Assembly (NCBI GenBank): GCA_964534365.1
Contig: CAZHOI010000004.1
Location: forward strand, 1 to 57,179
Direction of reading: 5' to 3'
DNA from: an uncultured Candidatus Saccharibacteria bacterium
Lineage (GTDB): Bacteria > Patescibacteriota > Minisyncoccia > Phycocordibacterales > SW-6-46-9
DNA: 57,179 nt
The translations under genes and the position numbers were made by a program. The notes under the pieces were generated by a model that was given only the letters and a program-made list of their open reading frames with translations, ran no database searches and had not been told where the DNA came from. Of this stretch, positions 1 to 57,179 are shown piece after piece. Each line of letters begins with the position of its first letter. Positions within the stretch are counted from its first letter, which is position 1.

Positions 1-196
1 AGATCCTAGGGTACAAGTCAGCGTATGAAATCATGAGAGAAAATCAGTTATTATTTAAACAGAAGTGTCCTAATTGAGGGTGGAATTCAGGACACTAAAT
101 CTTAACATATATTACCTTAATTATTGTCTTTGTCAATACCATTAACTTATTGCGTTTAGTTTACTAGAATAGTTTGTCTGACTATAATCACAATCT

Positions 197-1129
197 ATGG
201 AAACAATATATATTGCGGGGCATAAATCACCTGATTTGGATAGTGTTATGGGTTCAATTTCATACGCTTATTTAAAATCCCAAGTTGATACCAAACATAA
301 ATTTCAACCAGTCATTACTGGTGAGCTTAATCTAGAAACCAAATATATATTGGATAAATATGATCTAGCACCACCAGATCAAATGGATTCTTTATCTGGT
401 AAATCAGTTATATTGGTGGATCATAATGAAGCGTATCAAGCGATTGACGGCTTAGCCGAGGCTGAAATTTTGGAAATAATTGATCATCATAAAATGAGCT
501 TTGATTATCATGCTCCGATTAAAATTATTGTCGAGCCAATTGGCTCATCCTGTAGTGTAATTTTCAAAATGTTCAAGGCCGAGCAAGTAGACATCCCACA
601 AAATATTGCCGCTGGTATGTTGGCAGCGGTTCTAACTGACACTGTTATTACGAAATCCCCTACTACTACGAGGCAAGACCGCGAGATCATCCCGCAACTA
701 TCAGATATCGCCGGAATTGATGACTGGCATGAATACGGAATGGAAATATTTAAAGTTAGATCATCAGTGTCAGATAAAACTGATGAAGAGATTATCGTTT
801 CTGACTATAAAGACTTTGAAATTGGAGGTAGTAAATTTGGCATCGGTCAAGTAGAAACAGTAGACATCACCGAATTTGATGATCGTAAACAGGATTTACT
901 CGACGCCTTGCAATCTAAAAGGAGTCATGAAAATTATCATACAATTATATTATTTATAACTGACATTTTGGCGGAAGAATCTACATTCTTGATTGCTTCC
1001 ACCGACGAGGACAAAGTGGCCAGGGCTTTTGGGACCACTTGTAAAGACCATCAATTTATCGCGCCGGTAATGTCGCGGAAAAAACAGGTGGTGCCTAGTT
1101 TGATGAAAGAGTTTAAGGAGACTAAATAA
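197..1129 (+). CDS. ppaC: Manganese-dependent inorganic pyrophosphatase (DHH family II PPase)
   Basis: N-terminal GHKSPDLDS, DHNE, IIDHH (DHH motif), DT motif, C-terminal SRKKQ. Confidence 0.93.
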   Translation: METIYIAGHKSPDLDSVMGSISYAYLKSQVDTKHKFQPVITGELNLETKYILDKYDLAPPDQMDSLSGKSVILVDHNEAYQAIDGLAEAEILEIIDHHKMSFDYHAPIKIIVEPIGSSCSVIFKMFKAEQVDIPQNIAAGMLAAVLTDTVITKSPTTTRQDREIIPQLSDIAGIDDWHEYGMEIFKVRSSVSDKTDEEIIVSDYKDFEIGGSKFGIGQVETVDITEFDDRKQDLLDALQSKRSHENYHTIILFITDILAEESTFLIASTDEDKVARAFGTTCKDHQFIAPVMSRKKQVVPSLMKEFKETK

Positions 1130-1209
1130 CAGATTTTTACATCAGTTGGAGAAAAGACCTCTAGAGCGAGTGGTATAATGACCTACGTAATAATTTTTGA
1201 ACTTTAAAT

Positions 1210-2121
1210 ATGTCATATCACTCCTACAATCCCTCGTTTATTGGCCTGTTACTAATATTGGCACTGATTGCGCCGGGACTATTATTAGCCCAGGTTGATA
1301 CTTCAGCCGAACTAGAAGCTGATTTGGAAACCAGTGTTGAAACACGAGATGCAGATCAATTGCAAAATAGACAGAATAACTTGATTCAATTACGTTCTGA
1401 TCGCAACTCATCTATCGAGGCCAGAAGTGAAGCCAGGACCGAAACCAGACTACAGCGCCAAAATAATATTCAAAACAATCTCGGCGATCGTCAGGCGCAA
1501 CAGGACGCCAGGCAATTGAACCGCCAAGATCTGAGTCAACAGCGCCAACAAAATCGCCAAAATGGAGCCGAAGCCAGACGCGAGCGTCGCGCAGAACGAT
1601 TGGCCGAGCGTCGCGTCGCACGTGAAGAACGTCAAGCCACGATCAGGCAAGATTTGATCACTCGATTAAATCTAACCCAACAACAACGCGCCGAAAATCG
1701 TGCCCAATTTAATGCTGACCAAATACAGAGGGTCGAAAACTCCGCAGCGCAACTAGCCTCTGCTTATCTAGCTAAACTAGAACGCGCCGAGAATATTTTC
1801 GCTCAACTACAAACCCGCCTGGAAGTGCAAGCTGATCAAGGTCAAGACATCGAATCGACTACCCTGTTATTAAACCAAGCCCAAGAATTGTTGACAAGTG
1901 CAGAAAATAGCGCGGCAACCGCCACCGTGAATGCCGAATTAATGTTGGAGGCGGATCAAACTGCCCTGGTCTGGGTAGAAGCACAAGAACAATTCTCTGA
2001 AGCCAAAGCAACATTGCAGCAATTGAAACCTATTTATCGCGAGGCTCTGGCAGAATTAAAACGTAATGAAGTAAGTATCAATGCAGAAGTCAGCGGCGAA
2101 GTTAATAATCAAATCAATTAA
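1210..2121 (+). CDS. Hypothetical secreted Q/R/E-rich coiled-coil protein
   Basis: 303-aa ORF; signal-peptide-like N-terminus (LLLILALIAPGLLLAQ) followed by long heptad-rich helices. Confidence 0.7.
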   Translation: MSYHSYNPSFIGLLLILALIAPGLLLAQVDTSAELEADLETSVETRDADQLQNRQNNLIQLRSDRNSSIEARSEARTETRLQRQNNIQNNLGDRQAQQDARQLNRQDLSQQRQQNRQNGAEARRERRAERLAERRVAREERQATIRQDLITRLNLTQQQRAENRAQFNADQIQRVENSAAQLASAYLAKLERAENIFAQLQTRLEVQADQGQDIESTTLLLNQAQELLTSAENSAATATVNAELMLEADQTALVWVEAQEQFSEAKATLQQLKPIYREALAELKRNEVSINAEVSGEVNNQIN

Positions 2122-2126
2122 TTTAT

Positions 2127-2402
2127 ATGAACCCGAGTAAATCTCATGACAGCAATAGCAGCGCTGCCGTAATTGGTGGCCTGGCTTTTATCGTCATTTT
2201 AGTTTTAATAGCCCTATATTTCTGGGGAGCGCGAGTGAGCTTGGAGAATCAAGCGACCAGAGTTAATATTGATGGTCCTTCAATTCAGAGCACCAGTCCA
2301 GGTGACACCACAGCTGATATCGAAGCACAGCTGGACCTATTCTCCCCCGATGAATTACCCACCAGTGATCCCAAAATCGAATCAGTGGTTGAAGCCGACT
2401 AA
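2127..2402 (+). CDS. Small single-pass membrane protein
   Basis: Hydrophobic stretch AAVIGGLAFIVILVLIALYFWG; starts 5 nt after the previous stop. Confidence 0.6.
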   Translation: MNPSKSHDSNSSAAVIGGLAFIVILVLIALYFWGARVSLENQATRVNIDGPSIQSTSPGDTTADIEAQLDLFSPDELPTSDPKIESVVEAD

Positions 2403-2414
2403 GCTCGGTCAAAC

Positions 2415-2442
2415 ACCGCCGAAATCTAAAAAGGCGGTTTTT
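2415..2442 (+). terminator. Possible intrinsic terminator
   Basis: accgcc/ggcggt stem followed by a short T-tract after the 1210-2402 gene pair. Confidence 0.4.
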
Positions 2443-2484
2443 ATTGCGCCAAACTGATTGCTGCAGTAGCATAACTAAATATTT

Positions 2485-3612
2485 ATGACAGAAAATAAAA
2501 CCGGCCTGAAAGACATTAGCAGCTCGACCAGCGAAGATACTAATGATGCCACAATTACCATTTCGGCCAAGGCTCCCTATCGATTCCTGGCTCAACACTA
2601 TGGTCAATCATTTAATAACTTGATTAAAAACCTCAAGCTGGATGGGTTTAGAAAGGGTAAGATTCCTCCTGAAGTTGCCAAATCGAAAATTCCCGAAATC
2701 TTAGTGTTGGAAAAGGCTGCTCAAACTGTGATTAGCGATTTATACCTGCCTCTGTTACAAAAACACCAGGTTGATGGTCTGGGTGAGCCTCAAATCCAAA
2801 TAACTAAACTAGCCAAAGACAATCCATTAGAGTTCACTATTACCTTGGCAAAGATTCCCCAGGTTGATTTAAAAGAATACCAGCGCATTCGTGACCAGAT
2901 TGATGATACCACTATTAATCCGGATGTAACTAAACAAGAGCTAGATCAGGCGATTGAAGGCTTGCGTCACCAGTGGGCGCAACAAGAAAAATATCAAAAA
3001 TTAATGGCTGAAGATCCAGAACAAGCGGGTAAAACCGACCCTCGTCAGATTAAAGTAGACGACCAGGATCTACCCCAGGTTGACGACAAATTTGTAAAAG
3101 GATTAGGAGATTATAAATCAACCGCTGATTTTCGTGATAAATTTCGTGAAAACATTAAATTAAACAAAGCCAAACAAGAACTAGATCGCCGTCGATCAGA
3201 AGCGTTATCTAAAATAATTGATCAAGCAGAATACACAGTACCCGAACTGGTATATGAGGCCGAACTGGACCGTATGTTTGAATTACGCCAGGCTGAAATC
3301 AAACAAGCGGGATTGAAATTTGGCGATTATCTAAAGGCGGTAAATAAAAGCTCTGCCGAATTACGCGCAGATATGAAGGTCGAAGCTAAAAATCGCGTTC
3401 ATTCCCAAATGGTTATTGCTAAAATTGCTAAACTAGAGGACTTGAAACCGGATAATGATTTGGTAGATCAGGAGGTCGAGCACTTGGCAAAGCTATATCC
3501 GGATGCCCCACAGCCTAATTTAGTAGCCTATGTTCAATCACAATTAACCTCGGGTGAAGTTTTAAAATGGTTGGTAGCGCCCACTGACGATAAAAATGAT
3601 ACCAAAAAGTAA
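2485..3612 (+). CDS. tig: Trigger factor (appears to lack the FKBP/PPIase domain)
   Basis: Ribosome-binding signature GFRKGKIP, C-terminal chaperone domain, tig-clpP synteny; only 375 aa. Confidence 0.85.
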   Translation: MTENKTGLKDISSSTSEDTNDATITISAKAPYRFLAQHYGQSFNNLIKNLKLDGFRKGKIPPEVAKSKIPEILVLEKAAQTVISDLYLPLLQKHQVDGLGEPQIQITKLAKDNPLEFTITLAKIPQVDLKEYQRIRDQIDDTTINPDVTKQELDQAIEGLRHQWAQQEKYQKLMAEDPEQAGKTDPRQIKVDDQDLPQVDDKFVKGLGDYKSTADFRDKFRENIKLNKAKQELDRRRSEALSKIIDQAEYTVPELVYEAELDRMFELRQAEIKQAGLKFGDYLKAVNKSSAELRADMKVEAKNRVHSQMVIAKIAKLEDLKPDNDLVDQEVEHLAKLYPDAPQPNLVAYVQSQLTSGEVLKWLVAPTDDKNDTKK

Positions 3613-3637
3613 GCTCCGCACATGTTAAAATAAATGT

Positions 3638-3847
3638 ATGGAAGATAAAAAGTATGATGAATTAATGCAGGCGGTAGCAACTGGTTTCAATCGAATGGAA
3701 GACAACATGGATTCAAGTTTTGAGAGACTGGAAAACAAGGTCGATGGGCTGCAAAATCAGCTTGATAATGAGGCTGTGCGAAACACTGACAAGCTAGCTG
3801 ACATGGAAACTCGGGTAGTTGATTTAGAACAAACCGTTTTTGAATAA
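3638..3847 (+). CDS. Small acidic coiled-coil hypothetical protein
   Basis: 69-aa ORF filling the tig-clpP gap, heptad pattern. Confidence 0.55.
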   Translation: MEDKKYDELMQAVATGFNRMEDNMDSSFERLENKVDGLQNQLDNEAVRNTDKLADMETRVVDLEQTVFE

Positions 3848-3965
3848 GTTTTAGAACATGCATCAAATGCTACGATTTGCGTTTGAACTATCATGGCAGG
3901 CGCTTGATTAATCGCTTTCTGAATATACTTCATACTCAATTCTCTATACGCTATACTATCCACAT

Positions 3966-4598
3966 ATGTTAATCCCAACTGTTATCGAAAAATCTACCTA
4001 TGGCGAGAGGGCGTATGATATTTATTCGCGATTACTAGAAGAAAGAATTGTATTTATTGGTGGTCCGGTCAATGATCAGATGGCCAATACTGTTGTAGCC
4101 CAGCTATTGTTTCTGGCCAGTAAAGACTCTAAAAAAGACATCAATGTATACATTAACTCCCCAGGTGGATCAGTAACTGCCGGGATGGCAATGCTGGATA
4201 CCATGAATTATGTAGCGCCTGATATTGTAACAACTTGCGTTGGTATGGCTGCATCAATGGGGGCAATACTGCTATCAGCTGGTAAAAAAGGTAAACGATA
4301 TGCCCTGCCTAATTCGGAAATCATGATCCATCAACCATTGGGTGGCGCCCAGGGTCAGGCTACCGATATTGAAATCACTGCTAAGCAAATCCTTAAGATT
4401 AAAGATAAACTGAACCGAATCCTGGCAGATAATACGGGACAAGATTTAGAGAAAATTGAATCGGACGTTGATCGCGATTATTATATGGGGGCTAGTGAAG
4501 CTAAAGAGTACGGGGTAATTGATGAAATTTTATACAGCAAAAACCCACTTGATGATCGTCTAAAATCTGATTCTGATCAAAACGAAAATATTAAGTAG
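3966..4598 (+). CDS. clpP: ATP-dependent Clp protease proteolytic subunit
   Basis: [28 protein letters not shown] (catalytic Ser), MIHQP (His). Confidence 0.97.
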
Positions 4599-4634
4599 TC
4601 GAAAACTAAGCCTAAAAAGCGTACTATAGAATTA

Positions 4635-6122
4635 ATGATTTCTGCTAGTAGCGCTTTTTTACTGTTAATTTTAGTCGGCCTATTAGGGCTGGCATTGGGC
4701 TATCTATTGCGGTTTTTACAAATGACAGTTGCCAAAGCACAATTGGAAGTAAATGTTAAAAAGAACCTCTTAAAAGCCCGGGAACAGGCAGCTGACATCA
4801 TCGCCAAAGCCAACACCCAAACCCTTGACCTTAGAACGGAGCTGGAGGCCAAACGCCAGCAATTACGCCATGACAAACTGGCCCTTGATGAAAATAAGGC
4901 TGAGTTGCAAGAACAAGTCAAAAAAAACGCCAGTCGTAAAACCGAACTTGATGATTTAGTCTCTAATTATAAAAAGTCTTTGAACGATATCGCGAACAGT
5001 AACCCTAATCTAGACCTATCGGATCTGCGGCAGCAAATGACTGACCTGGTTGATTTGCAACTGGAAAGCCATTATCAAACAAAAAAAAGTGCCCTGGAAA
5101 TAAGTCTCGACGATGATTTAAACAATATAATTCAGCAAGTACTTCCCCAAGTTGCTAGAAGAACGGTGCGAAATAATACCAGCGTTACGATCAACGTGTC
5201 GGGTAGCGAGATTGGCAAAATCATTGGCAAAGATGGTGTCAATATAAAATCCTTTGAACGCTATGCTGGGGTGGATTTGGTGATTGATGATGTTGCAAAC
5301 ACTGTTACCGTTTCCAGCCTTAGCCCTAAACGAAGGCTGATTGCCAAACAAGCCTTAATTGAATTGTTGGAAGACGGTCGAATTAACCGCGACCAAATTT
5401 ACCATTCAGTTCGTGAAGTTGAGGATCGTTTACTGGCCGAGGCCACTAAATTAGTCAATCGAGGGTTGCGCGACCTCAATCTAGATACCAATCCGATAAT
5501 TACGAAAAATCCTGAAATTAAATCGCACTTGGTTAATTTATATTTTCGACATTCATATGGTCAAAATCAACTAGAACACTCACTTGAGGTAGCAGACATT
5601 GCAGGACGTATTGCTGCCGAGATTTTGCCAGATCAAGTTGCTGGGGCTAAATTGGTTGGATTGCTTCATGATTTGGGCAAAGCTTCAATCGGCAGCACAA
5701 ATCATGTTGACGAGAGCATTAAATTACTACAACAATATTCAGAGGTTCCAAAACCAATTCTAAATGCAATTGCCGAACATCATGACACCAAACCTGGTTC
5801 GGTGCTGTCAGCTATCTTACAAGCTGCTGATGCCATATCATCAGGCAGGCCAGGAGCCAGAAACCCGCGCTCGGATCAAGCTCTAATCAGGCAGGAAAAA
5901 CTTGAAGAATTGATTTCTGAGTATCATGATGTGGATAACGTATTTGCCCTATCGGGTGGACGTGAAGTCCATATCTTGATTCGTAACCGCAATTATAGTC
6001 AGTCAAACATGCGCCAATTGCTTACCAACATAACTAAAAAAATTCAGGACGAAAATCTTGCCTATTCACCGATTACCATTACCATGATCAGAGAGGACGA
6101 AATTGTCCAAAATCTGGCTTAA
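4635..6122 (+). CDS. rny: Ribonuclease Y
   Basis: N-terminal TM helix, coiled coil, KH (GKIIGKDGVNI), HD domain (HSYGQN..HSLEV, LLHDLGK, HH, AADAISSGRPGAR). Confidence 0.85.
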   Translation: MISASSAFLLLILVGLLGLALGYLLRFLQMTVAKAQLEVNVKKNLLKAREQAADIIAKANTQTLDLRTELEAKRQQLRHDKLALDENKAELQEQVKKNASRKTELDDLVSNYKKSLNDIANSNPNLDLSDLRQQMTDLVDLQLESHYQTKKSALEISLDDDLNNIIQQVLPQVARRTVRNNTSVTINVSGSEIGKIIGKDGVNIKSFERYAGVDLVIDDVANTVTVSSLSPKRRLIAKQALIELLEDGRINRDQIYHSVREVEDRLLAEATKLVNRGLRDLNLDTNPIITKNPEIKSHLVNLYFRHSYGQNQLEHSLEVADIAGRIAAEILPDQVAGAKLVGLLHDLGKASIGSTNHVDESIKLLQQYSEVPKPILNAIAEHHDTKPGSVLSAILQAADAISSGRPGARNPRSDQALIRQEKLEELISEYHDVDNVFALSGGREVHILIRNRNYSQSNMRQLLTNITKKIQDENLAYSPITITMIREDEIVQNLA

Positions 6123-6441
6123 ATACTGGGTTAAATTTGTTTTATATGGCAATTGTTAAATGAATGCTTTCATTACTAAACTACCATCAACTGATTAAAC
6201 AAATTTTGAAGGATACCAACCTTTCTTAACCATTATTTATATGAATTTTATGATCGAGCTGCGATTTTATGTTTAGGGCAGTTTGTTATTTAATTATTAA
6301 GATTCGCGTATGGTAAAGGGATTTGGTAAAACGCCCTATTTTAGCGGTATAATTAATAACAGGTAAGGTTTTTACTTGACTGGGCGTGATAGTGGTCAAT
6401 CAAATTCCATCACCTATGTTTAGAAACTAATAAATAATAAT

Positions 6442-6726
6442 ATGGCAATGAATAAATCAGATTTAGCCGATAAGGTTCACGATTATTTAGGCGGAACTAA
6501 AGTTCAGGCCGACGGTGTGGTGCAGCTTGTTATTGACGAGATTCACCGATCACTTAAAAAAGGTGAAGACGTATCAATTGCGGGACTAGGGATCTTTAAA
6601 GTTACCCGACGCAAAGCCCGCAAGGCGCGTAATCCACGTACTGGCGAAGAGATTCAAGTACCGGCGATGAACGTACCAAAATTCAAAGCAGCAAAAGCTC
6701 TGAAAGACGCGGTTAAAAATAGTTAA
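6442..6726 (+). CDS. hup: DNA-binding protein HU
   Basis: MNKSDL N-terminus, GLGIF, RKARNPRTGE, PKFKAAKALKDAV. Confidence 0.93.
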   Translation: MAMNKSDLADKVHDYLGGTKVQADGVVQLVIDEIHRSLKKGEDVSIAGLGIFKVTRRKARKARNPRTGEEIQVPAMNVPKFKAAKALKDAVKNS

Positions 6727-6747
6727 CACTACCAGCTTCATGAAAAT

Positions 6748-6772
6748 AAACTACCACTTTGGTAGTTTTTTT
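6748..6772. terminator. Likely bidirectional intrinsic terminator between hup and the GIY-YIG gene
   Basis: aaactacc-acttt-ggtagttt hairpin, A-rich on the left and T-tract on the right. Confidence 0.6.
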
Positions 6773-6774
6773 AA

Positions 6775-7014
6775 TCATCCAAACAATTTCATTAATTCTT
6801 TTCTTCCTGAACTACTTTTCCACCATTTTCCCCTAGCTTTTGCTTCTTTCATAGCTCTGAATACTTCTGAATGCAACAATACTAGCGGAATTCTGTTTTT
6901 AGTAGATCTTACGTAACCTTTGTTATGTCGATCTAGTCTAGATTGAAGATCAGAAGTATAGCCGACATAAGTTCTAAGATTTTTTTTACTTAGCAAAATG
7001 TATACCCAATACAT
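6775..7014 (-). CDS. Small GIY-YIG nuclease-family protein (catalytic Glu apparently Gly)
   Basis: WVYIL..TYVGYT.DL..RL..HN.G...STK.R.P pattern; the usual RE motif reads RG. Confidence 0.8.
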   Translation of the reverse strand: MYWVYILLSKKNLRTYVGYTSDLQSRLDRHNKGYVRSTKNRIPLVLLHSEVFRAMKEAKARGKWWKSSSGRKELMKLFG

Positions 7015-7060
7015 TAATAATATTATATGTTACTAAATACAAAATAAGTCAGAAGGTGGT

Positions 7061-7183
7061 CTCGCACAAAACTTGGAAGTTTGTAAGTTCGGGTCGCCAT
7101 AAGCGAACCTTGCACAGATTTACGCTGCAGATTGCGGGTCGCCATAAGCGAACCTCGCACAAAACTGCTAGCAGTTTTGTGCG
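7061..7183. repeat. tRNA-3'-end-like tandem repeats with hairpin spacers
   Basis: gggtcgccataagcgaacct exact at 7091-7110 and 7136-7155; ctcgcacaaaact at 7061 and 7154; perfect 28-bp palindrome 7156-7183. Confidence 0.8.
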
Positions 7184-7250
7184 GGTGGAGAGAATCGAAC
7201 TCTCGACCACAGCTTGGAAGGCTGTTGTTATACCACTTAACTACACCCGC
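7180..7250 (-). tRNA. tRNA-Gly (TCC)
   Basis: GCGGGTG..CACCCGCA acceptor stem, anticodon arm acagc-CTTCCAA-gctgt, TTCGATT T-loop; no encoded CCA. Confidence 0.95.
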
Positions 7251-7274
7251 CCACTTATGCATAAGTGGGCGGGT
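7245..7274. repeat. Perfect 30-bp palindrome overlapping the tRNA-Gly(TCC) 5' end
   Basis: acccgcccacttatg|cataagtgggcgggt. Confidence 0.9.
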
Positions 7275-7436
7275 ACACCCATCTAATTCATAGTAGTAAA
7301 ACAATAATAGCTAAAGATAGGTTCTGATACAACATTAATTGCCTTCAAAGGCAATTTTGGTTATTCTTGTCAGTATTGTTTAGAGCATCGGTCTCTATAA
7401 CATCGGGCCGCTCTTTATATGGCGAGTCCCGCAAAA

Positions 7437-7510
7437 CGGGGTATAGTATAGTGGTAGTACGTATCGTTTGGGACGATATAGTCTCGGTTCGATTCCGAGT
7501 ACCCCGACCA
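7437..7510 (+). tRNA. tRNA-Pro (TGG)
   Basis: CGGGGTA..TACCCCG-A-CCA; anticodon arm tatcg-TTTGGGA-cgata; GTTCGATTC. Confidence 0.95.
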
Positions 7511-7562
7511 ACATAGAAACTACGTAACAATATGTGGATTTAAGCCTGATTTTAGTTACAAC

Positions 7563-7835
7563 CTATCTGTAAATATCTTTGCGTAAATCAATTGACTTCA
7601 AAATTACTTCGCTGTCGTCAATATCATAACGCAATCTTGCTTGTTTCATGCGATAACGCCACAACCCATCTCCCTGGGCGACGTTAGTAAGCTTTTTAAC
7701 TTTTGAAGAATTTGTAGGATTATTTCTAAGGTTAGTAATTGCCTTTTCAAAGTCAGACTTATAACAAGGATATTTCTTAAAGAATTTAATTGATTGCCTT
7801 TCAAAAGACTTGGTAAAGAAAATTTGGTATTCCAT
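7563..7835 (-). CDS. RelE/ParE-family type II toxin
   Basis: 90 aa, basic; WRYRMKQARLRY and terminal RKDIYR; directly downstream of the antitoxin. Confidence 0.8.
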   Translation of the reverse strand: MEYQIFFTKSFERQSIKFFKKYPCYKSDFEKAITNLRNNPTNSSKVKKLTNVAQGDGLWRYRMKQARLRYDIDDSEVILKSIDLRKDIYR

Positions 7836-7838
7836 TTG

Positions 7839-8090
7839 TTACAAACGTTTCAGTAAATCCTCAATTGGTTTTACTCTACCCGCCTTAATATCTTCATTCG
7901 ACTGCTCTATTTGGGCTTTGATTCTTGGATTAGTTGCATCCAAAAAATCCTCAAATTGATCAATATCAACTACCCCAACTACCGGATAGCCGTCCTTTTC
8001 AATAATTAGATGAGTTTTTTTAGTCCGCACTTCACGCACTAAATTTCCCAGTTGACGCCTAAAGTCTGTGATTGCAATTGTTTTAATCAT
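7839..8090 (-). CDS. Phd/YefM-family antitoxin
   Basis: I.ITDFRRQLGNLVREV...IIEKDGYPVVGVV N-terminal motif; start moved to the ATG at 8090. Confidence 0.8.
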   Translation of the reverse strand: MIKTIAITDFRRQLGNLVREVRTKKTHLIIEKDGYPVVGVVDIDQFEDFLDATNPRIKAQIEQSNEDIKAGRVKPIEDLLKRL

Positions 8091-8100
8091 AATGATCACT

Positions 8101-8120
8101 ATTGTACATTATTGTGCAAT
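8101..8120. promoter_or_regulatory. Probable TA operator in the antitoxin promoter
   Basis: attgtaca-ttat-tgtgcaat imperfect palindrome immediately upstream of the antitoxin. Confidence 0.5.
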
Positions 8121-8246
8121 ATTTGTAAAAGTTGTAACATCTTACACTCTCCTCGACTAATTTTATAAGTACAAGAGCAGATAACAATGGCTAAGAGAAA
8201 CAGCGCTATAAATATTAACTTGCCTTATTAGTCATGAACAAAAAAA

Positions 8247-10811
8247 CTAATTTTTGTTCAGTTTTACTGACCCTTTTTCATAATCCATTTTAATGCTATC
8301 GCCATCAACTAGATCGCCGGCGATTATTTTCTCGGCCAGTAGATCCAGGATCTCGTTTTGCAATACTCGTTTCAACGGTCTGGCTCCATAGGCCAGGTCA
8401 AAGCCTTGGGTAATTAGATAATCTTTTAGTTTATCAGTAATTTTCAAGCTTATATTTTTCTCGTCTTGGACTAGTTTAAAAATATCCTTTAATTGAATCT
8501 CTAATATCTCCGCCAGCATTTTTTTATCCAGCGCGTCAAATATCACTATGCTATCCAGTCGATTTATGAACTCGGGCCGGAAGTGGGCTTTTACCCGTTC
8601 CATGACTTTGGCATCGCGATCTTTGATTTTATCATCTAGCATAAATTCACTACCTAGGTTTGAAGTCATAATTATCACCGTATTGGTAAAATCGACTACC
8701 CGACCCTGTGAATCGGTCAACCGACCATCATCTAGCACTTGCAATAAGATGTTAAAGAAATCGGGATGAGCCTTTTCAACTTCATCTAGTAGAATCACCG
8801 AATATGGTCGGCGGCGAATTGGTTCAGTCAATTGCCCGCCTTCTTCATAACCAACATAACCTGGCGGCGCCCCTATCAATCGAGACACCGCAAATTTCTC
8901 CATATATTCTGACATATCTAATCGAATCAGAGATTTTTCTGAATCGAATAACTCGCGAGACAGTGCTTTGGCTAGTTCAGTTTTTCCTACCCCGGTAGGT
9001 CCCAAAAACAAGAAAGATCCGATTGGTCTGGTTCGAGATTTTAAACCGGCTCGAGATCGTCGGATTGCTCGTGCAACTTGCTCGACCGCCTCGTTTTGAC
9101 CAATTACCTGTTCGTGTAATTTGTCTTCGAGATTTAATAATCGATCGGCTTCGGTTTCTAATAATCGATCAACTGGAATTCCCGTCCATTTAGCCACTAC
9201 CAACGCAATATCTTCTTCTGTGACTTCTTCTTTGATCATTCGTTTAGTCTGATCGAGGCTTTCTAGGTGTTGCCTGGCTTGATCAATTTGTTTTTGTGTA
9301 TTAGGAATCTTTTCGTATTTAATTTTTGCCGCTTCATCATAGTCGCCTGATCGCTCGGCCTGCTCTTCTTCGATGCGTAACTGATCAAGTTTGGCTGCTA
9401 GTTCCCTGACCTTATCAACTGCCTGACGCTCGGATTCCCATTCCGCGTATTGCGCTTGGTACTCTTCATTTAGTGAAGCTAGTTTTTGTTTGATCTCTTC
9501 TTTACGAGCCTTTGTTTTTTTATCTTTATCACGCTTAAGTGCTTTGGATTCGATTTCTAGCTGTGCAATTTGGCGCTTCATTTGATCCAGCTCGGTTGGC
9601 ATACTCTCCATTTGCATTTTGATCATCGATGTTGCCTCATCAATTAAATCAATCGCCTTGTCGGGTGCTTGTCTGGCAGTTATATAGCGATCAGACAGTT
9701 TAGTGGCCGCCACCAAGGCTGGGTCAGTTATCTCGACCCCATGATGGATTTCATACTTTTCTTTGAGTCCCCGTAAAATAGCCAAAGTCGCTTCATTATC
9801 TGGTTCATCAATTAAAACGGTCTGAAATCGTCGTTCTAGGGCTGCGTCTTTTTCGATATGCTGTCGATATTCATTTAGTGTTGTTGCTCCCACTAATCGC
9901 AATTTTCCCCGGGCCAGCATCGGTTTCAGCATATTACCGGCATCAACCGCACCCTCACCTCCACCAGCTCCAACCAGAGTATGTAATTCATCAATAAACA
10001 AAATTACTTTGCCTGCCTCTTTTTCCACTTCATTCAACACAGCTTCTAGACGTTCTTCAAATTCGCCACGATATTTTGCCCCTGCAAGCAACGATCCAAT
10101 TTGTAGTCCAATTATTTTTTTATTCTTTAATGATTCCGGTACGTCACCAGACACAATCCGAGTCGCTAATCCTTCTACTACCGCGGTTTTCCCCACCCCA
10201 GGCTCGCCAATTAAAACTGGATTATTTTTAGTCCTCCTCGATAGCACTTGAATAATCCGCCGGATTTCTTCGTCGCGACCAATTACGGGATCTAGTTTTC
10301 CACTTTGGGCCAATTCAGTATAGTCTTCACCATATTTTTGCAAAACTTCTTGCTTGGCTTCTGGGTTCTTGTCGGTTACTTTCATGTCTCCTTTGATTGA
10401 GTTGATAATTTCTTCTGACTGCAATTTAGTCAAATCATATTTTCTTAGCAAGTTTGATATATCAGGCAAATCAAACAATGATAACCAAATATGTTCGGCA
10501 CTGATATATTCATCACCATTTTTTAGCCCTAGCGCAGAGGCCTGCCGCAGTAAATCAGCCACCTCAGACGAGAATTTTGGATTAACAGCATTGCTGAGTT
10601 TTGGCAATTTTTTTAATCTGACATCTAAATCATTTTGTAATTTAGCTTTATCAATTTCGGATTCGTCTAATACTCGCTGAACCAAGGTTCCCGACGATAT
10701 GGTAATGGCTTTCAGTACGTGTAGTGGCGCGACTTCACTATTACTTCCCCGATTCGCAACTGCAATTGCCTGGCTGACAATTTCTCTGGCTTTGTCAGTA
10801 AACTTATCCAT
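8247..10811 (-). CDS. clpB: Chaperone ClpB
   Basis: Two AAA+ modules ([16 protein letters not shown]), [13 protein letters not shown], middle coiled coil; start set to MDKFT after a tataat box at 10824-10829. Confidence 0.96.
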
Positions 10812-11002
10812 ATCTGTATATGAATTATACAAACGGTACGTTTTGTTAGCAAATTAGGTTATTACATCTAAAATTTTACAAATTGGTGTCATTGGCAGTT
10901 TGATTTACACCTGAATTCAATCTTGTCCTTTACAAAAAACTAGTAAGAGCTTGGTTTTATATCGAGCTACCTGTATTCCCCCATCAATTAAATCTGGTAA
11001 GG

Positions 11003-11377
11003 CTATATTAAGTTTTTAATAAATTTTAGACGAGACTTTTTGGTTTCGTGATTAATCTTGATCAAAATAGCACATAAATTAATTTCATATTGATATAAAT
11101 TATTAGCCGCTATATAAGTTTGAACTGACTTCTTGAATCGCTCTAATTTCCTAGGATACAGACGCTCCGACAGACTTACCAACATCGACGAATTTACATC
11201 AGCAGCTTTGACCTCAACAAAATAGTAGGTGTCACTTCTTTTCGCCACCAGATCAATTTCACCAAAAACATAAGTGACATTCTCGCTTATAACCTCATAT
11301 CCCTCATTTAAAAGAAACCTTTTGGCCAGTTGTTCACCTATTAACCCAGTTTTCCCCAATTGTGACTTTTTAGCCAT
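11003..11377 (-). CDS. yraN: YraN family (UPF0102) nuclease
   Basis: G..GE..A..FL...GY, GEIDLVA, FVEVK (PD-(D/E)XK) motifs. Confidence 0.85.
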   Translation of the reverse strand: MAKKSQLGKTGLIGEQLAKRFLLNEGYEVISENVTYVFGEIDLVAKRSDTYYFVEVKAADVNSSMLVSLSERLYPRKLERFKKSVQTYIAANNLYQYEINLCAILIKINHETKKSRLKFIKNLI

Positions 11378-11428
11378 ACCGCTTAGTATAGCGTTATTCC
11401 GTCTAAACCTCGCTTAAAGACCCGTCGT

Positions 11429-11501
11429 TTATCCCCTAATCCACATAGTTATCCCCTATTCCCCATAGTTATCCACACAAATAAATTGTCCCTGGGTATA
11501 A
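11429..11501. promoter_or_regulatory. Cluster of DnaA-box-like 9-mers with a 20-bp period
   Basis: ttatcccct 11429 and 11449, taatccaca 11437, tattcccca 11457, perfect ttatccaca 11469, inverted tgggtataa 11493. Confidence 0.6.
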
Positions 11502-11605
11502 CTTTTCCTTTAAGCGTCGATTATAAATTTATAAAGGTTGTTAGCCTAAATATTATTTGATTGAGAACTAGAGATTAATCAGTTATTCTAGACATTATAG
11601 TTTCA

Positions 11606-11680
11606 GCGGGCCGCACTCATTGTGTGAGCCTCGCATATATCAAAACTATTCCATATATGCGGGTATACCCACACACTCAG
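11606..11680. repeat. Palindromic element related to the 7134-7186 repeat, upstream of tRNA-Gly(GCC)
   Basis: gcggg-ccgc..gtgagcct-cgca(tatat..atata)tgcgggt; 11668-11680 is complementary to 11748-11760 (1 mismatch). Confidence 0.6.
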
Positions 11681-11755
11681 TTTTGAGTTATGATACTCGT
11701 TGTAGATTAAGTTAATCGCACGTTCCGCTTTAATTATTATTTTAGAGCTGAGTGT

Positions 11756-11826
11756 GCGGGTATAGTTTAGTGGTATGACACCTGCTTGCCATGCAGGAGA
11801 CGGGAGTTCGATTCTCCCTACCCGCA
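11756..11826 (+). tRNA. tRNA-Gly (GCC)
   Basis: GCGGGTA..TACCCGCA; anticodon arm cctgc-TTGCCAT-gcagg; GTTCGATTC. Confidence 0.95.
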
Positions 11827-11943
11827 CAAAATTTATCAAATTCAACAGCCTGTAATCTTTAATTTAGTAGCCGGTCTATTTAATAAGAAACTAGAAAAAT
11901 AAAGTGTCTAGGGCTAAAAACCGAGGGTTCATTAATCGCTCGT

Positions 11944-12080
11944 AATGTCTAAGGTAACCCTGACAGGACTCGAACACGAGCTTCTAATTCACACGCTCAC
12001 AAGAACTCTCGACCCTGGCTCACTTCCCTACCTTACAAGCGGGGCCTTCCGTCCTTCAAGCTTTCGCTGCCATAAACATC
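11944..12080 (-). ncRNA. Putative structured ncRNA (long irregular hairpin, possibly 6S-like)
   Basis: GC-rich non-coding island; on the minus strand gatgtttatggcagc pairs with ggttaccttagacatt and cttgaaggac pairs with gtcctgtcagg, using G-U pairs. Confidence 0.3.
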
Positions 12081-12110
12081 ATATTATGTTTTAAAGTCTG
12101 AGATAAGAAC

Positions 12111-12140
12111 GCTAATAGATTTTGACAAAATCTATGCCAT
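12111..12140. repeat. Dispersed intergenic palindromic motif, copy 1
   Basis: gctaatagattttgacaaaatctatgccat; near-identical copy at 16244-16275. Confidence 0.7.
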
Positions 12141-12143
12141 AGC

Positions 12144-12171
12144 AAAAGGAACTAGCGAGTAGCTAGTTCCT
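12144..12171 (-). terminator. Probable terminator after tRNA-Arg
   Basis: aggaactagc-gagta-gctagttcct 10-bp stem with a short U-tract on the minus strand. Confidence 0.5.
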
Positions 12172-12184
12172 AGAGCGTAAATAG

Positions 12185-12256
12185 TGCACCTGCCAGGACT
12201 CGAACCCAGAACGTCTGGTCCGAAGCCAGATGTGATATCCATTTCACCACAGGTGC
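12185..12256 (-). tRNA. tRNA-Arg (TCG)
   Basis: GCACCTG..CAGGTGCA; anticodon arm tctgg-CTTCGGA-ccaga; GTTCGAGTC. Confidence 0.95.
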
Positions 12257-12356
12257 AATTTATGTAAACAAGCTCTATCTTATAAACCTTGTTTACTTAT
12301 TATTTTGAACTGGTTCAAAGTATAGTTCAGCAGTATGATAAGACGCAAGCAATCTT

Positions 12357-13841
12357 ATGAAAATTCCTGACGAAATAATCGCTATTGGTGATCAGCTAAG
12401 TAGCGCTGGCTATAAACCATTTTTGGTTGGTGGTTGTGTTCGTGATCTAGCTCTTGGCAATAAACCCAAAGATTGGGACCTGGCCAGCGATGCCTTGCCC
12501 GATCAAGTATTAAATGTCTTCGAGCACGCGCATTATGACAATAACTACGGCACTGTCCGAATCGTAAATGATGAAACTAATGACCCGCTGCTAAAAGTTG
12601 TCGAGTTAACTACCTTTAGGCGTGAAATCGGCTATAGCGACGATCGTCGACCAGATCAGGTGACTTTCTCAACTAAAATTGTTGATGATTTGAAACGACG
12701 CGACTTCACTATAAACGCCCTTGCCTATCCATTATACGATTTAAATAATAATGTTTTTAACCCTGAATTAGTGATTGACCATCATCAAGGTCTGGAGGAT
12801 TTGACCAACCGACTAATTAAAACGGTCGGTGATCCAAATGATCGATTTGGCGAAGATGCTCTACGGTTATTAAGGGCAGTACGATTCGCAGCACAATTAG
12901 ATTTCGCAATTGAATCTAATACGTTAATCGCTATAACCAACCAATCAGAAAGGTTAAATAAAATTGCTGTCGAGCGAATAACCGATGAATTCAACAAATT
13001 AATTTTAACTCAAAATCCCGCAATGGGATTGGAAATGCTGCGACGCACTGGTTTGCTAGCGCAATTTATTCCCGAACTACTAGAAGGGGTTGGGGTACAA
13101 CAAAACCAAGCCCATTCATATACAGTCTGGGAGCATTTGCTGCGAACCCTACAGGCTGCAGCTGATAAAAACTTTGATTTAACCCTGCGAATTAGCGCTC
13201 TATTCCACGACATTGCCAAACCTAGAACCCGAGAGGTTTCACCAGAAACAGCTCAACCAACCTTTTATAATCATGAAGTAGTGGGGGCGATAATGACTAA
13301 AAAAATTTTGAAGCGCCTGAAATATTCGCGTGATAGTGTTTCACAAATAACTACATTTGTTCGCTGGCATATGTTTTTTTCTGATCCGGACGAAGTTACC
13401 CTGGCCGGAGTGCGACGATTAATTGCCAAAGTTGGACCAGATAACATTTGGGATTTGGTCAATTTGCGTATTTGTGACCGTATTGGCACTGGTAGACCAA
13501 AAGAACAACCGTATCGTCTGCGTAAATTTAAAGCCATGATCGAAGAAGCAGTTAGACAACCCACCACCGTAAAAATGTTAAAAATAAATGGTGATATTAT
13601 AATTAATCACTTAAATGTTAAACCCGGCCGGATTATTGGTGATATTTTGCATATTATCCTTGACCAGGTATTAGAAGACCCGAATTTAAATAATCTAGAT
13701 TACCAATTGTTAGAAGCCAGTCGATTGATCGAATTAGATAATCAAGAGCGTGAAAAACTGACGTTAAAGGCAAAAGAAAATTTAAGAAAAATTGAATCAG
13801 ACGCAATCCAGGAAATCCGACACAAACATCATGTCCGTTAA
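12357..13841 (+). CDS. cca: CCA tRNA nucleotidyltransferase / poly(A) polymerase family protein with HD domain
   Basis: VGGCVRD, DWDLAS, DLKRRDFTINA, EDALRLLRAVRF, FHDIAKP; several tRNAs here lack an encoded CCA. Confidence 0.85.
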   Translation: MKIPDEIIAIGDQLSSAGYKPFLVGGCVRDLALGNKPKDWDLASDALPDQVLNVFEHAHYDNNYGTVRIVNDETNDPLLKVVELTTFRREIGYSDDRRPDQVTFSTKIVDDLKRRDFTINALAYPLYDLNNNVFNPELVIDHHQGLEDLTNRLIKTVGDPNDRFGEDALRLLRAVRFAAQLDFAIESNTLIAITNQSERLNKIAVERITDEFNKLILTQNPAMGLEMLRRTGLLAQFIPELLEGVGVQQNQAHSYTVWEHLLRTLQAAADKNFDLTLRISALFHDIAKPRTREVSPETAQPTFYNHEVVGAIMTKKILKRLKYSRDSVSQITTFVRWHMFFSDPDEVTLAGVRRLIAKVGPDNIWDLVNLRICDRIGTGRPKEQPYRLRKFKAMIEEAVRQPTTVKMLKINGDIIINHLNVKPGRIIGDILHIILDQVLEDPNLNNLDYQLLEASRLIELDNQEREKLTLKAKENLRKIESDAIQEIRHKHHVR

Positions 13842-13848
13842 ATTTTAT

Positions 13849-14619
13849 CTACAGGTTAATGTCCAATACTATAGGACAATGATCCGAACCGAGTATTTCA
13901 ATATGTGTCTTATAGTTTTGTACCAGGGGAAATAAATCTTTAGATATAAACCAATAATCAATACGCCAACCAACATTTCTATCGCGAGCACCTGATTTCA
14001 TGTCCCAATACGTATAAACTTCAGCTTTTTTAGGATTTAGGATTCGAAATACATCAATGTATCCTTCTTCAATCACCTGATCTACCCAAGCGCGTTCAAT
14101 TGGCAAGAAGCCGGTGTTATTTTTATTTTGTTCAGGCCTGGTTAAATCAATTGGATGATGAGCGACATTTAAATCCCCACCAAAAATAATACTGTACCCA
14201 GCCTCTTTAAAATTATTTATATGATTTAAAAAAGCTTTGTAGAAAGCCAATTTATAATCTAAGTTTGAGGTTTTGCTGCCGCCGTTAGGAAAATACCCAT
14301 TTAAGATAATGTAATTGTCATAAACCGCCGTTAATAGTCGCCCTTGATTAACAAACCCAGCCTCTGGTAACCCTTTAATAATATCAATTGGAGCCTGTTT
14401 CACGTATAACGCCACACCACTATATCCTCTACGAATCGTTGCGGAATCAAAATAGGCGTGATAATCAGGACGATTCAATAAATAATCTGATAATTGGTCA
14501 GGATGGGATTTGGTTTCTTGCAATGCGATAACATCAAAATCATTTTCCCACAACCATTTATCTGCTTTTTTACGTTCAATAGCACGTAAACCGTTAACAT
14601 TCCAGGATACTAGTTTCAC
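13849..14619 (-). CDS. xth: Exodeoxyribonuclease III
   Basis: SWNVNGLRA, LQETK, GYSGVA, NGYFPNG, GDLNVAH, WRIDY, SDHCP. Confidence 0.95.
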   Translation of the reverse strand: MKLVSWNVNGLRAIERKKADKWLWENDFDVIALQETKSHPDQLSDYLLNRPDYHAYFDSATIRRGYSGVALYVKQAPIDIIKGLPEAGFVNQGRLLTAVYDNYIILNGYFPNGGSKTSNLDYKLAFYKAFLNHINNFKEAGYSIIFGGDLNVAHHPIDLTRPEQNKNNTGFLPIERAWVDQVIEEGYIDVFRILNPKKAEVYTYWDMKSGARDRNVGWRIDYWFISKDLFPLVQNYKTHIEILGSDHCPIVLDINL

Positions 14620-14860
14620 ATGAAAACAATACCATCAATTATAGTAAAACTCGATTTTGACTAATTTTAATATAAAAATTGAAACTTGTAGCAATGATTT
14701 AGATTACGGTTATAAAGATTAGTTATTCATGAAACGTTTTAAGTATAGTTACTTACTATCTTATATCAGGTTTTTAAATAGTAATTTTGTATAAATATAA
14801 AATTACTGTATAAAATTTAATAAATAATACTGCTAATGTACAAGGTTTCACCTGAAACAA

Positions 14861-15802
14861 TTAATTGGTTGAGTGATATTTTTTATGAACCTCACGCAGC
14901 CTTTCATTAGTTACATGGGTATAAATTTGAGTAGTGGAAATATCGGCATGTCCTAATAAATTCTGCACGGAACGAATATCAGCTCCATTGCGTAGTAAAT
15001 CGGTCGCGTAGGCATGCCGCAATACATGAGGGGTGACCTTTTTGGAGATTCCAGCTTTTATACCTGCTCGCTTAACGATTCTTTCTATGGATCTAACACT
15101 CAATCGTAAAGACTCATCTACTTCAGCTGATTTTCTTAGCCGAACTAACAACGCCTCATCAATATCTATTCGTTTTTCTAAATAATGTTTTATGGATTGT
15201 TGAGCTGCCCTGTTGACAAATACCAATCGCACCTTGCCACCTTTACCTCGTATGCTAAATTCCCCATTTTCCCACCCACAATCGCGATTTAATTTGGCCA
15301 ATTCCGACACTCGCAGTCCAGAAGAATACAATAGCTCGATAATAACTTTATTTCTTAATCCCTTTTCAGAATCTTTGCTTTCATAAATTTTCCTTAGACG
15401 TTCTAATTCAGCCATAGAAATAAGGTCTAATTCACGATCGGGGACTTTTGCTAAATCAATTCGGTCTGGTGCTAGTGAATCAATTTTATTTCTAACCAAG
15501 AATTTCAATAGGTTACGTAATGCTATCAAGTGATAGTTTTGGGTATTTTTGGACAAAATCTGTCCTTTACCATTATCTATCCGGTTGAGTAGCAATTGAT
15601 ATTTTAAAACGACATTGTCTGTTATGTCTTTTGGATTTTTTGCATTTGTTAAATTGACAAATCTTTTTAAATAACGACGATAGTTTTTGATCGTATTGAT
15701 ACTACGTCCTTTCTGAACCTCAAGGTGTACTAGATAATTATTAATCCATTTTTGTAATTCAGAACGCTGGTTATTAGTTTGATCCTGAGTTTGTTTGGAC
15801 AC
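14861..15802 (-). CDS. XerC/XerD-type tyrosine recombinase
   Basis: N-terminal SAM-like domain; intact catalytic set GLRVSEL, GKGGK, HVLRH, LGH, TQIYTH. Confidence 0.9.
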   Translation of the reverse strand: MSKQTQDQTNNQRSELQKWINNYLVHLEVQKGRSINTIKNYRRYLKRFVNLTNAKNPKDITDNVVLKYQLLLNRIDNGKGQILSKNTQNYHLIALRNLLKFLVRNKIDSLAPDRIDLAKVPDRELDLISMAELERLRKIYESKDSEKGLRNKVIIELLYSSGLRVSELAKLNRDCGWENGEFSIRGKGGKVRLVFVNRAAQQSIKHYLEKRIDIDEALLVRLRKSAEVDESLRLSVRSIERIVKRAGIKAGISKKVTPHVLRHAYATDLLRNGADIRSVQNLLGHADISTTQIYTHVTNERLREVHKKYHSTN

Positions 15803-15867
15803 GATAGTTAATTATACCAATTATTAAGTGTAGACTTTTGTGCTTTTTTTGCTATAATTGTGCAATC

Positions 15868-16143
15868 ATGGCTTTAACCAAGCGTCAAAAACAAAATACT
15901 ATTAAAGATATAAAACAGCACAATAACGATACAGGATCAACTGAAGTCCAAATTGCAATATTAACTAGACGAATCACTGAATTATCAGACCATCTAAAAA
16001 AGCATCGGGGTGATAATCATTCACGTCGCGGACTACTTAAACTAGTTGCCCAACGTCGCAAATTGGTAAAATACCTGCAAAAAACTTCTAAGAAGCGCTA
16101 CAATTTACTTGCTAAATCACTAGGTTTAAAGACTGTTTCATAA
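15868..16143 (+). CDS. rpsO: 30S ribosomal protein S15
   Basis: DTGSTEVQIAILT..I..L..HL..H..D.HSRRGL; start at MALTK, 9 nt after tataat. Confidence 0.97.
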   Translation: MALTKRQKQNTIKDIKQHNNDTGSTEVQIAILTRRITELSDHLKKHRGDNHSRRGLLKLVAQRRKLVKYLQKTSKKRYNLLAKSLGLKTVS

Positions 16144-16243
16144 ATAACCTCTAACAAGAGTAGTCTAAATTTTTTGTATATTAAATCTACGACGTAAGCA
16201 CACTAGCCATAAAATTTTAATAATTATATTTTAGAAAATATCA

Positions 16244-16275
16244 GCTAATAGATTTGCCTGACAAATCTATGCCAT
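16244..16275. repeat. Dispersed intergenic palindromic motif, copy 2
   Basis: gctaatagatttgcctgacaaatctatgccat; matches 12111-12140. Confidence 0.7.
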
Positions 16276-16345
16276 GAGGCAGATAATTTTCTAAAAATGA
16301 CTAAAATTTACTTTTAATCATAAATTAAAAGATAACGAAACAAGC

Positions 16346-16894
16346 ATGACTGTAATTAAACATCCTGATCAACGTGTGGCCGTATTTATTGACACTCAAA
16401 ATCTATACCACAGTGCCAAAAACCTTTATCGTGGAGCGCGAGTTAATTTTGACGAGGTCCTCTGGGGGAGTGTTGGAAATCGAAAACTAATAAGGGCGAT
16501 GGCATATGTCATTGCTACTGAAGGGGGTGAAGAAAATGCTTTTTTTGAAGCGCTAAATAATATGGGCATCGAAACCAAAATTAAAGATCTGCAAATATTT
16601 GGTGGTGGCGCAAAAAAGGCTGACTGGGACGTTAATCTAGCAATTGATGCCATAATTATGGCCCCAAAACTGGATGCAGTAATCATTGCCTCGGGTGATG
16701 GCGATTTCATTCCCCTGGTTAATTACTTGCAATACAACGAAGGCTGCCAGGTAGAGGTGGTATCATTTGGTAAATCAACCTCGGCGAATTTAATCGAAGC
16801 TTGTGATGATTTTATTGATATGGATGAAAACCCAGGCGCTTATTTGATGAATTACCGCAGTAGCAAGAGTAATGGTAAGTCAAAAGGGAAATAG
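16346..16894 (+). CDS. NYN domain (LabA/DUF88, PIN-like) protein
   Basis: VAVFIDTQNLY, KKADWDV.LAIDA, SGDGDFIPLV, S.NLIEACDDFID. Confidence 0.9.
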   Translation: MTVIKHPDQRVAVFIDTQNLYHSAKNLYRGARVNFDEVLWGSVGNRKLIRAMAYVIATEGGEENAFFEALNNMGIETKIKDLQIFGGGAKKADWDVNLAIDAIIMAPKLDAVIIASGDGDFIPLVNYLQYNEGCQVEVVSFGKSTSANLIEACDDFIDMDENPGAYLMNYRSSKSNGKSKGK

Positions 16895-17184
16895 CAAATT
16901 AATAAATTTCGAGCGCCCAATATCCCTACGTGTTTCACAAATAACTGATTTATTACAAAATCCTTCGAGATTATTTTTCAGCTTAATTAACCTTGGCAAG
17001 TTATTTGAATGTCAATCGGTCCTTTACAAACATTAAATTTAATTATAATCAGTCTGTATTTAGTCGTGGACATTTATTTTGATATAATAAATAGCGAAGA
17101 CAGTTTTTTGGGTTAATTGCCAAGTTTATCGACTACTATACCTGGATTGCAGTCTGTTACTAACCTAGTTTTACTCTAAATTAT

Positions 17185-19122
17185 ATGTCAGATTCTATTC
17201 AAACTATTTCCTATGGCCAATCACAAATTAAAATCGATTATAACACCGGCGCGCATCACGCACATGGTTCGGTTATCGTATCCCGCGATGGCACCAGCGT
17301 TATCGTTTGCGCTACTTTCGGCCCTGATCCAGTAAATGATGAACTCAGTCAAGTTCCTTTGCAGGTTAATTACCTCGAGCCCTGGCAGGTAAAATGTGGA
17401 GATAAGAGTTGTCGCTCCTCACAATTAAGTCCAGATACTCAGGCAGCAAGATTAATTGATCGATCAATCAGGCCCCATCTGCCAGCTGGATTACAGCACC
17501 CGCTTAACTTGACGGTACAAGTATTGGCGAGCGGTTCGGCTGATATTGATGCCCTGTCAATTATCGGCAGCTCAATTGCGATTTCTAGGACTGGCCTGGA
17601 TTGGTCAGGGCCAATTGCGGCTAGTGCGGTTGAAATATGTCAAAATTATGATTTTCATATTAATGAAAAATCTATTAACCTAGCCGGGCGGCTGATGATG
17701 TCTGGATCAAATAATCTGGCCACTATGGCCGAATTTAAAGGGGTCGAGCTCTCGGAGGAAGTAGTATCTAAGGCATTGGTTCAGGCACTAGAAGCTAATA
17801 ATGCTTTTATCGAGGCCCTAAATAATAATAAAGAAACAATTGAAGATGCTAATGAAACAATTTTAAATATTAACAAACTAGCCGCCGAACATCAGCCTGA
17901 CCCAGATAAGTATGCAGAGCGCCTGGGGACTGGATATCGCGAAGACGGTCGCGGTAGCAAAGAATTAAGAGAGTTGGTGATTAAACCAAGCTACCTCGGT
18001 GGCGCTCACGGATCAGCTAAGCTTCAGCAGGATGAAACGACTGTTATTGCTGCCCTAACATTGGATAATCCGATCTCGCCTTTGGAGGGTCGTGCTAGTG
18101 CCGCGGTTAATGATGTTAAAAACACCAACCGCTTTATTGCAGAATGTCTGATAAATCCCAATGCGGCCGACCAGATGAATCAAACTAATCTGGCTTCTAT
18201 AAAAGAACATGATAGCGGCAGCTTACTTTACCAAGCCCTAGTGCCAGCACTGCCTGATGAAGGCGATTATCCATACCTGATCAAATTGGCTAGCCAGGTA
18301 ATATCCTCGGACGGATCGGCTGGCGTCGCATCAGTTGCAGCGGGATCCCTTGCCCTATATACGGCGGGGGTGCCGGTAAACAGTTTATGTGCTGGGGTAA
18401 ATATTGGATTGGCTGGATCAACAGATGAGCCTGTATTGTTAACTGATATTACCGACAGCGAGAAAGATCATGGTCAAATGCGCCTCGCAATTGCTGGAAC
18501 TACCAAGGGCATTAATGCTCTGCAGTTAGATACCAAAAATAATGGGGTGAGTTTAAAAAACTTTACCAACGCGCTTTCCAATGGCAAAGAAGCCAGAGCT
18601 GATATTATCGAGGCAATGCAAACTGCTGTAGCAGGTAGTGCCTATAACCATCCTGAAAATGCGCCCCTGATTGTTGAGATACCTCGCGAACATATTGGCC
18701 GATTAATCGGCAAAGGTGGTACTAATATCAGGCAAATTGAAGACTCTACCGAGGCCAAAATCACCGTAGAAAACAATCAATACGCTATTATTGAGGGCAG
18801 TAAAGACGCAAAAAACAAGGTGTTGGAAAAAATTGAAGCCGAAACTAGACATTATCATGTCGGCGAAGACTTCAAAGCTACAGTTCGCGAATTTCTGCCT
18901 TATGGCGCCATCGTCGAGCTGGAAGCAGGACGCGAAGCCCTATTGCACGTATCAGAATTACGTGATGCATATGTTGAGAAAACCGAAGATCTGTTAAAAG
19001 TAGGGGACGAAGTGCCGGTAACCATTGTCGAGACTTCCTCCGACGGAAGAATTAAGGTTTCAATCCGTGAAAAATACCCGGAATTTTTCAACGACTCCGC
19101 CACCACTCCCGATCAAATTTAA
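17185..19122 (+). CDS. pnp: Polynucleotide phosphorylase orthologue with degenerate active site (2 RNase PH + KH + S1)
   Basis: ARLIDRSIRP, REDGR, HGSA, LQLDTK, KH (IGRLIGKGGTNI) and S1 (GAIVEL..LLHVSEL) retained; position after rpsO; catalytic motifs altered. Confidence 0.85.
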   Translation: MSDSIQTISYGQSQIKIDYNTGAHHAHGSVIVSRDGTSVIVCATFGPDPVNDELSQVPLQVNYLEPWQVKCGDKSCRSSQLSPDTQAARLIDRSIRPHLPAGLQHPLNLTVQVLASGSADIDALSIIGSSIAISRTGLDWSGPIAASAVEICQNYDFHINEKSINLAGRLMMSGSNNLATMAEFKGVELSEEVVSKALVQALEANNAFIEALNNNKETIEDANETILNINKLAAEHQPDPDKYAERLGTGYREDGRGSKELRELVIKPSYLGGAHGSAKLQQDETTVIAALTLDNPISPLEGRASAAVNDVKNTNRFIAECLINPNAADQMNQTNLASIKEHDSGSLLYQALVPALPDEGDYPYLIKLASQVISSDGSAGVASVAAGSLALYTAGVPVNSLCAGVNIGLAGSTDEPVLLTDITDSEKDHGQMRLAIAGTTKGINALQLDTKNNGVSLKNFTNALSNGKEARADIIEAMQTAVAGSAYNHPENAPLIVEIPREHIGRLIGKGGTNIRQIEDSTEAKITVENNQYAIIEGSKDAKNKVLEKIEAETRHYHVGEDFKATVREFLPYGAIVELEAGREALLHVSELRDAYVEKTEDLLKVGDEVPVTIVETSSDGRIKVSIREKYPEFFNDSATTPDQI

Positions 19123-19176
19123 TTTATCATCCTTGGTTTGCTTTAGAGCAAGTGCGCTATAATTAGAGAAAGTTAT

Positions 19177-21030
19177 ATGGCAACCAAAATCAAACCAATC
19201 AGTAGTAATTCAAATCCTCAATCATCGGTTAGTAATGCCGGTGTTCAAACACAAATATTGCCCAGCCGCACCATGGCCAGCGACGCCGATCGTGCCCATA
19301 AAATCGAGGCCGATCGCCAACAGGCCTCACAAGACGCTATTGCCGAAATTAAAGAACTGGAAAGGGCTTTGTCACAAAATGATTCTGATAAAAAGCCAGT
19401 AGGAACTGATTTAGAGCGTCATACACACTCACAAAAAAATCAACATGATAAGTTTAATTCTAATGAAGATTTAGACAAGAACAGTATCCAGAATAAGATC
19501 AGTAATGAGGTTGATAAGGTTGACACTCCAAAAATGGTAAAAGGCGACGATCAAATTGCGGCTAATCCAGATAATAATAGCAGTCTTGTCACTGCGCTAG
19601 ATTTGGATTTGAATAGTTCGGACTCCGGTTTAGAGCCGATGTTTGACAACCGTGATATCAACAATGATGCTGCTATTGGTACAAAAAAAATAAAGGCAAT
19701 GGGCGGCAATGATGATGAGGTTAGGCCTGAAAATAACTTTGCTAACGGCGATGTTACTACCATTGGTAATATTAAATCTAATCGATCTAATTCAGCACCC
19801 AGCTCCCAGCAACCTAAAAGCGCTGATAGGAAAGCTCTTGATTTGGAAAAATTAGCCCTTACCAATAGCCAATCTACTGACAGTGATGATGCATCAAAAA
19901 CCTCTCGTGATGGTTCTGATGATCAAGATAGTGGTGACAAATCCAATGACAGTAATCATAAAGCCTCTAAAGCTTCGCCAGCAGCTGAGAGCCAGTTCCG
20001 AACCAGTAAAGCTAGTCAATCTAGCGATTCAACCAGAAAAGAAGCAGCAAAAACTAAAGACAGTAAAGAGGAAGAGTCTAGTGATCCAAATAAAACCAAG
20101 ACTACATTCAGCGACAGTCATCTGGTGCGGGTAATCAAAGATGAAGAGGAGGCTGTCATTGAACCTGCTGCTGACACGGTTTCAAATCACGAAGATATTC
20201 GCATCACTACTTTGCGCAAAGAAATCGTAAAAGAAGAAAAAGCAAAACTAGGTTACATCCAGCAGCGGTCCGAATTCACCAGCAAAGAACAACCAATTCG
20301 TCATCAGATCGAAGATTTAAAGCATAAGTTTGAAAAAGCTAAATCCGAGCTGGAACCGTTTCAAAATAAACAACAATCTATTGAAGCCAAGATCACTCAA
20401 ACCGAACAATCTGAAGAGTCAGCCGCAACCCCAGACGAGCGCCATCAAATCGAGAGTCAGCGCTGGCAACTAGAAGACGAGCGCCATGAACTAGAACAAC
20501 AAAAATGGCAAAAAAGCAAAGCTGCCGAGGCGATTGGTTTAGAAATAAAAGACAAAGAGTCTGAACTTGCTAATATCCTTGACGAAGCTAGGTCAATTGA
20601 CGAAGCGATAGAAAATTCAAATCAGCGAGTTCGACAACTAGATTTAGAGATTACCCTGGTAGAGTTAAGTGATCAAAAAGATGCCTTGGAAGAGAAATGG
20701 GTTAATTTGAACGAACAAAAACGCCAAGCCGATAAACAATTAGAGGAAGCGGTTCAGAACGAGCAGGTAATCGAAGAGCAGATTGATCAACTGCGACAAA
20801 ATGCAATTGAAACCAAAGATTTATCAGTCAAGCATGAATTCGAAGAGGAAAGGCGACGACTATCATTGGAACGTCGAAAACTAGAACAAAAACGGTGGAA
20901 ACTAGAACAAAAAACTACTGCCACACAGTCACAAATCGAGAGCCTGAAACCGCAGTATCAACAGGCCCTTGATGCCGAAAACGAGGCCAAACAAGAATTG
21001 CAAAATATCAAGCCATCCAACAAAAATTGA
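19177..21030 (+). CDS. Hypothetical protein: low-complexity S/D/N-rich N-half, long coiled-coil C-half
   Basis: 617-aa ORF; tataat at 19158; recurrent W-containing heptads (RWQLE, QKWQ, EKW, KRWKL). Confidence 0.7.
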   Translation: MATKIKPISSNSNPQSSVSNAGVQTQILPSRTMASDADRAHKIEADRQQASQDAIAEIKELERALSQNDSDKKPVGTDLERHTHSQKNQHDKFNSNEDLDKNSIQNKISNEVDKVDTPKMVKGDDQIAANPDNNSSLVTALDLDLNSSDSGLEPMFDNRDINNDAAIGTKKIKAMGGNDDEVRPENNFANGDVTTIGNIKSNRSNSAPSSQQPKSADRKALDLEKLALTNSQSTDSDDASKTSRDGSDDQDSGDKSNDSNHKASKASPAAESQFRTSKASQSSDSTRKEAAKTKDSKEEESSDPNKTKTTFSDSHLVRVIKDEEEAVIEPAADTVSNHEDIRITTLRKEIVKEEKAKLGYIQQRSEFTSKEQPIRHQIEDLKHKFEKAKSELEPFQNKQQSIEAKITQTEQSEESAATPDERHQIESQRWQLEDERHELEQQKWQKSKAAEAIGLEIKDKESELANILDEARSIDEAIENSNQRVRQLDLEITLVELSDQKDALEEKWVNLNEQKRQADKQLEEAVQNEQVIEEQIDQLRQNAIETKDLSVKHEFEEERRRLSLERRKLEQKRWKLEQKTTATQSQIESLKPQYQQALDAENEAKQELQNIKPSNKN

Positions 21031-21812
21031 TGCCCCCTGTCGAAAACACCTCCGAATCTGACAATACTGACCAACAATCTAGCTATTCAACCCTGCCACG
21101 TGATGACCAGTCCGAAATTACTGAAACCCTACGTCGCCTTAAATCCTCTAGTGATAATAACAATCCTACGATCTACCATTCGGCCATAAACGAAAGTCCT
21201 GCTAGATTATTTAGAAGTCGGTACTTTATTCTAATCATTCTGTCACTATCAATTATTGCCCTTATCGGATTTATAGGATTAACTGCGATTAACTATACTC
21301 AGAATTCAAATCAGACAATTGTGCAGATCGAGGTTAATAATGTAATCGAGATAGAGGAGAAAATAGCCGACTTTCGCGGGCGAGAAAGCTCGATTATTGA
21401 TTTTCAGTTTGCGGCTGAATCTAGCGAGTCTTCGCCAGACGATCAAGCTCGATTCTATCAACAGGTGTTCAGTGAATTAGGTATTTCAAATACACAGCGT
21501 CTGGCATTAAATCTAAGATCTAATGTTGTGATACAAAAATCTGGTCAACACTGGCTTAGTGCTTGGGCAGTTTATGATCCATCACTGGCTACCGCCAGCT
21601 TGCGGCAGGCAGAATCTAATTTAAATATCAGTGGATCAAGTCCGACAGGGAACACATGGCAGGATAGTGTTGTTGCCGACGATTCATTTAGAACTAATGG
21701 GGAGATGGTTTATCTGATTGATAATAATGTAGTGATGATTGGTAGCGACCCTGAATTTTTGCAGCAGCACCGATCTGAAATAATTTCACGACTTCAGCCT
21801 TTAAATAATTAG
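21027..21812 (+). CDS. Hypothetical single-pass membrane protein
   Basis: TM segment YFILIILSLSIIALIGFIGL; 4-nt overlap with the upstream gene. Confidence 0.65.
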   Translation: MMPPVENTSESDNTDQQSSYSTLPRDDQSEITETLRRLKSSSDNNNPTIYHSAINESPARLFRSRYFILIILSLSIIALIGFIGLTAINYTQNSNQTIVQIEVNNVIEIEEKIADFRGRESSIIDFQFAAESSESSPDDQARFYQQVFSELGISNTQRLALNLRSNVVIQKSGQHWLSAWAVYDPSLATASLRQAESNLNISGSSPTGNTWQDSVVADDSFRTNGEMVYLIDNNVVMIGSDPEFLQQHRSEIISRLQPLNN

Positions 21813-21850
21813 TTTGATTATCTAATTTTTAAACGCTACGATACCTAATT

Positions 21851-22252
21851 ATGGACACTAATAAATACCAACAGCAGCTAGAAAAAGAGCGCGATCGCTT
21901 AATTGCTGAATTAGAAAAAATAGCCTTTCGCGATGATGAAAACCCAAATGACTGGGTACCGCGTCGCGAAGATCAGAATATCTCGGACAATGAAGCGGTC
22001 GAGAACTTTGAGCTGGCCGAAGAAATTGAAGAGTATGAAAAAAATACGGCGACCGTTAAAGAATTAGAAGGTAGGCTAAATGAGGTAAAGGCGGCCCTAA
22101 AAAGAATTTCCGACGGTAAATTTGGAATTGACGAAGTATCTGGCGAGCCTATTTCACCCGAACGTCTAGAAGCAAATCCAGCTGCGCGATCATCGGTTGC
22201 CAACGCTCCACAATTGGAACGCAAACCCAAAACTGAAAACGAGATTGATTAA
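21851..22252 (+). CDS. DksA/TraR-like protein without zinc-finger cysteines
   Basis: N-terminal coiled coil, LEGRLNEVKAALKRI.DGKFG, GEPI..ERLEANPAAR; no Cys anywhere. Confidence 0.8.
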   Translation: MDTNKYQQQLEKERDRLIAELEKIAFRDDENPNDWVPRREDQNISDNEAVENFELAEEIEEYEKNTATVKELEGRLNEVKAALKRISDGKFGIDEVSGEPISPERLEANPAARSSVANAPQLERKPKTENEID

Positions 22253-22274
22253 TACTTTGGACAAGAAATGATTG

Positions 22275-22297
22275 CCTCGTGATAGCGAGGTTTTTTT
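22275..22297 (+). terminator. Intrinsic terminator
   Basis: cctcg-tgatag-cgagg followed by T7. Confidence 0.65.
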
Positions 22298-22311
22298 AAT
22301 ATGATGTATAC

Positions 22312-23811
22312 ATGAAGTACAGATCAAATAATAGTAAGGTTAATGTGCTTTTAAACGATTTAGCTGAACACAACACTTATTCTAGAATAGGCAACTTGTT
22401 ACGCTGGGACCTTGAAACTCAATTGCCAGGCCAAGGGATCGAATTACGCACCGAAGAATTGGCTAAAATTGACGTCTTATCCCATCAAGCTTTTTTAAAC
22501 ATCAATAAAAATAGCAATTTGGAAAATCTAAGCAGAGAGATAGAAGATTTAAGCGAAGAAGATCAAATCATTGTAAGAGAAGTGAAACGAGAGTATGAAA
22601 AGCAGGCCGTATTGCCAGATAGCTTAGTCAAGAAAATTTCGAAGTGTTCTTCATCTGGAACAATAGCTTGGCAAAAATCTTTAAAATCTGATGACTCGAC
22701 ATACTTTTTGCCAAAATTAGAAGAAATGATCGATTTAAAAAAACAAGTTATTAAACACAGAAATACAGCTGCCTCTCCCTATGATGTTCTCCTGGATGAG
22801 TATGAACCAGGTTTGACTACTAATGAAATTAGGCCTGTTCTCGAGCAAACAAAATCGGCAACTATAGATTTGCTTGATAGCCTACCTAAAAAACAAAACC
22901 AGATAAACCTTTCTCACAACAAAATATTTATTCCTGTTCAACATGAATTCAATGATTATATATCTGAATTAGTAGGGTTTGATTTTAATAAAGGCGTTAG
23001 TTCAGTTAGTACCCACCCCTTTACATCACAACAAAGCCCTAATGATGTTCGTTTTACCAGTCGCTACAAAACAGGCGACGTCCTCTATGCCATCTCTTCA
23101 ACAATGCATGAAACGGGCCATGCGCTTTATGAACAAAACTTGCCTTATCAAAAATACGGTACACCGCTCGCACAATATATCTCATTAGGCGTGCACGAAT
23201 CTCAGTCGAGATTTTACGAAAACCAAATAGGTAGATCAAAAGAATTTGCTGAAATTTTAGCTAAAGAGCTAAGCAACAGGATAGACATAAAATTTACGTC
23301 AAGTGAAATTTATCATTACTACAATACATTTGCACCTAGTCTTATTAGAGTAGAGGCAGACGAATTGACATATAATCTTCATATAGTCATCAGATTTGAA
23401 ATAGAAAACGCTATTTTTAACGAAAACTTAAAAGTGGGTCAGATAGAGGATATGTGGAACAATAAATATAAGGAGTACCTCGGAGTTACGCCAAATAATT
23501 TATCAGAAGGTTTTTTACAAGATGTTCACTGGTCGCAAGGCTTGTTCGGGTATTTTCCAACTTATACCCTAGGAAGCATTTATGCTGCCCAAATAACTAC
23601 TGCAATGCAGAATCAAATTGGTGATTTATCTGACTTGATTTCTAATCAAAGTTTCGAAACTATTCTTACTTGGTTAGATCAAAATATATACAAATATGGC
23701 AAGACATATAATGCAACAGAACTCATTGAAAAAATTACTGGCAACAAGCTTGATGCTGGTCCTTTAATATTTAGGTTAAAAAATAAAGTTGATAGCATAT
23801 CAAGTGATTAA
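22312..23811 (+). CDS. Carboxypeptidase M32 (Taq-type)
   Basis: HPF, DVRFTSRY, HETGH (HEXXH), GVHESQSRFYEN, IRVEADE.TYNLH, QDVHW, GYFPTY.LG. Confidence 0.93.
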   Translation: MKYRSNNSKVNVLLNDLAEHNTYSRIGNLLRWDLETQLPGQGIELRTEELAKIDVLSHQAFLNINKNSNLENLSREIEDLSEEDQIIVREVKREYEKQAVLPDSLVKKISKCSSSGTIAWQKSLKSDDSTYFLPKLEEMIDLKKQVIKHRNTAASPYDVLLDEYEPGLTTNEIRPVLEQTKSATIDLLDSLPKKQNQINLSHNKIFIPVQHEFNDYISELVGFDFNKGVSSVSTHPFTSQQSPNDVRFTSRYKTGDVLYAISSTMHETGHALYEQNLPYQKYGTPLAQYISLGVHESQSRFYENQIGRSKEFAEILAKELSNRIDIKFTSSEIYHYYNTFAPSLIRVEADELTYNLHIVIRFEIENAIFNENLKVGQIEDMWNNKYKEYLGVTPNNLSEGFLQDVHWSQGLFGYFPTYTLGSIYAAQITTAMQNQIGDLSDLISNQSFETILTWLDQNIYKYGKTYNATELIEKITGNKLDAGPLIFRLKNKVDSISSD

Positions 23812-23832
23812 TTTTGTCATATAATAGTAGAG

Positions 23833-25365
23833 ATGAAAAAATACTATGCGCAAGTATATTCAGCGCAAGTTGACGGCCTGAACGGTCATCTAGTGACGGT
23901 CGAGCTGGATCTTTCAAACGGATTGTATAATTTTTCCATAGTTGGATTAGGGGACAAGGCAGTTGATGAGGCTCGTGATCGTGTATCGGCTGCAATCAAG
24001 AATTCAGGGTTCAAACCACCAAAACAGCGCCAGCAAAAGGTAGTAGTGTCACTGGCCCCAGCTGATTTACCCAAAGGTGGTTCACGGTTTGATTTGGCAA
24101 TTGCAGTGGGATATTTAAAAGCAGCGGGCGAGATTGATTTTGATTCTAGTGATAAAGCTTTTGTCGGCGAGCTATCACTCGACGGTGGGGTGCGTCCGGT
24201 TAAGGGATCGTTGCGATTAGCCCAGGCGGCCTTGTCAGCTGGCATCGGCGAACTATATGTCCCGGTTGATAACGTTGGCGAGGCCGCGCTAATTGATGGT
24301 ATTGACGTAATTGGTGTTGAGAGTTTGTCTGATCTAGTCGCTCATTTGGATTCTAGCCGCGAAGAGACCCTGCCAATCCACACGGCAAAACTAGATAACC
24401 GCCGTCAAGAAACCGGGCCGATTATTGATTTTTCAGATGTTCGCGGACAACAATCAGCCAAGCGTGCGCTAGAAATCGCTGCTGCTGGCGGGCACAATCT
24501 GGCGATGTACGGGCCGCCGGGAACTGGTAAAACTATGCTGGCTAAAGCTTTTTCCGGAATTCTACCCAACCTTAGTCAAGACGAAATGTTGGAGGTAACT
24601 GCCATTCATTCAGTAGTTGATCGGGTTGATGGACCAATATTTCAACCGCCACTTCGATCTCCTCACCATACCGCCAGTCACGTAGCAATTGTTGGGGGCG
24701 GATCAAATCCACGACCGGGCGAGATCACCCTGGCCCATCATGGGGTCATTTTTATGGACGAATTTCCTGAATTTGATCGCAAAGTTTTGGAGACGCTGCG
24801 ACAACCTCTTGAAGATGGCACCGTTACAGTTTCGCGCGCCCGCGGCACCTATACTTTCCCCGCCAGATTTATTCTATTAGCGGCAATGAATCCATGTCCC
24901 TGTGGATTTTTAGGATCACACAAACCCTGCACCTGCAGCCCGATTCAGATTGAACGTTACAAGAAAAAACTTTCGGGTCCAATAATTGATCGAATTGACC
25001 TTTGGACCGAGGTCGCCCACGTAGACATTGCAAAGCTGGGCCAACGCGATCCCCAAGCTGATACCACCAAAGTTATTCGCGGTCGAGTTCGCAAAGCTCG
25101 CGACACACAACGCGAGCGCTACCGCAAAAAATCAATTTCATATAATCGAGACCTGCCGTCATCAGTTATCGAGCAGGTTATTAATATATCGAACTCGGCG
25201 AAATCCCTTGCTCAACAGTCTGCCCGCAAACTCGAGCTCTCGCCTCGATCATATTTTCGAGTCCTGCGAGTCGCCAGAACCATTGCTGACCTGGACGAAT
25301 CAAAAGACGTTAACGAACCTCATATCCTAGAAGCCTTGCAATACCGCCCTAAACAAATGCTTTAA
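23833..25365 (+). CDS. comM: YifB/ComM family Mg-chelatase-like AAA+ ATPase
   Basis: Lon-like N-domain (LAPADLPKGGSRFDLAIA), GPPGTGKT, RSPHHTAS, DEFPEF, NPCPCG, SGPIIDRID. Confidence 0.9.
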   Translation: MKKYYAQVYSAQVDGLNGHLVTVELDLSNGLYNFSIVGLGDKAVDEARDRVSAAIKNSGFKPPKQRQQKVVVSLAPADLPKGGSRFDLAIAVGYLKAAGEIDFDSSDKAFVGELSLDGGVRPVKGSLRLAQAALSAGIGELYVPVDNVGEAALIDGIDVIGVESLSDLVAHLDSSREETLPIHTAKLDNRRQETGPIIDFSDVRGQQSAKRALEIAAAGGHNLAMYGPPGTGKTMLAKAFSGILPNLSQDEMLEVTAIHSVVDRVDGPIFQPPLRSPHHTASHVAIVGGGSNPRPGEITLAHHGVIFMDEFPEFDRKVLETLRQPLEDGTVTVSRARGTYTFPARFILLAAMNPCPCGFLGSHKPCTCSPIQIERYKKKLSGPIIDRIDLWTEVAHVDIAKLGQRDPQADTTKVIRGRVRKARDTQRERYRKKSISYNRDLPSSVIEQVINISNSAKSLAQQSARKLELSPRSYFRVLRVARTIADLDESKDVNEPHILEALQYRPKQML

Positions 25366-25425
25366 GCAGCGGCAGTAATCACCCTAAAATTTTTAAGTAG
25401 GGTATCTCTAGATTCTTTATGGAAA

Positions 25426-26328
25426 TTAAGCGCCGCAGCGCGATAGGTAACCGCAGGATGCAAATGGATTGGTGGATCCGTGAATTTCAAAATGTAGATG
25501 CGGCCCTGAAGACCGACCAGTATTACCAACGTAACCAATCACTTCACCAGCAGAAACAGTTTGTCCAGATGCTATTTGAAGAGACGATAAATGCGCGTAG
25601 CGACTCCAGGTGCCATCCTGATGATCGATCTCGATGACCGTGCCAAACCCGCCATTATAGCCTGTGGACGCTTTGGTAATAACACCTCCATCAGAGGCCA
25701 ATACCGCCGTTCCAACTGGTGCGCCAAAGTCTACCGCTCGTGCCTGGCCATGAGTAGTTTGAGTCACAATTGATCCGGGGGAGGGATGTAGCCAACCACC
25801 TCGAGTCTGTGATTCTGGTTCCGGTTCTGATTCTGATTCTGACTGAGATTCATTATCGTCAGCACCACCACGACCAATTAGATAGGAACCTTGTGCGAGT
25901 TTATACGGTATCACTAACCTTTGACCAACTGATATTTGTTGGTTGTTCAAATCGTTTAATTCGATTAAATCTGGGGCAGAAACTTGGAATCGGGTTGCGA
26001 TTGCCGAAATGCTATCACCTTCTTTAGTTAAATAAACCAGTCCGTCAAGAGGCAAAATAGCCAATTCTTGACCGGGCTGGATTGGCGTATCTGCAGTTAT
26101 GCCATTTGCCCAAAATATGGTTTCCACTCGCAAATTATAATGATCGGCAATTTCAGAAATCGTTTCCCCCGATGTGACCTGATGGGTATTTATGTCAACT
26201 GGGTGTGGTAAATCCTCTAGCGGTAATTGAGAATTGGACTCGGCCACAGTTGTTGTAGGCTCTTTAACCACCATTTGTTTTTCGACTTGCTGCCCAGTTG
26301 ATGGACTGTAAACTGCCAGCGAAACCAT
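25426..26328 (-). CDS. LysM-M23 peptidase (true start probably further upstream)
   Basis: Two LysM repeats (HQVTSGETISEIA, YLTKEGDSISAIA); M23 motifs H....VDF and RSSGPHLHFE. Confidence 0.88.
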   Translation of the reverse strand: MVSLAVYSPSTGQQVEKQMVVKEPTTTVAESNSQLPLEDLPHPVDINTHQVTSGETISEIADHYNLRVETIFWANGITADTPIQPGQELAILPLDGLVYLTKEGDSISAIATRFQVSAPDLIELNDLNNQQISVGQRLVIPYKLAQGSYLIGRGGADDNESQSESESEPEPESQTRGGWLHPSPGSIVTQTTHGQARAVDFGAPVGTAVLASDGGVITKASTGYNGGFGTVIEIDHQDGTWSRYAHLSSLQIASGQTVSAGEVIGYVGNTGRSSGPHLHFEIHGSTNPFASCGYLSRCGA

Positions 26329-26709
26329 TGAAACAAATAATAATACAAAAGCTGCTGTTATCTGATTGGTTTTTTTACCTACCGCGCCAGTGCTGTCAGG
26401 GCGAGTAATTTTTTCAAGTTGTCTAAAACCGTTATTCCAAGAATATAAAATATAATCTTTTTTAGGTAGTAATGAGGACCTCCAATTAAGTCAATATCAT
26501 CCTCACTTATCGCAGTGATCCTAGATTGCTCCAGATTCCATTTGCGAGTAAGTGAATAAGATAATAACAATCCTATATCTTACGTCAGCCTTGTAGGATA
26601 CGAAACATCTCGTATTGTTATTGTCAAATCTGATTGCCAACTAAAATCTTTTATTTGCTAATTTAGCTATAGCTGTACTTTACTGATCTAGGGTCTATAG
26701 TACGAATAA

Positions 26710-28653
26710 ATGTCATCTGATAATCCAATTCTAGATTCACTAAATCCAGGACAACGCGAGGCCGCCCGGCATACTACCGGACCATTATTGATTGTTGCGG
26801 GGGCCGGGGCCGGCAAGACCAAAACGGTTACGCACCGAATCGCAAATTTAATTAAACAAGGCGTACCCGCAGATTCAATTCTGGCGATAACATTCACCAA
26901 CAAAGCTGCCAAAGAATTACGAGAGCGTATTAGCCAGCTACTAAATCAATTGGATCTTGATAACAAATACACTGGCCTACCTACCGCTTCAACTTTTCAT
27001 TCCCTGGGTGTCACCCTGCTGCGACAATATGGTTCGGCAATTGGGATCAAATCGTCTTTTACGATCATGGATAGAGGCGATCAAGAACGGTTGGTCAAGG
27101 AAATACTCAAAGACCTAGGCTATGACGGGCAGCAATGGACACCACGCAAAGTTGCTGGCTATATTTCCAATCGCCGGCTGGGTCGAGCGGCGGCCTTGCA
27201 GCAGCTAGAACCAATAATTGACCGTTATGCCAACCTGAAACAAGAACGAGTTTTGCTGGATTTTGATGATTTGATCTGGCGGTCCAAAGAGCTTTTAGAA
27301 GCCAATGAATCAGTCAAACAGGTAGTAAATAATCGCTGGACCCATCTTCACGTGGACGAATATCAGGACACCAATAGCACTCAATACGAACTGGTTAGGC
27401 TGCTTGCAGGCCAATATCAAAATGTTTGCGCGGTAGGGGATACTGACCAAACTATTTACACCTGGCGCGGGGCCGAGATTAAAAATTTGATGCGATTTGA
27501 AACTGATTTCCCCGGCACTACCACCGTTTTACTAGAGCAAAATTATCGCTGCAGCAATACTATTATTTCAGTGGCCAACAACTGTATTTCACGCAATAAA
27601 ACTCGCATCGAAAAAAACTTGTATACGGATAATCCAGATGGTGAAAAACTCGAGCTATTAATAGGAACTGACGAGCGTGATGAGGCCCGTCAAATAGCCC
27701 GATCAATCGCTGGCCTAAAACAAGCTGGATCGGGGGCCGAGGTCGCTATTTTATATCGCGCCAATTTTCAGTCACAAGCCTTGGAAAAAGCCTTGATCGG
27801 CGAAAATATTCCCTATGATTTGTTGGGTACGAAATTTTATGCCCGCCGTGAAATCAAAGATATGTTGTGTTATTTACGCTACGGCCTTAATCCTAATAAC
27901 CCCGCTGACCTAGAGCGGATTGCTGGAGTGCCAAAAAGGGGGATTGGCCCCAAAACCGTCGCGGCAATTCTGCAGGACCGGATTACAGAGTTGGGACCCA
28001 GCGCACAGAACAAAGCCCTGAAATTTAAAGAATTTATTGCTGAAATCTCGCAATTAATTAAAACCGCCCCCCCGGCTGAAGTTATGACCCATGTGCTGGA
28101 TAAATCTGGTTGGCTAGCCAGTCTGGAAAATACTACCGGAAAGGACGCCAAAACCATCGAAGAAGACCAAGGGCGAATTGAAAACCTGGCTGAATTAATA
28201 AATGTGGCTAGTGAATACGACAATTTTGAACCTCCTCTAGGGGCACAGAAATTCTTGGAAGAGGCCGCGCTCATGGCCGAGGCCGACACAATGACCGACA
28301 CCACTGAATCAAAAGTGCGTTTGATGACTATTCACGCTTCAAAGGGTCTGGAATTTGATCAGGTTTATATCACCGGCCTAGAAGAAGGTTTGTTTCCGTC
28401 TGATCGTTCGCAATCACTAGCCGAACAAGAAGAAGAGCGTCGATTGTTTTATGTTGCCTTGACCCGAGCCAAACGAAAAGCCACTTTATCCTACGCCACC
28501 ATGCGTAACCGTTTCGGCAGTCTGACTTTTAATTCACCTTCAGAATTTATCACTGAAATTGACCCCAAATTTTTGGAACAAACAGGTCGTGGCGGCTTTG
28601 GATCAGCTGGGAGCAGCGCAACTACCGGATTATTAAGTGATATCGAGTTTTAA
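26710..28653 (+). CDS. uvrD: UvrD/PcrA/Rep superfamily 1 DNA helicase
   Basis: AGAGAGKT, TFTNKAA, VDEYQD, VGDTDQTIY, QNYR, MTIHASKGLEF, EERRLFYVALTRA. Confidence 0.95.
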   Translation: MSSDNPILDSLNPGQREAARHTTGPLLIVAGAGAGKTKTVTHRIANLIKQGVPADSILAITFTNKAAKELRERISQLLNQLDLDNKYTGLPTASTFHSLGVTLLRQYGSAIGIKSSFTIMDRGDQERLVKEILKDLGYDGQQWTPRKVAGYISNRRLGRAAALQQLEPIIDRYANLKQERVLLDFDDLIWRSKELLEANESVKQVVNNRWTHLHVDEYQDTNSTQYELVRLLAGQYQNVCAVGDTDQTIYTWRGAEIKNLMRFETDFPGTTTVLLEQNYRCSNTIISVANNCISRNKTRIEKNLYTDNPDGEKLELLIGTDERDEARQIARSIAGLKQAGSGAEVAILYRANFQSQALEKALIGENIPYDLLGTKFYARREIKDMLCYLRYGLNPNNPADLERIAGVPKRGIGPKTVAAILQDRITELGPSAQNKALKFKEFIAEISQLIKTAPPAEVMTHVLDKSGWLASLENTTGKDAKTIEEDQGRIENLAELINVASEYDNFEPPLGAQKFLEEAALMAEADTMTDTTESKVRLMTIHASKGLEFDQVYITGLEEGLFPSDRSQSLAEQEEERRLFYVALTRAKRKATLSYATMRNRFGSLTFNSPSEFITEIDPKFLEQTGRGGFGSAGSSATTGLLSDIEF

Positions 28654-28752
28654 TCACCTAGATTCAATCTTCCTACTAAAAAACTTGCCCACCTTTAAGT
28701 AACTTTATAACGCGCTAAATAGCAATCTATAAGCTAAAATAGCTCTAATAAT

Positions 28753-29523
28753 ATGGGTGACGATCATAATTTTAAAAAACACCTTGGTCAAAACTGGCTA
28801 ATAGATACCACGGTCATAAAAGATATTGTGCAAGCTGCCAAAATCAGCAGTAATAGAATGGTGGTTGAGATTGGACCTGGGGCGGGAGCATTGACCAAAG
28901 CACTGCTGGAGGCTGGCTCATCAGTAATTGCGATTGAAAAGGATCGCGATTTGATCCCAGAATTAGAGTCGCAGTTTGCCCGATACTCGAGTCAATTCCA
29001 GCTGCTACAGAGCGATATTCGCGACATTGATTTAGCCGATTTGATCATTAATGGCCAACCGTACCAATTGGTGGCAAATATTCCCTATTATCTTAGCGGC
29101 TTGATTATGAAAAAATTCCTCACCGCTAGTCAACAACCTGATTCAATGACATTGCTAATTCAGCGTGAAGTAGCTGATCGTATTTTAGCCTTGGATAACA
29201 AACAGTCAGTATTATCATTGTCAGTCCAAGTATATGGTCAGGCTATCAAAATTCGCAATGTCAAGGCAGGGGCCTTTCGCCCGATTCCAAAGGTGCAGTC
29301 AGCGGTAATCCATATCAAAAACATTAATCGCAACTGGTTTGCCCAAAACCAAATTGCCGAGGCGAGATTCTTTGATATTATCAAGCGCGCCTTTAACCAG
29401 AAACGTAAAACCTTAGGAGCTAGTCTGGGATTAGATGCCCATTCCAGCTATCAAAAACGCCGTCCAGAAAGCATGTCGTTGAATGACTGGGCCGCATTGA
29501 TTCAAGGTAATCCACAATTATAA
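28753..29523 (+). CDS. rsmA: 16S rRNA dimethyladenosine transferase
   Basis: KKHLGQNWL, VEIGPGAGALT, VANIPY, F.P.PKV.S, RKTL. Confidence 0.93.
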   Translation: MGDDHNFKKHLGQNWLIDTTVIKDIVQAAKISSNRMVVEIGPGAGALTKALLEAGSSVIAIEKDRDLIPELESQFARYSSQFQLLQSDIRDIDLADLIINGQPYQLVANIPYYLSGLIMKKFLTASQQPDSMTLLIQREVADRILALDNKQSVLSLSVQVYGQAIKIRNVKAGAFRPIPKVQSAVIHIKNINRNWFAQNQIAEARFFDIIKRAFNQKRKTLGASLGLDAHSSYQKRRPESMSLNDWAALIQGNPQL

Positions 29524-29576
29524 AACGCCTCTGTTGTCATGGTAGGGCTCGATTGCTGCTACACTTTAGACTAGTA

Positions 29577-30500
29577 ATGGCCGCCAATTATCTACCTTCT
29601 AAAAAGTTTCAAAAACGAGCTGGAATTGGCTTGGGGGTTTTGGCATTAATTTTGACTGCCGGCACTTTGTTCAACCTTGATTCCAATTCAACCGATGATG
29701 AGACCGCGCCACTAGCATTTTCTAAAACTGATTCAGATCAGGATGGTTTGCGCGATTGGGAAGAGAGAATTTGGGGCAGTGATCCATTCAATCCAGATAG
29801 TGACAATGACGGCATTCTTGACGGTCTCGAGGTCGAAGACGGCCGCGACCCCCTAAAAACGGGCGCTGATGAATTGACTGATTCACGTTTGGCGTCAGTT
29901 TATTCCGGCTACAAACGCCGAAGTCTGGAAAATATTAATATTACCGATCAAATATCTGACAAGATTTTGCCACACAGTTTATTGCTGGCTAACGAGCTAC
30001 GTGAAACCGATCGACTCGCCAACACCAATCGCACCGATTTATTAATTCAGCCGGTCGTCAATGAATATCGTATATCTGATAATAAACTTACTATCGAAGA
30101 CCTTAATCTGGTTCCAGCCAATGCCGAAAGTTTAACGAATTATTTCACCCTGGTGCTAGAAACTGCTAATTCCGGCCTTGGTAATATTGGGGGTAATGAA
30201 GTTTCGCTAGCTCTAAATAGCGATAATCTGAATGTGGAAAAAACCCTTAATAATTATCGCCGAGTGGTAAATGAATTGAGTCGCGCCAGCGTGCCCAGCC
30301 CAATTGCCGAACGTCACATAGCAGTTTTAAATAATTTTATCCGGATGCGAGATAGCTTTAATTTATTATTAAGCGCCGAAGAAGACGACAGTGCTAAAAA
30401 GATTTATGCCCTTGATGAACTAAAAATCCTGCAAAGTCAAAATCTGACTGAAATAGAAAGACTCGCCCAGGCGTGGCGTAATAGTGTCGATAATCTCTAA
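29577..30500 (+). CDS. Membrane-anchored protein with thrombospondin-type-3-like Ca-binding repeats (first gene of the T4SS-like locus)
   Basis: TM helix then DSDQDGLRDWEE / DSDNDGILDGLE repeats; start set to the ATG at 29577. Confidence 0.7.
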   Translation: MAANYLPSKKFQKRAGIGLGVLALILTAGTLFNLDSNSTDDETAPLAFSKTDSDQDGLRDWEERIWGSDPFNPDSDNDGILDGLEVEDGRDPLKTGADELTDSRLASVYSGYKRRSLENINITDQISDKILPHSLLLANELRETDRLANTNRTDLLIQPVVNEYRISDNKLTIEDLNLVPANAESLTNYFTLVLETANSGLGNIGGNEVSLALNSDNLNVEKTLNNYRRVVNELSRASVPSPIAERHIAVLNNFIRMRDSFNLLLSAEEDDSAKKIYALDELKILQSQNLTEIERLAQAWRNSVDNL

Positions 30501-30505
30501 ATTAT

Positions 30506-33500
30506 ATGAACTCTGGACAACTCATGAAATTATTATCAAAGACTATCTCGCTTACCCTGGGTCTAGTTTTTGCGATAGTTTCTTTCATGCCCCAATATGC
30601 CGCAGCTCAAATATCCAGCCTAGAACCCCAACCCCCACGAGCGCCCAATGTAGAGCCTGGCGCGCTGCAATCAATTGATCTAGAAGACACCAATGTGGGT
30701 GCCAGTCTGGTTACTGGTGGCGCCTTTGCAATTGATGAATGTGTCGATCAACCACTGGGTGAGTTTAGCGGCATTCTGTCCAGTAACATGACCGCCATGG
30801 CCACAGAGTTCCTAGGTGGTGCGGGAGTAGTAGATGAAGTTAGCAATGCAGTTGCTACAGCCACAAATATTGCTAATGCTGCCTTGGGCTTGGCTCAGGT
30901 GGGGGCTAAACTAGGCCCATTAATTGGTTTACCTCCGGGCATAGGTGACTTTTTAGGTGGTGCAGAAAAAACCCAGGACGATCGTACCTTCAATGCAATT
31001 TTGCAGTCTTCAACTGAACTAACAAAACTAAATGCCAAAATTGGCGAGGTTCAGGCACGAGGCACGAGTGATATATTGGGGGTTTTGCAAAATATGCAAG
31101 TGTCAGACAATTGTTTGGACCGAGTGGTATTTATTCAGGCCCAAAATCTACTGTTCGACATGCGCAATCAGGCGTCCGAATGGATCGTGTCCGGATTCGA
31201 GGGCGGAAATCCAGGTTTTGTACAAAATATTGAACAGAGGGAACGCAATCTGGCTGCCGCGCAATGGTTAAATTTCCTTGACCCAGATCAAGGATCATTT
31301 AGCGGCATTTGCTCTGCCTTTCGAGAGGACGTAGTATTTAATGTCCGACAAGCCTATAACAGATCATTTGGCGGTGATCCTGCCCAAGTCATTCCCGAGG
31401 TAGATTTATCAACTACCGAGGAACTGTTGCTGCGCCGAGCAGTCACCGATGATGAAGGGGATGGCTGTGCGTTGAATCAAATTACTGGATCAGAAGAAAA
31501 TACCCAGCGGTTTCTAGATGGCGAATTTGTTACCGGCAGTTGGGAAGGATGGTTTACATTGTTTAATGACCCCAATTCTAATCCCAATACTGCCTCCAGG
31601 GTTTATACCCAGCAATTAAACAATTCAATTCAGAGTGAATGGGATGCTGATCGACGCCGACTAGCCTATTCTGGTGGTTATTTAGATGATCGACGTTGTA
31701 TTGACGAAAATGGCAATGCGTCCGAAGTTGGCTTTGCGGGAATATGTGCTGACGGATCAGACCCAATTACCGTAACCCCAGGTAGTGCGGTAGCCGCTGT
31801 AATCGAGGGCTTGGCCCAGGCTGATATTGATAGAGCAGTAATGGTGGACAAAGTTGGCGAGGTTGTAGAATCAATTGGCATGACCTTGATAGGCCAACTG
31901 TTTCCAACTGGATCACAATCACGCGCCCCTGGACTAGCTAACCTTAGCGCGCAGTCATTTGAACAGGCTTTTGCGCAAGCTTATGAAAATACTGCTAATT
32001 TTGCTGGACCGAACCCTGATTCATTCAGCATTGCCATGTTAGATCGACAAGTTTCCACCGAAGAAGCCATGTATTCAATGTTTTCTGATATTTGGGAATT
32101 ACGCAACTCGCAGGGGTTTACGGATGTAGAGCAATGTATTGAAGGGAATTCAAATTTGCAGACCTCATTGCAGGAACTAGATGCGTTGATTGAAAGTATT
32201 ATCCCAGGATCACAGTCTAGCCTTGAAGCCAAATATGATTATGAACCACCTGGGCAATATAAAGTCGATTGGGCAGGGAACGATTTTGAGTGGCTAGAAG
32301 AAAAAGTCTACGGTTTAGAAACTTGCGAAATAGATACTTATGGTGATTATGAGACAGAGATCGATCAATTATTAGAAAGATTTATTGATCGACCGCAGTT
32401 TTCGTTCAGGATGCCTACCGATGGTGATAGTTGGCAAATTTCTATATGTGCACCCCTCGGTGACGGAGGCCGTACCCAATTTTTTAAAATTGGTTACTCT
32501 CCACCAGGATATAGAGAAGCCAATAACAATCTAAAGGTTGATTGGAATGGATTACCTTTTAACTGGAAGCGATATGACCCGTTCCAAAAAGAGAATGCTT
32601 ACGAGATAAGGCAATGTGACACAAGAACCGAAGGAGAATTTGGTTACTCTGCAGGACAAAGATTGTCTACAGACGACGTAAGAGGTCCAAGTAGCTCTGA
32701 CTGGTCAGCCATCTATCCCATCGATGGAAACGAACGCAAAGGAGTGAGAAATTGGTGTGTATATTTTGGGCATTTATTAGGTTTTGCCGAATGTACAGGT
32801 GACAATCAGGATCCTGAGTCAAGAGAGCAGATATCGATAGGTATGAGCAGGGGCTTAGAGTACTTACTAGGAACTAAGCTTAATTATTCAGTTAATGGCA
32901 GTGGCTTATTAGAAATAAATAACTCTAACTGGTACCGCAATCGCTGTGCGCTAGAGGGAATAGGAGATGTAGAAGGAGGGAAAATATATGCAGCCTATAA
33001 AGGATATTACGATCAATCTACACAAGGTTCAGCTGCCTATTCTCCTCAACCAAAACCAACTTCATTAGATGTACTACTGGCTAATATCGCCGTTACCCTG
33101 GATGGTCTGCCAGATTTAATTGCTCCGCAATCAATTATTGACGAAGTCAGACCGGCAGGGGCAGCCGATCGTGCTGCAATTGAAAATGGGTTGTATGACC
33201 TGCGTCAACAATTTAATAGTGGTACCCCCAGTTCGCTAGTCGCGCAATCATTTTATGAACTAGCCCAAAATCGTAACTTCCATAGTCGCGAGGACGTTGA
33301 AATAGCCCGATCTGGTTACGAGCAGATCCTTAACCTATATGAGCTGATACTAGAACAATCCGAGGACTGTCAGACAACACCAGGTGGGGGGGTTACTGAC
33401 ATTCTGGCAGATGGTGACATTGCCGTTGATGGCATTAACACCTACCAGGACGAGATTGATCTGCCAAATGATTACGAGCAGCCAATTACTATTTCCTGGG

Positions 33501-34843
33501 AGACCGAATATTGTGACCCAAATATCGGTGTTTATGTATATCGCAATGGGGTCGAAATTGCCTCGGGCCTATCAGGGTCAGAATTGGATGACACCTTGGT
33601 TGGAGTCGATGCGACCGCTGTTTACGAGCTGTATTGTGGTCGACCTGATGAAACCATCGGCCGTCAGGCCCGATCAACTGATGATGGATCATATAATCAA
33701 AGTAATCGAAACAGAGGACTAGTCGCCCAACTATGGACTATGATTCTACCTACTGCCCAGGCCCAGGTAAATAGTCAGTCCAGCAATAATAAGGCCAGGT
33801 TATTGGACTATGTGATCGTAGATTCTAATTTAAGCGCCGGTAGTGCCGGCAATAATCCAGGCACTATTGCCCAATCCAGCGGAGTATTAACCATCAATGG
33901 TCGTAATAATAATTTCTCGATCGATTCATCGCGGGCTGATCTAAATATATCTTGGGTAACTGATCAATGTCCTACCGATTTAAACCTGTATCGGGACGCG
34001 ATCAATCTATACAGCGGCGAGGCTGACAGTGAATACCGCGACAATCGCATTGGATCCCCTGATACCTATCGTTACGAGCTCTACTGTGGCCAACGTCAAC
34101 CCCATTCGCGTGCTGATCGCGCTTCGGGATCATCTACTACAACCAATGTTAATGGCCAGGTTATCAGCAAATTATTAGACAGCATTCGTGTTAGCGTGAT
34201 TGATGATACTGATCCCGTTGTGATCGAAGATGACGACACCAATGATCCAGCTGTGGGTGATGATAACGAATCAGCTGACGATCAAACTGGTGACAGCCCT
34301 GAACCAAATGGCATTGATGATGATGGGGATGGTTGCATTGATGACACATCCCTAGATTCAGATGGCCAGTGCGACAATGGTGGAGCGTATAATGCCCCTG
34401 AAGAGAATACCGCAAATAATTTGGATGATGACAGTGACGGCTGTATTGATGATTCCTACTTGGACCCGGACGGCAGTTGTAATGATGGTGGCGATTATAC
34501 CCGTGGCGAAGACGAGACAGACCTAGATGAGAGCGCAAACAACATTAATGCAGTTGCCCTGACCAATGGCATTGATGATGATGGGGATGGATTAATTGAC
34601 GAAGACGACGAGGCCAGCCTACCGATTACTGATTTGTCTAATTTAGGTCAGGTTGAAAATGAGGATGAGTCGCCAATAATCTGGTGGTTGTGGCTGCTGA
34701 TACTGCTGTTGATTATTTTGATAGGATACTTTTTATATCGTCTGATTCGATCGCGTCGCAATAAAAATCAAGTTATCGAAATTAATGCTGCCAACGCCGC
34801 CCGACAAACAGAGGTGACGGTGCCAACCCCTGCTAAAAATTAG
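30506..34843 (+). CDS. Large secreted/surface protein (1445 aa) with tandem beta-rich domains, acidic DDDGDG repeats and C-terminal TM anchor
   Basis: Signal peptide (..YAAAQ), two ISW.T..C...YELYCG domains, three N(G/N)(I/L)DDD(G/S)DG repeats, WWLWLLILLLIILIGYFLY followed by RRNK. Confidence 0.75.
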   Translation: MNSGQLMKLLSKTISLTLGLVFAIVSFMPQYAAAQISSLEPQPPRAPNVEPGALQSIDLEDTNVGASLVTGGAFAIDECVDQPLGEFSGILSSNMTAMATEFLGGAGVVDEVSNAVATATNIANAALGLAQVGAKLGPLIGLPPGIGDFLGGAEKTQDDRTFNAILQSSTELTKLNAKIGEVQARGTSDILGVLQNMQVSDNCLDRVVFIQAQNLLFDMRNQASEWIVSGFEGGNPGFVQNIEQRERNLAAAQWLNFLDPDQGSFSGICSAFREDVVFNVRQAYNRSFGGDPAQVIPEVDLSTTEELLLRRAVTDDEGDGCALNQITGSEENTQRFLDGEFVTGSWEGWFTLFNDPNSNPNTASRVYTQQLNNSIQSEWDADRRRLAYSGGYLDDRRCIDENGNASEVGFAGICADGSDPITVTPGSAVAAVIEGLAQADIDRAVMVDKVGEVVESIGMTLIGQLFPTGSQSRAPGLANLSAQSFEQAFAQAYENTANFAGPNPDSFSIAMLDRQVSTEEAMYSMFSDIWELRNSQGFTDVEQCIEGNSNLQTSLQELDALIESIIPGSQSSLEAKYDYEPPGQYKVDWAGNDFEWLEEKVYGLETCEIDTYGDYETEIDQLLERFIDRPQFSFRMPTDGDSWQISICAPLGDGGRTQFFKIGYSPPGYREANNNLKVDWNGLPFNWKRYDPFQKENAYEIRQCDTRTEGEFGYSAGQRLSTDDVRGPSSSDWSAIYPIDGNERKGVRNWCVYFGHLLGFAECTGDNQDPESREQISIGMSRGLEYLLGTKLNYSVNGSGLLEINNSNWYRNRCALEGIGDVEGGKIYAAYKGYYDQSTQGSAAYSPQPKPTSLDVLLANIAVTLDGLPDLIAPQSIIDEVRPAGAADRAAIENGLYDLRQQFNSGTPSSLVAQSFYELAQNRNFHSREDVEIARSGYEQILNLYELILEQSEDCQTTPGGGVTDILADGDIAVDGINTYQDEIDLPNDYEQPITISWETEYCDPNIGVYVYRNGVEIASGLSGSELDDTLVGVDATAVYELYCGRPDETIGRQARSTDDGSYNQSNRNRGLVAQLWTMILPTAQAQVNSQSSNNKARLLDYVIVDSNLSAGSAGNNPGTIAQSSGVLTINGRNNNFSIDSSRADLNISWVTDQCPTDLNLYRDAINLYSGEADSEYRDNRIGSPDTYRYELYCGQRQPHSRADRASGSSTTTNVNGQVISKLLDSIRVSVIDDTDPVVIEDDDTNDPAVGDDNESADDQTGDSPEPNGIDDDGDGCIDDTSLDSDGQCDNGGAYNAPEENTANNLDDDSDGCIDDSYLDPDGSCNDGGDYTRGEDETDLDESANNINAVALTNGIDDDGDGLIDEDDEASLPITDLSNLGQVENEDESPIIWWLWLLILLLIILIGYFLYRLIRSRRNKNQVIEINAANAARQTEVTVPTPAKN

Positions 34844-34940
34844 ATGGTTTTAAACGGTCGTACCGCTTAAAAGTAGTGGTAGTCAACCTAATCCTTGAAC
34901 CCGATCAATCAGGCCTTGCTATCGTGATATTATAAGGGCA

Positions 34941-37481
34941 GTGATTAAATGGTCGCGATTTTTATCAGTGGTTTACCATACAGTAGCGCGTTTTTTTAAA
35001 ACAATATTTTCCCGACTGCAATTATTTCTGACCAAAATAATTCAGTATAAATTTTCGATCATTACTATTGCTGTGGTCGCATTTATTGCGCTGCTGCCAG
35101 AAACTGCCTCGGCCAACATTAACTTTGGCTGTGGTGGGGTTGGAATAGGTGACGCTTTCCCGGATTTTCCGTGTTTATTAGGGCAAACCATGCTGCAATT
35201 AACCTCGGTATTTGCCTTTATTGCCGGTAATCTACTGGATTTGGTGACTAAATTATTTGTATTTGAAATGTCTACCACCCTGGAACAAGGGCAGCTGTTC
35301 GTTACGCCAGAAACTGGCGAATGGGCCGGGGTACCGGTATATCGCGCGATGTGGTTTATCGTGCGCGACCTTGCCAATTTGTCATTTATTTTTATTCTAA
35401 TTTATGCATCAGTGTCGATGATCTTTAACAATAAATTTGGACTAGATGCCAAAAAGATTGTCCCGCAGTTGGTACTAGTGGCAATACTCATGAATTTTTC
35501 ACTGTTTTTTGTACAGGTAGCCACAGATTTTTCCAACTATATTGCGTACCAGTTCTTTACCAATGTCGAAGTCCAGGTCTGGCAAAATGACGAGAATGAA
35601 GAGATTTTGATTGATCCTGAAACTGGCGAGCCGGCTTTTGTCCAAATCGGATCTACCGAATCAGGAGCCGCGACCCTGTCTGACATCATAATGAACGTTA
35701 CCAAGGTCACCGCGCTGGTGGCCAGCCCTGCCGATCTGGCCAGTTCGCAGGCAGCCAGTCGTAGTGCCGAGCTGGATCGTCAGCCCGGATTTGCGTTTGG
35801 ATTTTTTGCCAGTATATTCGTATTTTTTGCCGGTTTGGTTATGCTGGCTGGCGCATTTTTACTATTTCTGCGGTTTTTCATGATTTTGATATTTATGGTG
35901 TCGGCCCCAATTGCCTTTGCCTCTAGCATTGTCGAAGGAGGTAAAAACAAAGATAGTGGCAAAGGGTTGTTTAAAGGCTGGTGGTTGCCTGGACTAACCA
36001 ATCAATTGATTTTTGCACCGGCATATTTTGGACTGCTATATCTGGCCCTACAGTTTTTGCAAACGATTACTGATGCGGGGTTGGGCGCGCCCAAAGACTC
36101 GACCTTTGCCTATTGGGTTCAAAACGCCTTTATATTTATTGTGTCAGCTGCATTTCTGATTGCCGCTATATGGTATGCCAAAAGACTCTCGATTGCTGGT
36201 TCTAAACTAGCAGTAAATAACACTAAACGCATGTTTGCAGCAGGAGTTTTGGGTGGAGCTGGATTAGCAGGGCGTCAAACTATAGGGCGCTTATCAAATC
36301 GCTACCTAAACTCTAACCAAGATCGACTAAAACAAAGAATTGCAAGCGGTGGGGTTAGCGGTAAAATTGCCCGAATGCAATTAGATGCAGGTAAAAGGAT
36401 GACCAAAGCCAGTTTCGACGGACGACTAGCCCTTGATCGTATCCCAGGAATTAGAATGAATGAAATCTCTTATGGCAATCGTGATAGCCTCAAGAAAGGA
36501 TTCGGGGGAAGAAGAGCCGAAAAACTTGAGAAAGAAACCGAGAAGGTCGTAGACGTTGCACAAGCTCTAAATGAAAAGCAACGCGACCGTTACGCGAATA
36601 GGTTGATGTCACAAAAAACAGGGCTAAAGGGACTGTTCCAATTTATAACTCACAGTCAAGATGTTGAAACAGGAAAACTTGAACCTCGGCCCGGAGCAAA
36701 AAAACTACTGAACAAATATAATAATATTGTTATGGGCTTGGGCGGTTCACTAGAGGACAAATTACTTGAAGGAAGTCCTGGTTTAAGTAAGCGAAAAACA
36801 GCTGCTGCAGTAAATAGAACCAAGAATTTCTTAGCGCGTAATGAGCCAGTGTACGGTCAAGGGGCTGAGCCCGATTGGATTACAAAAGCGCAAGAAAGAG
36901 AAATAACCAAAAGGAAACATCAGGCTGAGGTTTTAATCGCAGAAAACGAACGAGAGGCCGCCACCTTAGAGCGCGAGATGGCTGAGCGTCAGGCAGAAGC
37001 TAAGAAACATGCTAACAGGCTTAAAGATTTACGTAAGAGGCTTGAAAGAGCGAGAGAGCTAGGAAATGAAACTGAGGTCAACCGATATGAAGGTGAATTG
37101 AATGATGAGCAGCAAAGATTGGCTGGAATAAACAATCAAATAAATACCAGGAACTCTCGGCTGAATACACTCAAAAAAGACACCGCCAGAATTCAAAAGG
37201 TGAAAAGTAGAAGAATAAACTCGGCAAGGGATGCATACAATCGAGATAGGACACAGATGCGTTACTCTAATGGAGGTTATATTAATTACAAATTAGGAAA
37301 CGCAATCTCTGGATCAAATTGGGAAAGAACTAAAACAAGTCTCAAGAAAAGAAAGGACGCAGATGAATATTTCAACCGTATGAAAGATGTCGTTAGTGAA
37401 GGGAACTTGAATGCTCCGGAAAAACGAACCGCTGCTGACGCTGGAGACTCAGAGGATTCTTCGGATGGAAACGAAAACTAA
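34941..37481 (+). CDS. VirB6/TrbL-like polytopic membrane protein with long basic coiled-coil C-tail
   Basis: W..VRDLAN..FIF, LV.VAIL.NFSLFF, multiple TM segments; context next to PrgI and VirB4. Confidence 0.7.
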   Translation: MIKWSRFLSVVYHTVARFFKTIFSRLQLFLTKIIQYKFSIITIAVVAFIALLPETASANINFGCGGVGIGDAFPDFPCLLGQTMLQLTSVFAFIAGNLLDLVTKLFVFEMSTTLEQGQLFVTPETGEWAGVPVYRAMWFIVRDLANLSFIFILIYASVSMIFNNKFGLDAKKIVPQLVLVAILMNFSLFFVQVATDFSNYIAYQFFTNVEVQVWQNDENEEILIDPETGEPAFVQIGSTESGAATLSDIIMNVTKVTALVASPADLASSQAASRSAELDRQPGFAFGFFASIFVFFAGLVMLAGAFLLFLRFFMILIFMVSAPIAFASSIVEGGKNKDSGKGLFKGWWLPGLTNQLIFAPAYFGLLYLALQFLQTITDAGLGAPKDSTFAYWVQNAFIFIVSAAFLIAAIWYAKRLSIAGSKLAVNNTKRMFAAGVLGGAGLAGRQTIGRLSNRYLNSNQDRLKQRIASGGVSGKIARMQLDAGKRMTKASFDGRLALDRIPGIRMNEISYGNRDSLKKGFGGRRAEKLEKETEKVVDVAQALNEKQRDRYANRLMSQKTGLKGLFQFITHSQDVETGKLEPRPGAKKLLNKYNNIVMGLGGSLEDKLLEGSPGLSKRKTAAAVNRTKNFLARNEPVYGQGAEPDWITKAQEREITKRKHQAEVLIAENEREAATLEREMAERQAEAKKHANRLKDLRKRLERARELGNETEVNRYEGELNDEQQRLAGINNQINTRNSRLNTLKKDTARIQKVKSRRINSARDAYNRDRTQMRYSNGGYINYKLGNAISGSNWERTKTSLKKRKDADEYFNRMKDVVSEGNLNAPEKRTAADAGDSEDSSDGNEN

Positions 37482-37486
37482 TAAAT

Positions 37487-38332
37487 ATGAATAAATTACC
37501 CCCAGAATTAAAACAACATCTGCAAAATATTCCTGATTTTATGAAGGATATCAGCCAGGTCAAGGAATTTGTAAGCACAGCTGATATTAAATTAACTGAT
37601 GACCAAAAAAGCGCTTTGCGTCTACAACTATTACTAGTCATGACTGGCCTCAAAGACTATCGTTTATTGCCAATAATCATCGAGGAATTTTGTGAACTGG
37701 ATTTTGAAGTATCAGCCTATATAGCTGACAGATTTATGGAAGAAGTGATCGAGCCAATGGGTTATGGATATTTATCAACGGTGTTAAAAGCAGCTAATAA
37801 TGAGGATGTTACCTTTGATCCTGATGACGTAGAAATCTTGCAGACCATATCTCAAGAGCTAGAAGACCAAGAAGGGGCCCCAGAAGTGCCAAAGCCGCCA
37901 AAGGTGGTGTCGCCAAAGTTGGTATTGAATCAAGATCAGAAACGCACCGCGTATCAGGATCTGCGAAATCAGGATTGGTACGAGAATTTACTGAACGAGC
38001 TGTATAAAAAACACAAAATCGGTGATGAGGCTGCCCGCGCACTGGAGCAGGTATTGCAGAAGGCTGTGATTGATGATGATACTACTGGCCTAAAGCGTTT
38101 GGCCACCAATCCGGCACTGGTACCGGTGTCACGAGACCTGCAGGACATCCATGATTATATAGAGGACAAATTTCAAGAAGTGTTAAGGGACATTCAGCAA
38201 AACACAGCCCCAAATCCAGGTATTGATAAAAATAATGATGGAAAGTCGGCTAAAACCCAGTCTAACATTGACCAAATCCGGCCCAAACCTCATCAGGATG
38301 ACCATGATCCGTACCGTGAAGAGGTCAAGTAG
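37487..38332 (+). CDS. Hypothetical acidic cytoplasmic protein of the T4SS-like locus
   Basis: 281-aa ORF, co-oriented; ends with DPYRE. Confidence 0.6.
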   Translation: MNKLPPELKQHLQNIPDFMKDISQVKEFVSTADIKLTDDQKSALRLQLLLVMTGLKDYRLLPIIIEEFCELDFEVSAYIADRFMEEVIEPMGYGYLSTVLKAANNEDVTFDPDDVEILQTISQELEDQEGAPEVPKPPKVVSPKLVLNQDQKRTAYQDLRNQDWYENLLNELYKKHKIGDEAARALEQVLQKAVIDDDTTGLKRLATNPALVPVSRDLQDIHDYIEDKFQEVLRDIQQNTAPNPGIDKNNDGKSAKTQSNIDQIRPKPHQDDHDPYREEVK

Positions 38333-38347
38333 CATATATCATAAAAC

Positions 38348-38698
38348 ATGGAGCAGAAAACCTTTCACGAAAAGCTATCAAACAAAATCGAGACTTTTAT
38401 TCACCAGTCATACGATATTGCTAATCAATTTCCAAAAGAAGAACTATACGGAGCAGGTTCACAACTTAAACGTGCAGCACTTTCGATCGGCTTAAACACG
38501 ACCGAAGGTTATGCTAGATCAAGCAGTAAGTCGTATCGTCACTTTTTATTAATTGCCTATGGGTCATTAAAAGAAAGTTTGTATGTTATTAACTTTTCTT
38601 CAAAGCGCTCTTGGATTACCACCAAACAATCGCAAGATCTTCTAGATAAAGGTGATGAATTGGGAAAAATGTTATGGAGCATTATCTCGAAACTGTGA
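38348..38698 (+). CDS. Four helix bundle protein (23S rRNA IVP-like family)
   Basis: FPKEELYGAGSQLKRAALSIGLNTTEGYAR, FLLIAYGSLKE. Confidence 0.9.
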   Translation: MEQKTFHEKLSNKIETFIHQSYDIANQFPKEELYGAGSQLKRAALSIGLNTTEGYARSSSKSYRHFLLIAYGSLKESLYVINFSSKRSWITTKQSQDLLDKGDELGKMLWSIISKL

Positions 38699-38725
38699 TC
38701 GTGCTTTATGCTTTGTGTTACATGA

Positions 38726-38758
38726 GCACTTGATAATTATTGTATAATTATCAAGTGC
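38726..38758. repeat. Perfect 15-bp inverted repeat over the prgI -10 box and GTG start
   Basis: gcacttgataattat-tgt-ataattatcaagtgc. Confidence 0.9.
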
Positions 38759-39174
38759 AGCATCAAACTCCGCAATTTATCGATATCGAAGACAAGGTGG
38801 TTGGACCGTTTACGGTCAAGCAATTTATTTATTTGATCGCCGGGGGAGGGGCCGCGTTTTTGCTGTTTCGATTTTTGCCATTTTTCTTGTTTTTAGTGGT
38901 AGCAACTCCTATTGTGTCGTTATTTTTGGCCCTGGCATTTTACAAACACAATGAACGTCCGTTTGTTCATTTGGTTGAGTCAGTTTTTAAATATTTGGTC
39001 AACACCAGGTTATATCTGTGGCGCCACCGCAAGCCAACTGACGTCGCCCGTGAACAGGCCAGTGTGCAAGCACCGCAAAAAACCAAAGTGGTTAATTCAG
39101 GGGCGGGCATGGGATCATCAAAGCTAAAGGATCTTTCTTGGAACCTAGAAGTCAAGAAAGAGGATCTTTCTTGA
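38755..39174 (+). CDS. PrgI family protein (T4SS VirB3-like membrane component)
   Basis: PQFIDIEDKVVGPFTVKQFIYL, two TM helices, LAFYK.NERPF; GTG start 6 nt after tataat. Confidence 0.85.
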   Translation: MQHQTPQFIDIEDKVVGPFTVKQFIYLIAGGGAAFLLFRFLPFFLFLVVATPIVSLFLALAFYKHNERPFVHLVESVFKYLVNTRLYLWRHRKPTDVAREQASVQAPQKTKVVNSGAGMGSSKLKDLSWNLEVKKEDLS

Positions 39175-39179
39175 CTTCT
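39147..39179. repeat. Perfect 15-bp inverted repeat over the prgI stop
   Basis: agaagtcaagaaaga-gga-tctttcttgacttct. Confidence 0.9.
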
Positions 39180-39194
39180 GACTTGAACCAGAAC

Positions 39195-39581
39195 ATGTAC
39201 ACGGACAACACAAGTATAAAACCAGATGGATTTAGATTTCTTAAGTGGCAAATTTATGACGATGCTCAAAATTTATATTTAGAAATAAATACAATCACTA
39301 AAGATCTGCCAAAAGCTATGCGATTTGAAGCCACCTCTCAACTGTTACGATCAAGCCATTCTGTAGTTTTAAACATAGCTGAAGGAGCTGGAAAAGAGTC
39401 CGATAAAGAACTTAGGACGTTTTTGTCAATTTCAATGGGTTCGCTGTATGAAACCGTGGCTTGCCTTGATTCATTGGTGAAACTTAACTTGATTAAAGAA
39501 AGTGAATTCCAAAATTTAAAGGCTCGTTACAATAAATTAGCGTCTCAAATAGGAGGTTTTAGAAAGTCTTTGAAACAGTAG
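39195..39581 (+). CDS. Four helix bundle protein (second copy, divergent)
   Basis: FRFLKWQIY, SQLLRSSHSVVLNIAEGAG, FLSISMGSLYETVACLD; start set to the ATG at 39195. Confidence 0.9.
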   Translation: MYTDNTSIKPDGFRFLKWQIYDDAQNLYLEINTITKDLPKAMRFEATSQLLRSSHSVVLNIAEGAGKESDKELRTFLSISMGSLYETVACLDSLVKLNLIKESEFQNLKARYNKLASQIGGFRKSLKQ

Positions 39582-39608
39582 TTATTCTTGTCCCAGTTCT
39601 TGTCCAGG

Positions 39609-39636
39609 TAACTTTTGCTATAATTAGCAAAAGTTA
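39609..39636. repeat. Perfect 12-bp inverted repeat over the -10 box and start of the 39636 gene
   Basis: taacttttgcta-taat-tagcaaaagtta. Confidence 0.85.
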
Positions 39637-40271
39637 TGGCTGAACCCCTCAAAGCACCAGCGACGCAAAACTTTGTTCCGGTGAAAGAAATCCGTGATGG
39701 GGTAGTGATATTGAAAAATAATTCATTGTGTGCGGTATTATTGGCTTCATCACAAAACTTTGCCCTTAAATCCGGCGACGAGCAGACCGGGGTATTAATG
39801 CAATTTCAAAATTTTCTAAATTCACTGGATTTTCCAGTACAGATTGTAGTGCAATCACGCAAAGCTGATATTCGACCCTATATCCAAATGTTGGAAGAGC
39901 GCCTGAAAACTCAAACCAATGAACTGTTACGGGTGCAAAACTATGAATACATCCGATTTGTGCAGTCGTTCGTTGAACAGGTAGATATTATGAAAAAGTC
40001 ATTTTTCGTAGTAGTACCTTATAATCCCGCTATCGCAGACACTACATCAATCACCTCCTTGGTCAAAGGTAAATCAACTGATGATCAACTAACGCTCGAG
40101 CGCTTTGAAGAGTTCCGCACCCAGCTAAATCAGCGATTGGCTATTGTCGAGTCAGGACTTAATCGTTCAGGTATTCGCACCTTGGCGTTAGGAACCGATG
40201 AACTGATCGAGTTGTTCTATCACACCCTAAACCCTGCTGATGCTACGTCAAATGCCCCAGTAAGCAGCTAG
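39636..40271 (+). CDS. VirB4/TraC-associated protein (resembles the N-terminal part of conjugative ATPases)
   Basis: TQ.FVPVKEIRDGVVILK, S.NFALKS.DEQ, FLNSLDFPVQIVVQSRK.DI.PY; lies directly upstream of VirB4. Confidence 0.7.
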   Translation: MAEPLKAPATQNFVPVKEIRDGVVILKNNSLCAVLLASSQNFALKSGDEQTGVLMQFQNFLNSLDFPVQIVVQSRKADIRPYIQMLEERLKTQTNELLRVQNYEYIRFVQSFVEQVDIMKKSFFVVVPYNPAIADTTSITSLVKGKSTDDQLTLERFEEFRTQLNQRLAIVESGLNRSGIRTLALGTDELIELFYHTLNPADATSNAPVSS

Positions 40272-40378
40272 CTGCTTACTGACAACTAATAAAATCTGAG
40301 TCGCTTAGTGATTTCTTAGATTGTAAGTAGTTAGTTGTAGGTGGTAGGAGGTTAAAATTAGATGCTATAATTTTAACC
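40258..40378. repeat. Gene-less palindromic cassette between the 39636 gene and VirB4
   Basis: 24-bp perfect palindrome 40258-40281; nested stems; 7-mer array 40321-40348; 11-bp inverted repeat 40350-40360/40368-40378. Confidence 0.8.
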
Positions 40379-40380
40379 AC

Positions 40381-42180
40381 ATGGGACTTCTGGACTTTAT
40401 AAAATCTGATGACAAACCCGAGCCAGCAGCGGCTGATTCTGGTATCAGCAGCCTGGCATTGTCGGATGTGATTGCTCCATCTGCGCTCGAGATCAAGCCC
40501 AAATCAGTTAACGTATCTGGTAAATTGGCCCGAACGTTATTTGTAATTTCTTATCCCCGTTTTTTAACTGACGGCTGGTTTGCCCCGATTATCAACCTGG
40601 ATCGAATCTTTGACGTTTCACTGCATATTCATCCGGTAGATACTGGGGATTTATTAAAGAAATTCCAGAAAAAAGTAGCCGAGGTTGAATCACAAATCTC
40701 TATACGGCAAGAAAAGGGCATGGTGCGCGACCCAAAATTGGAAACCGCTTATCGTGATCTGGAAAATTTGCGTGATCAGTTAATGCAGGCCCAGGAAAAA
40801 ATGTTTGATGTCGGTCTCTACCTAACTATTTATGCCGATAATGAAACCGATTTAAATAAATTTGAATCCGAAATCAAATCAATTCTCGAGTCCAAATTGA
40901 TTTATCTGAAACCCGCCCTATTTCAGCAAGAACAAGGCCTGCAAACAGTACTACCGACCGCTACTGACGCCCTGCAGGTTCAGTCCAAACTAAACTCGTC
41001 CCCGTTATCGAGCCTATTTCCATTTTTATCCTTTGATTTGTCATCAGACACCGGGATTCTTTACGGTATCAATCGACATAATTCCGGATTGATCTTATTC
41101 GATCGATTTTCAATGCCCAATTACAATTCGATCACCTTTGCGACCTCTGGAGCGGGTAAATCATTTGCCACGAAGCTCGAGCTACTACGATCAATGATGT
41201 TTGATATTGACGTGATTGTGATTGACCCCGAGCGCGAATACGAATATTTGGCCGAGGCGGTAGGGGGCCGGTATTTCAATATCTCATTATCGTCCGAACA
41301 CCACATCAACCCATTTGATATTCCACCGGTCGGCCCAGATGAATCACCCGAGGACGTCTTGCGGTCACATATCATCTCTTTGGTGGGATTATTTCGCATT
41401 ATGTTAAGCGGACTTACTCCTGAAGAAGATTCGATAATAGACCAGGCGATTACCGAGACCTACGCCCTCAAAGACATCAATCCGGGAATTGATTTTAGTC
41501 AAGCCGAGCCACCACTGTTGTCAGATTTCGAACTGGTATTAGCCGGTATCGAAGGGGCCGAAAATATTCTAGCGCGACTGGCCAAATACACTCGTGGTAC
41601 CTGGTCTGGATTTCTGAATCGTCCGTCAAATGTCGATATTAATAAGAAGTTTATTGTTTTTTCGGTGCGTGACATGGAGGACGAGCTAAAACCAGTCGCC
41701 ATGCATTTGATTACTAACTTTATCTGGAACCGAGTGAGGCGTGAACTGCGCAAACGAATTTTGGTAATTGACGAGGCCTGGTGGATGATGAAAGAAGAAG
41801 ATACGGCATCATTTTTATTTGGTCTAGCCAAACGAGGTCGTAAATACTATCTGGGTGTATCAACCATTACCCAGGACGTCGGCGATTTCCTGCGGTCGCC
41901 ATATGGTTTGCCAATTATCACTAACTCGTCAATCCAGCTTTTGTTAAAACAATCGCCAACTTCAATTGATTTACTGCAAGAGACTTTTAACCTAACTGAT
42001 GAAGAAAAATATCTGCTGTTGGAATCAGGGGTAGGCGAGGGCATATTCTTTGCCGGTTTAAAGCACGTAGCCATTCGCATTATTGCGTCCAATACCGAAT
42101 CCCAAATCATAACCTCGGACCCATCCGAGATACTGGCGATTAAAAAGGCCAAACAGCAATTTGCTGACAGTAATGAATAA
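40381..42180 (+). CDS. VirB4/TraC-family type IV secretion ATPase
   Basis: Walker A ATSGAGKS, IDPEREY, HHINPFD, Walker B LVIDEAW, GRKYYLG...ITQDV.DFL. Confidence 0.9.
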   Translation: MGLLDFIKSDDKPEPAAADSGISSLALSDVIAPSALEIKPKSVNVSGKLARTLFVISYPRFLTDGWFAPIINLDRIFDVSLHIHPVDTGDLLKKFQKKVAEVESQISIRQEKGMVRDPKLETAYRDLENLRDQLMQAQEKMFDVGLYLTIYADNETDLNKFESEIKSILESKLIYLKPALFQQEQGLQTVLPTATDALQVQSKLNSSPLSSLFPFLSFDLSSDTGILYGINRHNSGLILFDRFSMPNYNSITFATSGAGKSFATKLELLRSMMFDIDVIVIDPEREYEYLAEAVGGRYFNISLSSEHHINPFDIPPVGPDESPEDVLRSHIISLVGLFRIMLSGLTPEEDSIIDQAITETYALKDINPGIDFSQAEPPLLSDFELVLAGIEGAENILARLAKYTRGTWSGFLNRPSNVDINKKFIVFSVRDMEDELKPVAMHLITNFIWNRVRRELRKRILVIDEAWWMMKEEDTASFLFGLAKRGRKYYLGVSTITQDVGDFLRSPYGLPIITNSSIQLLLKQSPTSIDLLQETFNLTDEEKYLLLESGVGEGIFFAGLKHVAIRIIASNTESQIITSDPSEILAIKKAKQQFADSNE

Positions 42181-42185
42181 ATTTT

Positions 42186-42854
42186 ATGGCCCGAAATACT
42201 AGTTCAGTAAATTCTGAACCGACCCAGCGCCGGCGAAAATCATTCAACCTCGACCCGATTGATTCAAACCGTAATCGCAGTGATCAGTTCAGCGGCTATC
42301 AAGATGACCTGACCCCAAGATCAACCACCAAACAGCAATTGCGAAAGAGTTCTGGACTGACATCAATAAAAAAAGAACGGGAAGGATCAGATTTTGAAGT
42401 AAATCCTACTGGTGAGCTAGGCAACAGACGCCCATCGCCTAATCGAATACGTCGCAATGATCAACGTCGCAGCCAAACGTCTGGCAGACGTGCAGCCACA
42501 AAACTAATTAAAAACGCGGTTGATTCTAAGGGCAACCTTGCCGGGTTAGCCCTGAAATCCCTGGGTGATGCCGAGCTGCGAAAAGTTTTTATGGAACATT
42601 TTTGGATTTTAGCTATTGCAGTTATCGGTGATTTACTAGACGCCATTCCATTTTTTATTGGTTTTTTTATCAATTTAATATGTTGGATCCTGGTGAAATA
42701 TCTTTTTGATTTAAAAGGTGTCAATTTTGCTGGCCGGGTTACTAAAAACTCCTTTGGCCTGATGAATGTTGGTGCTGAAGTAATTGTCGGGGCAATCGCA
42801 TTTTGGCCTGGATTAACCATTGGTGTAATTCAAACCATTCTCTCTGAAGATTAA
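42186..42854 (+). CDS. Hypothetical membrane protein (basic disordered N-half, C-terminal hydrophobic hairpins)
   Basis: ILAIAVIGDLLDAIPFFIGFFINLICW; co-oriented in the T4SS-like locus. Confidence 0.6.
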   Translation: MARNTSSVNSEPTQRRRKSFNLDPIDSNRNRSDQFSGYQDDLTPRSTTKQQLRKSSGLTSIKKEREGSDFEVNPTGELGNRRPSPNRIRRNDQRRSQTSGRRAATKLIKNAVDSKGNLAGLALKSLGDAELRKVFMEHFWILAIAVIGDLLDAIPFFIGFFINLICWILVKYLFDLKGVNFAGRVTKNSFGLMNVGAEVIVGAIAFWPGLTIGVIQTILSED

Positions 42855-42874
42855 TATCTTGCTATACTTAGCGT

Positions 42875-43528
42875 ATGAAGGTTTCATTAATAATTTTTGC
42901 TGCTTTGCTAGTTACTGTTCTAGGTTTAACCTCCGAGTCTCAAGCTCAGAATAGTAATGTGGTTTTGATTGCCGAATCTGATTCATATGTGCCTAGTAAC
43001 TATGCTGGAGCTCGACCTCTTACCCCTGGTTCAACCATTAGCCTAGTAGCCTTGGGAGCTCCGCGAATTGCTAAATATCAGTGGCGCATTAATGGTCGTC
43101 AATTGACCGAGCTGTCTGGCATTGGCCAGTCACGGGTTGATATTCAATTAACCGATCGACCAATTGATGCCCAGGTATCGGTTTATCAAAACAGTGATTT
43201 GATCGGGGTAGACCAAATAACCATAAATCCCGATCCATTGGAAATTGTCCTATACCAAAATCATCCGACCAGGGGACCACTGTTTCAAACTGCCTTGTCA
43301 GGCCAAATCCGATCAACCAGTCCGGTAATTGATATTATTGGTAGTGCCTATGGTGCCAATGGAGTCAATCCGCTGTTGCAGTGGCAAATTAACAACAGCG
43401 AATCATTTGCCCTACCTGCTGTTTCACTGGATCGGCAAGCTAGTCCACAAACCACCATTGTCGCTAGCTATCTTAACAATATTTTTACCCAGGCAACCAA
43501 AGAGCTGCGGATTCAATTCAGTCGCTAG
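42875..43528 (+). CDS. Hypothetical secreted beta-rich protein
   Basis: Signal peptide ending SQA-Q; own tatact box 6 nt upstream. Confidence 0.65.
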   Translation: MKVSLIIFAALLVTVLGLTSESQAQNSNVVLIAESDSYVPSNYAGARPLTPGSTISLVALGAPRIAKYQWRINGRQLTELSGIGQSRVDIQLTDRPIDAQVSVYQNSDLIGVDQITINPDPLEIVLYQNHPTRGPLFQTALSGQIRSTSPVIDIIGSAYGANGVNPLLQWQINNSESFALPAVSLDRQASPQTTIVASYLNNIFTQATKELRIQFSR

Positions 43529-43534
43529 ATTTAT

Positions 43535-44716
43535 ATGAAATTAAATGATAAAACTAAATTTTTAATCGCCGGCGGGGTATTGGCCCTGCTGTTTGTAATA
43601 TTGTTTTTCTACTACCTCAACCGGGCCACAAATCGCCTTGGCTCAGAAACTGCCACCGTGCCTAATAATAGCCAGTTTGAGGTCCTAGATAGTTCAGGTA
43701 ATTTAGTAGCTGGCAATCAGCCTAGCCCTAGCCAGAATTCTGAAAATCAATCCGAAATACAACTAATCAGTGAAGGCCCGGTGGCCGGATTTAGGATTGT
43801 TGAAAATGATTTTGGAGTGGCACTGCGATACATTAGCGCCGAAACTGGTCAGATTTATAATTATTTACCTGGCCCTAGTGCGACAACACGCCTAACTACT
43901 GACACCCTGCTGGCAATCACCCGCGCACAGTGGGTAGGCAACGATCATATTTTATTGACCTATTATGCTGAAGGACAGCCGGTTAATTTATTAGCCCAAA
44001 TTGATCTAGCAAACGCCAGACTGAATACCGTGGTTTTTCCCCAAACCCTCGAGTCGATTGCCAAGGCTGATGATGACCAGGCGTATTATCTATTGCGGGA
44101 CAATGAGGGCAGCAGTTTGTATCGATATCAATTTGATACTGGGCGTAGTAATTTTGTTCAGGCATTTGATATTAGCGCTCTCGATTTGCGCGACATTGAT
44201 GGGGAAAGCGATTTATTGCTGGCAACTACAAAAATTCATCAGAGCCATGATCAAGCTGGACTGATAATTGATGTTGCGGACAATTCATCAAGCCTGCTAC
44301 AAACCGGAGTTGAATTCTCCCAAGGAGCGCTGCTATTTGAAAACTTTAGGGTATTAATCAACCAGGCCGGTCTGGTACTGCAAAATATTGATTCGGGAGA
44401 AGATATTTTGGTTGCGGGAAATTTTGTGGTTGATAAATGTGCCGTCGATTTAATGTCAACCGGCGAGCTAGTATGTGCCGAGGTAATTCTGACGTCCTCG
44501 CAATTGCGTAATTGGCCGACCAACTGGTTTCGCGGGCAATTACGTCCTGTCGAGCGGCTAGTTGCGATCAACCCCCAGTTTGGCAGTAAACGGATTTTGG
44601 CTGATTTGGGATCTCAATATGATATCAGTTACTTACAAACCTCGGCCGATGACATTTATTTCATCAACCGTCGCGACGGGCGATTGTATAGTTATGAAGT
44701 AGCTAATTTAGATTGA
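43535..44716 (+). CDS. Membrane-anchored protein, probable beta-propeller-like ectodomain
   Basis: N-terminal TM helix; repeated short beta-strand pattern. Confidence 0.6.
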   Translation: MKLNDKTKFLIAGGVLALLFVILFFYYLNRATNRLGSETATVPNNSQFEVLDSSGNLVAGNQPSPSQNSENQSEIQLISEGPVAGFRIVENDFGVALRYISAETGQIYNYLPGPSATTRLTTDTLLAITRAQWVGNDHILLTYYAEGQPVNLLAQIDLANARLNTVVFPQTLESIAKADDDQAYYLLRDNEGSSLYRYQFDTGRSNFVQAFDISALDLRDIDGESDLLLATTKIHQSHDQAGLIIDVADNSSSLLQTGVEFSQGALLFENFRVLINQAGLVLQNIDSGEDILVAGNFVVDKCAVDLMSTGELVCAEVILTSSQLRNWPTNWFRGQLRPVERLVAINPQFGSKRILADLGSQYDISYLQTSADDIYFINRRDGRLYSYEVANLD

Positions 44717-44769
44717 TAATTATTAAATTCTGTTAAATAACTTTGCCCAACCCTTGTTATAATCTGGTT

Positions 44770-46383
44770 GTGAAGTCAGTTTTATTTAATTGTTTTGTTT
44801 TATCATTTGCTTTGTTAGGGGTTTTTTCAGTTGTCCAGGCTCAGGATTATGCCGCTCCAGCTAGTAACCCAGTTTGTTCAAGAAATGTACAAGATGCAGT
44901 TTACTGCGCTGCTTTTGAACGCCTCGACGAGCAACTATATGAAGTGTATTTCAGGAACTCAGAAGCTTGCGAAGACTTTTGTAACGACACAACCTGTAAA
45001 AGCACGCCAGAATGTATAAACCTTGCCATTGAAGATTCTGGCACCACCCCTCAAGGACAAGCTTGCTTTAATGCCCAAAACTACTGTAGGGCGCGCTCAG
45101 AAGACAATTGTCAGGCGCTTAACAATGGAACCAGGGAAGTAAATTGTGAATATGTAGAAAATAGTGATCAATGTATTCCGTCTAGGGGTGAATGTGGGAG
45201 TTATTGTTATTCAGAGGTAGATTGGCAAAATGAAGTAGTATGCCGTGATAGCCGTGATGAATGCATAATAGAGCTTCTTGATGAAAACCCGGAACCCGGA
45301 GACTTGCGATTCCCTGCGTGTGGTTGTGATCAATCAAATGTTTCAGTTGAACAAGCCAATGGCGGTTGTGGATTACGAGTAGGCACCAGTGCCAGTGAGT
45401 GGCGTGAGGGAATCGGCGACGACAATCAATCTCTATTTGGTTCTCCAATTGATGCGTCATTCGAATTGGATGGATTCAAGCCGTTTGAAGACGTAAGGGT
45501 GGGGGATAATGAATTATATGGCGATAACAACTTGCCCGGCTTTATTAATACGTTTCTAAGCTTTGTGATTGGGTTGTCCGGGGCCATTGTGGTCGTCATG
45601 ATAGTAGTTGGTGGATTTCAATACGTGCTGGCGGCGGCGGCACCAGTTAAAAATGATGCCAAAGACAAGATTCGGGATGCCCTGATCGGTTTGGGACTAT
45701 TGCTGGGATCTGTCGCATTACTAAACACTATTAACCCACAGCTGCTAAACCTGGCGGGATTACGACCGGTAGAAATTACTATCACCGAGCGTGAGTTTCA
45801 AGGTGATACTGATGTGTTGCTAGGATTGGGTGGTGCAAATTATGGCAGTGATGCGGTGCAGAAGGCAATTTATGAATATGAAGCCAATTGGGCGAGCGGT
45901 ACAAAGAAAGAAGACGATGAATCTCAATACTCAATACTCAATACTTACTGGGAAAGTATTGGGTGGAACGAGTCTCAATGGTCACCATCTGGTACTGCAT
46001 GGAGCGCCGCTTTTATCTCTTATGTAACTGGTTTGCGAGCTTCAGCCCATTGGCAGTACATTAATGCAGCTTATGATGATCGGAAAAATGGCTGGGCCTT
46101 CTGTGAACCTAATGAACACGTTCCGCAACCAGGAGACTTAGTATGTCGAACCAGGGCAGGTGGCTCATTTACTCCTCAAGGAAGCTATACTTCACATTGT
46201 GATTTAGTAGTATCTAACAATGGAACCTCAATCGAATATATTGGTGGTAACGTCTCAAATTCTAGCTCTGAGGGCCGGGGTGTAACGGTAAATAAAAAGT
46301 CTAGATCGCTTTCAGCTGGCAAAACACCTTCATTCTTTAATATTGGCGCCTTAGTTCCTCCGGGTAAAAATTGTTCCGGCTAA
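44770..46383 (+). CDS. Pilin (TrbC/VirB2-like) fusion: Cys-rich domain + pilin + DUF2272/CHAP-like domain
   Basis: Signal peptide, 18 Cys, pilin hairpin (..MIVVGGFQY...AKDKIRDALIGL.LLL....LNTINPQL), C-terminal WSAAFISYV..P.PGDLVC..SHCDLVV..GGN; GTG start 6 nt after tataat. Confidence 0.75.
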   Translation: MKSVLFNCFVLSFALLGVFSVVQAQDYAAPASNPVCSRNVQDAVYCAAFERLDEQLYEVYFRNSEACEDFCNDTTCKSTPECINLAIEDSGTTPQGQACFNAQNYCRARSEDNCQALNNGTREVNCEYVENSDQCIPSRGECGSYCYSEVDWQNEVVCRDSRDECIIELLDENPEPGDLRFPACGCDQSNVSVEQANGGCGLRVGTSASEWREGIGDDNQSLFGSPIDASFELDGFKPFEDVRVGDNELYGDNNLPGFINTFLSFVIGLSGAIVVVMIVVGGFQYVLAAAAPVKNDAKDKIRDALIGLGLLLGSVALLNTINPQLLNLAGLRPVEITITEREFQGDTDVLLGLGGANYGSDAVQKAIYEYEANWASGTKKEDDESQYSILNTYWESIGWNESQWSPSGTAWSAAFISYVTGLRASAHWQYINAAYDDRKNGWAFCEPNEHVPQPGDLVCRTRAGGSFTPQGSYTSHCDLVVSNNGTSIEYIGGNVSNSSSEGRGVTVNKKSRSLSAGKTPSFFNIGALVPPGKNCSG

Positions 46384-46964
46384 ATCTTAAAGTTAAAGGT
46401 TTTGGTATCGGTACCAAATTCACTAATGTTATTTAGCTCTCTAGGGTGTTTATGCAAAACTATTTGATAGTTGCTACCGTAGTTTACACATGGGGCTTCA
46501 TAACTTTGATAGGATGCTTTTTGGGAAAATGATTCATTGTTTAACGAGCGGGCAACGACCTCGCCGGTGTCAATTGATTTGATATAAAATGACAAATAAC
46601 TTTGGTTTGAATAATTACTATAGGTTATTGGCAGGGGTTGGTCATTGCATTTGTATGCTTCAGACAACATTTTGCTTGAAATAGCATCGGTGTAAACGGT
46701 GATAAAGTCCGTGGTTTGGCTTGGATCACCCAATGATGCGATTATTATATTGTCACTTACTAATTCAATATCATTATTGTCTGGTTCAGCAATTGACTGG
46801 CTGGCAAAACCGGATTGATCGATGTCAAATGATTGGGTAGGGCCGGTTGTGTTATCGCCCTCCTCGGTAAAGCTGACTCTGCCAGTTTGGCTTAGAAATA
46901 ACACTATAAATATGCTTATAATGACCATTAAAACTCCGGTAATAATTAAAAGTTTTTTATTCAT
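46380..46964 (-). CDS. Hypothetical membrane-anchored protein convergent with the pilin fusion
   Basis: KKLLIITGVLMVIISIFIVLFL anchor; stop overlaps the pilin-fusion stop by 4 nt. Confidence 0.6.
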   Translation of the reverse strand: MNKKLLIITGVLMVIISIFIVLFLSQTGRVSFTEEGDNTTGPTQSFDIDQSGFASQSIAEPDNNDIELVSDNIIIASLGDPSQTTDFITVYTDAISSKMLSEAYKCNDQPLPITYSNYSNQSYLSFYIKSIDTGEVVARSLNNESFSQKASYQSYEAPCVNYGSNYQIVLHKHPRELNNISEFGTDTKTFNFKI

Positions 46965-47443
46965 TTACTAATTATAACCTTACGATCTGCACCAGTTCCT
47001 TGTGACTGTGAACTCAAGTCTTTTGACTGAATGTAGCTGTGCACTATTCGGCGTTGAAAGGCAGTCATAGGTCGCAGTTCAATCGCGTTATCTTCAGCCG
47101 ATGACAACTGCTTTATGGACTTGTCAATCTCGTCTAATAGTTTTTTAACCTCGGCCTCTTGATAACCATCTACATCAATCACATAATTCTCCAACTCGAA
47201 ATGCGAGTCCAGACTATGCGCCCGACACAACACAATTTCGCGCACTATTTTCGACAGGGCTTGCAAATTGCGTCCGTCCCGCCCAATCAATAGCGCCGAA
47301 TCCGGTCCGGTCACGTTATATACCACATGCCCTGGGATTGCTGATGATTCCAGTGACACGCGATAGTCCTTAAATCCCATATGGGCTAGCAATTCGTCAA
47401 TTACTCGCTGGATTGGGGGCAATTTCGAGCGTAGACGATTCAT
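46961..47443 (-). CDS. jag: Jag/EloR-like KH-R3H RNA-binding protein (short form)
   Basis: LLIGRDGRNLQAL (KH), L.PMTAFQRRIVH (R3H), S.G.G.DRKV. Confidence 0.85.
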   Translation of the reverse strand: MNRLRSKLPPIQRVIDELLAHMGFKDYRVSLESSAIPGHVVYNVTGPDSALLIGRDGRNLQALSKIVREIVLCRAHSLDSHFELENYVIDVDGYQEAEVKKLLDEIDKSIKQLSSAEDNAIELRPMTAFQRRIVHSYIQSKDLSSQSQGTGADRKVIISK

Positions 47444-47526
47444 ACCAGACAGTATAAACTAGCCAACGTTCAACATAAACTATATCTAGCTAATCTACTA
47501 GGATCACCCGCTTTTGCAAGGAAGTA

Positions 47527-47546
47527 TACTGCGATATATCGCAGTA
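47527..47546. promoter_or_regulatory. 20-bp perfect palindrome, copy 1
   Basis: tactgcgatatatcgcagta followed 4 nt later by tgttataac. Confidence 0.8.
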
Positions 47547-47651
47547 GTAGTGTTATAACTACATAATTTACTAAATTAGCAAAGTATTTAATCTTCTTAA
47601 ACCCGTTAGGAGAATAAAAACTAAGACGTAAAACCATTAAAGAATGATGGG

Positions 47652-47671
47652 TACTACGATATATCGTAGTA
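47652..47671. promoter_or_regulatory. 20-bp perfect palindrome, copy 2, over the promoter of the TrpR-like gene
   Basis: tactacgatatatcgtagta followed 4 nt later by tgttataat (extended -10, 47676-47684). Confidence 0.8.
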
Positions 47672-47694
47672 ATGGTGTTATAATAGATTTCGAT

Positions 47695-48099
47695 ATGCCT
47701 CATATTTCAAATCGTAAGATTTCTGATAAGGTCAGCCATAAAATTAATACTAACTTGGCTGGAATGTTCAATCACGCTGCAAAAACCAATAATACAGCTG
47801 CCGTGGTACGGGAACTTTTAACCGATACTGAACAGATTATGTTGGCCAAACGCTTAGGAGCAGTCTATCTTTTAGGTCAAGACCTTAGTAATTACAAAAT
47901 CAGTCAGATATTAAAAATGAGCGAATCAACCATTGCACGTATCGCGGTTAGTAGGGAAGCTGGAGCTTTTGACACCATTAAAAGTTTACTAAGTAAAAAT
48001 ACTCAAAATCAACCCTTTATTGATGTAATAGACCAAATTATTACCTTTTTACCCTCAAAAGCTAATAGAAAGTTCCGCGGTCAGATTCACAATAAATAA
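47695..48099 (+). CDS. TrpR-like (YerC/YecD-type) helix-turn-helix protein
   Basis: LLTDTEQIMLAKRL.A..LL....S.Y.ISQ.LKMS.STIARI; start set to MPHIS, 10 nt after the -10 box. Confidence 0.8.
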   Translation: MPHISNRKISDKVSHKINTNLAGMFNHAAKTNNTAAVVRELLTDTEQIMLAKRLGAVYLLGQDLSNYKISQILKMSESTIARIAVSREAGAFDTIKSLLSKNTQNQPFIDVIDQIITFLPSKANRKFRGQIHNK

Positions 48100-48127
48100 G
48101 CTTTCACAACATAAGAGTTCATAATAA

Positions 48128-48147
48128 CACTACGATATATCGCAGTA
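48128..48147. promoter_or_regulatory. 20-bp palindrome, copy 3 (hybrid of copies 1 and 2)
   Basis: cactacgatatatcgcagta, 28 nt after the stop of the TrpR-like gene. Confidence 0.75.
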
Positions 48148-48284
48148 TAATCGATCCATTTGTTTAGCTAATATATTAAGATAAAGCGACTTAACTAATC
48201 GTGGGATGTTTGACTCAGAAATTTGAAATGCCTCGATTATTTTGTAAAGCTTAGATAACACCTTGTCTTTATTGGTATAAATTC

Positions 48285-49016
48285 CTAGATATCAAAGGCG
48301 ACAGGGGTTTGGTCTTTGATCCCTCGCGAGCGAACGTAGAGCTCTTGGAGGATGTGAAATATGTTTGAGGTAACAAAGTACAGCGCAACCGCTGCAGAAA
48401 GCGTATAGGCAATGACAGTAATCACCACCGGGAAGACATATTTCATTTGTTTGATGATCGTATTCATCATTTGTTGCTGCATGGTTGCATCCGAATCAAC
48501 CGCATTGGCTGGCAAGGCGATCTTGGTCTGAATAAATTGGGCAATTCCGGCCAATAATGCTAATGGTATAGAGCGGGCTGCAACGTCAATCACGCCAAAC
48601 AACAACGGCGAGGGATTGGTTTCTGGTGCGGTAATAAATGAATACAGTCGAGAAGGATCAATTTCAGGCAAACCTGATCGCAATACAATGTAATAGAGGC
48701 CAAAAATTATTGGAATTTGTACCAAAATCAGTCCAAATGAAGAAAAAGGGGAGACATCGTTTTCTCGATATAATTCCATTAGCTTAATCCCCAGTTCCTG
48801 ACGATTGTCTTTATGTTTTTTTTGCAATTCTTTGACCTGAGGCTCGATTTTGCGAATGGCCTGTTGGGCACGAATGGCCTTGAGCGCAAATGGCAGCAGA
48901 ATGATTTTGACCAGGAGAGTAAACAGTATAATGTAGATCCCTAAATCCAAACCAGGAATCAAGTCGATTAGTAGTACCAATAAATTGTAAAGGGGCGTGT
49001 AAATTAAAGTATCCAT
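48285..49016 (-). CDS. yidC: Membrane protein insertase YidC (short, Gram-positive/CPR type)
   Basis: LGI.IILFTLLVKIILLP, QPQ-like EPQVKELQKKHK, LYRENDVSPFSS...LVQIPI, LYFVTSNIF. Confidence 0.93.
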   Translation of the reverse strand: MDTLIYTPLYNLLVLLIDLIPGLDLGIYIILFTLLVKIILLPFALKAIRAQQAIRKIEPQVKELQKKHKDNRQELGIKLMELYRENDVSPFSSFGLILVQIPIIFGLYYIVLRSGLPEIDPSRLYSFITAPETNPSPLLFGVIDVAARSIPLALLAGIAQFIQTKIALPANAVDSDATMQQQMMNTIIKQMKYVFPVVITVIAYTLSAAVALYFVTSNIFHILQELYVRSRGIKDQTPVAFDI

Positions 49017-49070
49017 AAAGTTTATTAGTATGGTAAGCCCGATCGAGACTTATTGCAATTTTCAGGGGTA

Positions 49071-49448
49071 TTAAGAGGTGTCATTTGACAATTTCAAGGC
49101 AGTTGCCAGATCATTGTATATAGCCGTCATGACTTCGGTTTTATTTTCTTTACAGGCCATCAAGGTTCCTTTTTTTACCACCACAATACCACCGGTAAGA
49201 GTGGCGGCTGGATTTTCATCTAAAAGCTGCTTGATCGCGCGATAAAATATTCGACGTAAATGATTACGATCGACCCGTCGGCGCCACTTTTTTTTACTGG
49301 CAGCCACCGCATATTTTTCCTCTAGTCTTGTCTCTAGTCTCGAATCATCAGATTCTAAAAAAATAAACCACCGGAAGTGATGGGGTTTATTGTGGTTAAA
49401 TACCTGATCAAACTCTTTAGTAGTTAGGCGATTGGCCTTTTTGAGCAT
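49071..49448 (-). CDS. rnpA: Ribonuclease P protein component
   Basis: MLKK.NRL...EF..VF, AV..SKK, VDRNHLRR (RNR motif); synteny with rpmH and yidC. Confidence 0.85.
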   Translation of the reverse strand: MLKKANRLTTKEFDQVFNHNKPHHFRWFIFLESDDSRLETRLEEKYAVAASKKKWRRRVDRNHLRRIFYRAIKQLLDENPAATLTGGIVVVKKGTLMACKENKTEVMTAIYNDLATALKLSNDTS

Positions 49449-49466
49449 ACTTATAACAAACCTTTG

Positions 49467-49604
49467 CTAGGCTGATAGTTTCTTGCGACCTCGTCGTCGG
49501 CGGTTTTTGATGATTTTTCGACCACCTGGGGTACTCATCCGGGCCAAAAAACCGTGAACTCGTTTTCGCTTGCGACGTTTTGGATTTGGGGTAGTTACTG
49601 ACAT
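49467..49604 (-). CDS. rpmH: 50S ribosomal protein L34 (absent from the ORF track, 45 aa)
   Basis: Manual translation [45 protein letters not shown]. Confidence 0.95.
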
Positions 49605-49762
49605 AGTGGCTAATTTATACCATATCCAGTACCGAGATGAAAGTTATAGTGTCTGTTAGTCCGCTTAACGTTCTCTGCCGAGAATAGGGTGATTAAACAA
49701 TGCCATAATTTAATGTCTAGCTGTTATTAACCTGGGGATAACATTATGGTATAACCAATACA

Positions 49763-51124
49763 ATGGAAAAAAAGACGGATGACAGAACGCTAAGTGATTT
49801 GTGGGAGGCGGTGTTGGCATCCATCAAAGAAGACGTACCCGACGCTACATATAAAACCTGGTTCAAAGACACTTTCATAACCGCTTATAAAAACAACGAG
49901 ATATCTATTGGTGTCCCCAGCGAATTCGTGCGCAGCTGGTTGCACGAAAAATATCGCACTATGGTGCTGAAGAAATTACGTGATGAACATCCGTCTATTC
50001 GATCGGTTCAGTTTTCGATATCGCGCAAGCGCTTGCCCAGGCAATCAACTGCCAAGCAAAAACTGGTTCCCGAAAAAACTGGTTCCCTGCAGCTACAAAA
50101 CTACTATATTGACCGCAAAAATAATTTAAATCCACGCTACACCTTTGATAATTTTGTTATTGGACCTTTTAATGAGTTGGCCTTTGCCGCCTCCCAGGCG
50201 GTTATCAAAAATCCGGGCACAGCTTATAACCCATTATTTATCTATGGTAAAACCGGCCATGGCAAAACTCATCTGATTCAGTCGGTTGGAAATTATATTA
50301 AAGATAACTTTGAATTAAGTGTCTTTTATTTAACTTCCGAAAAATTTGCCCTTGATTATATTAGCGCAGTAAAAACTCAAGCTGTCGAGGCTTTCAAAGA
50401 ACGTTATCGACGTTACGACGTATTAATTATGGATGACGTGCAATTTTTTGCCAATAAAGAAAAAACCCAAGAAGAATTATTCCACTTGTTTAATTATCTT
50501 TATGACAAAAATAAACAGATCGTATTTTCTTCTGATATGCATCCAAATTATGTTAATGGCCTAGAAGATCGACTACGATCGAGGTTTGCGGCCGGAATGA
50601 TTGTTGATATTCCTTCACCTGATCACGAATCCCGAGTGGCATTACTACAAGCCAAATCTTCCGCAGGAGGCATTAGGCTGGAAAATGACGTAATCGATTT
50701 TCTAGCCAATTCAATCGAAGGTAACGTCAGGGAATTAGAGGGGGTGATTAATTCTGTGGTTGTCCAAACTCAACTAAAAGATCGCCCCCTTAGTTTAAAT
50801 GAGGTTAAAAATCTGATCAGAAATTCGATAAAAACTAAAAAAGCTGTCTCGGTAGAGAATATCTTGCAAATCGTGGCTGATTATTATGGTATTGAGCCCG
50901 AACTAATTTTGAAAAAAACCCGACGTAAAGAGGTGGTCAAACCTCGGCAGATAGCAATGTATATTTTGCGTGAAGATTTCTCGATTGCGTATCCGACGAT
51001 TGGTCAGAAATTAGGGGGTCGCGATCACACTACTGTCATCCACTCTTATGAAAAAATCAAAACTGAATTAAAAACTGATTCGGAATTAGTACAGCAAATC
51101 AACCAATTACGAACCATGATATAA
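49763..51124 (+). CDS. dnaA: Chromosomal replication initiator DnaA
   Basis: LNPRYTFDNFV.G..N..A, YNPLFIYGKTGHGKTHL, DDVQF, RLRSRF, GNVRELEG, GGRDHTTVIH. Confidence 0.98.
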   Translation: MEKKTDDRTLSDLWEAVLASIKEDVPDATYKTWFKDTFITAYKNNEISIGVPSEFVRSWLHEKYRTMVLKKLRDEHPSIRSVQFSISRKRLPRQSTAKQKLVPEKTGSLQLQNYYIDRKNNLNPRYTFDNFVIGPFNELAFAASQAVIKNPGTAYNPLFIYGKTGHGKTHLIQSVGNYIKDNFELSVFYLTSEKFALDYISAVKTQAVEAFKERYRRYDVLIMDDVQFFANKEKTQEELFHLFNYLYDKNKQIVFSSDMHPNYVNGLEDRLRSRFAAGMIVDIPSPDHESRVALLQAKSSAGGIRLENDVIDFLANSIEGNVRELEGVINSVVVQTQLKDRPLSLNEVKNLIRNSIKTKKAVSVENILQIVADYYGIEPELILKKTRRKEVVKPRQIAMYILREDFSIAYPTIGQKLGGRDHTTVIHSYEKIKTELKTDSELVQQINQLRTMI

Positions 51125-51432
51125 GGGGATAACTAGGGTGATAAGTTAATAATAAGTCTGGGGAAAACGTCTTTATTTTAGCTGGGCAGCTGTGAGTAAT
51201 ATAGACCTTGACAGAGGCTACCCACAAGTTAAGCCCGACGTGATGGTGCTAGTCCACTTGGTCAAATCGAACAATCACGGTTGGTAGGGCTCTTAGTTAA
51301 AGAGTTTTACCCACTATCAACAGGCCTAATAGTAGTAATAGATTCTTTTAATAAATACCTTATTTAATAACTAGCTGCAGACAAAAAACGATATCAGTTT
51401 TTTTATAAGGATATAAAAGCTATAATTTGTTT
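51125..51432. other. Probable replication origin oriC (dnaA-dnaN intergenic region)
   Basis: Degenerate DnaA boxes at 51124, 51159, 51191, 51218; tandem ttacccact/ctatcaaca 51307-51322, then ggcc, NTA trinucleotide repeats and an AT-rich tract. Confidence 0.75.
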
Positions 51433-52530
51433 ATGATCATTACCGTTTCCACTCAAGCATTATTTCAACTAGTAAGTAAAACCGACCGAGTTACCTCGCG
51501 AAAATCAGCTCTACCTATCTTGAGTAATATTCTATTTACAATTTCTGGTCAAACCTTATTCATAAGAGCTACCAATTTGGAAATCGGTGTCGAGGGCGAA
51601 ATTAATTTGGAAACAAAAGTCGATTCTGATACCAGCTTTGTTATCGATGCTGGCTTGCTGAAGAATTTTCTACAACAAGTTAAAAATGGTGGCAAAACCA
51701 CAATCGAGATTTCTGAATCTAGTGCCACATTTAAAACTGCTAAATCCGAAGCCTTAATTGCTATTCAAGATGGTGGCGATTTTCCTACCCTGCCTACTAT
51801 TCAAGATGACCATACCAAATTGAGCCTTCCAGCCGATGAGTTTGTACAGGGAATTATCTCAGTAAATTACGCTTCAGCTACTTCGACAATGAAGCCCGAG
51901 CTATCAAGTATTTATATACATACCCATAATGGGGAATTGTTTTTTGTGGCGACTGACACTTTTAGATTGGCCGAAAGAGTATTGCCAAGTCGGTCATTTA
52001 ATGACCAAATATCATTACTAGTGCCAAGTGCTAATGCTTTGGAATTAACTAAGCTAATCGAACCAGAAGACGAGCTAGAGCTACAATTTGATTCTAATCT
52101 ATTACAGATTAATCAACATAAACTAAAACTTACCGCTCGCGTGGTAGATGGAAATTTTCCCGATTATCGCCAAATTATACCGGCTGAATTTGATGTCAAA
52201 GCCACTGGTTTATTTCATGACCTAGAGTCAGCTCTACGTCTATCATCTATTTTTGCCGATAAATATTATCAGGTTACGCTGGATTTTAAAGATGATTCAT
52301 TAATCCTAGAATCCAAGGGTTCTGAACAGGGCAAATCGATAACATCGGTTCCAGTTTCAATCGATGGTCAGAATGTCGAATCTAAATTCAATCAAAAGTA
52401 TTTAATTGAGCCTCTGTCATCACTCAAAGGAGACAATGTAGTATTTGAGTTATCCCCCAACAAACCAATGATGATGAGCAATCCCGCTGACAATACGTTT
52501 CGTTATCTAGTAATGCCAATGCATCAATAG
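51433..52530 (+). CDS. dnaN: DNA polymerase III beta sliding clamp
   Basis: LPILSNIL, ATNLEIG, FPTLP, ATDTFRLAE, DGNFPDY..IIP, Y.VMPM; ATG 6 nt after tataat. Confidence 0.95.
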   Translation: MIITVSTQALFQLVSKTDRVTSRKSALPILSNILFTISGQTLFIRATNLEIGVEGEINLETKVDSDTSFVIDAGLLKNFLQQVKNGGKTTIEISESSATFKTAKSEALIAIQDGGDFPTLPTIQDDHTKLSLPADEFVQGIISVNYASATSTMKPELSSIYIHTHNGELFFVATDTFRLAERVLPSRSFNDQISLLVPSANALELTKLIEPEDELELQFDSNLLQINQHKLKLTARVVDGNFPDYRQIIPAEFDVKATGLFHDLESALRLSSIFADKYYQVTLDFKDDSLILESKGSEQGKSITSVPVSIDGQNVESKFNQKYLIEPLSSLKGDNVVFELSPNKPMMMSNPADNTFRYLVMPMHQ

Positions 52531-52827
52531 ATGAAAATAGATTCAAAAATAAAGAAGCTAGACACTCTTCTGGACAAACGATTAGATCAATTAGATCAAT
52601 CGTCCGAAAATAAAATTAGGCGTTGTTTAAACCAGATTTTAATTGAGGCTGGGGTGGCAGATCAATTAACTAAACCCATAAAGGCAATCAGGATTAGCAG
52701 TAAAACTATTACCACTGAATCCACGCCGGTGATTAAAACTTATCTGAAACTACATCAGCAAACCATTTTGCAACAACTTAATCATGATTTAAAAGATTGC
52801 CCGATAACATTTAACCAGATTTACTAG
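52531..52827 (+). CDS. Putative DciA/DUF721-family helicase operator
   Basis: 98 aa directly after dnaN; S.VIK..L.L.QQ.IL..L pattern resembles the DUF721 C-terminus. Confidence 0.5.
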   Translation: MKIDSKIKKLDTLLDKRLDQLDQSSENKIRRCLNQILIEAGVADQLTKPIKAIRISSKTITTESTPVIKTYLKLHQQTILQQLNHDLKDCPITFNQIY

Positions 52828-52849
52828 CCTAACGCTTTCTTGTTTGCTT

Positions 52850-55375
52850 TTAATCTTCGATAGGAGTCAATATGCTGCCGCTTTGATCATCCTCTTGGTC
52901 CTCGTTATCTGACTGATCATCCGATTGCATATCACCAGGTATTCTTGGCTGCCGGTCCTCTTCGGCCGGTTCTGGTTCAGAGTCAGTAGTAAAATTGATC
53001 GAGAATTCGCCAACCTTACCTGATCCTGTTAATAAGATTCGCAAGGTGTGTCGATTGCCTCCCGAAAGCAAGCTTTGATCGAGGGTAAAGCTAACCACAC
53101 CAGAGTCGGTTGTAGATCCGGCTAAATTACCATCGATAAATACGGCCATATTATCAATCTGATCATCAGAAACCGCTACCAGATCAATAACATCACCAGG
53201 ATTATAACTACTTTGAGCGCCGAGAATTTCAAAATTAAGAACATTGCGATTATCAATATCAAGTTGATAGTCACCAGTTGTCGATCCAAAGTTGTTGTAA
53301 CCCAGGTAAGCACCACTAGCTACCCAGCGCCTGACTGACGTTTCCCAATTCTGAAATTGATTATCACGTTGTGGATTCTGCGGTGGAGGTCCTAATGGGT
53401 CTTGGCGGTCAACCCAAGCCAAAATCGAATGAATTGAATTGGGGCCACCAGTGCGCCACACTCCTCGCAGAATTGGTTTCAAATCATCATAATCAGTATC
53501 TGGCCGAGCAAAAGCCTGACCTTCGTATCCTTGATCAATTGCCTCATTCATAATCTCGTTCCAGATTGGGCTAACAATCAGACCTGACAATCCATTCATA
53601 GACCGATTGTCATTATTTCCAGCCCACACCCCAATAACAATGTCGGTATTGTAACCGACTAACCAAGCGTCCCGGCTATTATTAGTAGTACCACTTTTTG
53701 CAGCGGTGTTAGGAATATTGATCAAGGAATTAGCTCCCCATAATGGGGTTCGAGCTGCATTATCAGACAATATACTATTGATTTGTCTGGCAACTTGGCG
53801 ATCTAATATCCGTGAGCCTTCGCGATCTTTGGTTTCCAGTAAAATATCACCGGATTTATCAATTACTTCCAGAATCGGAGTATGTTTGGCCACACGACCA
53901 TCATTGGCAAATCCCGCATAGGCGCCCGTCATGTCAACCAAGGTTACCTCGCCACCCCCTAAAACCAGAGTAAGGCCATATTGGTCAATGTCATTTAGGG
54001 TAGAAATACCCAAGCTCTCGGCCGTGTCGACGGAATTCTGTAGTCCTGACAGATAAAAAGCTTTGACTGCTGGAATATTACGAGACTGAGCCAGGGCTTG
54101 TCTGATAGTCATCGGTCCTTTATAGCTGCCATCGTAGTTTATAGGGGCATAACAGCCGTCATCATTACTAAATTGTCCGGCCGGGCAGTTGACATTAAAT
54201 TGGGTTCGCAAATCAAACAAAACCGTGTCTGGGGTGTAACCTTGATCAAATGCTGTGGCGTAAATAAATGGTTTAAAAGTAGAACCTGGTTGTCTGAGGG
54301 CAGTAGCGGCATTAAATTTACCATCAAAACTATCATCAAACCAATCGCGCGAACCGACCATGGATAGGATCTGTCCGTTGTCAGGGTCAATGGCTACAGC
54401 CGCTGCATTTTCAGCATTGTGACGATCAATATTGCGTTCACCATAACGCTTGACAATGTCCTCGGCTTCTTCTTGCAGCTCTAGATCCAGAGTGGTAATT
54501 ACTCGCAAACCACCGTTTTCTACTACTTCGGTACCCAGCTGTTCTTCTAGAATCGAGCGAACATAGAACACAAAATGCGGTGCGCGAATACCTTGGGCCG
54601 ATCGCGGTTTGAACGCGACTTCCTCGTCTTTAGCTTCACTGGCCTCGTCTGGAGTGATGTAACCCAAATTAACCATTCGATCAAGTACCAAGCTCTGTCG
54701 GCGTTGCAGGGCCTCTACATTCTCGCCATATGGTGAGTAATAGGTTGGGGCCTGTGGCAGAGCAGCTAAATAGGCAGCCTCGGCCAGCGTAAGTTCGGCG
54801 GCGGTTTTATTGAAGAAGCTTCTGGCGGCTTCCTCGGCGCCGTAAATAGTTCCGCCATAAGGACTTTCATTTAAATATATTTCTAGGATTTCGTCTTTTT
54901 CTAGCAAGCGCTCTAATCTGATTGCTAAAATCGCTTCTTTGATTTTTCGCGTGTAAGATTTTTCGCGTGTTAGAAGTGCATTCTTTACCACTTGCTGGGT
55001 AATGGTTGATCCACCTTGGGTTCGGCCACCCTCGCGCAGGTTAGTCACAGCCGCACGTAAAATTGATTCGGGTCTGACACCCGAATGCTCATAAAAAGTA
55101 TCATCCTCAATTGCAATAGCCGCTTGCTGTAAGTATTCGGAAATCTCTTCTAGCTCGACCTCGGTTCGTCGTACGTCTTGATTAAAATCAAATAAAACAA
55201 ATTCACCAGTTCGGTCGTAAATTTTGGTAGATTGTAGCGCACGACGTTCTTCGAAATTATTTAGGGTGGGCAATTGCAAAGTAGCGGCCCAAATAATACT
55301 TCCGGTAATAAATATTAACCCTGCCAAAATAGCAATTCTAATTATTCGCCAGCCGGTAGAAAAGATTTTTTTCAT
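52850..55375 (-). CDS. Class A penicillin-binding protein (PBP1A family) with C-terminal beta domain and acidic tail
   Basis: Transglycosylase EDDTFYEH.G, GGSTITQQVVKN, RKIKE; transpeptidase STFK, SRN, KSGT; start set to MKKIF. Confidence 0.93.
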   Translation of the reverse strand: MKKIFSTGWRIIRIAILAGLIFITGSIIWAATLQLPTLNNFEERRALQSTKIYDRTGEFVLFDFNQDVRRTEVELEEISEYLQQAAIAIEDDTFYEHSGVRPESILRAAVTNLREGGRTQGGSTITQQVVKNALLTREKSYTRKIKEAILAIRLERLLEKDEILEIYLNESPYGGTIYGAEEAARSFFNKTAAELTLAEAAYLAALPQAPTYYSPYGENVEALQRRQSLVLDRMVNLGYITPDEASEAKDEEVAFKPRSAQGIRAPHFVFYVRSILEEQLGTEVVENGGLRVITTLDLELQEEAEDIVKRYGERNIDRHNAENAAAVAIDPDNGQILSMVGSRDWFDDSFDGKFNAATALRQPGSTFKPFIYATAFDQGYTPDTVLFDLRTQFNVNCPAGQFSNDDGCYAPINYDGSYKGPMTIRQALAQSRNIPAVKAFYLSGLQNSVDTAESLGISTLNDIDQYGLTLVLGGGEVTLVDMTGAYAGFANDGRVAKHTPILEVIDKSGDILLETKDREGSRILDRQVARQINSILSDNAARTPLWGANSLINIPNTAAKSGTTNNSRDAWLVGYNTDIVIGVWAGNNDNRSMNGLSGLIVSPIWNEIMNEAIDQGYEGQAFARPDTDYDDLKPILRGVWRTGGPNSIHSILAWVDRQDPLGPPPQNPQRDNQFQNWETSVRRWVASGAYLGYNNFGSTTGDYQLDIDNRNVLNFEILGAQSSYNPGDVIDLVAVSDDQIDNMAVFIDGNLAGSTTDSGVVSFTLDQSLLSGGNRHTLRILLTGSGKVGEFSINFTTDSEPEPAEEDRQPRIPGDMQSDDQSDNEDQEDDQSGSILTPIED

Positions 55376-55531
55376 ATGTTGATTACTTGGTTGATAAGCA
55401 GGGGATATCTTTGGCGCTAGTATACTCAAAAAAACGTCCTGACGTAAGTAATTTGATAAGTAATCGTGGGAGTTTAGAGACTTATATTCAGACTGAATCC
55501 AATTTCAGGTTTTGGTATGATATTGTTCTAG

Positions 55532-56938
55532 ATGAAAAAAACCGCCCAACAACGAGTTGAAGATATTTTTAGCCGCGCCACCGAACGTTTTGTCGATCCT
55601 AATGATCATTTCAAAAATAAACTAATCCGTTTTGCCAACCAGCAGTCTGATGAACGTCCGGTGGTCAAACTGGGGGCTGACCCAACCCGGCCTGATATTC
55701 ATATCGGACATGCGGTAGTCCTGCGTAAATTACGTGCGATGCAAGATTTGGGAGCCAAAGTAGTCTTTTTGGTAGGCGACTTTACGGCTATGATTGGGGA
55801 TCCTACTGGCAAATCAAAAGTAAGGCCCGAGCTTTCCGCTCGCGACATCGAGAAGAATATGCAAACCTACCTCGAACAAATCGGAAAAATCCTCAAAACC
55901 GAGGACCCTAACATTTTTGCCTGGACCAAAAACTCGGACTGGTTTTTATCCCTCTCTGATTTGGTGGCCCCAGCCCAAACAATAGTGGCCAACCCTGATG
56001 CACCGATCAAGGGGCTCAAACAAATTAAAATGAACTTCCCTGAAAATTCCTATCTGGCCAAGGCAGTACTTTATCAAAAAACTAGGCGGCAAAAATCTGA
56101 TAATCTCCAGATGATAAGTGTTCGGGATTTTTTGCAAACCCTGCGGGGAATAACTCATAGCAATTTAATCCAGCGCGACATGTTTCAAGATCGAATTGAG
56201 GGCCACCAAGAGCTGTATTTGCATGAATTAATGTATCCCGTACTGCAAGGTCTAGATTCACTGATGATTCATCGAATATTCGGATCCTGTGATCTGGAAA
56301 TTGGCGGCACCGACCAGTTATTCAATAATTTAATGGGTCGGACCGTTATGAAAAATGCTGGGGTGCCTCCACAATCGGTGGCGGCATTTTCTTTACTTGA
56401 GGGCCTAGACGGTTCCGAGAAAATGTCAAAATCCCAAGACAACTATATTGGAGTCAATGACGATCCCGAGGATATGTATGGCAAAGTAATGTCGCTGCCA
56501 GATGAATTAATTGGCCGGTGGTTTGAACTAACTACCTTCTCTCCTGAAATAGAGGTTAATGACATCAAGAAAGCCCTAACTTCCGAGAATGCCAATCCCT
56601 ATGATTTAAAAAAACGTCTCGCTCGAGAGATTGTAGTTATTTATCATGGAGAAGATGCGGCCGATAAAGCAGCTCAGTCATTCAGCAACACTTTTTCCAA
56701 GGGTGAAATCCCAGCGGATATTCCGGAAATAAAATTAAATGACAGCGAAACCTTGGGGGAGGCTCTGGTACGTCAGAAAATTGTACCGTCAAAAACCCAG
56801 TGGCGCAGACTGATTGATCAAAATTCTGTCACCGAATTAAATTCTAATAAAAAAGTAACTGATGAAAAACTAGTCCCTCAATCAGGTGAAGTATTCCGCA
56901 TCGGCAAGAAAAGATTTGTTAGAGTAACGGATAACTAA
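55532..56938 (+). CDS. tyrS: Tyrosine--tRNA ligase
   Basis: GADPT..DIHIGH, IGDPTGK, YPVLQGLD, GGTDQLFN, KMSKS, C-terminal S4-like domain. Confidence 0.96.
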   Translation: MKKTAQQRVEDIFSRATERFVDPNDHFKNKLIRFANQQSDERPVVKLGADPTRPDIHIGHAVVLRKLRAMQDLGAKVVFLVGDFTAMIGDPTGKSKVRPELSARDIEKNMQTYLEQIGKILKTEDPNIFAWTKNSDWFLSLSDLVAPAQTIVANPDAPIKGLKQIKMNFPENSYLAKAVLYQKTRRQKSDNLQMISVRDFLQTLRGITHSNLIQRDMFQDRIEGHQELYLHELMYPVLQGLDSLMIHRIFGSCDLEIGGTDQLFNNLMGRTVMKNAGVPPQSVAAFSLLEGLDGSEKMSKSQDNYIGVNDDPEDMYGKVMSLPDELIGRWFELTTFSPEIEVNDIKKALTSENANPYDLKKRLAREIVVIYHGEDAADKAAQSFSNTFSKGEIPADIPEIKLNDSETLGEALVRQKIVPSKTQWRRLIDQNSVTELNSNKKVTDEKLVPQSGEVFRIGKKRFVRVTDN

Positions 56939-57179
56939 AGACGCTTAACACAAAAAAACGTTCACTTAGACCTATATTCGCAGTGACTGGCTCATCTGCC
57001 TGATAAGGCTAGGATGCCTGCTGTGCCCAGCTTAGCCTTGGCAACGTTGGGTTACTTTCTAATATTTGTTTAATTACCAAGTAAATAATAAGGAGCCAGA
57101 TATTGGGTGTATAAGGTGCCAGGGGGTAATCTCTAAACACATATGGCGGTTTTTAGTAACGTTAATTAATGACCGTAAT

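Follow-up and report, generated by a model that had tools for sequence, protein, structure and literature searches.

The window analysed here, a stretch of 57,179 nucleotides from a CPR/Patescibacteria-like genome, carries a tRNA-Gly(TCC) gene that is followed on the minus strand by a series of hairpins and a small GIY-YIG nuclease gene (Table 1). The tRNA gene was called at 7179-7250 on the minus strand by ARAGORN, and Rfam RF00005 matched it at 7180-7250 with a score of 74.4 bits. The 3' strand of its acceptor stem together with the discriminator base reads CACCCGC-A. The nuclease gene is co-oriented with the tRNA and lies after the repeats, as the initial annotation had placed it. Four contigs of independent assembly and four sequencing runs all show the same arrangement, which excludes an assembly artefact, and alignment of the contigs of the four runs to the locus showed neither variants nor copy-number variation. 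Over the whole locus, no nucleotide differs among the four contigs with the identical protein (100% identity), which makes them uninformative on covariation and copy number.

Table 1. Features at the two tRNA-Gly sites of the window.
Feature	Position	Strand	Sequence or description	Basis or remark
tRNA-Gly(TCC)	7180..7250	-	intact, uninterrupted, without encoded CCA	ARAGORN, Rfam
30-bp perfect palindrome, no spacer	7245..7274	.	ACCCGCCCACTTATG/CATAAGTGGGCGGGT	spans tRNA-Gly(TCC) positions 1-6
28-bp perfect palindrome, no spacer (bridge hairpin)	7156..7183	.	CGCACAAAACTGCT/AGCAGTTTTGTGCG	spans last 4-5 nt of tRNA-Gly(TCC)
GC hairpin unit A	7133..7158	-	GCGAGGTTCGC-T-TAT-G-GCGACCCGC-A	
Spacer of unit B	7114..7132	-	ATCTGCAGCGTAAATCTGT; holds the place of unit A's AT bridge hairpin	read from sequence
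GC hairpin unit B	7088..7113	-	GCAAGGTTCGCTTATGGCGACCCGA-A	both outer ends decayed
Truncated third unit	about 7060-7088	-	AT hairpin (CAAACTTCCAAGTTTTG) then TGCGAG	
79-aa GIY-YIG nuclease gene	7014->6775	-	co-oriented with tRNA-Gly(TCC)	Pfam PF01541, E 2.8e-13, residues 1-71
Bidirectional terminator-like hairpin	6744..6772	.	common to the convergent HU and GIY-YIG genes	right-hand limit of inserted segment
Third, diverged GC hairpin	11606..11634	-	GCGAGGCTCACACAATGAGTGCGGCCCGC	no GIY-YIG gene attached
Two further A-X-X'-A'-A modules	11635..11755	-		antisense side of tRNA-Gly(GCC) 5' end

Both ends of the tRNA gene are overlapped by palindromes, which had been described beforehand as perfect and proved to be so. 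They are the two longest perfect palindromes in the window, in which only about 3e-4 palindromes with arms of at least 14 nt would be expected by chance (calculated at 41.5% GC). Here we write A for the putative target word, X for the sequence after it and X'-A' for the inverted copy of A-X, which a fresh direct A may follow. In this notation, the 30-bp palindrome has on the plus strand the layout A-X-X'-A', namely ACCCGC CCACTTATG / CATAAGTGG GCGGGT, in which ACCCGC is antisense to the 5' end of the tRNA. The syntenic tRNA-Gly of locus L183 provides a second 5'-side palindrome, of another sequence (TGCCCGCACACCAAAT-C-ATTTGGTGTGCGGGCA). The 5'-side palindrome is absent at L208, L214, L216 and L209, and in a census of tRNA 5' ends strictly perfect hairpins were found only in the window and in L183. 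A crude count of inverted k-mers at the ends of 138 tRNAs gave values hardly different from those of shuffled flanks and was not used.

In the bridge hairpin at the 3' end, CGCA of the tRNA plus CAAAACTGCT is paired with AGCAGTTTTG and the TGCG with which GC hairpin unit A begins. The same architecture was observed in L005, L094, L123, L126, L127, L157, L181, L194, L088 and L216, with unrelated arm sequences and loops of 2-66 nt. The sequence of the bridge hairpin thus varies from locus to locus, and what is constant is that the tRNA's final 4-5 nt pair with the beginning of the GC hairpin.

Units of about 46 nt had been annotated downstream of the tRNA, and this description was borne out by a truncated third unit and by a 21-mer, AGGTTCGCTTATGGCGACCCG, which has exactly two copies on the minus strand (7090-7110 and 7135-7155) at a distance of 45 nt; no match arose in 100 shuffles. 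The 3' arm of unit A with its final A repeats the tRNA-Gly(TCC) 3' end, ACCCGCA, so that the repeat does end like the tRNA. Between AGTTTTGTGCG of the third unit and CGCACAAAACT at the end of the tRNA there is a long-range inverted repeat. The units belong to a GC hairpin family with the consensus GCGAGGYTCGCC-loop-GGCGRCCCGCA, which recurs in low-GC, CPR-like contigs. A metagenome scan with a degenerate pattern returned 120 hits, 96 of which were chance hits in high-GC contigs and were split off by GC content and a covariation test. The free Y:R position is a Watson-Crick pair in all 24 low-GC hits (16 C:G, 8 T:A) against 54 of the 96 high-GC hits, and an extra inner C:G pair is present in 24/24 against 14/96. 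The hairpin has 10-11 pairs, two bulges and a final A, compared with the continuous helix of about 12 bp, corresponding to acceptor plus T stem, and the discriminator of a tRNA-like minihelix that RNase P, RNase Z or the CCA-adding enzyme would accept.

Two other claims about the repeats did not hold. GTTCG had been likened to a T-loop, but the supposed T stem is unpaired, and 16 of the 24 related hairpins read GCTCG in its place with a compensating change in the other arm. Nor do the units re-create tRNA 3' halves or T-arms; they form a self-contained hairpin family which also occurs without a nearby tRNA or GIY-YIG gene, and no tRNA end has been replaced, the tRNA being intact and the insertion starting past its discriminator base. 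About half of the GC hairpins in other genomes have no GIY-YIG gene within 2.5 kb, and some, for example those after ftsZ-like genes, have no tRNA nearby, which means that the hairpins can persist or spread on their own. Clusters of solo GC hairpins were found in L099 and L135. Rfam, at gathering and at permissive thresholds, recognised only tRNAs and no family for the hairpins; its 'Plastid-psbl-rps4' matches are merely the antisense of tRNA-Ser genes. A CRISPR array was rejected, with only about 2.5 units, no match to a CRISPR repeat family in the window and no cas gene among the neighbouring ORFs scanned with Pfam. A group I intron was likewise rejected, as the tRNA is uninterrupted and Rfam detected no conserved P3-P9 core even at permissive thresholds.

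At the second tRNA-Gly gene of the window, tRNA-Gly(GCC), the modules read TATACCCGC ACACTCAG ..(about 67 nt).. CTGAGTGT GTGGG TATACCCGC ATATAT..ATATAT, in which TATACCCGC is a 9-nt direct repeat. Modules abutting the antisense acceptor word at tRNA 5' ends are present in L214/L217, L158, L105 and L183, and twice in the window. All three GC hairpins of the window lie beside the two tRNA-Gly genes, and its palindromes and GC-hairpin modules occur only at the two tRNAs with ACCCGC acceptor ends; no palindrome or module was seen at tRNA-Arg, and at tRNA-Pro only a weak 4-bp leader hairpin. The word ACCCGC itself occurs 20 times in the window with modules at only three places, and the word alone therefore cannot be the whole target. 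GC skew was uninformative about a replication origin near the DnaA-box cluster.

The order ClpP-RNaseY-HU-tRNA-Gly(TCC)-tRNA-Pro is kept in relatives. This synteny was traced through HU, because RNase Y homologues are at most 51% identical. The orthologous site in L208 is empty, the tRNA being followed by 15 nt and then the equivalent terminator. L216 and L214, whose flanks are 97-99.6% identical, differ on both sides of the tRNA: downstream, a 372-bp GIY-YIG cassette in L216 stands against 67 bp in L214, and upstream, 12 bp in L216 against a 77-bp antisense hairpin module in L214. At the same site, the GIY-YIG gene is thus present in L216 and absent in L214/L217. The protein encoded in L216 is only 35% identical to that of the window and is accompanied by a different hairpin. 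L209 and L183 carry at this site inserts of 130-165 bp, on either side of which 18-20 nt of the tRNA 3' end are directly repeated. These comparisons identify the segment as an insertion, and in the close relatives L216 and L214 presence or absence is seen at the strain level. Presence or absence at one site in close relatives, one of the traits by which a free-standing homing endonuclease is judged, was found here. The initial annotation, which had proposed a minimal element tied to tRNA ends, would have been contradicted by a lack of similar repeats elsewhere or by an arrangement fixed in relatives; what was found was repeats at other junctions, an empty site and strain-level variation.

The GIY-YIG residues Y5, Y16, R26, H30 and N31 are invariant in the alignment. 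The AlphaFold model of the 79-aa protein (pLDDT 95) has three beta strands and three helices. The nearest PDB entries by sequence are 1YWL (E 1.2e-5) and 1ZG2 (E 1.4e-3), and Foldseek returned 1ZG2 first, then nine Slx1 chains (TMq 0.58-0.72) and then I-TevI. Its sequence and predicted structure place the protein, which is no more than a catalytic domain, in the UPF0213/Slx1-like subgroup; it shares a fold and a sequence family with UPF0213 (YhbQ/YazA-type) proteins and with the nuclease domain of Slx1. The catalytic domain fills all 79 residues, with no DNA-binding domain of the kind present in I-TevI and the Seg proteins, and it is not evident how so small a protein could be directed to a particular sequence. 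Slx1 acts as a nuclease on branched and stem-loop DNA, in keeping with the palindromes around the window gene; unlike the window protein, it has a RING domain, needs Slx4 and is a repair enzyme that is not mobile. NCBIfam and PADLOC gave no meaningful match for the protein, so that a defence-system reading is unsupported.

Related small GIY-YIG genes were tabulated with their surroundings, as the initial annotation had recommended. A co-oriented tRNA gene lies within 300 nt at 61 of the 78 genome loci, which come from several phyla, and an opposed one at none; hairpin repeats occur at many of the junctions. Partial tRNA duplications or tandem arrays were found at many family loci, for example arrays of the ORF and a partial tRNA-Leu in L014 and L018. 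In loci with the reverse order, the ORF being followed by the tRNA, the 5' part of the tRNA recurs upstream of the ORF as a pseudo-copy interrupted by GC-rich palindromes. In L005, L183 and L209, small inserts lie between direct repeats that comprise 14-20 nt of the tRNA 3' end, and no recombinase was called there.

The hairpin type goes with the GIY-YIG protein clade and not with the chromosomal site. The window protein groups at 56-59% identity with tRNA-fMet-linked genes, all of which have a GCGAGG..CCCGCA hairpin; further carriers of this hairpin are L183 (52%) and the tRNA-Gly-linked L181 (49%). A hairpin lies directly upstream of the ORF at 10/10 examined loci of the ELWWKS clade, to which the window belongs. 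Within one protein clade, the hairpin end tracks the adjoining tRNA (TCCGCC for Ser, CCCGC for Asp and CCAGC for Gln). A direct and an inverted copy of the tRNA 3' end, each of at least 6 nt, are both found in the spacer at 35% of the loci, against 4% of mismatched tRNA/spacer pairs. The tRNA-Leu loci of Bacteroidota and Ignavibacteria are without mimic hairpins, and the hairpins are therefore not needed by the whole family.

These facts are best explained, in our judgement with a probability of roughly 55%, by a selfish, homing-endonuclease-like cassette that is aimed at a DNA word of tRNA acceptor ends on either strand. The cassette would extend from about 7178 down to about 6775, inserted right after the discriminator base of tRNA-Gly(TCC), and would comprise, in the order of the tRNA strand, the bridge hairpin, about 2.5 tandem GC hairpins and the 79-aa GIY-YIG gene. 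Acting like a free-standing homing endonuclease, the nuclease would help the cassette to spread or to be retained. Since it is a bare Slx1/UPF0213-like domain without a DNA-binding domain, it probably recognises a DNA structure, a hairpin or a cruciform. The proposed target to be cut is the short word (C)CCGC(A) of the acceptor end. The acceptor stem is self-complementary, and the same word is therefore present in antisense at the tRNA 5' end, which would explain the 5'-side palindrome and the modules beside tRNA-Gly(GCC). Each event apparently leaves the inverted and direct copies of an A-X-X'-A'-A signature; perfect palindromes may represent recent events, and looped hairpins older ones revised at the centre. 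Expression of the gene would probably depend on read-through from the tRNA promoter, the mRNA being released by tRNA-processing enzymes.

It is worth considering that the hairpins may act at the RNA level. The tRNA and the GIY-YIG mRNA would then form one transcript, in which the bridge hairpin and the acceptor-like GC hairpins, with their discriminator-like final A, would be elements of processing, stability or translation control, read like tRNA punctuation by RNase P, RNase Z, RNase III or the CCA-adding enzyme and serving to release and stabilise the nuclease mRNA; such a role is compatible with mobility of the cassette. Co-orientation is complete (61 against 0), some ORFs start 1-2 nt past the tRNA or end inside its 5' end, and a search for a sigma-70-like promoter between the tRNA and the ORF found none. 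Pairing is conserved with varying sequences and loop lengths, and the stem mismatches that were noticed (n=3: units A and B; 11672-11659 of the window; the L181 bridge) are all G-T on the module sense strand, that is, G-U in RNA. The mismatches and the variable loops fit selection on single-stranded RNA as well as an origin at the DNA level. The 286-nt region folds far better than its shuffled versions (z = -6.2), but the prediction has the acceptor stem of the tRNA displaced by competing hairpins from its flanks, which would hinder rather than help tRNA maturation. Moreover, modules are also found antisense at tRNA 5' ends and after protein-coding genes, loopless perfect palindromes are atypical of selected RNA hairpins, and the lack of an Rfam family speaks in the same direction. 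We regard a function of the hairpins in RNA as a possible but clearly less probable reading.

A bolder variant of the cassette reading, which we consider possible though rather unlikely, is that the bare Slx1-like domain is the enzyme of an unrecognised hairpin-guided mobile element. It would act also in trans on hairpin or cruciform DNA and write A-X-X'-A'-A on either strand, exploiting the self-complementary and nearly invariant acceptor stems. On this view, hairpin-ended breaks would only recently have given rise to the two perfect palindromes that overlap tRNA-Gly(TCC). Such an element would be the functional counterpart, on a different nuclease fold, of the REP/RAYT (REPIN) and IS200/IS605 systems. 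These consist of short, GC-rich, imperfect intergenic palindromes, occurring singly, in tandem or beside the gene of a small nuclease with a single domain. The RAYT gene has REPs on either side, the enzyme is an HUH Y1 transposase, and IS200/IS605 elements insert on the 3' side of a short target word, with which the foot of the element hairpin pairs. The hairpins described here, with 24 low-GC metagenome loci and three copies in the window, are likewise a dispersed family of short, imperfect GC-rich intergenic palindromes. In contrast, there is no HUH Y1 transposase here and the sole hairpin-linked gene is that of the GIY-YIG protein; we know of no tRNA-end mimicry and no A-X-X'-A'-A signature in the REP/RAYT or IS200/IS605 systems.

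The likeness to REPs admits a further interpretation, in which the hairpins are an independent family moved by another enzyme or by recombination, and the GIY-YIG gene, a small selfish or housekeeping gene, has no relation to them; both would gather in the tolerant niche beside tRNAs. The solo hairpins, without a GIY-YIG gene, at more than half of the low-GC hits, the clusters in L099 and L135, the ftsZ-like sites and the solo copy in the window (11606-11634) would fit. It would not account for the association of hairpin type with protein clade rather than site, for the hairpin arm that follows the adjoining tRNA end within one clade, for the hairpin directly 5' of the ORF throughout the examined ELWWKS-clade loci, or for the confinement of the hairpins of the 57-kb window to two tRNA-Gly genes. 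We therefore judge it improbable. Leftovers of an island or prophage integrated at the tRNA 3' end by an integrase, with the repeats as att duplications after deletions, are more improbable still. Integrase islands at tRNAs do duplicate the tRNA 3' end at the border of the insert, as do the direct repeats in L005, L183 and L209, but no ORF with a match to an integrase (tyrosine or serine recombinase) was found from RNase Y to ClpB, the inserts are just 130-400 bp, the window's direct copy spans no more than 7 nt and is always paired with an inverted copy, and the same design recurs at tRNA 5' ends on the other strand. That the palindromes and repeats are chance features or ordinary terminators can be set aside, since an ordinary terminator-like hairpin does close the locus (6744-6772) but two palindromes of negligible expectation sit at one tRNA, the 21-mer was never matched in shuffles, no T-run follows the hairpins, and the architecture recurs in dozens of unrelated loci.

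Features of the favoured cassette reading are known separately from other systems. In Neurospora mitochondria, GC-rich palindromes lie at tRNA borders in an AT-rich genome, and fungal mitochondria contain GC clusters as well as small free-standing GIY-YIG ORFs with partial duplication of the adjoining gene; to our knowledge, these organelle palindromes are of unrelated sequence and are not copies of acceptor ends. The SegB protein of a phage is reportedly much larger and equipped with a separate DNA-binding region, whereas the window protein is a 79-aa catalytic domain encoded in a cellular genome. We know of no acceptor-end-mimicking hairpins, nor of inverted and direct target copies, at SegB. 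The gene of the GIY-YIG homing endonuclease SegB lies in the tRNA gene cluster of T4, and the site that the enzyme recognises takes in the T-psi-C stem-loop, a conserved motif of tRNAs (PMC2330249). Like the free-standing GIY-YIG genes of T-even phages, the window gene is a nuclease gene among tRNA genes which is present or absent between relatives, and SegB too is inherited together with the adjoining tRNA region (PMC2330249). Within the CPR, insertion sequences of rRNA genes encode GIY-YIG proteins outside any recognisable intron (PMC11270868). They share with the window the organism group and a GIY-YIG ORF in or beside the gene of a structured RNA, but are located inside rRNA genes, and the main text of that report does not mention tRNA (PMC11270868).

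The cassette belongs to a large tRNA-linked nuclease family, and a literature search returned no published description of tRNA-linked UPF0213 cassettes. UPF0213/YhbQ-type proteins are widespread, with two solved structures, and in the literature searched we found neither a published function nor a report of tRNA linkage; the present results point to a function that can be tested. The nearly constant attachment to tRNA genes in several phyla, the presence or absence between near-identical strains, and the accompanying partial tRNA duplications or acceptor-end hairpins suggest that a large part of the UPF0213 family consists of selfish nuclease cassettes directed at tRNA genes. Annotation of tRNAs can be misled by the pseudo-tRNA pieces and acceptor-like hairpins beside these genes. 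If the proposal is correct, it would account for a common class of small genes annotated as 'hypothetical' and for odd fragments of tRNAs in the genomes of CPR, Bacteroidota and Ignavibacteria, as well as for the role of tRNA flanks as hot spots of small insertions in streamlined genomes. It would also describe a minimal nuclease of about 80 aa which, unlike known homing endonucleases, is targeted by DNA structure and a short word.

The arrangement described in the initial annotation, in which tRNA-Gly(TCC) stands between two perfect palindromes and is followed by repeats and a small GIY-YIG gene, was borne out; four independent assemblies and four sequencing runs all give the same sequence for the locus. 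The palindromes are the two longest perfect ones in the 57 kb; by our own arithmetic, the chance expectation for such palindromes is approximately 3e-4. On the minus strand, unit A (GCGAGGTTCGCTTATGGCGACCCGCA) comes next after the tRNA; beyond a 19-nt spacer lies unit B, the same unit in slightly decayed form, then a third unit that is truncated, the GIY-YIG ORF and a terminator hairpin that the convergent HU gene shares. The tRNA-Gly and tRNA-Pro genes are divergent, and the hairpin between them is probably a regulatory or terminator element common to both.

Features of the window and of comparison loci (L-numbers) from genome and metagenome scans
Feature	Location	Strand	Particulars
tRNA-Gly(TCC)	7250->7180	minus	ARAGORN; Rfam 74.4 bits
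30-bp perfect palindrome	7245-7274		right arm: first six tRNA bases (minus-strand reading)
28-bp perfect palindrome	7156-7183		left arm: last four tRNA bases (minus-strand reading)
GIY-YIG ORF, 79 aa	7014->6775	minus	
Hairpin AATTGCCTTTGAAGGCAATT	7337-7356		kept in L208, L214, L216 as aaaattgcctttgatagcaat
ParE-like toxin, Phd/YefM-like antitoxin	7563-8099	minus	directly beyond tRNA-Pro; also in identical contigs L001-L003
UPF0102/YraN-like small nuclease gene	11003-11377	minus	Pfam E 8.6e-15
DnaA-box-like words	11425-11490		TTATCCCCT, AATCCACAT, TTATCCCCT, TTATCCACA
Third GC hairpin	11606-11634		beside tRNA-Gly(GCC), antisense side of 5' end
Palindrome around CGATATATCG	47652-47671		TACTACGATATATCGTAGTA, perfect over 20 bp
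Related palindrome around CGATATATCG	48124-48151		
Bridge hairpin, tRNA-fMet	L005, L094, L123, L126, L127, L157, L194		
Bridge hairpin, tRNA-Gly	L181, L216		
Bridge hairpin, tRNA-Trp	L088		
tRNA-Gly(TCC) site	L208		empty: 15 nt, then terminator
tRNA-Gly(TCC) site	L214/L217		no GIY-YIG; antisense GC-hairpin module upstream of tRNA
tRNA-Gly(TCC) site	L216		different GIY-YIG gene (35% identical) behind A-X..X'-A'-A spacer
tRNA-Gly(TCC) site	L209		165-bp insert between 18-nt direct repeats of tRNA end
tRNA-Gly(TCC) site	L183		130-bp insert between 20-nt direct repeats of tRNA end
HTH_23/HTH_38 gene, 222 aa	L209-L211, 3085-3753		between tRNA-Gly(TCC) and tRNA-Pro
Six GIY-YIG genes, period 526 bp	L014, 1975-4829		behind tRNA-Leu(CAA), Ignavibacteria
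Four GIY-YIG genes, period 355 bp	L018, 2501-3709		behind tRNA-Leu(CAA), Ignavibacteria

HU homologues at approximately 70% identity are named Patescibacteria or Paceibacteria, and the organism is therefore CPR-like. In relatives the order ClpP-RNaseY-HU-tRNA-Gly(TCC)-tRNA-Pro is kept, while the content beside the tRNA varies. Since the flanks of L216 and L214 are 97-99.6% identical, the differences at the site are at strain level; the spacer of L216 carries a 10-nt copy of the tRNA end. Judged from these comparisons, the GIY-YIG segment beside tRNA-Gly(TCC) has been inserted, in an event of a recent kind. The HTH gene inserted between tRNA-Gly(TCC) and tRNA-Pro in L209-L211 is transposase-like in appearance.

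The reading of the repeat unit as a T-arm did not hold; the unit belongs to a family of GC-rich hairpins in low-GC contigs. A degenerate pattern derived from the window and L005 matched 120 metagenome loci, 96 of which, in high-GC contigs, are chance matches. Low-GC contigs account for the other 24, and these make up a real family, GCGAGGYTCGCC-loop-GGCGRCCCGCA: its unconstrained Y:R position forms a Watson-Crick pair in 24/24 (16 C:G, 8 T:A) versus 54/96 of the high-GC controls, and a further inner C:G pair occurs in 24/24 versus 14/96. The units of the window differ from the family solely by C->T, which leaves a G-T wobble at the inner pair. Both tRNA-Gly and initiator tRNA-Met end in CCCGCA, and the 3' arm with its final A has this same sequence. 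At every locus with a GC hairpin after a tRNA there is also a bridge hairpin, in which the last 4-5 nt of the tRNA pair with the first bases of the GC hairpin, TTGCG or TGCG; its arms are unrelated in sequence from locus to locus and its loops span 2-66 nt. The loop-free 28-bp palindrome of the window is one extreme of this conserved architecture, which we summarise as A-X-X'-A'-A, where A is the acceptor-end word, X the sequence after it and X'-A' the inverted copy of A-X, followed by a new direct copy of A. The same GC hairpin also lies directly 3' of an ftsZ-like stop codon (C-terminal ..DIPAFLRQ..) in several distinct genomes (L091, L102, L108, L117, L147, L155), where coding CCCGCCTTTTT approximately 25 nt upstream is able to pair with its 5' arm and the A-run before it.

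The 5' end of a tRNA, read on the antisense strand, presents the same word as the 3' end. Antisense modules were found at tRNA 5' ends in L214/L217, L158 and L105, and in L183 a palindrome with 16-bp arms spans the 5' end of the syntenic tRNA-Gly; the 5' palindrome of the window fits the same rule. Two further modules, which contain the 9-nt direct repeat TATACCCGC, lie antisense at the 5' end of tRNA-Gly(GCC) (11756). The tRNA-Arg of the window showed no module, and its tRNA-Pro no more than a weak leader hairpin of 4 bp. This pattern argues for recognition of a DNA word over a purely RNA-level role. Hairpins acting as RNA processing or stability signals are nevertheless compatible with several of the facts, and such a role need not exclude mobility. 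In the predicted fold, however, the flanking hairpins would displace the acceptor stem of the tRNA, which looks like a cost and not a function.

The UPF0102 gene is the next same-strand ORF downstream of the two GIY-less modules, approximately 230 nt from the last hairpin. The cluster of DnaA-box-like words between this gene and tRNA-Gly(GCC) may be a replication origin or a promoter under DnaA control; GC skew, at a resolution of 4 kb, gives no pointer for or against an origin. Elsewhere, the two related palindromes, approximately 470 bp apart, bracket an ORF (47644-48099) and resemble a pair of operators.

Species-representative genomes, when scanned, yielded 80 GIY-YIG loci (78 non-redundant) in Patescibacteria, Bacteroidota, Ignavibacteria and other phyla. 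A co-oriented tRNA lies <=300 nt from the gene in 61/78, upstream of the ORF in 43 and downstream in 18; an opposed tRNA within 300 nt was found in 0/78. Some ORFs start 1-2 nt after the tRNA or end within it, and L014 and L018 are tandem arrays of ORF and partial tRNA-Leu, which in every unit of L018 runs from the D-arm to the 3' end. Where the tRNA is downstream, a pseudo-copy of its 5' part, broken by GC-rich palindromes, precedes the ORF. In L032 and L050, from two different genomes, an identical 21-bp palindrome CCTGCCTGCCGGCAGGCAGGG occupies the same D-loop position of pseudo-tRNAs, a tRNA-Asn derivative in one case and a tRNA-Thr derivative in the other.

Where a CPR locus has its tRNA upstream, the modules in the spacer have a hairpin arm that copies the tRNA end, and inside one protein clade the copied end tracks the tRNA (Ser TCCGCC, Asp CCCGC, Gln CCAGC). 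Direct and inverted copies, each >=6 nt, are both present in 35% of loci versus 4% of mismatched tRNA/spacer pairs. The many solo hairpins would suit a repeat that spreads apart from the GIY-YIG gene, but this explanation is weakened because protein clade, not chromosomal site, predicts hairpin type. At tRNA-Ser loci (L069, L030, L051 and others), the module ends in GCGAAGGAGAGA, a Shine-Dalgarno-like word 13-22 nt before the ATG that is complementary to the tRNA-Ser 3' strand and trailer and could thus be hidden by base-pairing to the tRNA end.

The GIY-YIG protein consists of the catalytic domain only (predicted structure, pLDDT 95) and most closely resembles UPF0213 (1ZG2, 1YWL) and the nuclease domain of Slx1, then I-TevI. 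Slx1 is a structure-specific nuclease. This fact, and the occurrence of a bare domain amid palindromes, suggest that the substrate would be a DNA structure.

Full-text literature searches brought up no account of UPF0213 cassettes linked to tRNAs. The nearest reports are T4 SegB, whose gene sits in a tRNA cluster and which recognises a tRNA motif (PMC2330249), and GIY-YIG-encoding insertions in CPR rRNA genes (PMC11270868). Since no promoter was found before the GIY-YIG ORF, we propose that read-through from the tRNA promoter would drive expression of the cassette. Every event would leave two copies of the acceptor-end word, one inverted and one direct, possibly from breaks whose hairpin-closed ends are then opened off-centre, and loops would arise through later revision at the palindrome centre. 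The locus is most likely a selfish cassette that acts like a free-standing homing endonuclease gene, a reading for which SegB, likewise placed among tRNA genes and recognising a tRNA motif, is a precedent.

Follow-up and report, generated by a model that had tools for sequence, protein, structure and literature searches.

Gene organization of the pnp locus

The window, that is, the whole stretch of 57,179 nucleotides analyzed here, comes from a microbial-mat bacterium of a Patescibacteria (CPR) lineage that branches deeply and has been little sampled; NYN relatives and gene content place it in this phylum. Its pnp orthologue is an ORF that starts with ATG and contains no internal stops (Table 1). 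Within the encoded protein, Pfam recognizes RNase_PH in two stretches (5.9e-30), KH_1 (1.2e-11), and S1 (6.8e-12); RNase_PH_C falls slightly under the Pfam cut-off. PF03726, the alpha-helical domain of PNPases, gives no Pfam match. A sequence search of the PDB returned PNPases as the top matches (1.8e-67), and the two sources together yield the PNPase domain order PH1–linker–PH2–KH–S1. The NCBIfam scores lie below the cut-offs, at 368.9 bits for NF008805 (cut-off 471) and 359.9 bits for TIGR03591 (cut-off 525). By sequence criteria, the window protein is a PNPase homologue and a positional orthologue, but it does not qualify as a functional enzyme of EC 2.7.7.8.

The gene sits at the rpsO-linked pnp locus, and the order xerC–rpsO–NYN–pnp–unknown gene is kept in L002 and L003. 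The original prediction had described an intact PNPase domain order and an rpsO-linked position, with which the Pfam domains and the xerC–rpsO–NYN–pnp synteny agree. From alignment to relatives, the true start of rpsO is likely M11 (~15868). The NYN protein is 90–93% identical among genomes whose other proteins share 52–84% identity. The NYN–pnp linkage is widespread in CPR, also beside active-looking PNPases; judging from these gene orders, it is ancestral across the CPR and therefore not particular to the dead form. RNase Y, which had been taken for an adjacent gene, lies ~11 kb from pnp.

Table 1. Features of the pnp locus and of the window PNPase (positions in the window; residues of the window protein unless E. 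coli changes are given).
Feature	Position	Strand	Remarks
RNase Y	4635..6122		
rpsO, ribosomal protein S15	15838..16143	+	Pfam; conserved upstream neighbor of pnp
NYN-domain gene	16346..16894	+	Pfam; between rpsO and pnp
pnp orthologue, predicted PNPase fold, apparently dismantled phosphorolytic center (putative pseudo-PNPase)	17185..19122	+	645 aa; ORF, Pfam, NCBIfam, PDB, AF2/Foldseek
RNase PH domain 1	17185..17619	+	aa 1–145; RBRI arginines retained; branch 3–4 fold accelerated
Former FFRR channel-aperture loop, WQVKCGDKSCRSSQLSPD	17383..17436	+	aa 67–84; FFRREGRP replaced
PH1 C-terminal part and shortened helical linker	17620..17928	+	Clade trait
RNase PH domain 2, normally catalytic	17929..18639	+	aa 249–485
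Former RBRII motif, RREIGHG > IKEHDSG	18199..18219	+	R398I, R399K, G402D, H403S
Former phosphate-binding motif, S(N/D)GSSS > SDGSAG	18307..18324	+	aa 375–380; S438A, S439G
Former metal-binding region, DILGDEDHLGDMDFK > DITDSEKDHGQMRLA	18445..18489	+	aa 421–435; D486K, D492R, K494A
KH domain	18640..18849	+	aa 486–555; GKGG motif intact; rate equal to that of relatives
S1 domain	18850..19074	+	aa 556–630; 87–93% identity to clade relatives
Coiled-coil protein	19177..21030		Downstream of pnp

The sequence itself appears sound. An identical PNPase protein was found on four contigs, and the pnp DNA is 100% identical across independent assemblies of four runs at ~3–15x depth (10–15x in two), and neither variant letters nor indels nor joints occur anywhere in the gene; these runs derive from one sample, in which the population is clonal and variant-free. 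The ORF is intact, as had been claimed, and both other reading frames are filled with stops and devoid of canonical motifs, which rules out compensated frameshifts as the origin of the changed motifs. Errors of sequencing, assembly, or binning could in principle make a gene look aberrant, as could a contig that is chimeric. Here, however, the gene differs by substitutions that keep the frame and affect codons in many places, and its synteny runs continuously with that of the relatives, so an artefact is effectively refuted.

Catalytic and RNA-path residues

The active-site residues of PNPase have been described as absolutely conserved in the bacteria and eukaryotes that have been examined (PMC5416783). 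When the window PNPase is mapped onto authentic E. coli K-12 Pnp, most of them are found to be replaced. The metal ligands of PNPase are D486, D492, and K494 (PMC2723993), and all three are substituted (by K427, R433, and A435, respectively), with two to three nucleotide changes in each codon. Two of the three phosphate-binding serines of the S(S/T)S motif (PMC2723993, PMC5416783) are lost (S438 to A379 and S439 to G380), while S437 is kept as S378. Similarly, the three RBRII residues, whose role has been described together with that of the phosphate-binding residues (PMC5416783), are all replaced: R398 by I339, R399 by K340, and H403 by S344. The altered PH2 motifs of the original prediction, KEHDSG (aa 340–345, nt 18202–18219), SDGSAG, and DITDSEKDHGQMRLA, were all located where it had placed them. 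However, the Asp that it regarded as the first metal-binding one, and as the only one kept, D421, corresponds to E. coli D480; its retention does not mean that a metal ligand was kept, because the ligands are the three residues above, all of them gone (PMC2723993).

The channel entry is affected as well. In E. coli, the FFRR loop has a role in the channel aperture; F77 stacks on the RNA, and mutants of R79 and R80 are altered in binding and activity (PMC2723993). In the window PNPase, this loop (residues 77–80) has given way to KCGDKSCRSS (FF77/78 to SC, R80 to S78, R83 to L81), and lineage-specific deletions of three and two amino acids lie on either side, in keeping with the earlier observation that an FFRREGRP-type loop is missing. 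The new segment contains a CxxxxC pair and has a pLDDT below 50 in the AF2 model. The RBRI arginines, in contrast to those of RBRII, are intact (R89, R93, and R96, equivalent to E. coli R93, R97, and R100). Further changes are F343L, R345Q, G346D, Y380C, and G402D. In E. coli, the substitution D492G alone abolishes both phosphorolysis and polymerization (PMC2723993). Since the metal, phosphate, RBRII, and FFRR sites are all replaced, the window protein is almost certainly unable to phosphorolyse or polymerize RNA, which upholds the catalytic deadness first proposed from the same motifs.

The AF2 model of the protein has a pLDDT of 84.7 and a pTM of 0.81, and the 50 matches listed by Foldseek against the PDB are all PNPases (query-normalized TM 0.62–0.74). 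A PNPase tertiary fold is thus predicted, although the model lends only weak support to the folding and trimerization of this particular sequence, because it leans on an alignment of canonical PNPases. The combination of an enzyme fold, as predicted, with missing catalytic residues, as read from the sequence, is what a pseudoenzyme, a catalytically deficient homologue maintained by selection, would show.

Clade relatives and specificity of the loss

The window PNPase belongs to a rare clade with a short linker, which has three other known lineages (P0001, P0002, and P0050) at 48–52% identity. The sister, P0001, is 52% identical and active-looking. P0001 and P0002 lie in the same xerC–rpsO–NYN–pnp synteny; P0050 has no readable context. 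All 26 scored sites are kept in these three relatives and in six NYN-linked PNPases of CPR bacteria, an alignment that had been suggested along with the original prediction and that favors it. Given that all the relatives examined keep every such residue, the loss is specific to the window lineage. In a set of 184 near-full-length PNPases with 56 columns conserved to at least 95%, the window PNPase violates 15 of the 56, the highest number in the set (median 0), against 1, 1, and 2 for its three clade relatives. In PH2, 12 of 39 ultra-conserved columns are altered.

The helical linker comprises ~43–45 residues, versus 94–101 in canonical PNPases. The shortened helical domain of the original prediction is therefore real, but its supposed part in the inactivation is not supported: the linker is equally short in P0001, P0002, and P0050, and the change of N435 to D also occurs in clade relatives. 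As these relatives have an intact active site, both features are unconnected to its loss and are, from the sequences compared, traits of the clade.

Additional members of the clade proved scarce. An HMMER search of 1.84 billion representatives (clusters at 50% identity) added P0050 and one fragment, a profile search for more clade PNPases added none, and PNPase-pattern scans of GTDB genomes and JGI metagenomes revealed no further members. NYN-anchored scans led to CPR genomes with canonical PNPases and to one clade contig (L017), which stops 32 codons into pnp. The dead PNPase is known from one population, from one sample or study. In a literature search of limited reach, no report of natural inactive bacterial PNPases was found.

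Rates and constraint by domain

Values of dN/dS per domain, a check suggested along with the original prediction, were calculated by NG86 and ML. Since dS is saturated (pairwise values above 2 or undefined), omega is uninterpretable and branch dN was used instead. On the window branch, dN is 0.42 in PH1 (0.10 and 0.14 in relatives) and 0.48 in PH2 (0.18 and 0.22), versus 0.11 in KH and 0.02 in S1, where active relatives have 0.05–0.12 and 0.02–0.03, respectively. Unique changes in the window PNPase, P0001, P0002, and P0050 number 33, 7, 8, and 11 in PH1; 34, 8, 7, and 6 in PH2; 3, 1, 1, and 8 in KH; and 2, 2, 1, and 4 in S1. Tajima tests gave p values of 1e-3 to 1e-5 in PH1 and PH2 and were non-significant elsewhere and in the control. 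Both PH cores are therefore accelerated 3–4 fold on this branch, whereas KH, S1, and the neighboring genes are not. Genome-wide fast evolution of the lineage was considered and ruled out by five adjoining genes, which are equidistant among three genomes. The sequence comparison indicates that purifying selection on KH and S1 matches in strength that in the relatives whose active site is intact, in line with the good conservation noted at the outset. Because these domains are as slow as in active relatives and the ORF is intact, the gene does not appear to be in simple decay.

Substitutions in the cores are not evenly distributed. Catalytic and FFRR sites are changed at 12 of 13 positions (92%), versus a core background of 36% (P = 4.7e-5; Fisher test, p = 1.8e-4), while the other core sites conserved to at least 95% are changed at 6 of 38 (16%) and KH/S1 sites at 6 of 104 (6%). 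Core sites that are ultra-conserved family-wide and non-catalytic are changed far less often than those conserved in the clade only (16% vs. 43%, p = 0.002); the former consist largely of Gly and other structural positions, together with the arginines of RBRI. The only two core indels flank the FFRR loop, with none elsewhere in ~380 core residues. A loop-biased or conservative mode of core substitution, which would be a sign of fold maintenance, was looked for and is absent: the mean BLOSUM62 score of window-specific core substitutions is −0.27, versus −0.35 for random nonsynonymous mutations, and coil is hit no more and no less often than secondary-structure elements. Because the core changes match random mutations in severity, the constraint on the PH ring is read as relaxed, yet the pattern indicates that it is non-zero; the substitutions as such would fit near-neutral evolution. 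Neutral drift at d = 0.2–0.3 predicts 8–11 stops in the ORF, which has none (P ≤ 4e-4). However, the open core could stem merely from the need to translate KH–S1 downstream. Three metatranscriptomes of the same sample yielded 0 contigs on the operon, at a depth too shallow to be informative.

Interpretation and alternative explanations

The best reading of these data, which we regard as fairly probable, is that of a phosphorolytically dead PNPase retained as a KH–S1 RNA-binding platform. A PNPase-like ring would probably still fold and present the KH–S1 modules to single-stranded RNA, while the threading of RNA into the ring would be lost together with phosphorolysis and NDP polymerization. 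The Asp-to-Lys/Arg reversals probably fill or neutralize the former metal pocket, and the role of the PH ring may be cut down to oligomerization and scaffolding, which would fit a relaxed but non-zero constraint. A precedent exists for a non-degradative carrier mode of PNPase (PMC8294330). Against a maintained dead state stands the single clonal population, which offers no within-lineage conservation. It had been proposed that the pseudo-enzyme was kept as an RNA-binding scaffold: the slow evolution of KH and S1 and the intact ORF favor the retention of RNA binding, but the scaffold part of the proposal is weakened by the relaxation of the PH cores. In addition, the loss of the channel-entry loop argues against an exosome-like threading of RNA to an attached nuclease. 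The suggested feeding of the NYN nuclease or RNase Y would have genomic proximity as its sign, a linkage that occurs beside active-looking PNPases as well.

The rate data also bear on a different account, partial decay, according to which only KH–S1 works and the PH cores degenerate, essentially free of constraint, as a leader held open by translation, the protein being on its way to a small KH–S1 RNA-binding protein or to loss. The acceleration of both cores, the change of 36–43% of clade-conserved core positions, the severity of the substitutions and their lack of loop bias, and the fact that a single clonal population is known would all be expected from this account. Even so, we consider it unlikely: uniform neutral drift would neither concentrate on catalytic sites nor spare the ultra-conserved non-catalytic ones, the cores have kept their length apart from the two deletions at the FFRR loop, a fold is confidently predicted by AF2, and the gene has acquired neither an internal start nor a truncation. 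Less probable still is a redundant copy, i.e., that a second active PNPase, RNase R/II, or RNase J elsewhere freed the resident copy from catalytic constraint, with sub- or neo-functionalization after functional replacement in a cell that keeps phosphorolytic decay. The 57-kb window covers part of the genome, and a targeted remodeling of the active site is what would be expected once catalysis became dispensable. However, the ancestral xerC–rpsO–NYN–pnp synteny marks the gene as the original locus, the scanned window ORFs of at least 120 aa (four of which were judged on precomputed Pfam hits alone) include no further PNPase gene and none of the RNB or RNase J type, and the exhaustive HMMER search, on representatives clustered at 50% identity, gave no additional clade-type PNPase. 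This scenario concerns the cause of the loss and is compatible with the RNA-binding platform as the present role.

That the protein is still an enzyme, with catalysis moved to other residues (e.g., D428 beside K427) or with a new metal-independent or hydrolytic chemistry by which RNA would still be degraded or tailed, seems very unlikely. Pseudoenzymes with migrated catalytic residues do exist (PMC10211241), and D428, D421, E426, and D449 are still close to the old site. Against this, metal ligands, phosphate serines, RBRII, and channel loop are all hit together where D492G by itself kills the E. coli enzyme (PMC2723993), cationic Lys and Arg in place of the key carboxylates would repel Mg2+, and the new residues occur in no relative, so that nothing points to an alternative site under conservation. 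Less probable than the platform reading, and rather unlikely, is an adaptive version of it: the first natural bacterial pseudo-PNPase, in which the cell's only pnp orthologue was adaptively turned from a processive phosphorolytic exonuclease into a dedicated non-catalytic RNA-binding ring, like the inert exosome core. The formerly acidic metal pocket would now be cationic (K427, R433, and K340 beside R89, R93, and R96) and could hold an anionic ligand, or the 3′ end of an RNA, that it does not cleave; in a trimer, the pore-loop CxxxxC would possibly place six cysteines round the three-fold axis as a metal or redox plug. A second, unrelated sequence (P0193) also has a degenerate active site, a hint that such conversions may recur.

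Comparison with known systems

The eukaryotic exosome core, Exo-9, is reportedly an RNase PH-like ring without phosphorolytic activity. This ring is described as heteromeric, ancient, and universal in eukaryotes, and as threading RNA to the hydrolytic nucleases Rrp44 and Rrp6. The window PNPase resembles it in its RNase PH-type ring (as predicted), its S1/KH RNA-binding caps, the loss of phosphorolytic residues, and a possible role of the ring as an RNA-binding or guiding scaffold. Unlike the exosome, it has lost the channel-entry loop and belongs to a single recent bacterial lineage.

With canonical PNPase (E. coli Pnp; PDB 3GCM, 3GME, and 7OGK; TIGR03591 and NF008805), the window protein shares the domain order, the predicted fold, and the rpsO-linked locus, and it has kept the arginines of RBRI as well as the GKGG motif of KH and the core of S1. 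It differs in its replaced metal ligands, phosphate serines (2/3), RBRII, and FFRR loop, in scoring under both NCBIfam equivalog cut-offs, and in a helical domain that is halved clade-wide. In the Hfq–sRNA carrier mode of E. coli PNPase, KH and S1 hold the RNA with its 3′ end outside the channel (PMC8294330; PDB 7OGM), and these are exactly the parts conserved in the window PNPase. The E. coli mode, however, is reversible and Hfq-dependent and involves an active enzyme, whereas in the window PNPase the degradative mode has apparently been abolished for good. The window showed no gene for Hfq.

Another parallel comes from fungi, in the Ssd1-type pseudonucleases of the Dis3/RNase II family, 3′–5′ exoribonuclease homologues that lost their catalytic residues in particular lineages while RNA binding persists (PMC8097288). 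They differ from the window PNPase in their unrelated, hydrolytic RNB fold and eukaryotic origin, and also in that RNA binding was demonstrated experimentally and the inactive state is repeatedly conserved clade-wide. A further case is PNPase's own PH1, a duplicated RNase PH domain whose catalysis disappeared long ago and which took on structural and RNA-binding roles (RBRI, FFRR; PMC5416783). That loss is universal and ancient; in the window PNPase, PH2 seems to have followed, which would leave no active PH domain.

The significance of the finding is bounded by its source, one uncultured population known by sequence, and by a ring whose constraint looks relaxed. Catalysis-independent functions of PNPase, such as sRNA chaperoning and carrier complexes, are an active question (PMC8294330, PMC4748814), so far addressed by engineered mutants only. 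The window PNPase may be seen as a separation-of-function allele made by evolution, in which catalysis and threading appear to have been discarded while KH and S1 remained under strong selection. It would also provide, in a bacterium, an analogue of the way in which the exosome ring of eukaryotes turned inert. A comparison with the 52%-identical sister would show what role the ring plays when RNA degradation is impossible, and how a minimal CPR cell handles 3′–5′ RNA decay without an active PNPase.

Domain architecture and genomic context

The 645-aa window protein contains two RNase PH stretches (PH1 and PH2, together the ring or core), a KH_1 and an S1 domain (Pfam). Its best PDB sequence matches are PNPases (1.8e-67), and its top NCBIfam matches are two PNPase equivalog models, both below cut-off (369 vs 471 and 360 vs 525 bits). 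The protein is a PNPase homologue and positional orthologue, yet its sequence falls short of the criteria by which the enzyme is defined.

Location of features in the window
Feature	Position	Strand	Remarks
RNase Y homologue	4635-6122	+	about 11 kb from pnp; 261 bits vs NCBIfam cut-off 454
Two 27-nt direct repeats	7090-7161		96% identical, 45 nt apart
tRNA-Gly(TCC)	7179-7250		adjoins the repeats
rpsO (S15)	15838-16143		upstream of pnp; Pfam
rpsO-NYN intergenic stretch	16263-16296		about 30 nt
NYN-domain gene	16346-16894	+	upstream of pnp; Pfam; also L002:9212-9772, L003:4718-5254
pnp homologue	17185-19122	+	ORF uninterrupted
Replacement loop	17383-17436		aa 67-84
Inter-PH linker	17620-17928		about 43 residues
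617-aa protein	19177-21030	+	directly downstream of pnp
Two very large ORFs	30506-37481; 38740-42180	+	1445 and 846 aa; no Pfam match
'23S rRNA intervening sequence' protein	39138-39581		with the type IV secretion-like block
Origin-type chromosomal region	46380-52530	-/+	jag(R3H)-yidC-rnpA (-) facing dnaA-dnaN (+)

RNase Y, which the original prediction had treated as adjacent together with NYN, lies at a distance. It has only six relatives above 45% identity, the rest being at about 33% (word-indexed search of a 5.8-billion-cluster collection), which underlines the isolation of this lineage. Elsewhere, the window encodes a CCA-adding enzyme, exonuclease III, XerC/D, ClpP/ClpB, trigger factor and, after the two very large ORFs, a type IV secretion-like block (PrgI-family protein, TraG/VirB4-like P-loop ATPase), in addition to the dnaA-dnaN origin region.

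The NYN protein, which has no NCBIfam match, is 90-93% identical across the compared genomes, where other syntenic proteins are just 52-84% identical, and 63-70% identical even across CPR classes. The NYN-then-pnp pair is widespread in CPR (6/11 GTDB and 9/25 JGI loci). Judged by these identities, the NYN protein appears to be an unusually constrained, uncharacterised pnp partner. On L003, a relative's contig, a Fic/MazE-antitoxin-like gene pair on the opposite strand separates NYN from pnp (L003:5323-5942); neither the window nor L002, the other such contig, carries this insertion. The rpsO-NYN stretch is single-copy within the window; its k-mer depth, 3-5x that of its flanks, and its links to several different contigs in 4/4 runs indicate a short repeat dispersed in the genome or community. 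The downstream 617-aa protein is Ser/Asp/Glu/Gln/Lys-rich and coiled-coil-like, without a family match; its syntenic counterparts in relatives have 442-486 aa (40-46% identity to L002 and L003), and the window version is about 130 aa longer.

Loss of the catalytic apparatus

Residues were mapped by alignment with authentic E. coli K-12 Pnp from NC_000913, their roles being taken from Nurmohamed et al. 2009 (PMC2723993) and Stone et al. 2017 (PMC5416783). The catalytic sub-sites and channel loop are all lost; KH/S1 and RNA-binding region I are retained, and the gene occupies the orthologous position.

Functional residues of E. coli PNPase and their counterparts in the window protein
Element	E. 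coli	Window protein	State
Metal-binding region	D486, D492, K494	K427, R433, A435	3/3 lost
Phosphate-binding motif	S437, S438, S439	S378, A379, G380	2/3 lost
RNA-binding region II (RBRII)	R398, R399, H403	I339, K340, S344	lost
FFRR channel loop	F77, F78, R79, R80 (+ EGRP)	KCGDKSCRSSQLS, deletions either side	lost
RNA-binding region I	R93, R97, R100	R89, R93, R96	kept

In E. coli, D492G by itself removes phosphorolysis and polymerisation (PMC2723993). Close to the site, further residues that are invariant in the family have changed too (F343L, R345Q, G346D, Y380C, G402D), and the metal-binding Asp thought to survive corresponds to D480, which is no ligand. The predicted loss of the FFRREGRP-type loop and the lack of a frameshift both held: the other two reading frames of pnp are closed and free of canonical motifs, so the changes are genuine substitutions. 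The replacement loop carries two Cys five residues apart (KCGDKSC), common to no relative; in a trimer they would gather at the mouth of the channel, round the three-fold axis, and could form a metal or redox site or be mere chance.

The identical protein occurs on four contigs, and the pnp DNA is 100% identical and variant-free across independent assemblies of four runs from one microbial-mat sample. Among 184 near-full-length PNPases, it breaks the most of the 56 columns that are at least 95% conserved (15/56; median 0). PH2 accounts for 12 of the violations and the PH1 loop for the other three; KH/S1 is unaffected. Next in rank are N-terminally truncated entries and the unrelated full-length homologue P0193 (711 aa, 2703-bp Logan contig, 30% identity), whose degenerate active site has other changes (R93L, R319C, R345S, Y380C, R398A, D486N, K494Q, D508N, K510E) and retains D492, H403 and S437/S439.

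An AlphaFold2 model (47-sequence alignment; mean pLDDT 84.7, pTM 0.81) has low confidence only in the former FFRR loop, the loops adjoining the former RBRII (299-313, 331-336) and the C-terminus. All 50 PDB matches listed by Foldseek are PNPases (query-normalised TM 0.62-0.74). As the alignment consists mostly of canonical PNPases, the model supports compatibility with the PNPase fold and is no proof of folding or trimerisation.

Lineage specificity

Among about 15 billion proteins, the only other lineages of this clade are P0001, P0002 and P0050 (48-52% identity), in which the catalytic, phosphate-binding, RBRII and loop residues are all intact. The synteny comparison covers P0001 and P0002, the neighbourhood of P0050 being unreadable; both share the xerC-rpsO-NYN-pnp-unknown order of the window, which makes them positional orthologues. 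Six further Patescibacteria PNPases, located via the linked NYN gene (Saccharibacteria, Kaiserbacteria and others), are canonical at 26/26 scored sites. NYN-linked PNPases are also present at further JGI loci; with these as targets, P0001, the live sister, reaches about 350-374 bits, compared with about 180-196 for the window protein. Alignment with CPR PNPases, as the original prediction had proposed, thus places the loss of catalytic residues in the window lineage, and by this comparison it is lineage-specific. The shortened helical domain noticed earlier is real (about 43 residues vs 94-101) and unrelated to inactivation: the halved linker and N435D are clade traits, shared by relatives with an intact active site.

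Decay or maintenance

As dS is saturated, branch dN was used in place of the per-domain dN/dS of the original prediction.

Lineage-specific change by domain
Domain	Unique changes, window/P0001/P0002/P0050	Branch dN, window	Branch dN, sisters
PH1	33/7/8/11	0.42	0.10/0.14
PH2	34/8/7/6	0.48	0.18/0.22
KH	3/1/1/8	0.11	0.12/0.05
S1	2/2/1/4	0.02	0.02/0.03

Tajima relative-rate tests with five outgroups gave p = 1e-3 to 1e-5 for PH1 and PH2 (PH1 weaker with the E. coli outgroup) and no significance for the linker, KH, S1 or the P0001-vs-P0002 control. Genome-wide fast evolution of the lineage is ruled out by five neighbouring genes, which are equidistant among the three genomes (e.g., CCA 68/71/74%, NYN 91/90/93%), whereas PNPase identities are 52/54 vs 64%. 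Were the excess dN (0.2-0.3 per site) neutral drift, 8-11 core stops would be predicted; the ORF is open (P for no stop <=4e-4). Two features of the core substitutions specific to the window protein speak against strong constraint on the ring: in severity they match random nonsynonymous mutations (mean BLOSUM62 -0.27 vs -0.35; sisters +0.4 to +1.0), and they show no enrichment in loops.

Where all three live relatives have the same residue, the share of columns changed in the window protein is 6% for KH/S1, 16% for non-catalytic core sites at least 95% conserved family-wide, 36% for core sites 80-95% conserved, 43% for those conserved in the clade only, and 92% (12/13) for catalytic/FFRR sites (P = 4.7e-5 against the 36% background). 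Several catalytic codons differ by three nucleotides (D492R, S439G) or two (D486K, K494A, H403S), and the only lineage-specific core indels flank the FFRR loop. Taken together, KH/S1 appears strongly maintained; the ring is relaxed with a conservation gradient still visible; and the loss of the catalytic and threading apparatus goes beyond what relaxation by itself would predict.

Possible role and significance

These losses suggest that the window protein would neither phosphorolyse nor polymerise RNA, nor thread it into the ring. Its RNA-binding part would be a KH-S1 portal on a PNPase-like ring. Putatively, RNA could be handed to the NYN protein or RNase Y; the NYN-pnp pairing is an ancestral CPR trait, seen with active-looking PNPases as well. 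The ring of the eukaryotic exosome is inert, and the window protein is alike in principle. The same likeness holds for Ssd1-type pseudonucleases (PMC8097288). The nearest precedent for the proposed function is the carrier complex that E. coli PNPase forms with Hfq and sRNA; there, the KH and S1 domains grip the RNA and steer it off the active site (PMC8294330). The literature searches turned up no bacterial PNPase described as naturally inactive.

The appeal of this protein to RNA-decay specialists is lessened by its origin in one uncultured population and by the ring's relaxed evolution. P0193 may be an independent 'dead PNPase', its sequence hinting at recurrent conversions, and the short-linker clade represents a minimal PNPase architecture that may merit biochemical study of its own.

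Follow-up and report, generated by a model that had tools for sequence, protein, structure and literature searches.

The locus described here is very probably the chromosomal type IV secretion system (T4SS) of the Patescibacteria clade in its Paceibacteria form, derived from a monoderm conjugation apparatus (MPF-FATA), inherited vertically and deprived of its DNA-processing functions. It lies in a 57,179-nucleotide stretch of DNA, hereafter the window, to which all coordinates refer (Table 1). Since the system was described between 2023 and 2025 (Wang 2023; Quinonero-Coronel 2025), the locus is a correct rediscovery, and this copy adds no new principle. A sequence-only reading of the window had taken the locus for a domesticated apparatus rather than a conjugative element. 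This interpretation is right, as (i) no relaxase, integrase or att repeats were found, (ii) the G+C content is contig-like, (iii) the chromosomal site is fixed and shared among relatives, (iv) VirB4 is near-universal in the class, and (v) VirB4 agrees with DnaA in distances and tree far above chance. The same view has been published (PMC10633639, PMC12102498, PMC12857230), and the 2023 and 2025 papers also report the missing relaxase, the vicinity of dnaA, rnpA and ksgA, and a "co-opted" apparatus.

Table 1. Features of the T4SS operon and its flanks (window coordinates).
Feature	Position	Strand	Supporting match or character
rsmA/ksgA (upstream housekeeping flank)	28753..29523	+	PF00398 9e-50
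TSP3 Ca-binding repeat protein, membrane-anchored, 315 aa	29553..30500	+	PF18884 1.4e-9
1445-aa surface protein	30506..34843	+	signal peptide, C-terminal TM anchor
VirB6-like polytopic membrane protein (putative), 846 aa	34941..37481	+	topology, position, weak orthologue matches
Soluble acidic 281-aa protein	37487..38332	+	slot between VirB6-like and PrgI genes; fast evolving
Four-helix-bundle (23S rRNA IVP) gene 1, operon insert	38348..38698	+	PF05635 2.7e-25
PrgI/VirB3-like membrane protein, 144 aa	38740..39174	+	PF12666 3.2e-9
Four-helix-bundle (23S rRNA IVP) gene 2, operon insert	39195..39581	+	PF05635 1.3e-27; ATG at 39195
TrsD-like protein, 211 aa, separate polypeptide homologous to VirB4 N-terminal domain	39636..40271	+	
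VirB4 ATPase, CD1110/MPF-FATA type, 599 aa	40381..42180	+	NF045971 3e-111
222-aa protein	42186..42854	+	basic disordered N-terminus, two C-terminal TM helices
Secreted 217-aa protein, two predicted Ig/FN3-like beta-sandwich domains	42875..43528	+	AlphaFold2 pLDDT 86
Bitopic 393-aa protein, N-terminal TM helix and predicted extracellular beta-propeller	43535..44716	+	AlphaFold2 pLDDT 74
VirB2-like pilin fusion, 546 aa	44743..46383	+	PF18895 1.8e-5, PF10030 (DUF2272) 1.5e-15
Downstream housekeeping flank	46961..51124		jag(-), 77-aa ORF(-), TrpR-like gene(+), yidC(-), rnpA(-), dnaA(+)
dnaA	49763..51124	+	

The operon (29553-46383) is one co-oriented run, with all genes on the plus strand, gaps of 5-109 nt between neighbours and every ORF intact. 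The sequence-only reading had placed the Ca-repeat, 1445-aa, PrgI, VirB4 and pilin-fusion genes correctly, but left unlisted the two four-helix-bundle genes and the 281-aa and 222-aa genes. Likewise, the two exported proteins it saw between VirB4 and the pilin are present as the 217-aa and 393-aa products, but three genes occupy that interval, including the one for the 222-aa protein with two transmembrane (TM) helices. We confirmed the position between rsmA and jag-yidC-dnaA; in relatives, rsmA/ksgA lies a median of 9 kb 5' of virB4 (36 loci) and dnaA a median of 7.5 kb past the virB4 start (49 loci). The location next to oriC is a deduction from the position of dnaA; DnaA boxes in the window occur at chance level, and the minimum of the cumulative GC skew within the window falls near 15-16 kb. 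Promoter and terminator scans yielded counts at or under shuffle expectation, and the Rfam scan of the window detected four tRNAs and nothing else. The G+C content of the operon resembles that of the remainder of the contig. Genes for ComM/YifB and a UvrD/PcrA helicase were observed shortly upstream of the operon.

VirB4 matched NF045971 over profile positions 170-732 with 373 bits (cut-off 325), and carries a Walker A-like ATSGAGKS motif and a Walker B motif, ILVIDE, which aligns with the hhh(h)DE of relatives. Its identity to class relatives is 55-76%, as against 36% or less to any plasmid VirB4; the closest plasmid proteins (29-36%) are all from Firmicutes or Actinobacteria. The gene upstream of virB4, previously termed a VirB4-associated protein, proved to encode a TrsD-like protein homologous to the N-terminal part of VirB4, with matches to NF045975 (5e-10, profile positions 103-264), to positions 2-113 of NF045971, and to the TrsD family NF041427 (0.007). 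The two ORFs are in different frames and separated by a 109-nt spacer, as might be expected of a pseudogenised virB4. We rejected this possibility, since relatives normally have the TrsD/VirB4 split as well: the TrsD-like gene, with ~53% identity, directly precedes virB4 in 76 of 80 loci. PrgI, present in 74 of the 80 loci, matched PF12666 with 37.7 bits (cut-off 27).

The assignment of the 846-aa protein as VirB6-like is plausible but weakly supported, since it rests on topology, position and orthologue matches. About six to seven TM segments are predicted in residues 28-410, followed by a ~430-aa basic coiled-coil tail, and an orthologue was found in 59 of 80 loci. The topology and position fit the earlier label, but the protein itself had no Pfam or NCBIfam match, the PDB profile search was empty, and the Pfam TrbL/VirB6 family was matched by only five of 34 orthologues (best 4e-4).

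The operon pilin, with 24 Cys, begins with a Cys-rich domain and ends with a DUF2272 module; between them lies a hairpin (residues 262-335) whose TM helices span 271-289 and 312-330. It matched PF18895 with 25.2 bits in the protein scan and 29.4 bits, above the cut-off, in the genome scan, and NF045849 at 1e-3; T4SS_pilin was matched by 47 of 54 orthologues. The operon pilin does not stand alone. The genome has six further pilin-like genes, of which five form a tandem array on contig 1 that the sequence-only reading had missed; PF18895 matched five genes elsewhere in the genome, i.e., four in the array and one on contig 5. In relatives, NlpC/P60, SLT, VanY/M15 or YkuD stands where DUF2272 stands here, and the DUF2272 domain had no relative among PDB sequences. 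We tentatively suggest that the Paceibacteria operon pilin might be a modular carrier, in which a conserved two-helix hairpin bears an extracellular C-terminal cell-wall-enzyme module that is swapped rapidly. We found no description of pilin-enzyme fusions in the literature searched, and the interchangeable peptidoglycan-enzyme modules on relatives' pilin hairpins may be new.

Several of the remaining operon genes encode surface proteins. The TSP3 protein, with positional orthologues in 20 loci, likely starts at the ATG at 29577 and has one TM helix at residues 24-42. The 1445-aa protein, whose slot is held by orthologues of 324-989 aa in relatives, has TM helices at 7-25 and 1391-1409, a conserved domain at about residues 200-470 and acidic D-rich repeats (repeats at 34307-34602), and no family was found for it in Pfam, NCBIfam or the PDB. 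A VirB5-like identity was considered for this protein, and Pfam scans of 22 orthologues together with a PDB profile search gave nothing consistent. Neither the 281-aa nor the 222-aa protein had a family match in Pfam and NCBIfam scans; in relatives, the slot of the former holds a soluble ORF of 180-300 aa, and that of the latter a small ORF with two to three TM helices. Genes similar to four-helix-bundle gene 1 occupy the same position in eight of 80 loci.

Models of the 217-aa and 393-aa proteins were folded from orthologue alignments. In Foldseek searches, the former, present in 44 loci, matched FN3/Ig adhesin modules and no NTF2/VirB8 fold, and the latter matched WD40, TolB and Kelch propellers (2e-7 to 1e-5). 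The propeller gene has 26 positional orthologues and lies 5' of the pilin gene here, whereas it lies 3' of it in relatives. The predicted tandem Ig/FN3-like and beta-propeller folds, distinct from NTF2, would rule out both proteins, the two best candidates, as VirB8. No VirB8-like (NTF2-fold) protein was found in the operon, where fold prediction covered these two products.

The conclusion that the locus is not a conjugative element is supported by searches for the missing DNA-processing parts. The sequence-only reading had recognised no relaxase in or beside the locus, and none was detected: PF03432, PF13814, PF02486, PF01076, PF03389, PF08751 and PF07514, seven MOB-related families that gave matches in control genomes and leave MOBM/TcpM and MOBB outside the set, had no match in the whole genome (15 contigs, 97% complete, so that an unlinked relaxase could sit on missing DNA). 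Its statement that neither an integrase nor att repeats flank the locus also held. The sole tyrosine recombinase of the window is of the Xer type and 14 kb away, and the only direct repeats flanking the operon are short, imperfect and chance-like. The claimed lack of a coupling protein is true of the locus, where no linked membrane-anchored VirD4/TcpA protein was recognised, but not of the genome: contigs 9 and 2 carry genes for two ATPases of the VirD4/TrwB superfamily, unlinked to the operon. Both are without a TM helix, and their NCBIfam scores are far under the cut-offs. Of 121 class genomes, 119 were found to have this ATPase type, as a rule with two copies; it equals VirB4 in universality across the class, though unlinked to virB4. 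The TM-less ATPases could act in trans as the coupling proteins that the locus lacks.

The order of the operon and its place on the chromosome are conserved in 80 Paceibacteria loci from dozens of species. Within the class, VirB4 was identified in 194 of the 201 genomes, and 155 of the 159 genera have it. A comparison of VirB4 with DnaA revealed agreement far above chance in both distances (Mantel r 0.83, a value reached in 0 of 2000 permutations) and trees (15 of 45 splits in common, versus 0.19 expected at random). Five well-supported VirB4 splits contradict supported DnaA splits, so occasional exchange of VirB4 within the class is possible. In pairwise comparison, VirB4 proteins are on average 76.5% identical and DnaA proteins 58.5%, the VirB4 figures being somewhat inflated because the 80 loci were selected on VirB4 similarity. 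VirB4 is under stronger constraint than DnaA and is the most conserved protein of its 20-kb neighbourhood.

The arrangement shows no essential difference from that reported for Paceibacteria by Quinonero-Coronel et al. 2025 (PMC12102498). Both have a TrsD-like gene and VirB4, with PrgI/VirB3, a VirB2-like pilin and a putative VirB6-like protein close to virB4; both lack a relaxase, encode VirD4 homologues at a distance from virB4 and lie near dnaA, rnpA and ksgA (rsmA), with VirB4 inherited within the class. That survey, which covered 3,035 genomes, reported this T4SS repertoire and this dnaA, rnpA, ksgA neighbourhood (PMC12102498). Nearly all ultra-small Patescibacteria keep such a relaxase-free T4SS beside dnaA. 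Local to this copy are the two four-helix-bundle inserts, the length of the TrsD-VirB4 spacer, the swapped pilin/propeller order and the DUF2272 module. The T4SS of Candidatus Southlakia epibionticum ML1 (SEML1_0006-0019; PMC10633639) is likewise chromosomal and of Gram-positive type, and lies near the start of the genome numbering, as judged from its locus tags. It is essential, its pilins included, and its cluster has no recognisable relaxase or coupling protein, as here (PMC10633639). S. epibionticum belongs to another class, Saccharimonadia, and has its pilin array within the T4SS cluster and a peptidase and a lysozyme as separate genes 3' of virB4, whereas the present operon has one pilin-enzyme fusion and the pilin array is on another contig.

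Among conjugation systems, the MPF-FATA systems of monoderms (Tn916/CTn-type ICEs, pCF10 Prg, pIP501 Tra, pGO1 Trs) share with the locus a CD1110-family VirB4, the TrsD, PrgI and (putative here) VirB6-like partners, a cell-wall hydrolase function that is only a candidate one here, and the lack of an outer-membrane core. They differ in having VirB8-like proteins, a relaxase and a coupling protein anchored in the membrane, none of which was found here, and in lacking the VirB2 pilins of the present locus. The DNA import systems H. pylori ComB and archaeal Ced are also T4SS-derived and relaxase-free, but bear no specific sequence relationship to the locus beyond the P-loop ATPase.

In the apparatus that we envisage, PrgI and the VirB6-like protein would hold VirB4 at the membrane, and VirB4 would pull pilins from the membrane and build a filament or conduit outside the cell. 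The enzyme module of the operon pilin could open a peptidoglycan layer, and the part that contacts the host may consist of the giant surface protein together with the Ca-repeat, beta-propeller and Ig-like proteins. As to the function of this contact, we give a little less than an even chance to the delivery of proteins or enzymes into the host. Uptake of nucleic acids or other macromolecules from the host seems possible at a clearly lower likelihood, adhesion alone at a lower one still, and an undecided or other role, including any residual DNA transfer, takes up the remainder.

If the machine served DNA uptake in the manner of ComB or Ced, the VirB4/VirB6 channel and the two VirD4-like ATPases would import host DNA or nucleotides, an idea raised in PMC11665869. 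The near-universality of these ATPases in the class is consistent with this idea, as are the ComM/YifB and UvrD/PcrA helicase genes just 5' of the operon, the comF, recG and radA genes near the T4SS of the ABY1 class (PMC12102498), and weak NCBIfam similarities of VirB4 to CedB (1.9e-8) and of a VirD4-like protein to CedD (2.6e-7). Nevertheless, we regard it as rather unlikely. The Ced similarities cover the P-loop region only and are far under the curated cut-offs, and the VirD4-like proteins have no membrane helices and no linkage to the operon. S. epibionticum, moreover, can dispense with its VirD4 homologue but not with the T4SS, and deletion of comEC ends transformation with viability unaffected (PMC12857230, PMC12102498).

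Still less probable is a purely adhesive or structural pilus, in which a VirB2-type filament and adhesins would hold the cell on its host with no transport. The numerous pilin paralogues, the richness of the operon in surface proteins (TSP3, the giant protein, Ig-like domains, beta-propeller) and the fact that no substrate or effector was recognised would suit such a pilus. On the other hand, retention of the VirB6-like channel protein in 59 of the 80 loci suggests a translocon, the pilin's enzyme modules point to penetration of the wall and not to binding alone, and Saccharibacteria already use type IV pili for adhesion and motility (PMC12857230). A decaying or integrated conjugative element that lost its relaxase, to which the VirB4 family typical for Firmicutes ICEs and plasmids and the division of VirB4 over two ORFs might point, is most improbable given the intact ORFs, the same split in 76 of 80 relatives, the failure to find a relaxase, integrase or att repeats, the contig-like composition, and a near-universal VirB4 that occupies the same site in dozens of species and co-varies with DnaA.

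The T4SS is biologically important; the only Patescibacteria species tested needs it for epibiotic growth. The window provides a clean Paceibacteria example in which the evolutionary constraint on the system is quantified. If the operon pilin is genuinely a modular carrier, this VirB2-VirB1 fusion would equip the pilus or the channel mouth with an enzyme that cuts or remodels walls and is matched to the wall of the individual host. The pilin modules may offer a handle on whether the machine breaches the host wall, through comparison of enzyme specificity with host wall type.

Contig 4, one of the 15 contigs in a 755.7-kb genome of 97% estimated completeness, makes up the window in full. ORF calls and family matches confirmed the locus resembling a type IV secretion system (T4SS) that was noticed in the sequence-only reading, with 13 ORFs, all on the plus strand, lying within 29553-46383 at spacings of 5-109 nt. 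Every gene named in that reading was recovered, and its 'VirB4-associated protein' is now identified as TrsD-like, but two IVP genes and those for the 281-aa and 222-aa proteins had been overlooked. P-loop motifs are present in VirB4. Family searches with the 1445-aa protein returned no match.

Genes of the T4SS locus and its surroundings, and related genes elsewhere in the genome (C, contig of the same genome; L, locus handle; unprefixed positions refer to the window)
Feature	Position	Strand	Description	Family match
Recombinase	14861-15802		Xer-type tyrosine recombinase	
ComM/YifB	23833-25365			
Peptidase	25426-26328	-	M23+LysM	
Upstream flank	26710-28653 (uvrD/pcrA)		uvrD/pcrA helicase gene, rsmA	
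ORF 1		+	TSP3 Ca-repeat protein, membrane-anchored	PF18884 1.4e-9
ORF 2		+	1445 aa; signal peptide, D-rich acidic repeats, C-terminal anchor	
ORF 3		+	846 aa, VirB6-like; ~6-7 TM segments, basic tail of 430 aa	
ORF 4		+	281 aa, soluble	
ORF 5	38348-38698	+	'23S rRNA IVP' four-helix bundle	PF05635 2.7e-25
ORF 6		+	PrgI/VirB3	PF12666 3e-9
ORF 7	39195-39581	+	second IVP	PF05635 1.3e-27
ORF 8		+	TrsD-like, 211 aa	VirB4 N-terminal regions and TrsD
ORF 9	40381-42180	+	VirB4	NF045971 (CD1110 family) 3e-111, above cut-off, profile positions 170-732
ORF 10		+	222 aa; two TM helices at C-terminus	
ORF 11		+	217 aa, secreted	
ORF 12		+	393 aa, bitopic	
ORF 13	44743-46383	+	546 aa; Cys-rich N-domain, pilin hairpin, DUF2272 domain	T4SS_pilin
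Downstream flank	49763-51124 (dnaA)		194-aa ORF, jag, TrpR-like gene, yidC, rnpA, dnaA	
VirD4-like ATPase	C9:2199-4439 (L002)		746 aa	TrwB_AAD_bind 5e-9, TraG-D_C 3e-5
VirD4-like ATPase	C2:64206-67085 (L083:7207-10086)	-	959 aa, ATPase in C-terminal half	
Pilin-like tandem array	C1:141582-143626	-	five small genes: 93, 119, 90, 227, 137 aa	PF18895 (four matches)
Cys-rich pilin	C5:43478-44980		500 aa, hairpin at its end	PF18895

The 846-aa protein itself matched nothing in Pfam, NCBIfam or PDB. Among 34 orthologues scanned singly, TrbL/VirB6 was the sole recurring family (5/34, best 4e-4), and because of these weak matches, the topology and the position ahead of PrgI, the protein may reasonably, if tentatively, be called VirB6-like. 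The 393-aa and 217-aa proteins were rejected as VirB8 candidates, as their predicted folds are a TM helix with a beta-propeller (pLDDT 74) and two Ig/FN3-like domains (pLDDT 86), respectively; this agrees with a survey of 3,035 genomes, in which most Patescibacteria carry no recognisable VirB8 (Quinonero-Coronel et al. 2025, PMC12102498).

The locus does not qualify as a mobile element. No match was obtained genome-wide (E <= 0.1) with seven relaxase-related Pfam families (PF03432, PF13814, PF02486, PF01076, PF03389, PF08751 and PF07514), each of which matched in some control genomes. The sole tyrosine recombinase of the window is Xer-like, with housekeeping genes lying between it and the locus, a search for att-like direct repeats flanking the locus found none, and the G+C content of the locus (0.40-0.46) resembles that of the contig and genome. 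The relaxase, integrase and att sites that the sequence-only reading had not recognised in or beside the locus were not found there in this analysis either. The absence of a coupling protein held for the locus but not for the genome, in which two VirD4/TrwB-superfamily ATPases are encoded elsewhere. The copy on contig 9 has PKD-domain surface proteins on both sides and secA three genes downstream, and that on contig 2 sits among function-unassigned genes. No TM helix was predicted in either, and their NCBIfam matches were limited to the P-loop region and far under the cut-offs; both are therefore coupling proteins in a candidate sense only. Both also bear long extensions, disordered and Lys/Ser-rich or helical. 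This type of ATPase is as universal in the class Paceibacteria as VirB4: the domain was found in 119/121 genomes (114/114 of high quality), usually in two copies, the closer of which shows 55-74% identity across the class. Unlinked VirD4-like ATPases were likewise found in the survey, where 5,713 homologues in 2,918 genomes lay mostly distant from virB4 (PMC12102498).

Synteny, class-wide presence and agreement between VirB4 and DnaA support vertical inheritance of the locus. With each species represented by a single genome, the scan yielded more than 570 VirB4 relatives, the best 80 of which (70-76% identity) are all labelled as Parcubacteria or Paceibacteria-type organisms. In these 80 loci, chosen by VirB4 similarity, which raises the VirB4 identity values somewhat, the order is kept: uvrD, rsmA, TSP3 protein, large secreted protein, VirB6-like, small soluble protein, PrgI, TrsD, VirB4, small 2-3-TM protein, Ig-like, pilin and propeller proteins, jag/yidC/rnpA on the opposite strand, then dnaA. 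The latter lies a median of 7.5 kb downstream of the virB4 start (49 loci), and rsmA 9 kb ahead of it (36 loci). Under even sampling of the class, VirB4 occurred in 194/201 genomes (186/191 of high quality; 155/159 genera), nearly always as a single copy. Pairwise VirB4 and DnaA distances in 48 genomes with both genes were correlated (Mantel r 0.83; 0/2000 permutations as high), with mean identities of 76.5% for VirB4 versus 58.5% for DnaA. FastTree trees shared 15/45 splits, against 0.19 expected at random, and five supported VirB4 splits contradict supported DnaA splits. The nearest plasmid-borne VirB4s, from Firmicutes and Actinobacteria, reach only 29-36% identity.

Several local features were also observed. 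VirB4 is the most conserved protein of the 20-kb neighbourhood, and 25 related loci share the synteny of UvrD. The IVP genes, unrelated to each other, bracket prgI; IVP-like genes occur near the matching position in 8/80 and 5/80 related loci (e.g., L004:8542-8904). The TrsD-like gene and virB4 lie in different frames across a 109-nt spacer (40272-40380); in most relatives they abut or lie a few tens of nt apart. The propeller gene precedes the pilin gene here (43535-46383), the reverse of related loci. Shortly ahead of rsmA, the M23+LysM peptidase gene lies between those for ComM/YifB and UvrD/PcrA. The TrpR-like gene, which lies between jag and yidC, is bracketed by three copies of a 19-nt palindrome, ACTGCGATATATCGCAGTA (47528-48147). 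The cumulative GC-skew minimum falls at ~15-16 kb, beside the Xer-type gene and away from dnaA, and DnaA boxes in the window were at chance level; the window therefore does not establish the position of oriC.

T4SS_pilin matched 47/54 orthologues of the 546-aa protein (best 4.7e-10) and TrbC/VirB2 three, and conservation is confined to the hairpin (residues 262-350). Five further PF18895 matches, four on contig 1 and one on contig 5, are far from the operon; the system is therefore spread across four or more genomic locations. At least 100 residues follow the hairpin in 39/54 operon pilins. Scanned alone, these extensions matched NlpC/P60 (3), SLT_2 (3), YkuD (2), VanY (2), Peptidase_M15_4 (1), Extensin-like_C (1) and DUF2272 (1, this window), the recognisable modules being peptidoglycan enzymes (NlpC/P60, SLT_2, YkuD, VanY/M15, DUF2272). 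Whole-protein scans show the same families, placing the modules at the C-terminus. The 39 extensions (L003-L082, the related loci, and the window) form 25 BLAST-unlinked groups, which can differ between close relatives on the VirB4 tree. Given a predicted cytoplasmic orientation of the inter-helix basic loop, the enzyme modules would be extracellular. We found no mention of pilin-enzyme fusions in the survey or other literature searched; the survey associates VirB1 homologues with virB4 specifically in Paceibacteria (PMC12102498).

The system is already known, and is very probably the T4SS of the Patescibacteria clade. The locus agrees point for point with published descriptions; the survey reported a monophyletic Patescibacteria VirB4 clade nested in MPF-FATA, with TrsD, PrgI, VirB6 and VirB2 near virB4, relaxases almost absent, and dnaA, dnaN, rnpA, ksgA and rpmH in its vicinity in Paceibacteria (PMC12102498). 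The relaxase absence, synteny and VirB4-DnaA agreement support the earlier interpretation of a domesticated apparatus rather than a conjugative element; none of what had been named beforehand as speaking against it was observed, neither a locus-linked relaxase, coupling protein and att sites nor an incongruent phylogeny of VirB4. The saccharibacterial cluster SEML1_0006-0019 is essential, pilins included, and neither coupling nor relaxase proteins could be recognised in it; its authors suggested that it exports proteins or serves some other role (Wang et al. 2023, PMC10633639). According to both a nomenclature review of 2025 (PMC12857230) and a perspective published in 2024 (PMC11665869), the function of the T4SS is not known. 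The reading we tentatively favour is that proteins or enzymes are exported in a contact-dependent manner; the main rival view is that host macromolecules are imported.

Follow-up and report, generated by a model that had tools for sequence, protein, structure and literature searches.

In Coxiella, the intervening sequence (IVS) has a 28-bp terminal stem, with an S23p open reading frame (ORF) in its loop and tandem heptamers before the ORF, and this stem is cut by RNase III (PMC4990558). Genes named 23S_rRNA_IVP have also been described inside CRISPR-cas operons, for example with cmr3 on one side and cmr2 on the other (Zhang et al. 2014, PMC3936711).

We have analysed a window of 57,179 nt, the whole stretch of DNA considered here, from an uncultured Candidatus Saccharibacteria bacterium (contig CAZHOI010000004.1, assembly GCA_964534365.1). 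Three junctions in a row (p281|prgI, prgI|traC-like and traC-like|virB4) carry small, selfish inserts in this window, and five of the six insert boundaries carry a perfect hairpin, each where a first-pass annotation had placed it. This observation is confirmed, and the interpretation that accompanied it is partly supported. We judge the chances about even that the locus combines IVS-type inserts between protein genes with separate local inverted duplications, which appear as hairpins and possibly act as transcript insulators. The inserts and the backward-copied host DNA suggest that the elements move, and the hairpins offer a means of testing this movement.

Cassettes between conserved genes

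The gene order prgI, traC-like, virB4 is kept across ~160 related Paceibacteria loci. In the window, prgI (VirB3-like; 38755..39174, + strand; PF12666, E 2.9e-9) begins with a GTG that aligns with the ATG of relatives, whose products begin M-x-F-Q-x-P-Q. The traC-like gene (39636..40271, +; PF26593) represents the N-terminal part of VirB4, and its protein matches VirB4-family NCBIfam models, all under the model cut-offs. Its C-terminus, ...SAPVSS, is common to the window and the closest relative P0010. The virB4-like ATPase gene, the P-loop part (40381..42180, +; PF19044, E 3e-26), has orthologues of 70-93% identity in >160 loci. Insert-free junctions of relatives have median lengths of 8-18 nt, and those of the closest insert-free relative, L171 (VirB4 93% identical), measure 21, 41 and 15 nt. 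The inserts are real. Their GC content is 0.33-0.37 vs 0.42-0.445 in the host genes.

Cassette 1 begins with a left repeat array (CATATAT CATAAAA CATGGAG; 38333..38353, +) that includes the ORF start codon. A related cassette that occupies the prgI|traC-like junction of L190 opens with the same CATAAAACATGGAGCA. The gene (38348..38698, +; GC 0.37) encodes 116 aa and matches PF05635 (E 2.7e-25) and TIGR02436 (E 9.5e-27), with a weak match to bAvd. The right array (TGCTTTA TGCTTTG TGTTACA; 38699..38725, +) is the left array in inverted form, and the two align as an imperfect inverted repeat over 27 positions. The flank duplex has a dG of -23.8 kcal/mol; of 24 non-cognate upstream flanks, only one matches the cognate flank in how well it pairs with the downstream flank.

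Cassette 2 has the left end GACTTGA ACCAGAAC (39180..39194, +), with the conserved terminus AACCAGAAC; this terminus, AACC(A/T)GAAC(TT)ATG, also stands 5' of related genes of L176 and L164, in a different junction there. The gene (39195..39581, +; GC 0.35, GC3 0.30) encodes 128 aa and matches PF05635 (E 8.6e-28), TIGR02436 (E 1.2e-27) and PDB 2GSC (XCC0516; E 1.3e-7). A scan upstream of it found no -10-like hexamer, and it is accordingly considered promoterless. The right array consists of TTCTTGTCC twice (direct repeat D7; 39582..39608, +), and the right terminus GTCCAGGT (39602-39609) reaches 1 nt into the adjoining hairpin. The form GTCCAGGT(T/A)A lies directly 3' of the related gene in L176 and alone remains in the ORF-less prgI|traC-like junction of L164. 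The window carries two complete cassettes, each a promoterless PF05635 ORF with short inverted arrays of ~7-nt repeats. Their genes, once called unrelated, both belong to one family, PF05635/TIGR02436. The long-range stems of both cassettes are only weak, and that of cassette 2 pairs no better than non-cognate flank pairs.

The third insert (40282..40349, +) is ORF-less as first described, but it is not empty. It forms an IVS-type stem-loop, a cassette remnant, in which ACAACTAA... pairs with ...GTAAGTAGTTAGTTGTAGG in a long-range stem of ~16 bp, four G.U pairs among them. The insert has a GC content of 0.33, and the junction 40255-40383 folds with a dG of -43.1 kcal/mol (z -5.8). Comparable ORF-less arrays are present in L176 and L177 (124 nt) and in L190 (137 nt).

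Related loci totalling 1.7 Mb yielded 24 four-helix-bundle genes, every one of them in one of these three junctions. The same junctions are repeatedly occupied, cassette types turn up in different junctions, and occupancy varies among close relatives (the window, L164, L176, L177, L171), which agrees with the mobile cassette family that had been proposed. In our reading, the cassettes are gained and lost as whole units. Orientation is that of the host genes in 26/27 cassettes (p 4e-7), and only 3/27 have a -10-like hexamer, vs 60% of relatives for prgI (4-13 nt 5' of its start) and 55% for the traC-like gene. Cassette expression would depend on read-through out of the upstream host gene.

In relatives, inverted arrays of ~7-nt repeats lie on either side of the ORFs. 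Long inverted heptamer arrays surround an ORF before an RND pump in L169 (45 nt, -68 kcal/mol), and such arrays also surround ORFs at uvrD|ksgA in L182 (26 nt), at ftsK|recA in L186 (36 nt) and in a twin arrangement of the T4SS-like locus in L190. The relatives' cassettes are thus built like the Coxiella IVS, and the link to 23S rRNA intervening sequences drawn in the first-pass annotation is apt. Across 25 cassettes, cognate flanks pair at a mean of -27.6 vs -18.9 kcal/mol for non-cognate flanks (permutation p < 1e-4), and the long-range stem that the arrays can make would loop the cassette out of the transcript. On the other hand, mismatches in the flanking repeats comprise 16 G.U and 19 A.C, and considering that G.U is not in excess, selection on an RNA stem is not demonstrated. 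The arrays could also be terminal repeats at the DNA level. Flank k-mer similarity and protein similarity are uncorrelated across different junctions (rho ~0).

Hairpins at the cassette boundaries

H1 (38726..38758; arms 38726-38740 and 38744-38758) has perfect 15-bp arms and a 3-nt loop and folds with a dG of -18.5 (z -6.4). Its apex is the -10 hexamer TATAAT (38743-48), and its 3' arm enters the prgI GTG (38755-57). H2 (39147..39179; arms 39147-39161 and 39165-39179; dG -21.5, z -5.3) has perfect 15-bp arms over the prgI stop (39172-74), and the hairpin lies inside the prgI frame except for the end of its 3' arm. The 5' arm represents the conserved codons ...EVKKE and the 3' arm is their mirror, encoding the final residues and the stop; the prgI C-termini of relatives are of the form W-x-LEVK-D/K-ED... 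(read in L176, L177, L164 and L179). H3 (39609..39636; arms 39609-39620 and 39625-39636; dG -15.4, z -6.0) has perfect 12-bp arms, an extended -10 TGCTATAAT at its apex and a 3' arm that stops at the A of the traC-like ATG (39636). H4 (40258..40281; arms 40258-40269 and 40270-40281) is a loopless perfect palindrome of 24 bp, 12+12, centred on the TAG stop (40269-71). Its left half represents the host codons P-V-S-S-stop, and its right half mirrors them. H5 (40350..40378; arms 40350-40360 and 40368-40378; dG -10.4, z -4.6) has perfect 11-bp arms and a 7-nt loop. The extended -10 TGCTATAAT again lies at the apex, in the loop and upper 3' arm, and the hairpin ends 2 nt short of the virB4 ATG (40381).

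The arms are 100% complementary in each hairpin, and the five hairpins are mutually unrelated in sequence. As had been noticed, each mirrors its own neighbour: a constrained piece of host sequence (the last codons and stop, or the stretch from -10 to start codon) stands next to its exact inverted copy. However, the hairpins are not half cassette and half host DNA as had been thought. They sit just outside the cassettes' terminal repeat arrays, each adjoining the outer side of an array. At the sixth boundary (38333-38347) a local hairpin is lacking; this stretch pairs with the far side of cassette 1, and the 27 positions involved include 20 Watson-Crick pairs and 2 G.U pairs. No T run was found 3' of any of the five hairpins (0/5), and an Rfam search of the region gave no match.

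Twelve perfect hairpins with an arm length of 10 or more were observed in the whole 57-kb window, whereas dinucleotide shuffles averaged 0.63 and never exceeded 2. Five of the twelve lie within 2 kb (Poisson P 9e-5 against the window's own density, 5e-11 against the shuffle density), and the RNA folding z-scores of the hairpins range from -4.3 to -6.4. Independent assemblies are identical across the hairpin region; therefore, the hairpins are not assembly artefacts. The tRNA-Gly gene of the window has the same kind of hairpin at both ends. In these genomes, 62 of 168 perfect hairpins have a loop of <=2 nt, which marks palindromes made at the DNA level. The window also holds a family of operator-like palindromes elsewhere (47527, 47652, 48129).

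Insert-free relatives almost never have such hairpins, which occur at 1 of 199 of their tight junctions. Gene ends before a cassette are richer in hairpins than other gene ends: perfect hairpins overlap the stop of 19% of the genes preceding a cassette vs 3.2% of other genes (odds ratio 7, p 0.0016). Nevertheless, an upstream-boundary perfect hairpin accompanies only ~20-25% of the relatives' cassettes, and the boundary hairpin is absent from ~75-80%. Downstream-boundary perfect hairpins were found in none of the relatives' cassettes outside the window's own clade. Within this clade, start-abutting hairpins with a -10 apex occur only at expanded junctions (L164, L177 and, weaker, L176), and in L180 besides. 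The prgI-start hairpins of L177 (13 bp) and L176 (7 bp) are, like H1, of unrelated sequence, as is an 11-bp hairpin of L164 at the H3 position. L180 has an unrelated 9-bp hairpin with TGATATAAT at its apex, touching the virB4 ATG, at a junction rearranged by inversion. Hairpins also occur at junctions with ORF-less spacers alone (L047 J3, L072, L164 J2, L177 J1).

Compared with hairpin-free sister loci, the mirror arm is extra DNA (e.g. L152 and L155 against L053); therefore, it arose as a templated inverted duplication. Mirror arms are inserted beside the conserved DPYRE codons of the upstream gene in L129, L152 and L155, and beside the traC-like TEKPI codons in L006. The arm beside the APVSS codons is present in the window and absent from the closest relative L180, which has the same traC-like C-terminus without an H4-type palindrome. 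At the same gene end, L046 carries a palindrome of 48 bp that shares the AGCTAGCT centre of H4.

Origin and role of the hairpins

The hairpins are not an obligatory product of insertion, because most cassettes lack one and cassette-free genes sometimes have one. In our preferred explanation, the mirror copy would be extra DNA from a local inverted duplication, made by fold-back or template-switch synthesis. Such duplications would be frequent in these genomes, and the new spacer DNA next to a cassette would tolerate them. The hairpins may also delimit each host gene as a separate transcript, which is the least certain step. In this case, a 3' hairpin would terminate or protect the upstream mRNA ahead of the cassette, and a hairpin around the -10 would block or mask read-through leaving the cassette. 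Restart of the host promoter inside the 3' arm would then give a short-leader mRNA unable to form the hairpin. Termination, insulation and RNase III cutting are each put forward for this locus as candidate roles. PNPase and RNase Y-like genes are both encoded in the window, and for this reason the 3' hairpins could affect mRNA decay. The structure that could fold out of the transcript, as had been suggested for the cassettes, is the long-range stem of the cassette arrays and not any of the five hairpins.

The annotation had proposed that integration or excision itself makes the palindromes: broken host ends would fold back or be hairpin-capped and then copied, and each new insertion would receive inverted target duplications in place of direct ones. 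Templated inverted duplication is supported from this proposal, and insertion as its generator is not, since most cassettes lack a hairpin. The sevenfold enrichment before cassettes also fits an insertion-tied mechanism. For cassette 2 and the ORF-less element alike, mirror arms lie exactly between host and array at both sides, the left array begins 0-1 nt 3' of the 3' arm in eight relatives, and perfect Watson-Crick arms, some of them loopless (H4, L046, L152), are what templated synthesis would give. However, we regard this mechanism as unlikely. Decayed traces were sought in the hairpin-lacking L053, L114, L121, L005 and L135 and none was found, the left side of cassette 1 has no hairpin, and arm length varies from 9 to 24 nt. 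Equivalent hairpins are found in L065 at a tight junction free of any cassette, at 3.2% of gene ends overall and, in the window, at each end of tRNA-Gly. Moreover, the sister lineages L152 and L155 have different hairpins at the same place, each fitting its own host codons; therefore, regeneration or homogenisation after insertion would be needed in any case.

The five hairpins could also be sites at which RNase III, or another double-strand RNase, divides read-through RNA into monocistronic units, as intercistronic sites do in the early region of phage T7. A hairpin stands at every gene boundary from cassette 1 through virB4, the perfect stems (11-15 bp here, 16-24 bp in relatives) have no T runs, and the element family is known as an RNase III substrate in rRNA. 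Yet a stem of 11-12 bp is short for RNase III, a transcript begun at the -10 of any of the three promoter hairpins would lack that hairpin, and an RNA site needs no perfect symmetry through its centre. The window, only 57 kb of the genome, has no RNase III gene. We consider this role quite improbable.

If the palindromes at gene ends and promoters had come first, the cassettes might prefer to land beside a stem-loop. Cassette-free stop-overlapping perfect hairpins do exist at the low frequency given above (L065, L029), a terminator hairpin often precedes prgI in insert-free relatives (L007, L033, L056), the arrays begin right after the 3' arm, and true IVS take the place of an rRNA helix loop (PMC4990558). 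However, the tight junctions, the very sites that become occupied, almost never have a hairpin, the majority of cassettes have none adjacent, and the downstream-side hairpins around -10 boxes would be left unexplained, which makes such targeting very unlikely. Operators for dimeric regulators, or attC-like sites of an integron-style array, are scarcely credible in spite of the perfect dyad symmetry, the genuine operator-like family elsewhere in the window and the integron-like pattern of one palindrome after each gene from cassette 1 to the traC-like gene, because five unrelated sequences would demand five different regulators, the conserved core sites and extrahelical bases of attC are absent, prgI and the traC-like gene are fixed host genes and not cassettes, and the window has no recombinase other than a XerC/D-like gene 23 kb off.

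Comparison with known systems

Class C group II introns insert beside stem-loops, next to terminators. Similarly, the inserts here start directly 3' of a gene-end hairpin; however, there is no intron RNA, reverse transcriptase or Rfam match, and most cassettes have no adjacent hairpin. Quasipalindrome or template-switch mutation and the palindromic P-nucleotide footprints of hairpin-forming transposition copy neighbouring sequence exactly and in inverted form, and can make a palindrome perfect or longer. These share with the window the perfect arms, the loops of zero length and seeds at a stop codon such as AGCTAGCT, but they are processes rather than elements, and P nucleotides are seldom as long as arms of 11-24 nt.

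The accessory variability determinant (Avd) of diversity-generating retroelements has a related four-helix-bundle fold. The protein of cassette 1 scores 36 bits against PF22296 bAvd (cut-off 40) and 31 bits against NF033474 (cut-off 80); unlike Avd retroelements, the 57-kb window lacks a reverse transcriptase, a template repeat and a variable repeat. The 23S_rRNA_IVP genes of CRISPR-cas operons are likewise members of this gene family wedged between consecutive genes of a protein operon. There, the placement was read as a functional association with cas genes, and flanking repeats, mobility and boundary hairpins have no part in the account (PMC3936711).

In summary, the closest system is the 23S rRNA IVS (Leptospira, Coxiella burnetii, Xanthomonas XCC0516 family), whose S23p/23S_rRNA_IVP ORF belongs to the same family, PF05635/TIGR02436. 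On the one hand, the present cassettes lie between protein-coding genes and not in 23S rRNA helix 9, 25 or 45, their host transcript is an mRNA from which RNase III may excise them, and those of the window combine weak long-range stems with local perfect hairpins just outside their ends. On the other hand, both systems have an element size of ~430-480 nt, an ORF within the loop of a terminal-inverted-repeat stem, tandem heptamers adjoining the ORF start, a GC content below that of the host, short ORF-less forms and a sporadic distribution that suggests transfer (PMC4990558).

Four-helix-bundle cassettes in a secretion-gene row

The two genes inserted into the T4SS-like row of the window encode four-helix-bundle proteins. 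Gene 1 (38348-38698), which precedes prgI, matched PF05635 (E 2.7e-25) and TIGR02436 'four helix bundle protein' (E 9.5e-27), and gene 2 (39195-39581), which lies between prgI and the traC-like gene, matched the same two models (E 8.6e-28 and 1.2e-27, respectively) and also PDB 2GSC, the Xanthomonas protein XCC0516. The translations of both ORFs contain the published motif RxxxSxxxNxxE (PMC3936711). The host genes are prgI (VirB3-like, 38755-39174), the traC-like gene, which represents the N-terminal part of VirB4 (39636-40271), and the P-loop part of virB4 (40381-42180). The GC content of the inserts was 0.33-0.37, compared with 0.42-0.445 for the host genes, and an Rfam search of 37400-40900 with E up to 1 gave no match, rRNA included. 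The window is chromosomal, near dnaA and dnaN, and carries genes for PNPase and for a KH-HD protein similar to RNase Y (49763-52530, 4635-6122 and 17185-19122 jointly). Among the window ORFs scanned, no RNase III gene or reverse transcriptase was found, and the GC-skew profile relating the locus to the nearby dnaA was uninformative.

For comparison with this row, we used 160 Paceibacteria/Parcubacteria loci, taken from genomes or metagenomes and surrounding VirB4 homologues of 70-76% identity; they form a convenience sample, the best 80 of >570 matches per search. Closer relatives (VirB4 88-93% identical) were added via the traC-like protein. The order prgI, traC-like, virB4 was conserved throughout, and prgI and the traC-like gene are fixed host genes in >150 loci. 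Where no insert is present, the junctions are short, with medians of 18 nt between prgI and the traC-like gene and 8.5 nt between the traC-like gene and virB4. When 1.7 Mb of related loci was searched with a profile of the two window proteins, 24 additional family members were found, and all 24 were located before prgI or in one of these two junctions, with none elsewhere in the 6-kb flanks on each side.

The inserts form a recurrent family that looks mobile, and the occupancy of the three junctions varied among close relatives. In the window, the first two hold genes and the third holds an ORF-less stem-loop of 109 nt. L176 and L164 have a gene before prgI, an ORF-less element after it (124 and 79 nt, respectively) and a tight third junction, and L177, whose VirB4 is 97% identical to that of L176, has the same 124-nt ORF-less element and tight third junction with a 91-nt spacer and no gene before prgI. 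The spacers of L176 and L177 are too diverged to give the exact boundaries of the cassette. In L171, all three junctions are tight. Furthermore, 26 of 27 cassettes were co-oriented with the host genes (p 4e-7), and a -10-like hexamer was found near the start in 3/27 cassettes, compared with 60% for prgI, 55% for the traC-like gene and 5% for random coding positions. Our comparison showed that the cassettes are promoterless and co-oriented, that they are gained and lost as units, and that IVS-type cassettes, resembling 23S rRNA intervening sequences, occupy three junctions.

The closest protein to gene 2 among the loci fetched (63% identical) occupies a different junction, before prgI in L164. 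That cassette keeps the termini of the gene 2 cassette, AACC(A/T)GAAC before the ATG and GTCCAGGT(T/A)A after the stop, and the latter persists alone in the ORF-less prgI|traC-like junction of L164. Relatives of gene 1 were found between uvrD and ksgA (L182), between ftsK and recA (L186), and in the more distant L190, a twin of the window arrangement. At 1620-3680, L190 carries four-helix-bundle genes before and after prgI and, ahead of virB4, an ORF-less stem of 137 nt made up of GAAT-type heptamers. The uvrD|ksgA junction of the window itself (28654-28752) is empty. In L166-L168 (198-2240), a PDDEXK_3 nuclease domain separates two GatB_N halves in the gatB product, which suggests an insertion inside a housekeeping gene.

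Mirrored hairpins at the gene boundaries

Five perfect inverted repeats are present at the gene boundaries of the row, as the first-pass annotation had claimed. Three abut gene starts, namely H1 at 38726-38758 (15-bp arms, 3-nt loop), H3 at 39609-39636 (12-bp arms, 4-nt loop) and H5 at 40350-40378 (11-bp arms, 7-nt loop), and two overlap stops, namely H2 at 39147-39179 (15-bp arms, 3-nt loop) and H4 at 40258-40281 (12+12, zero loop). The 57-kb window contains 12 perfect hairpins whose arms are 10 nt or longer, against a mean of 0.63 and a maximum of 2 in dinucleotide-preserving shuffles. The Poisson probability of five in 2 kb was ~9e-5 relative to the window's own density and ~5e-11 relative to the shuffles. 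As RNA, the five fold with -10 to -21.5 kcal/mol (z -4.3 to -6.4). An assembly artefact as their source was ruled out because three other contigs with the locus, from independent assemblies, were identical across the region; accordingly, no strain-level polymorphism was found among these contigs over the 12.6 kb compared.

All five hairpins lie directly outside the cassette arrays, the ~7-nt repeats that bracket the cassette ORF. H1 starts (38726) 1 nt beyond the right array of cassette 1, H2 ends (39179) directly against the left end of cassette 2, H3 begins on the final base of the right terminus of cassette 2, and H4 and H5 stand on either side of the ORF-less element. Every hairpin pairs a constrained stretch of host sequence, which makes up one arm, with its exact reverse complement in the other arm. 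In the stop hairpins, the 5' arm is conserved coding sequence: that of H2 encodes ...LEVKKE of prgI, where the relatives end in W-x-LEVK-D/K-ED-xx, and that of H4 encodes ...APVSS of the traC-like protein, which is common to the closest relative L180; L180 has no palindrome. In the start hairpins, the 3' arm runs from the -10 box to the start codon. At prgI and the traC-like gene, such a box 4-13 nt upstream of the start belongs to the host, with or without an insert, and it is unusual for virB4.

Some further repeats lie close to these hairpins. The prgI tail (39121-39173) contains a 20-nt direct repeat, AAGCTAAAGGATCTTTCTTG and AAGAAAGAGGATCTTTCTTG, 33 nt apart, and two forward copies of the 9-mer TCTTTCTTG with a reverse copy between them, which gives H2 an alternative 9-bp partner upstream. 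A GGAGG motif stands 10 nt before a two-codon mini-ORF (ATG CTA TAA) in the H5 loop (40347-40370), which may be chance.

The mirror arm is extra DNA when compared with hairpin-free sister loci. In L053, the stop codon runs directly into the array, whereas its sisters L152 and L155 (VirB4 86-87% identical to L053) have 13-15 additional bases there, which in each case mirror the locus's own host codons for ...YRE.... Because the mirror arms are both exact reverse complements and extra DNA, they arose by inverted duplication of the neighbour, and the earlier proposal that each hairpin mirrors its own neighbour is thus borne out. The direction is reversed in L176, where the prgI leader is a mirror of the conserved cassette terminus CAGGTTA. 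We showed, accordingly, that the hairpins are inverted copies of adjoining host sequence situated outside the cassette ends.

The relatives without inserts are nearly free of such hairpins. Counting perfect stems only, and with approximate gene starts in the relatives, a hairpin lay over the stop in 1/199 junctions of <=40 nt and abutted the start in 0/199, and none occurred in L171, the closest insert-free relative among the loci fetched (VirB4 93% identical; junctions of 21, 41 and 15 nt). Thus the observation that the first-pass annotation had named as speaking against it, the same hairpins in relatives without inserts, was not made.

Origin of the hairpins

In this group, templated inverted duplication seems to be a frequent type of mutation, since hairpins also occur without cassettes and often have a zero or short loop. 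The tRNA-Gly(UCC) gene of the window (7179-7250, minus strand) is bracketed by zero-loop palindromes at 7156-7183 (14+14) and 7245-7274 (15+15), each overlapping one end of the tRNA by 5-6 nt; the design, a mirror of the gene end, matches that at prgI, the traC-like gene and virB4. In L065, an 11-bp stop hairpin is present at a tight, cassette-free junction. The loops were <=2 nt in 62/168 perfect hairpins of these genomes, and because an RNA hairpin has no need of so short a loop, these palindromes point to an origin at the DNA level. The inverted duplication is visible where spare non-coding DNA adjoins constrained sequence, and cassettes supply such DNA. Near the tRNA-Gly gene, a 20-nt direct repeat, GGGTCGCCATAAGCGAACCT, is found at 7093 and 7137.

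The first-pass annotation had instead proposed, as one of two possibilities, that cassette insertion itself produces the boundary hairpins, which we consider unlikely, although there is some evidence in favour. The hairpins lie exactly at the host-cassette joints, and they are enriched there: a perfect stop-overlapping hairpin was found in 5/26 genes before a cassette and in 53/1647 others (odds ratio 7, p 0.0016) in an automated gene set that missed the window's prgI and L152. Such hairpins are therefore commoner before cassettes than at other gene ends, as had been expected. Likewise, 8/101 expanded junctions had a hairpin, compared with 1/199 tight ones (p 9e-4), and the pattern recurs in L190, where a 9-bp hairpin spans the upstream stop ahead of the first cassette and a 14/16 hairpin spans the traC-like stop ahead of the ORF-less element. 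However, about three quarters of the cassettes have neither such a hairpin nor a decayed trace of one, and the cassette-free hairpins of L065 and tRNA-Gly, together with the short loops, also speak against insertion as the source. In addition, the start-abutting hairpins are confined to the window's clade: they occur at prgI, the traC-like gene and virB4 in the window (15, 12 and 11 bp), at the traC-like gene in L164 (11 bp), at prgI in L177 (13 bp) and L176 (7 bp), and at virB4 in L180 (9 bp), with the distant L110 as a weaker exception, where the start of prgI adjoins a zero-loop palindrome of 9 bp.

We regard a more far-reaching version as quite improbable, namely that S23p/IVP cassettes are distinct small mobile elements of rRNA helices and protein-gene junctions, which would integrate at gene boundaries by a fold-back or hairpin reaction leaving inverted target duplications, and whose four-helix-bundle protein would recognise its own heptamer arrays. 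If it were true, the window would show the freshest footprints of that reaction. As regards a DNA transposon, the cassettes have array-type inverted ends, and in some cases their termini are conserved between junctions (AACCAGAAC ... GTCCAGGT); no transposase was found in or near the cassettes. No direct target duplications were seen at the cassette boundaries, in a comparison without clean empty sites (L176 and L177 being too diverged).

Other identities were rejected. An integron cassette with attC, an imperfect palindrome with extrahelical bases and conserved core sites close to an integron integrase, does not fit because the stems are perfect and the five sequences are unrelated, with no common core sequence; prgI and the traC-like gene are moreover fixed host genes, and the sole tyrosine recombinase of the window is XerC/D-like (14861-15802). 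The unrelated sequences and perfect stems also dismiss a reading of the five palindromes as operators. The reading as Rho-independent terminators, G+C-rich hairpins with a T run, was rejected since 0/5 hairpins qualified in an intrinsic-terminator consensus scan and no T run follows any 3' arm. A diversity-generating retroelement Avd was rejected because the bAvd and NF033474 scores were under the cut-offs and the scanned window ORFs lack a reverse transcriptase. A genome-wide promoter design was rejected because, among ~55 window genes, a start-abutting hairpin was found only at prgI, the traC-like gene and virB4, the exceptions being one operator-like site and the similar hairpin of tRNA-Gly.

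Elsewhere in the window, a 20-bp palindrome, TACTRCGATATATCGYAGTA, occurs three times (47527-47546, 47652-47671 and 48129-48148), each copy followed by a -10-like box. The copies surround a small gene (47644-48099) without a Pfam match, and the locus looks like an autoregulated repressor with its operators. Host genes of the row are inverted in two close relatives, each case known from a single contig. In L179 (2327-2755), prgI alone is on the opposite strand. In L180 (1-188, 1390-1471), prgI together with the traC-like gene runs in the opposite direction to the 5' end of virB4 and the 3' end of the upstream gene, and a 17-nt inverted repeat (236-252 / 702-718) lies on the two sides of prgI. 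If real, these inversions suggest that junction repeats also promote host-gene rearrangement.

Cassette arrays and comparison with rRNA intervening sequences

The cassettes of the relatives carry ~7-nt tandem repeats upstream of the ORF and their reverse complement downstream, and the unit varies by cassette (GCTTTCA, CAACAAC, TTAAAAA, GAACAGN, NNGGAAT and GGCTTAT were seen). Over 25 cassettes, the duplex energy of the flanks was on average -27.6 kcal/mol for cognate and -18.9 kcal/mol for non-cognate pairs (permutation p < 1e-4). Family members lie within heptamer-built inverted repeats of 45 nt upstream of an RND efflux pump gene (L169, 1-600; -68 kcal/mol), 26 nt between uvrD and ksgA (L182, 2476-2901) and 36 nt between ftsK and recA (L186, 2470-2931). 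Arrays of the CAACAAC type occur at all three junctions, AAACATG arrays occur at uvrD|ksgA and two T4SS junctions, and in L042, the sole reversed cassette, the arrays (CAACAAC type) are reversed together with the ORF. Protein identity and flank 6-mer similarity correlated weakly overall (rho 0.14), and for pairs from different junctions the correlation was absent; therefore the claim that arrays travel with the ORF is based on individual cases such as CAACAAC and AAACATG. ORF-less forms with arrays in both orientations were found in junctions of 79-137 nt in L164, L176, L177 and L190, and at the traC-like|virB4 junction of the window, which folds with -43 kcal/mol (z -5.8) and has a long-range stem of ~16 bp including four G.U pairs.

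The two complete cassettes of the window are poorer examples of an IVS-type stem than those of the relatives. Between the left array of cassette 1 (CATATAT CATAAAA CATGGAG) and its right array (TGCTTTA TGCTTTG TGTTACA), 20 of 27 positions form Watson-Crick pairs and 2 form G.U pairs. In cassette 2, TTCTTGTCC occurs twice on the right side, and the long-range pairing of this cassette was no better than that of non-cognate pairs. Selection on sense RNA should favour G.U over A.C mismatches in the array repeats; the counts were 16 and 19, with no G.U excess and hence no signal of selection on RNA structure.

Regarding the mechanism, we infer that a cassette would be transcribed by read-through from the upstream host gene, and that the array stem would fold it out of the RNA, where RNase III may cut the stem in the manner known from rRNA. 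The hairpins, for their part, may arise by fold-back or template-switch synthesis. Most speculatively, they might persist because they bound each host gene: a stop hairpin would end the upstream mRNA or guard it from 3' exonucleases such as the PNPase encoded in the window, and a hairpin around the -10 box would act on read-through RNA only, because a transcript from the gene's own -10 box begins within the 3' arm and the hairpin cannot form in it. The lack of T runs at the hairpins and of a G.U excess in the array mismatches weakens this scheme.

S23p-family members have been noted in rRNA insertions of candidate-phyla bacteria (PMC11270868), and the placement of a family member between cmr3 and cmr2 was taken as functional association (PMC3936711). 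Our literature search found no description of IVS-like flanks or mobility of these genes outside rRNA, and no account of a hot spot at the VirB3/VirB4 junctions, of occupancy differences in close relatives or of boundary palindromes. The locus of the window and the ~30 related cassettes show IVS architecture outside rRNA genes, in protein-gene junctions; the cassettes strongly favour three junctions in a single row of secretion genes, and their presence differs among close relatives. Accordingly, a four-helix-bundle gene inside an operon (CRISPR-cas, T4SS) need not be the functional partner of its neighbours. With metagenomic population data and metatranscriptomes, it becomes possible to test mobility, read-through dependence and transcript excision. 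In the boundary palindromes, reduced genomes provide a compact natural example of templated inverted duplication, and possibly also of the insulation of host genes against a cassette that has intruded.

In the IVS of Coxiella burnetii, inverted termini form a 28-bp stem with the S23p ORF in the loop, the GC content is below that of the genome, tandem heptamers (GACAGAT) precede the ORF, and RNase III cuts in the stem (PMC4990558). Whether rRNA IVSs with an S23p ORF are selfish elements, transposon relics or useful has been debated since ~1990 (PMC4990558). On the one hand, the cassettes resemble S23p-type IVSs in protein family, heptamers, low GC and ORF-less forms, and in a stem-and-loop build that is clear in the relatives and weak in the window, and the heptamers of IVP1, the window's first cassette, adjoin the ORF start as in Coxiella, which is also the case in the relatives. 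On the other hand, those of the window are inserted between p281, prgI, the traC-like gene and virB4, outside any rRNA helix. By analogy, we consider that the cassettes would work like S23p-type IVSs.
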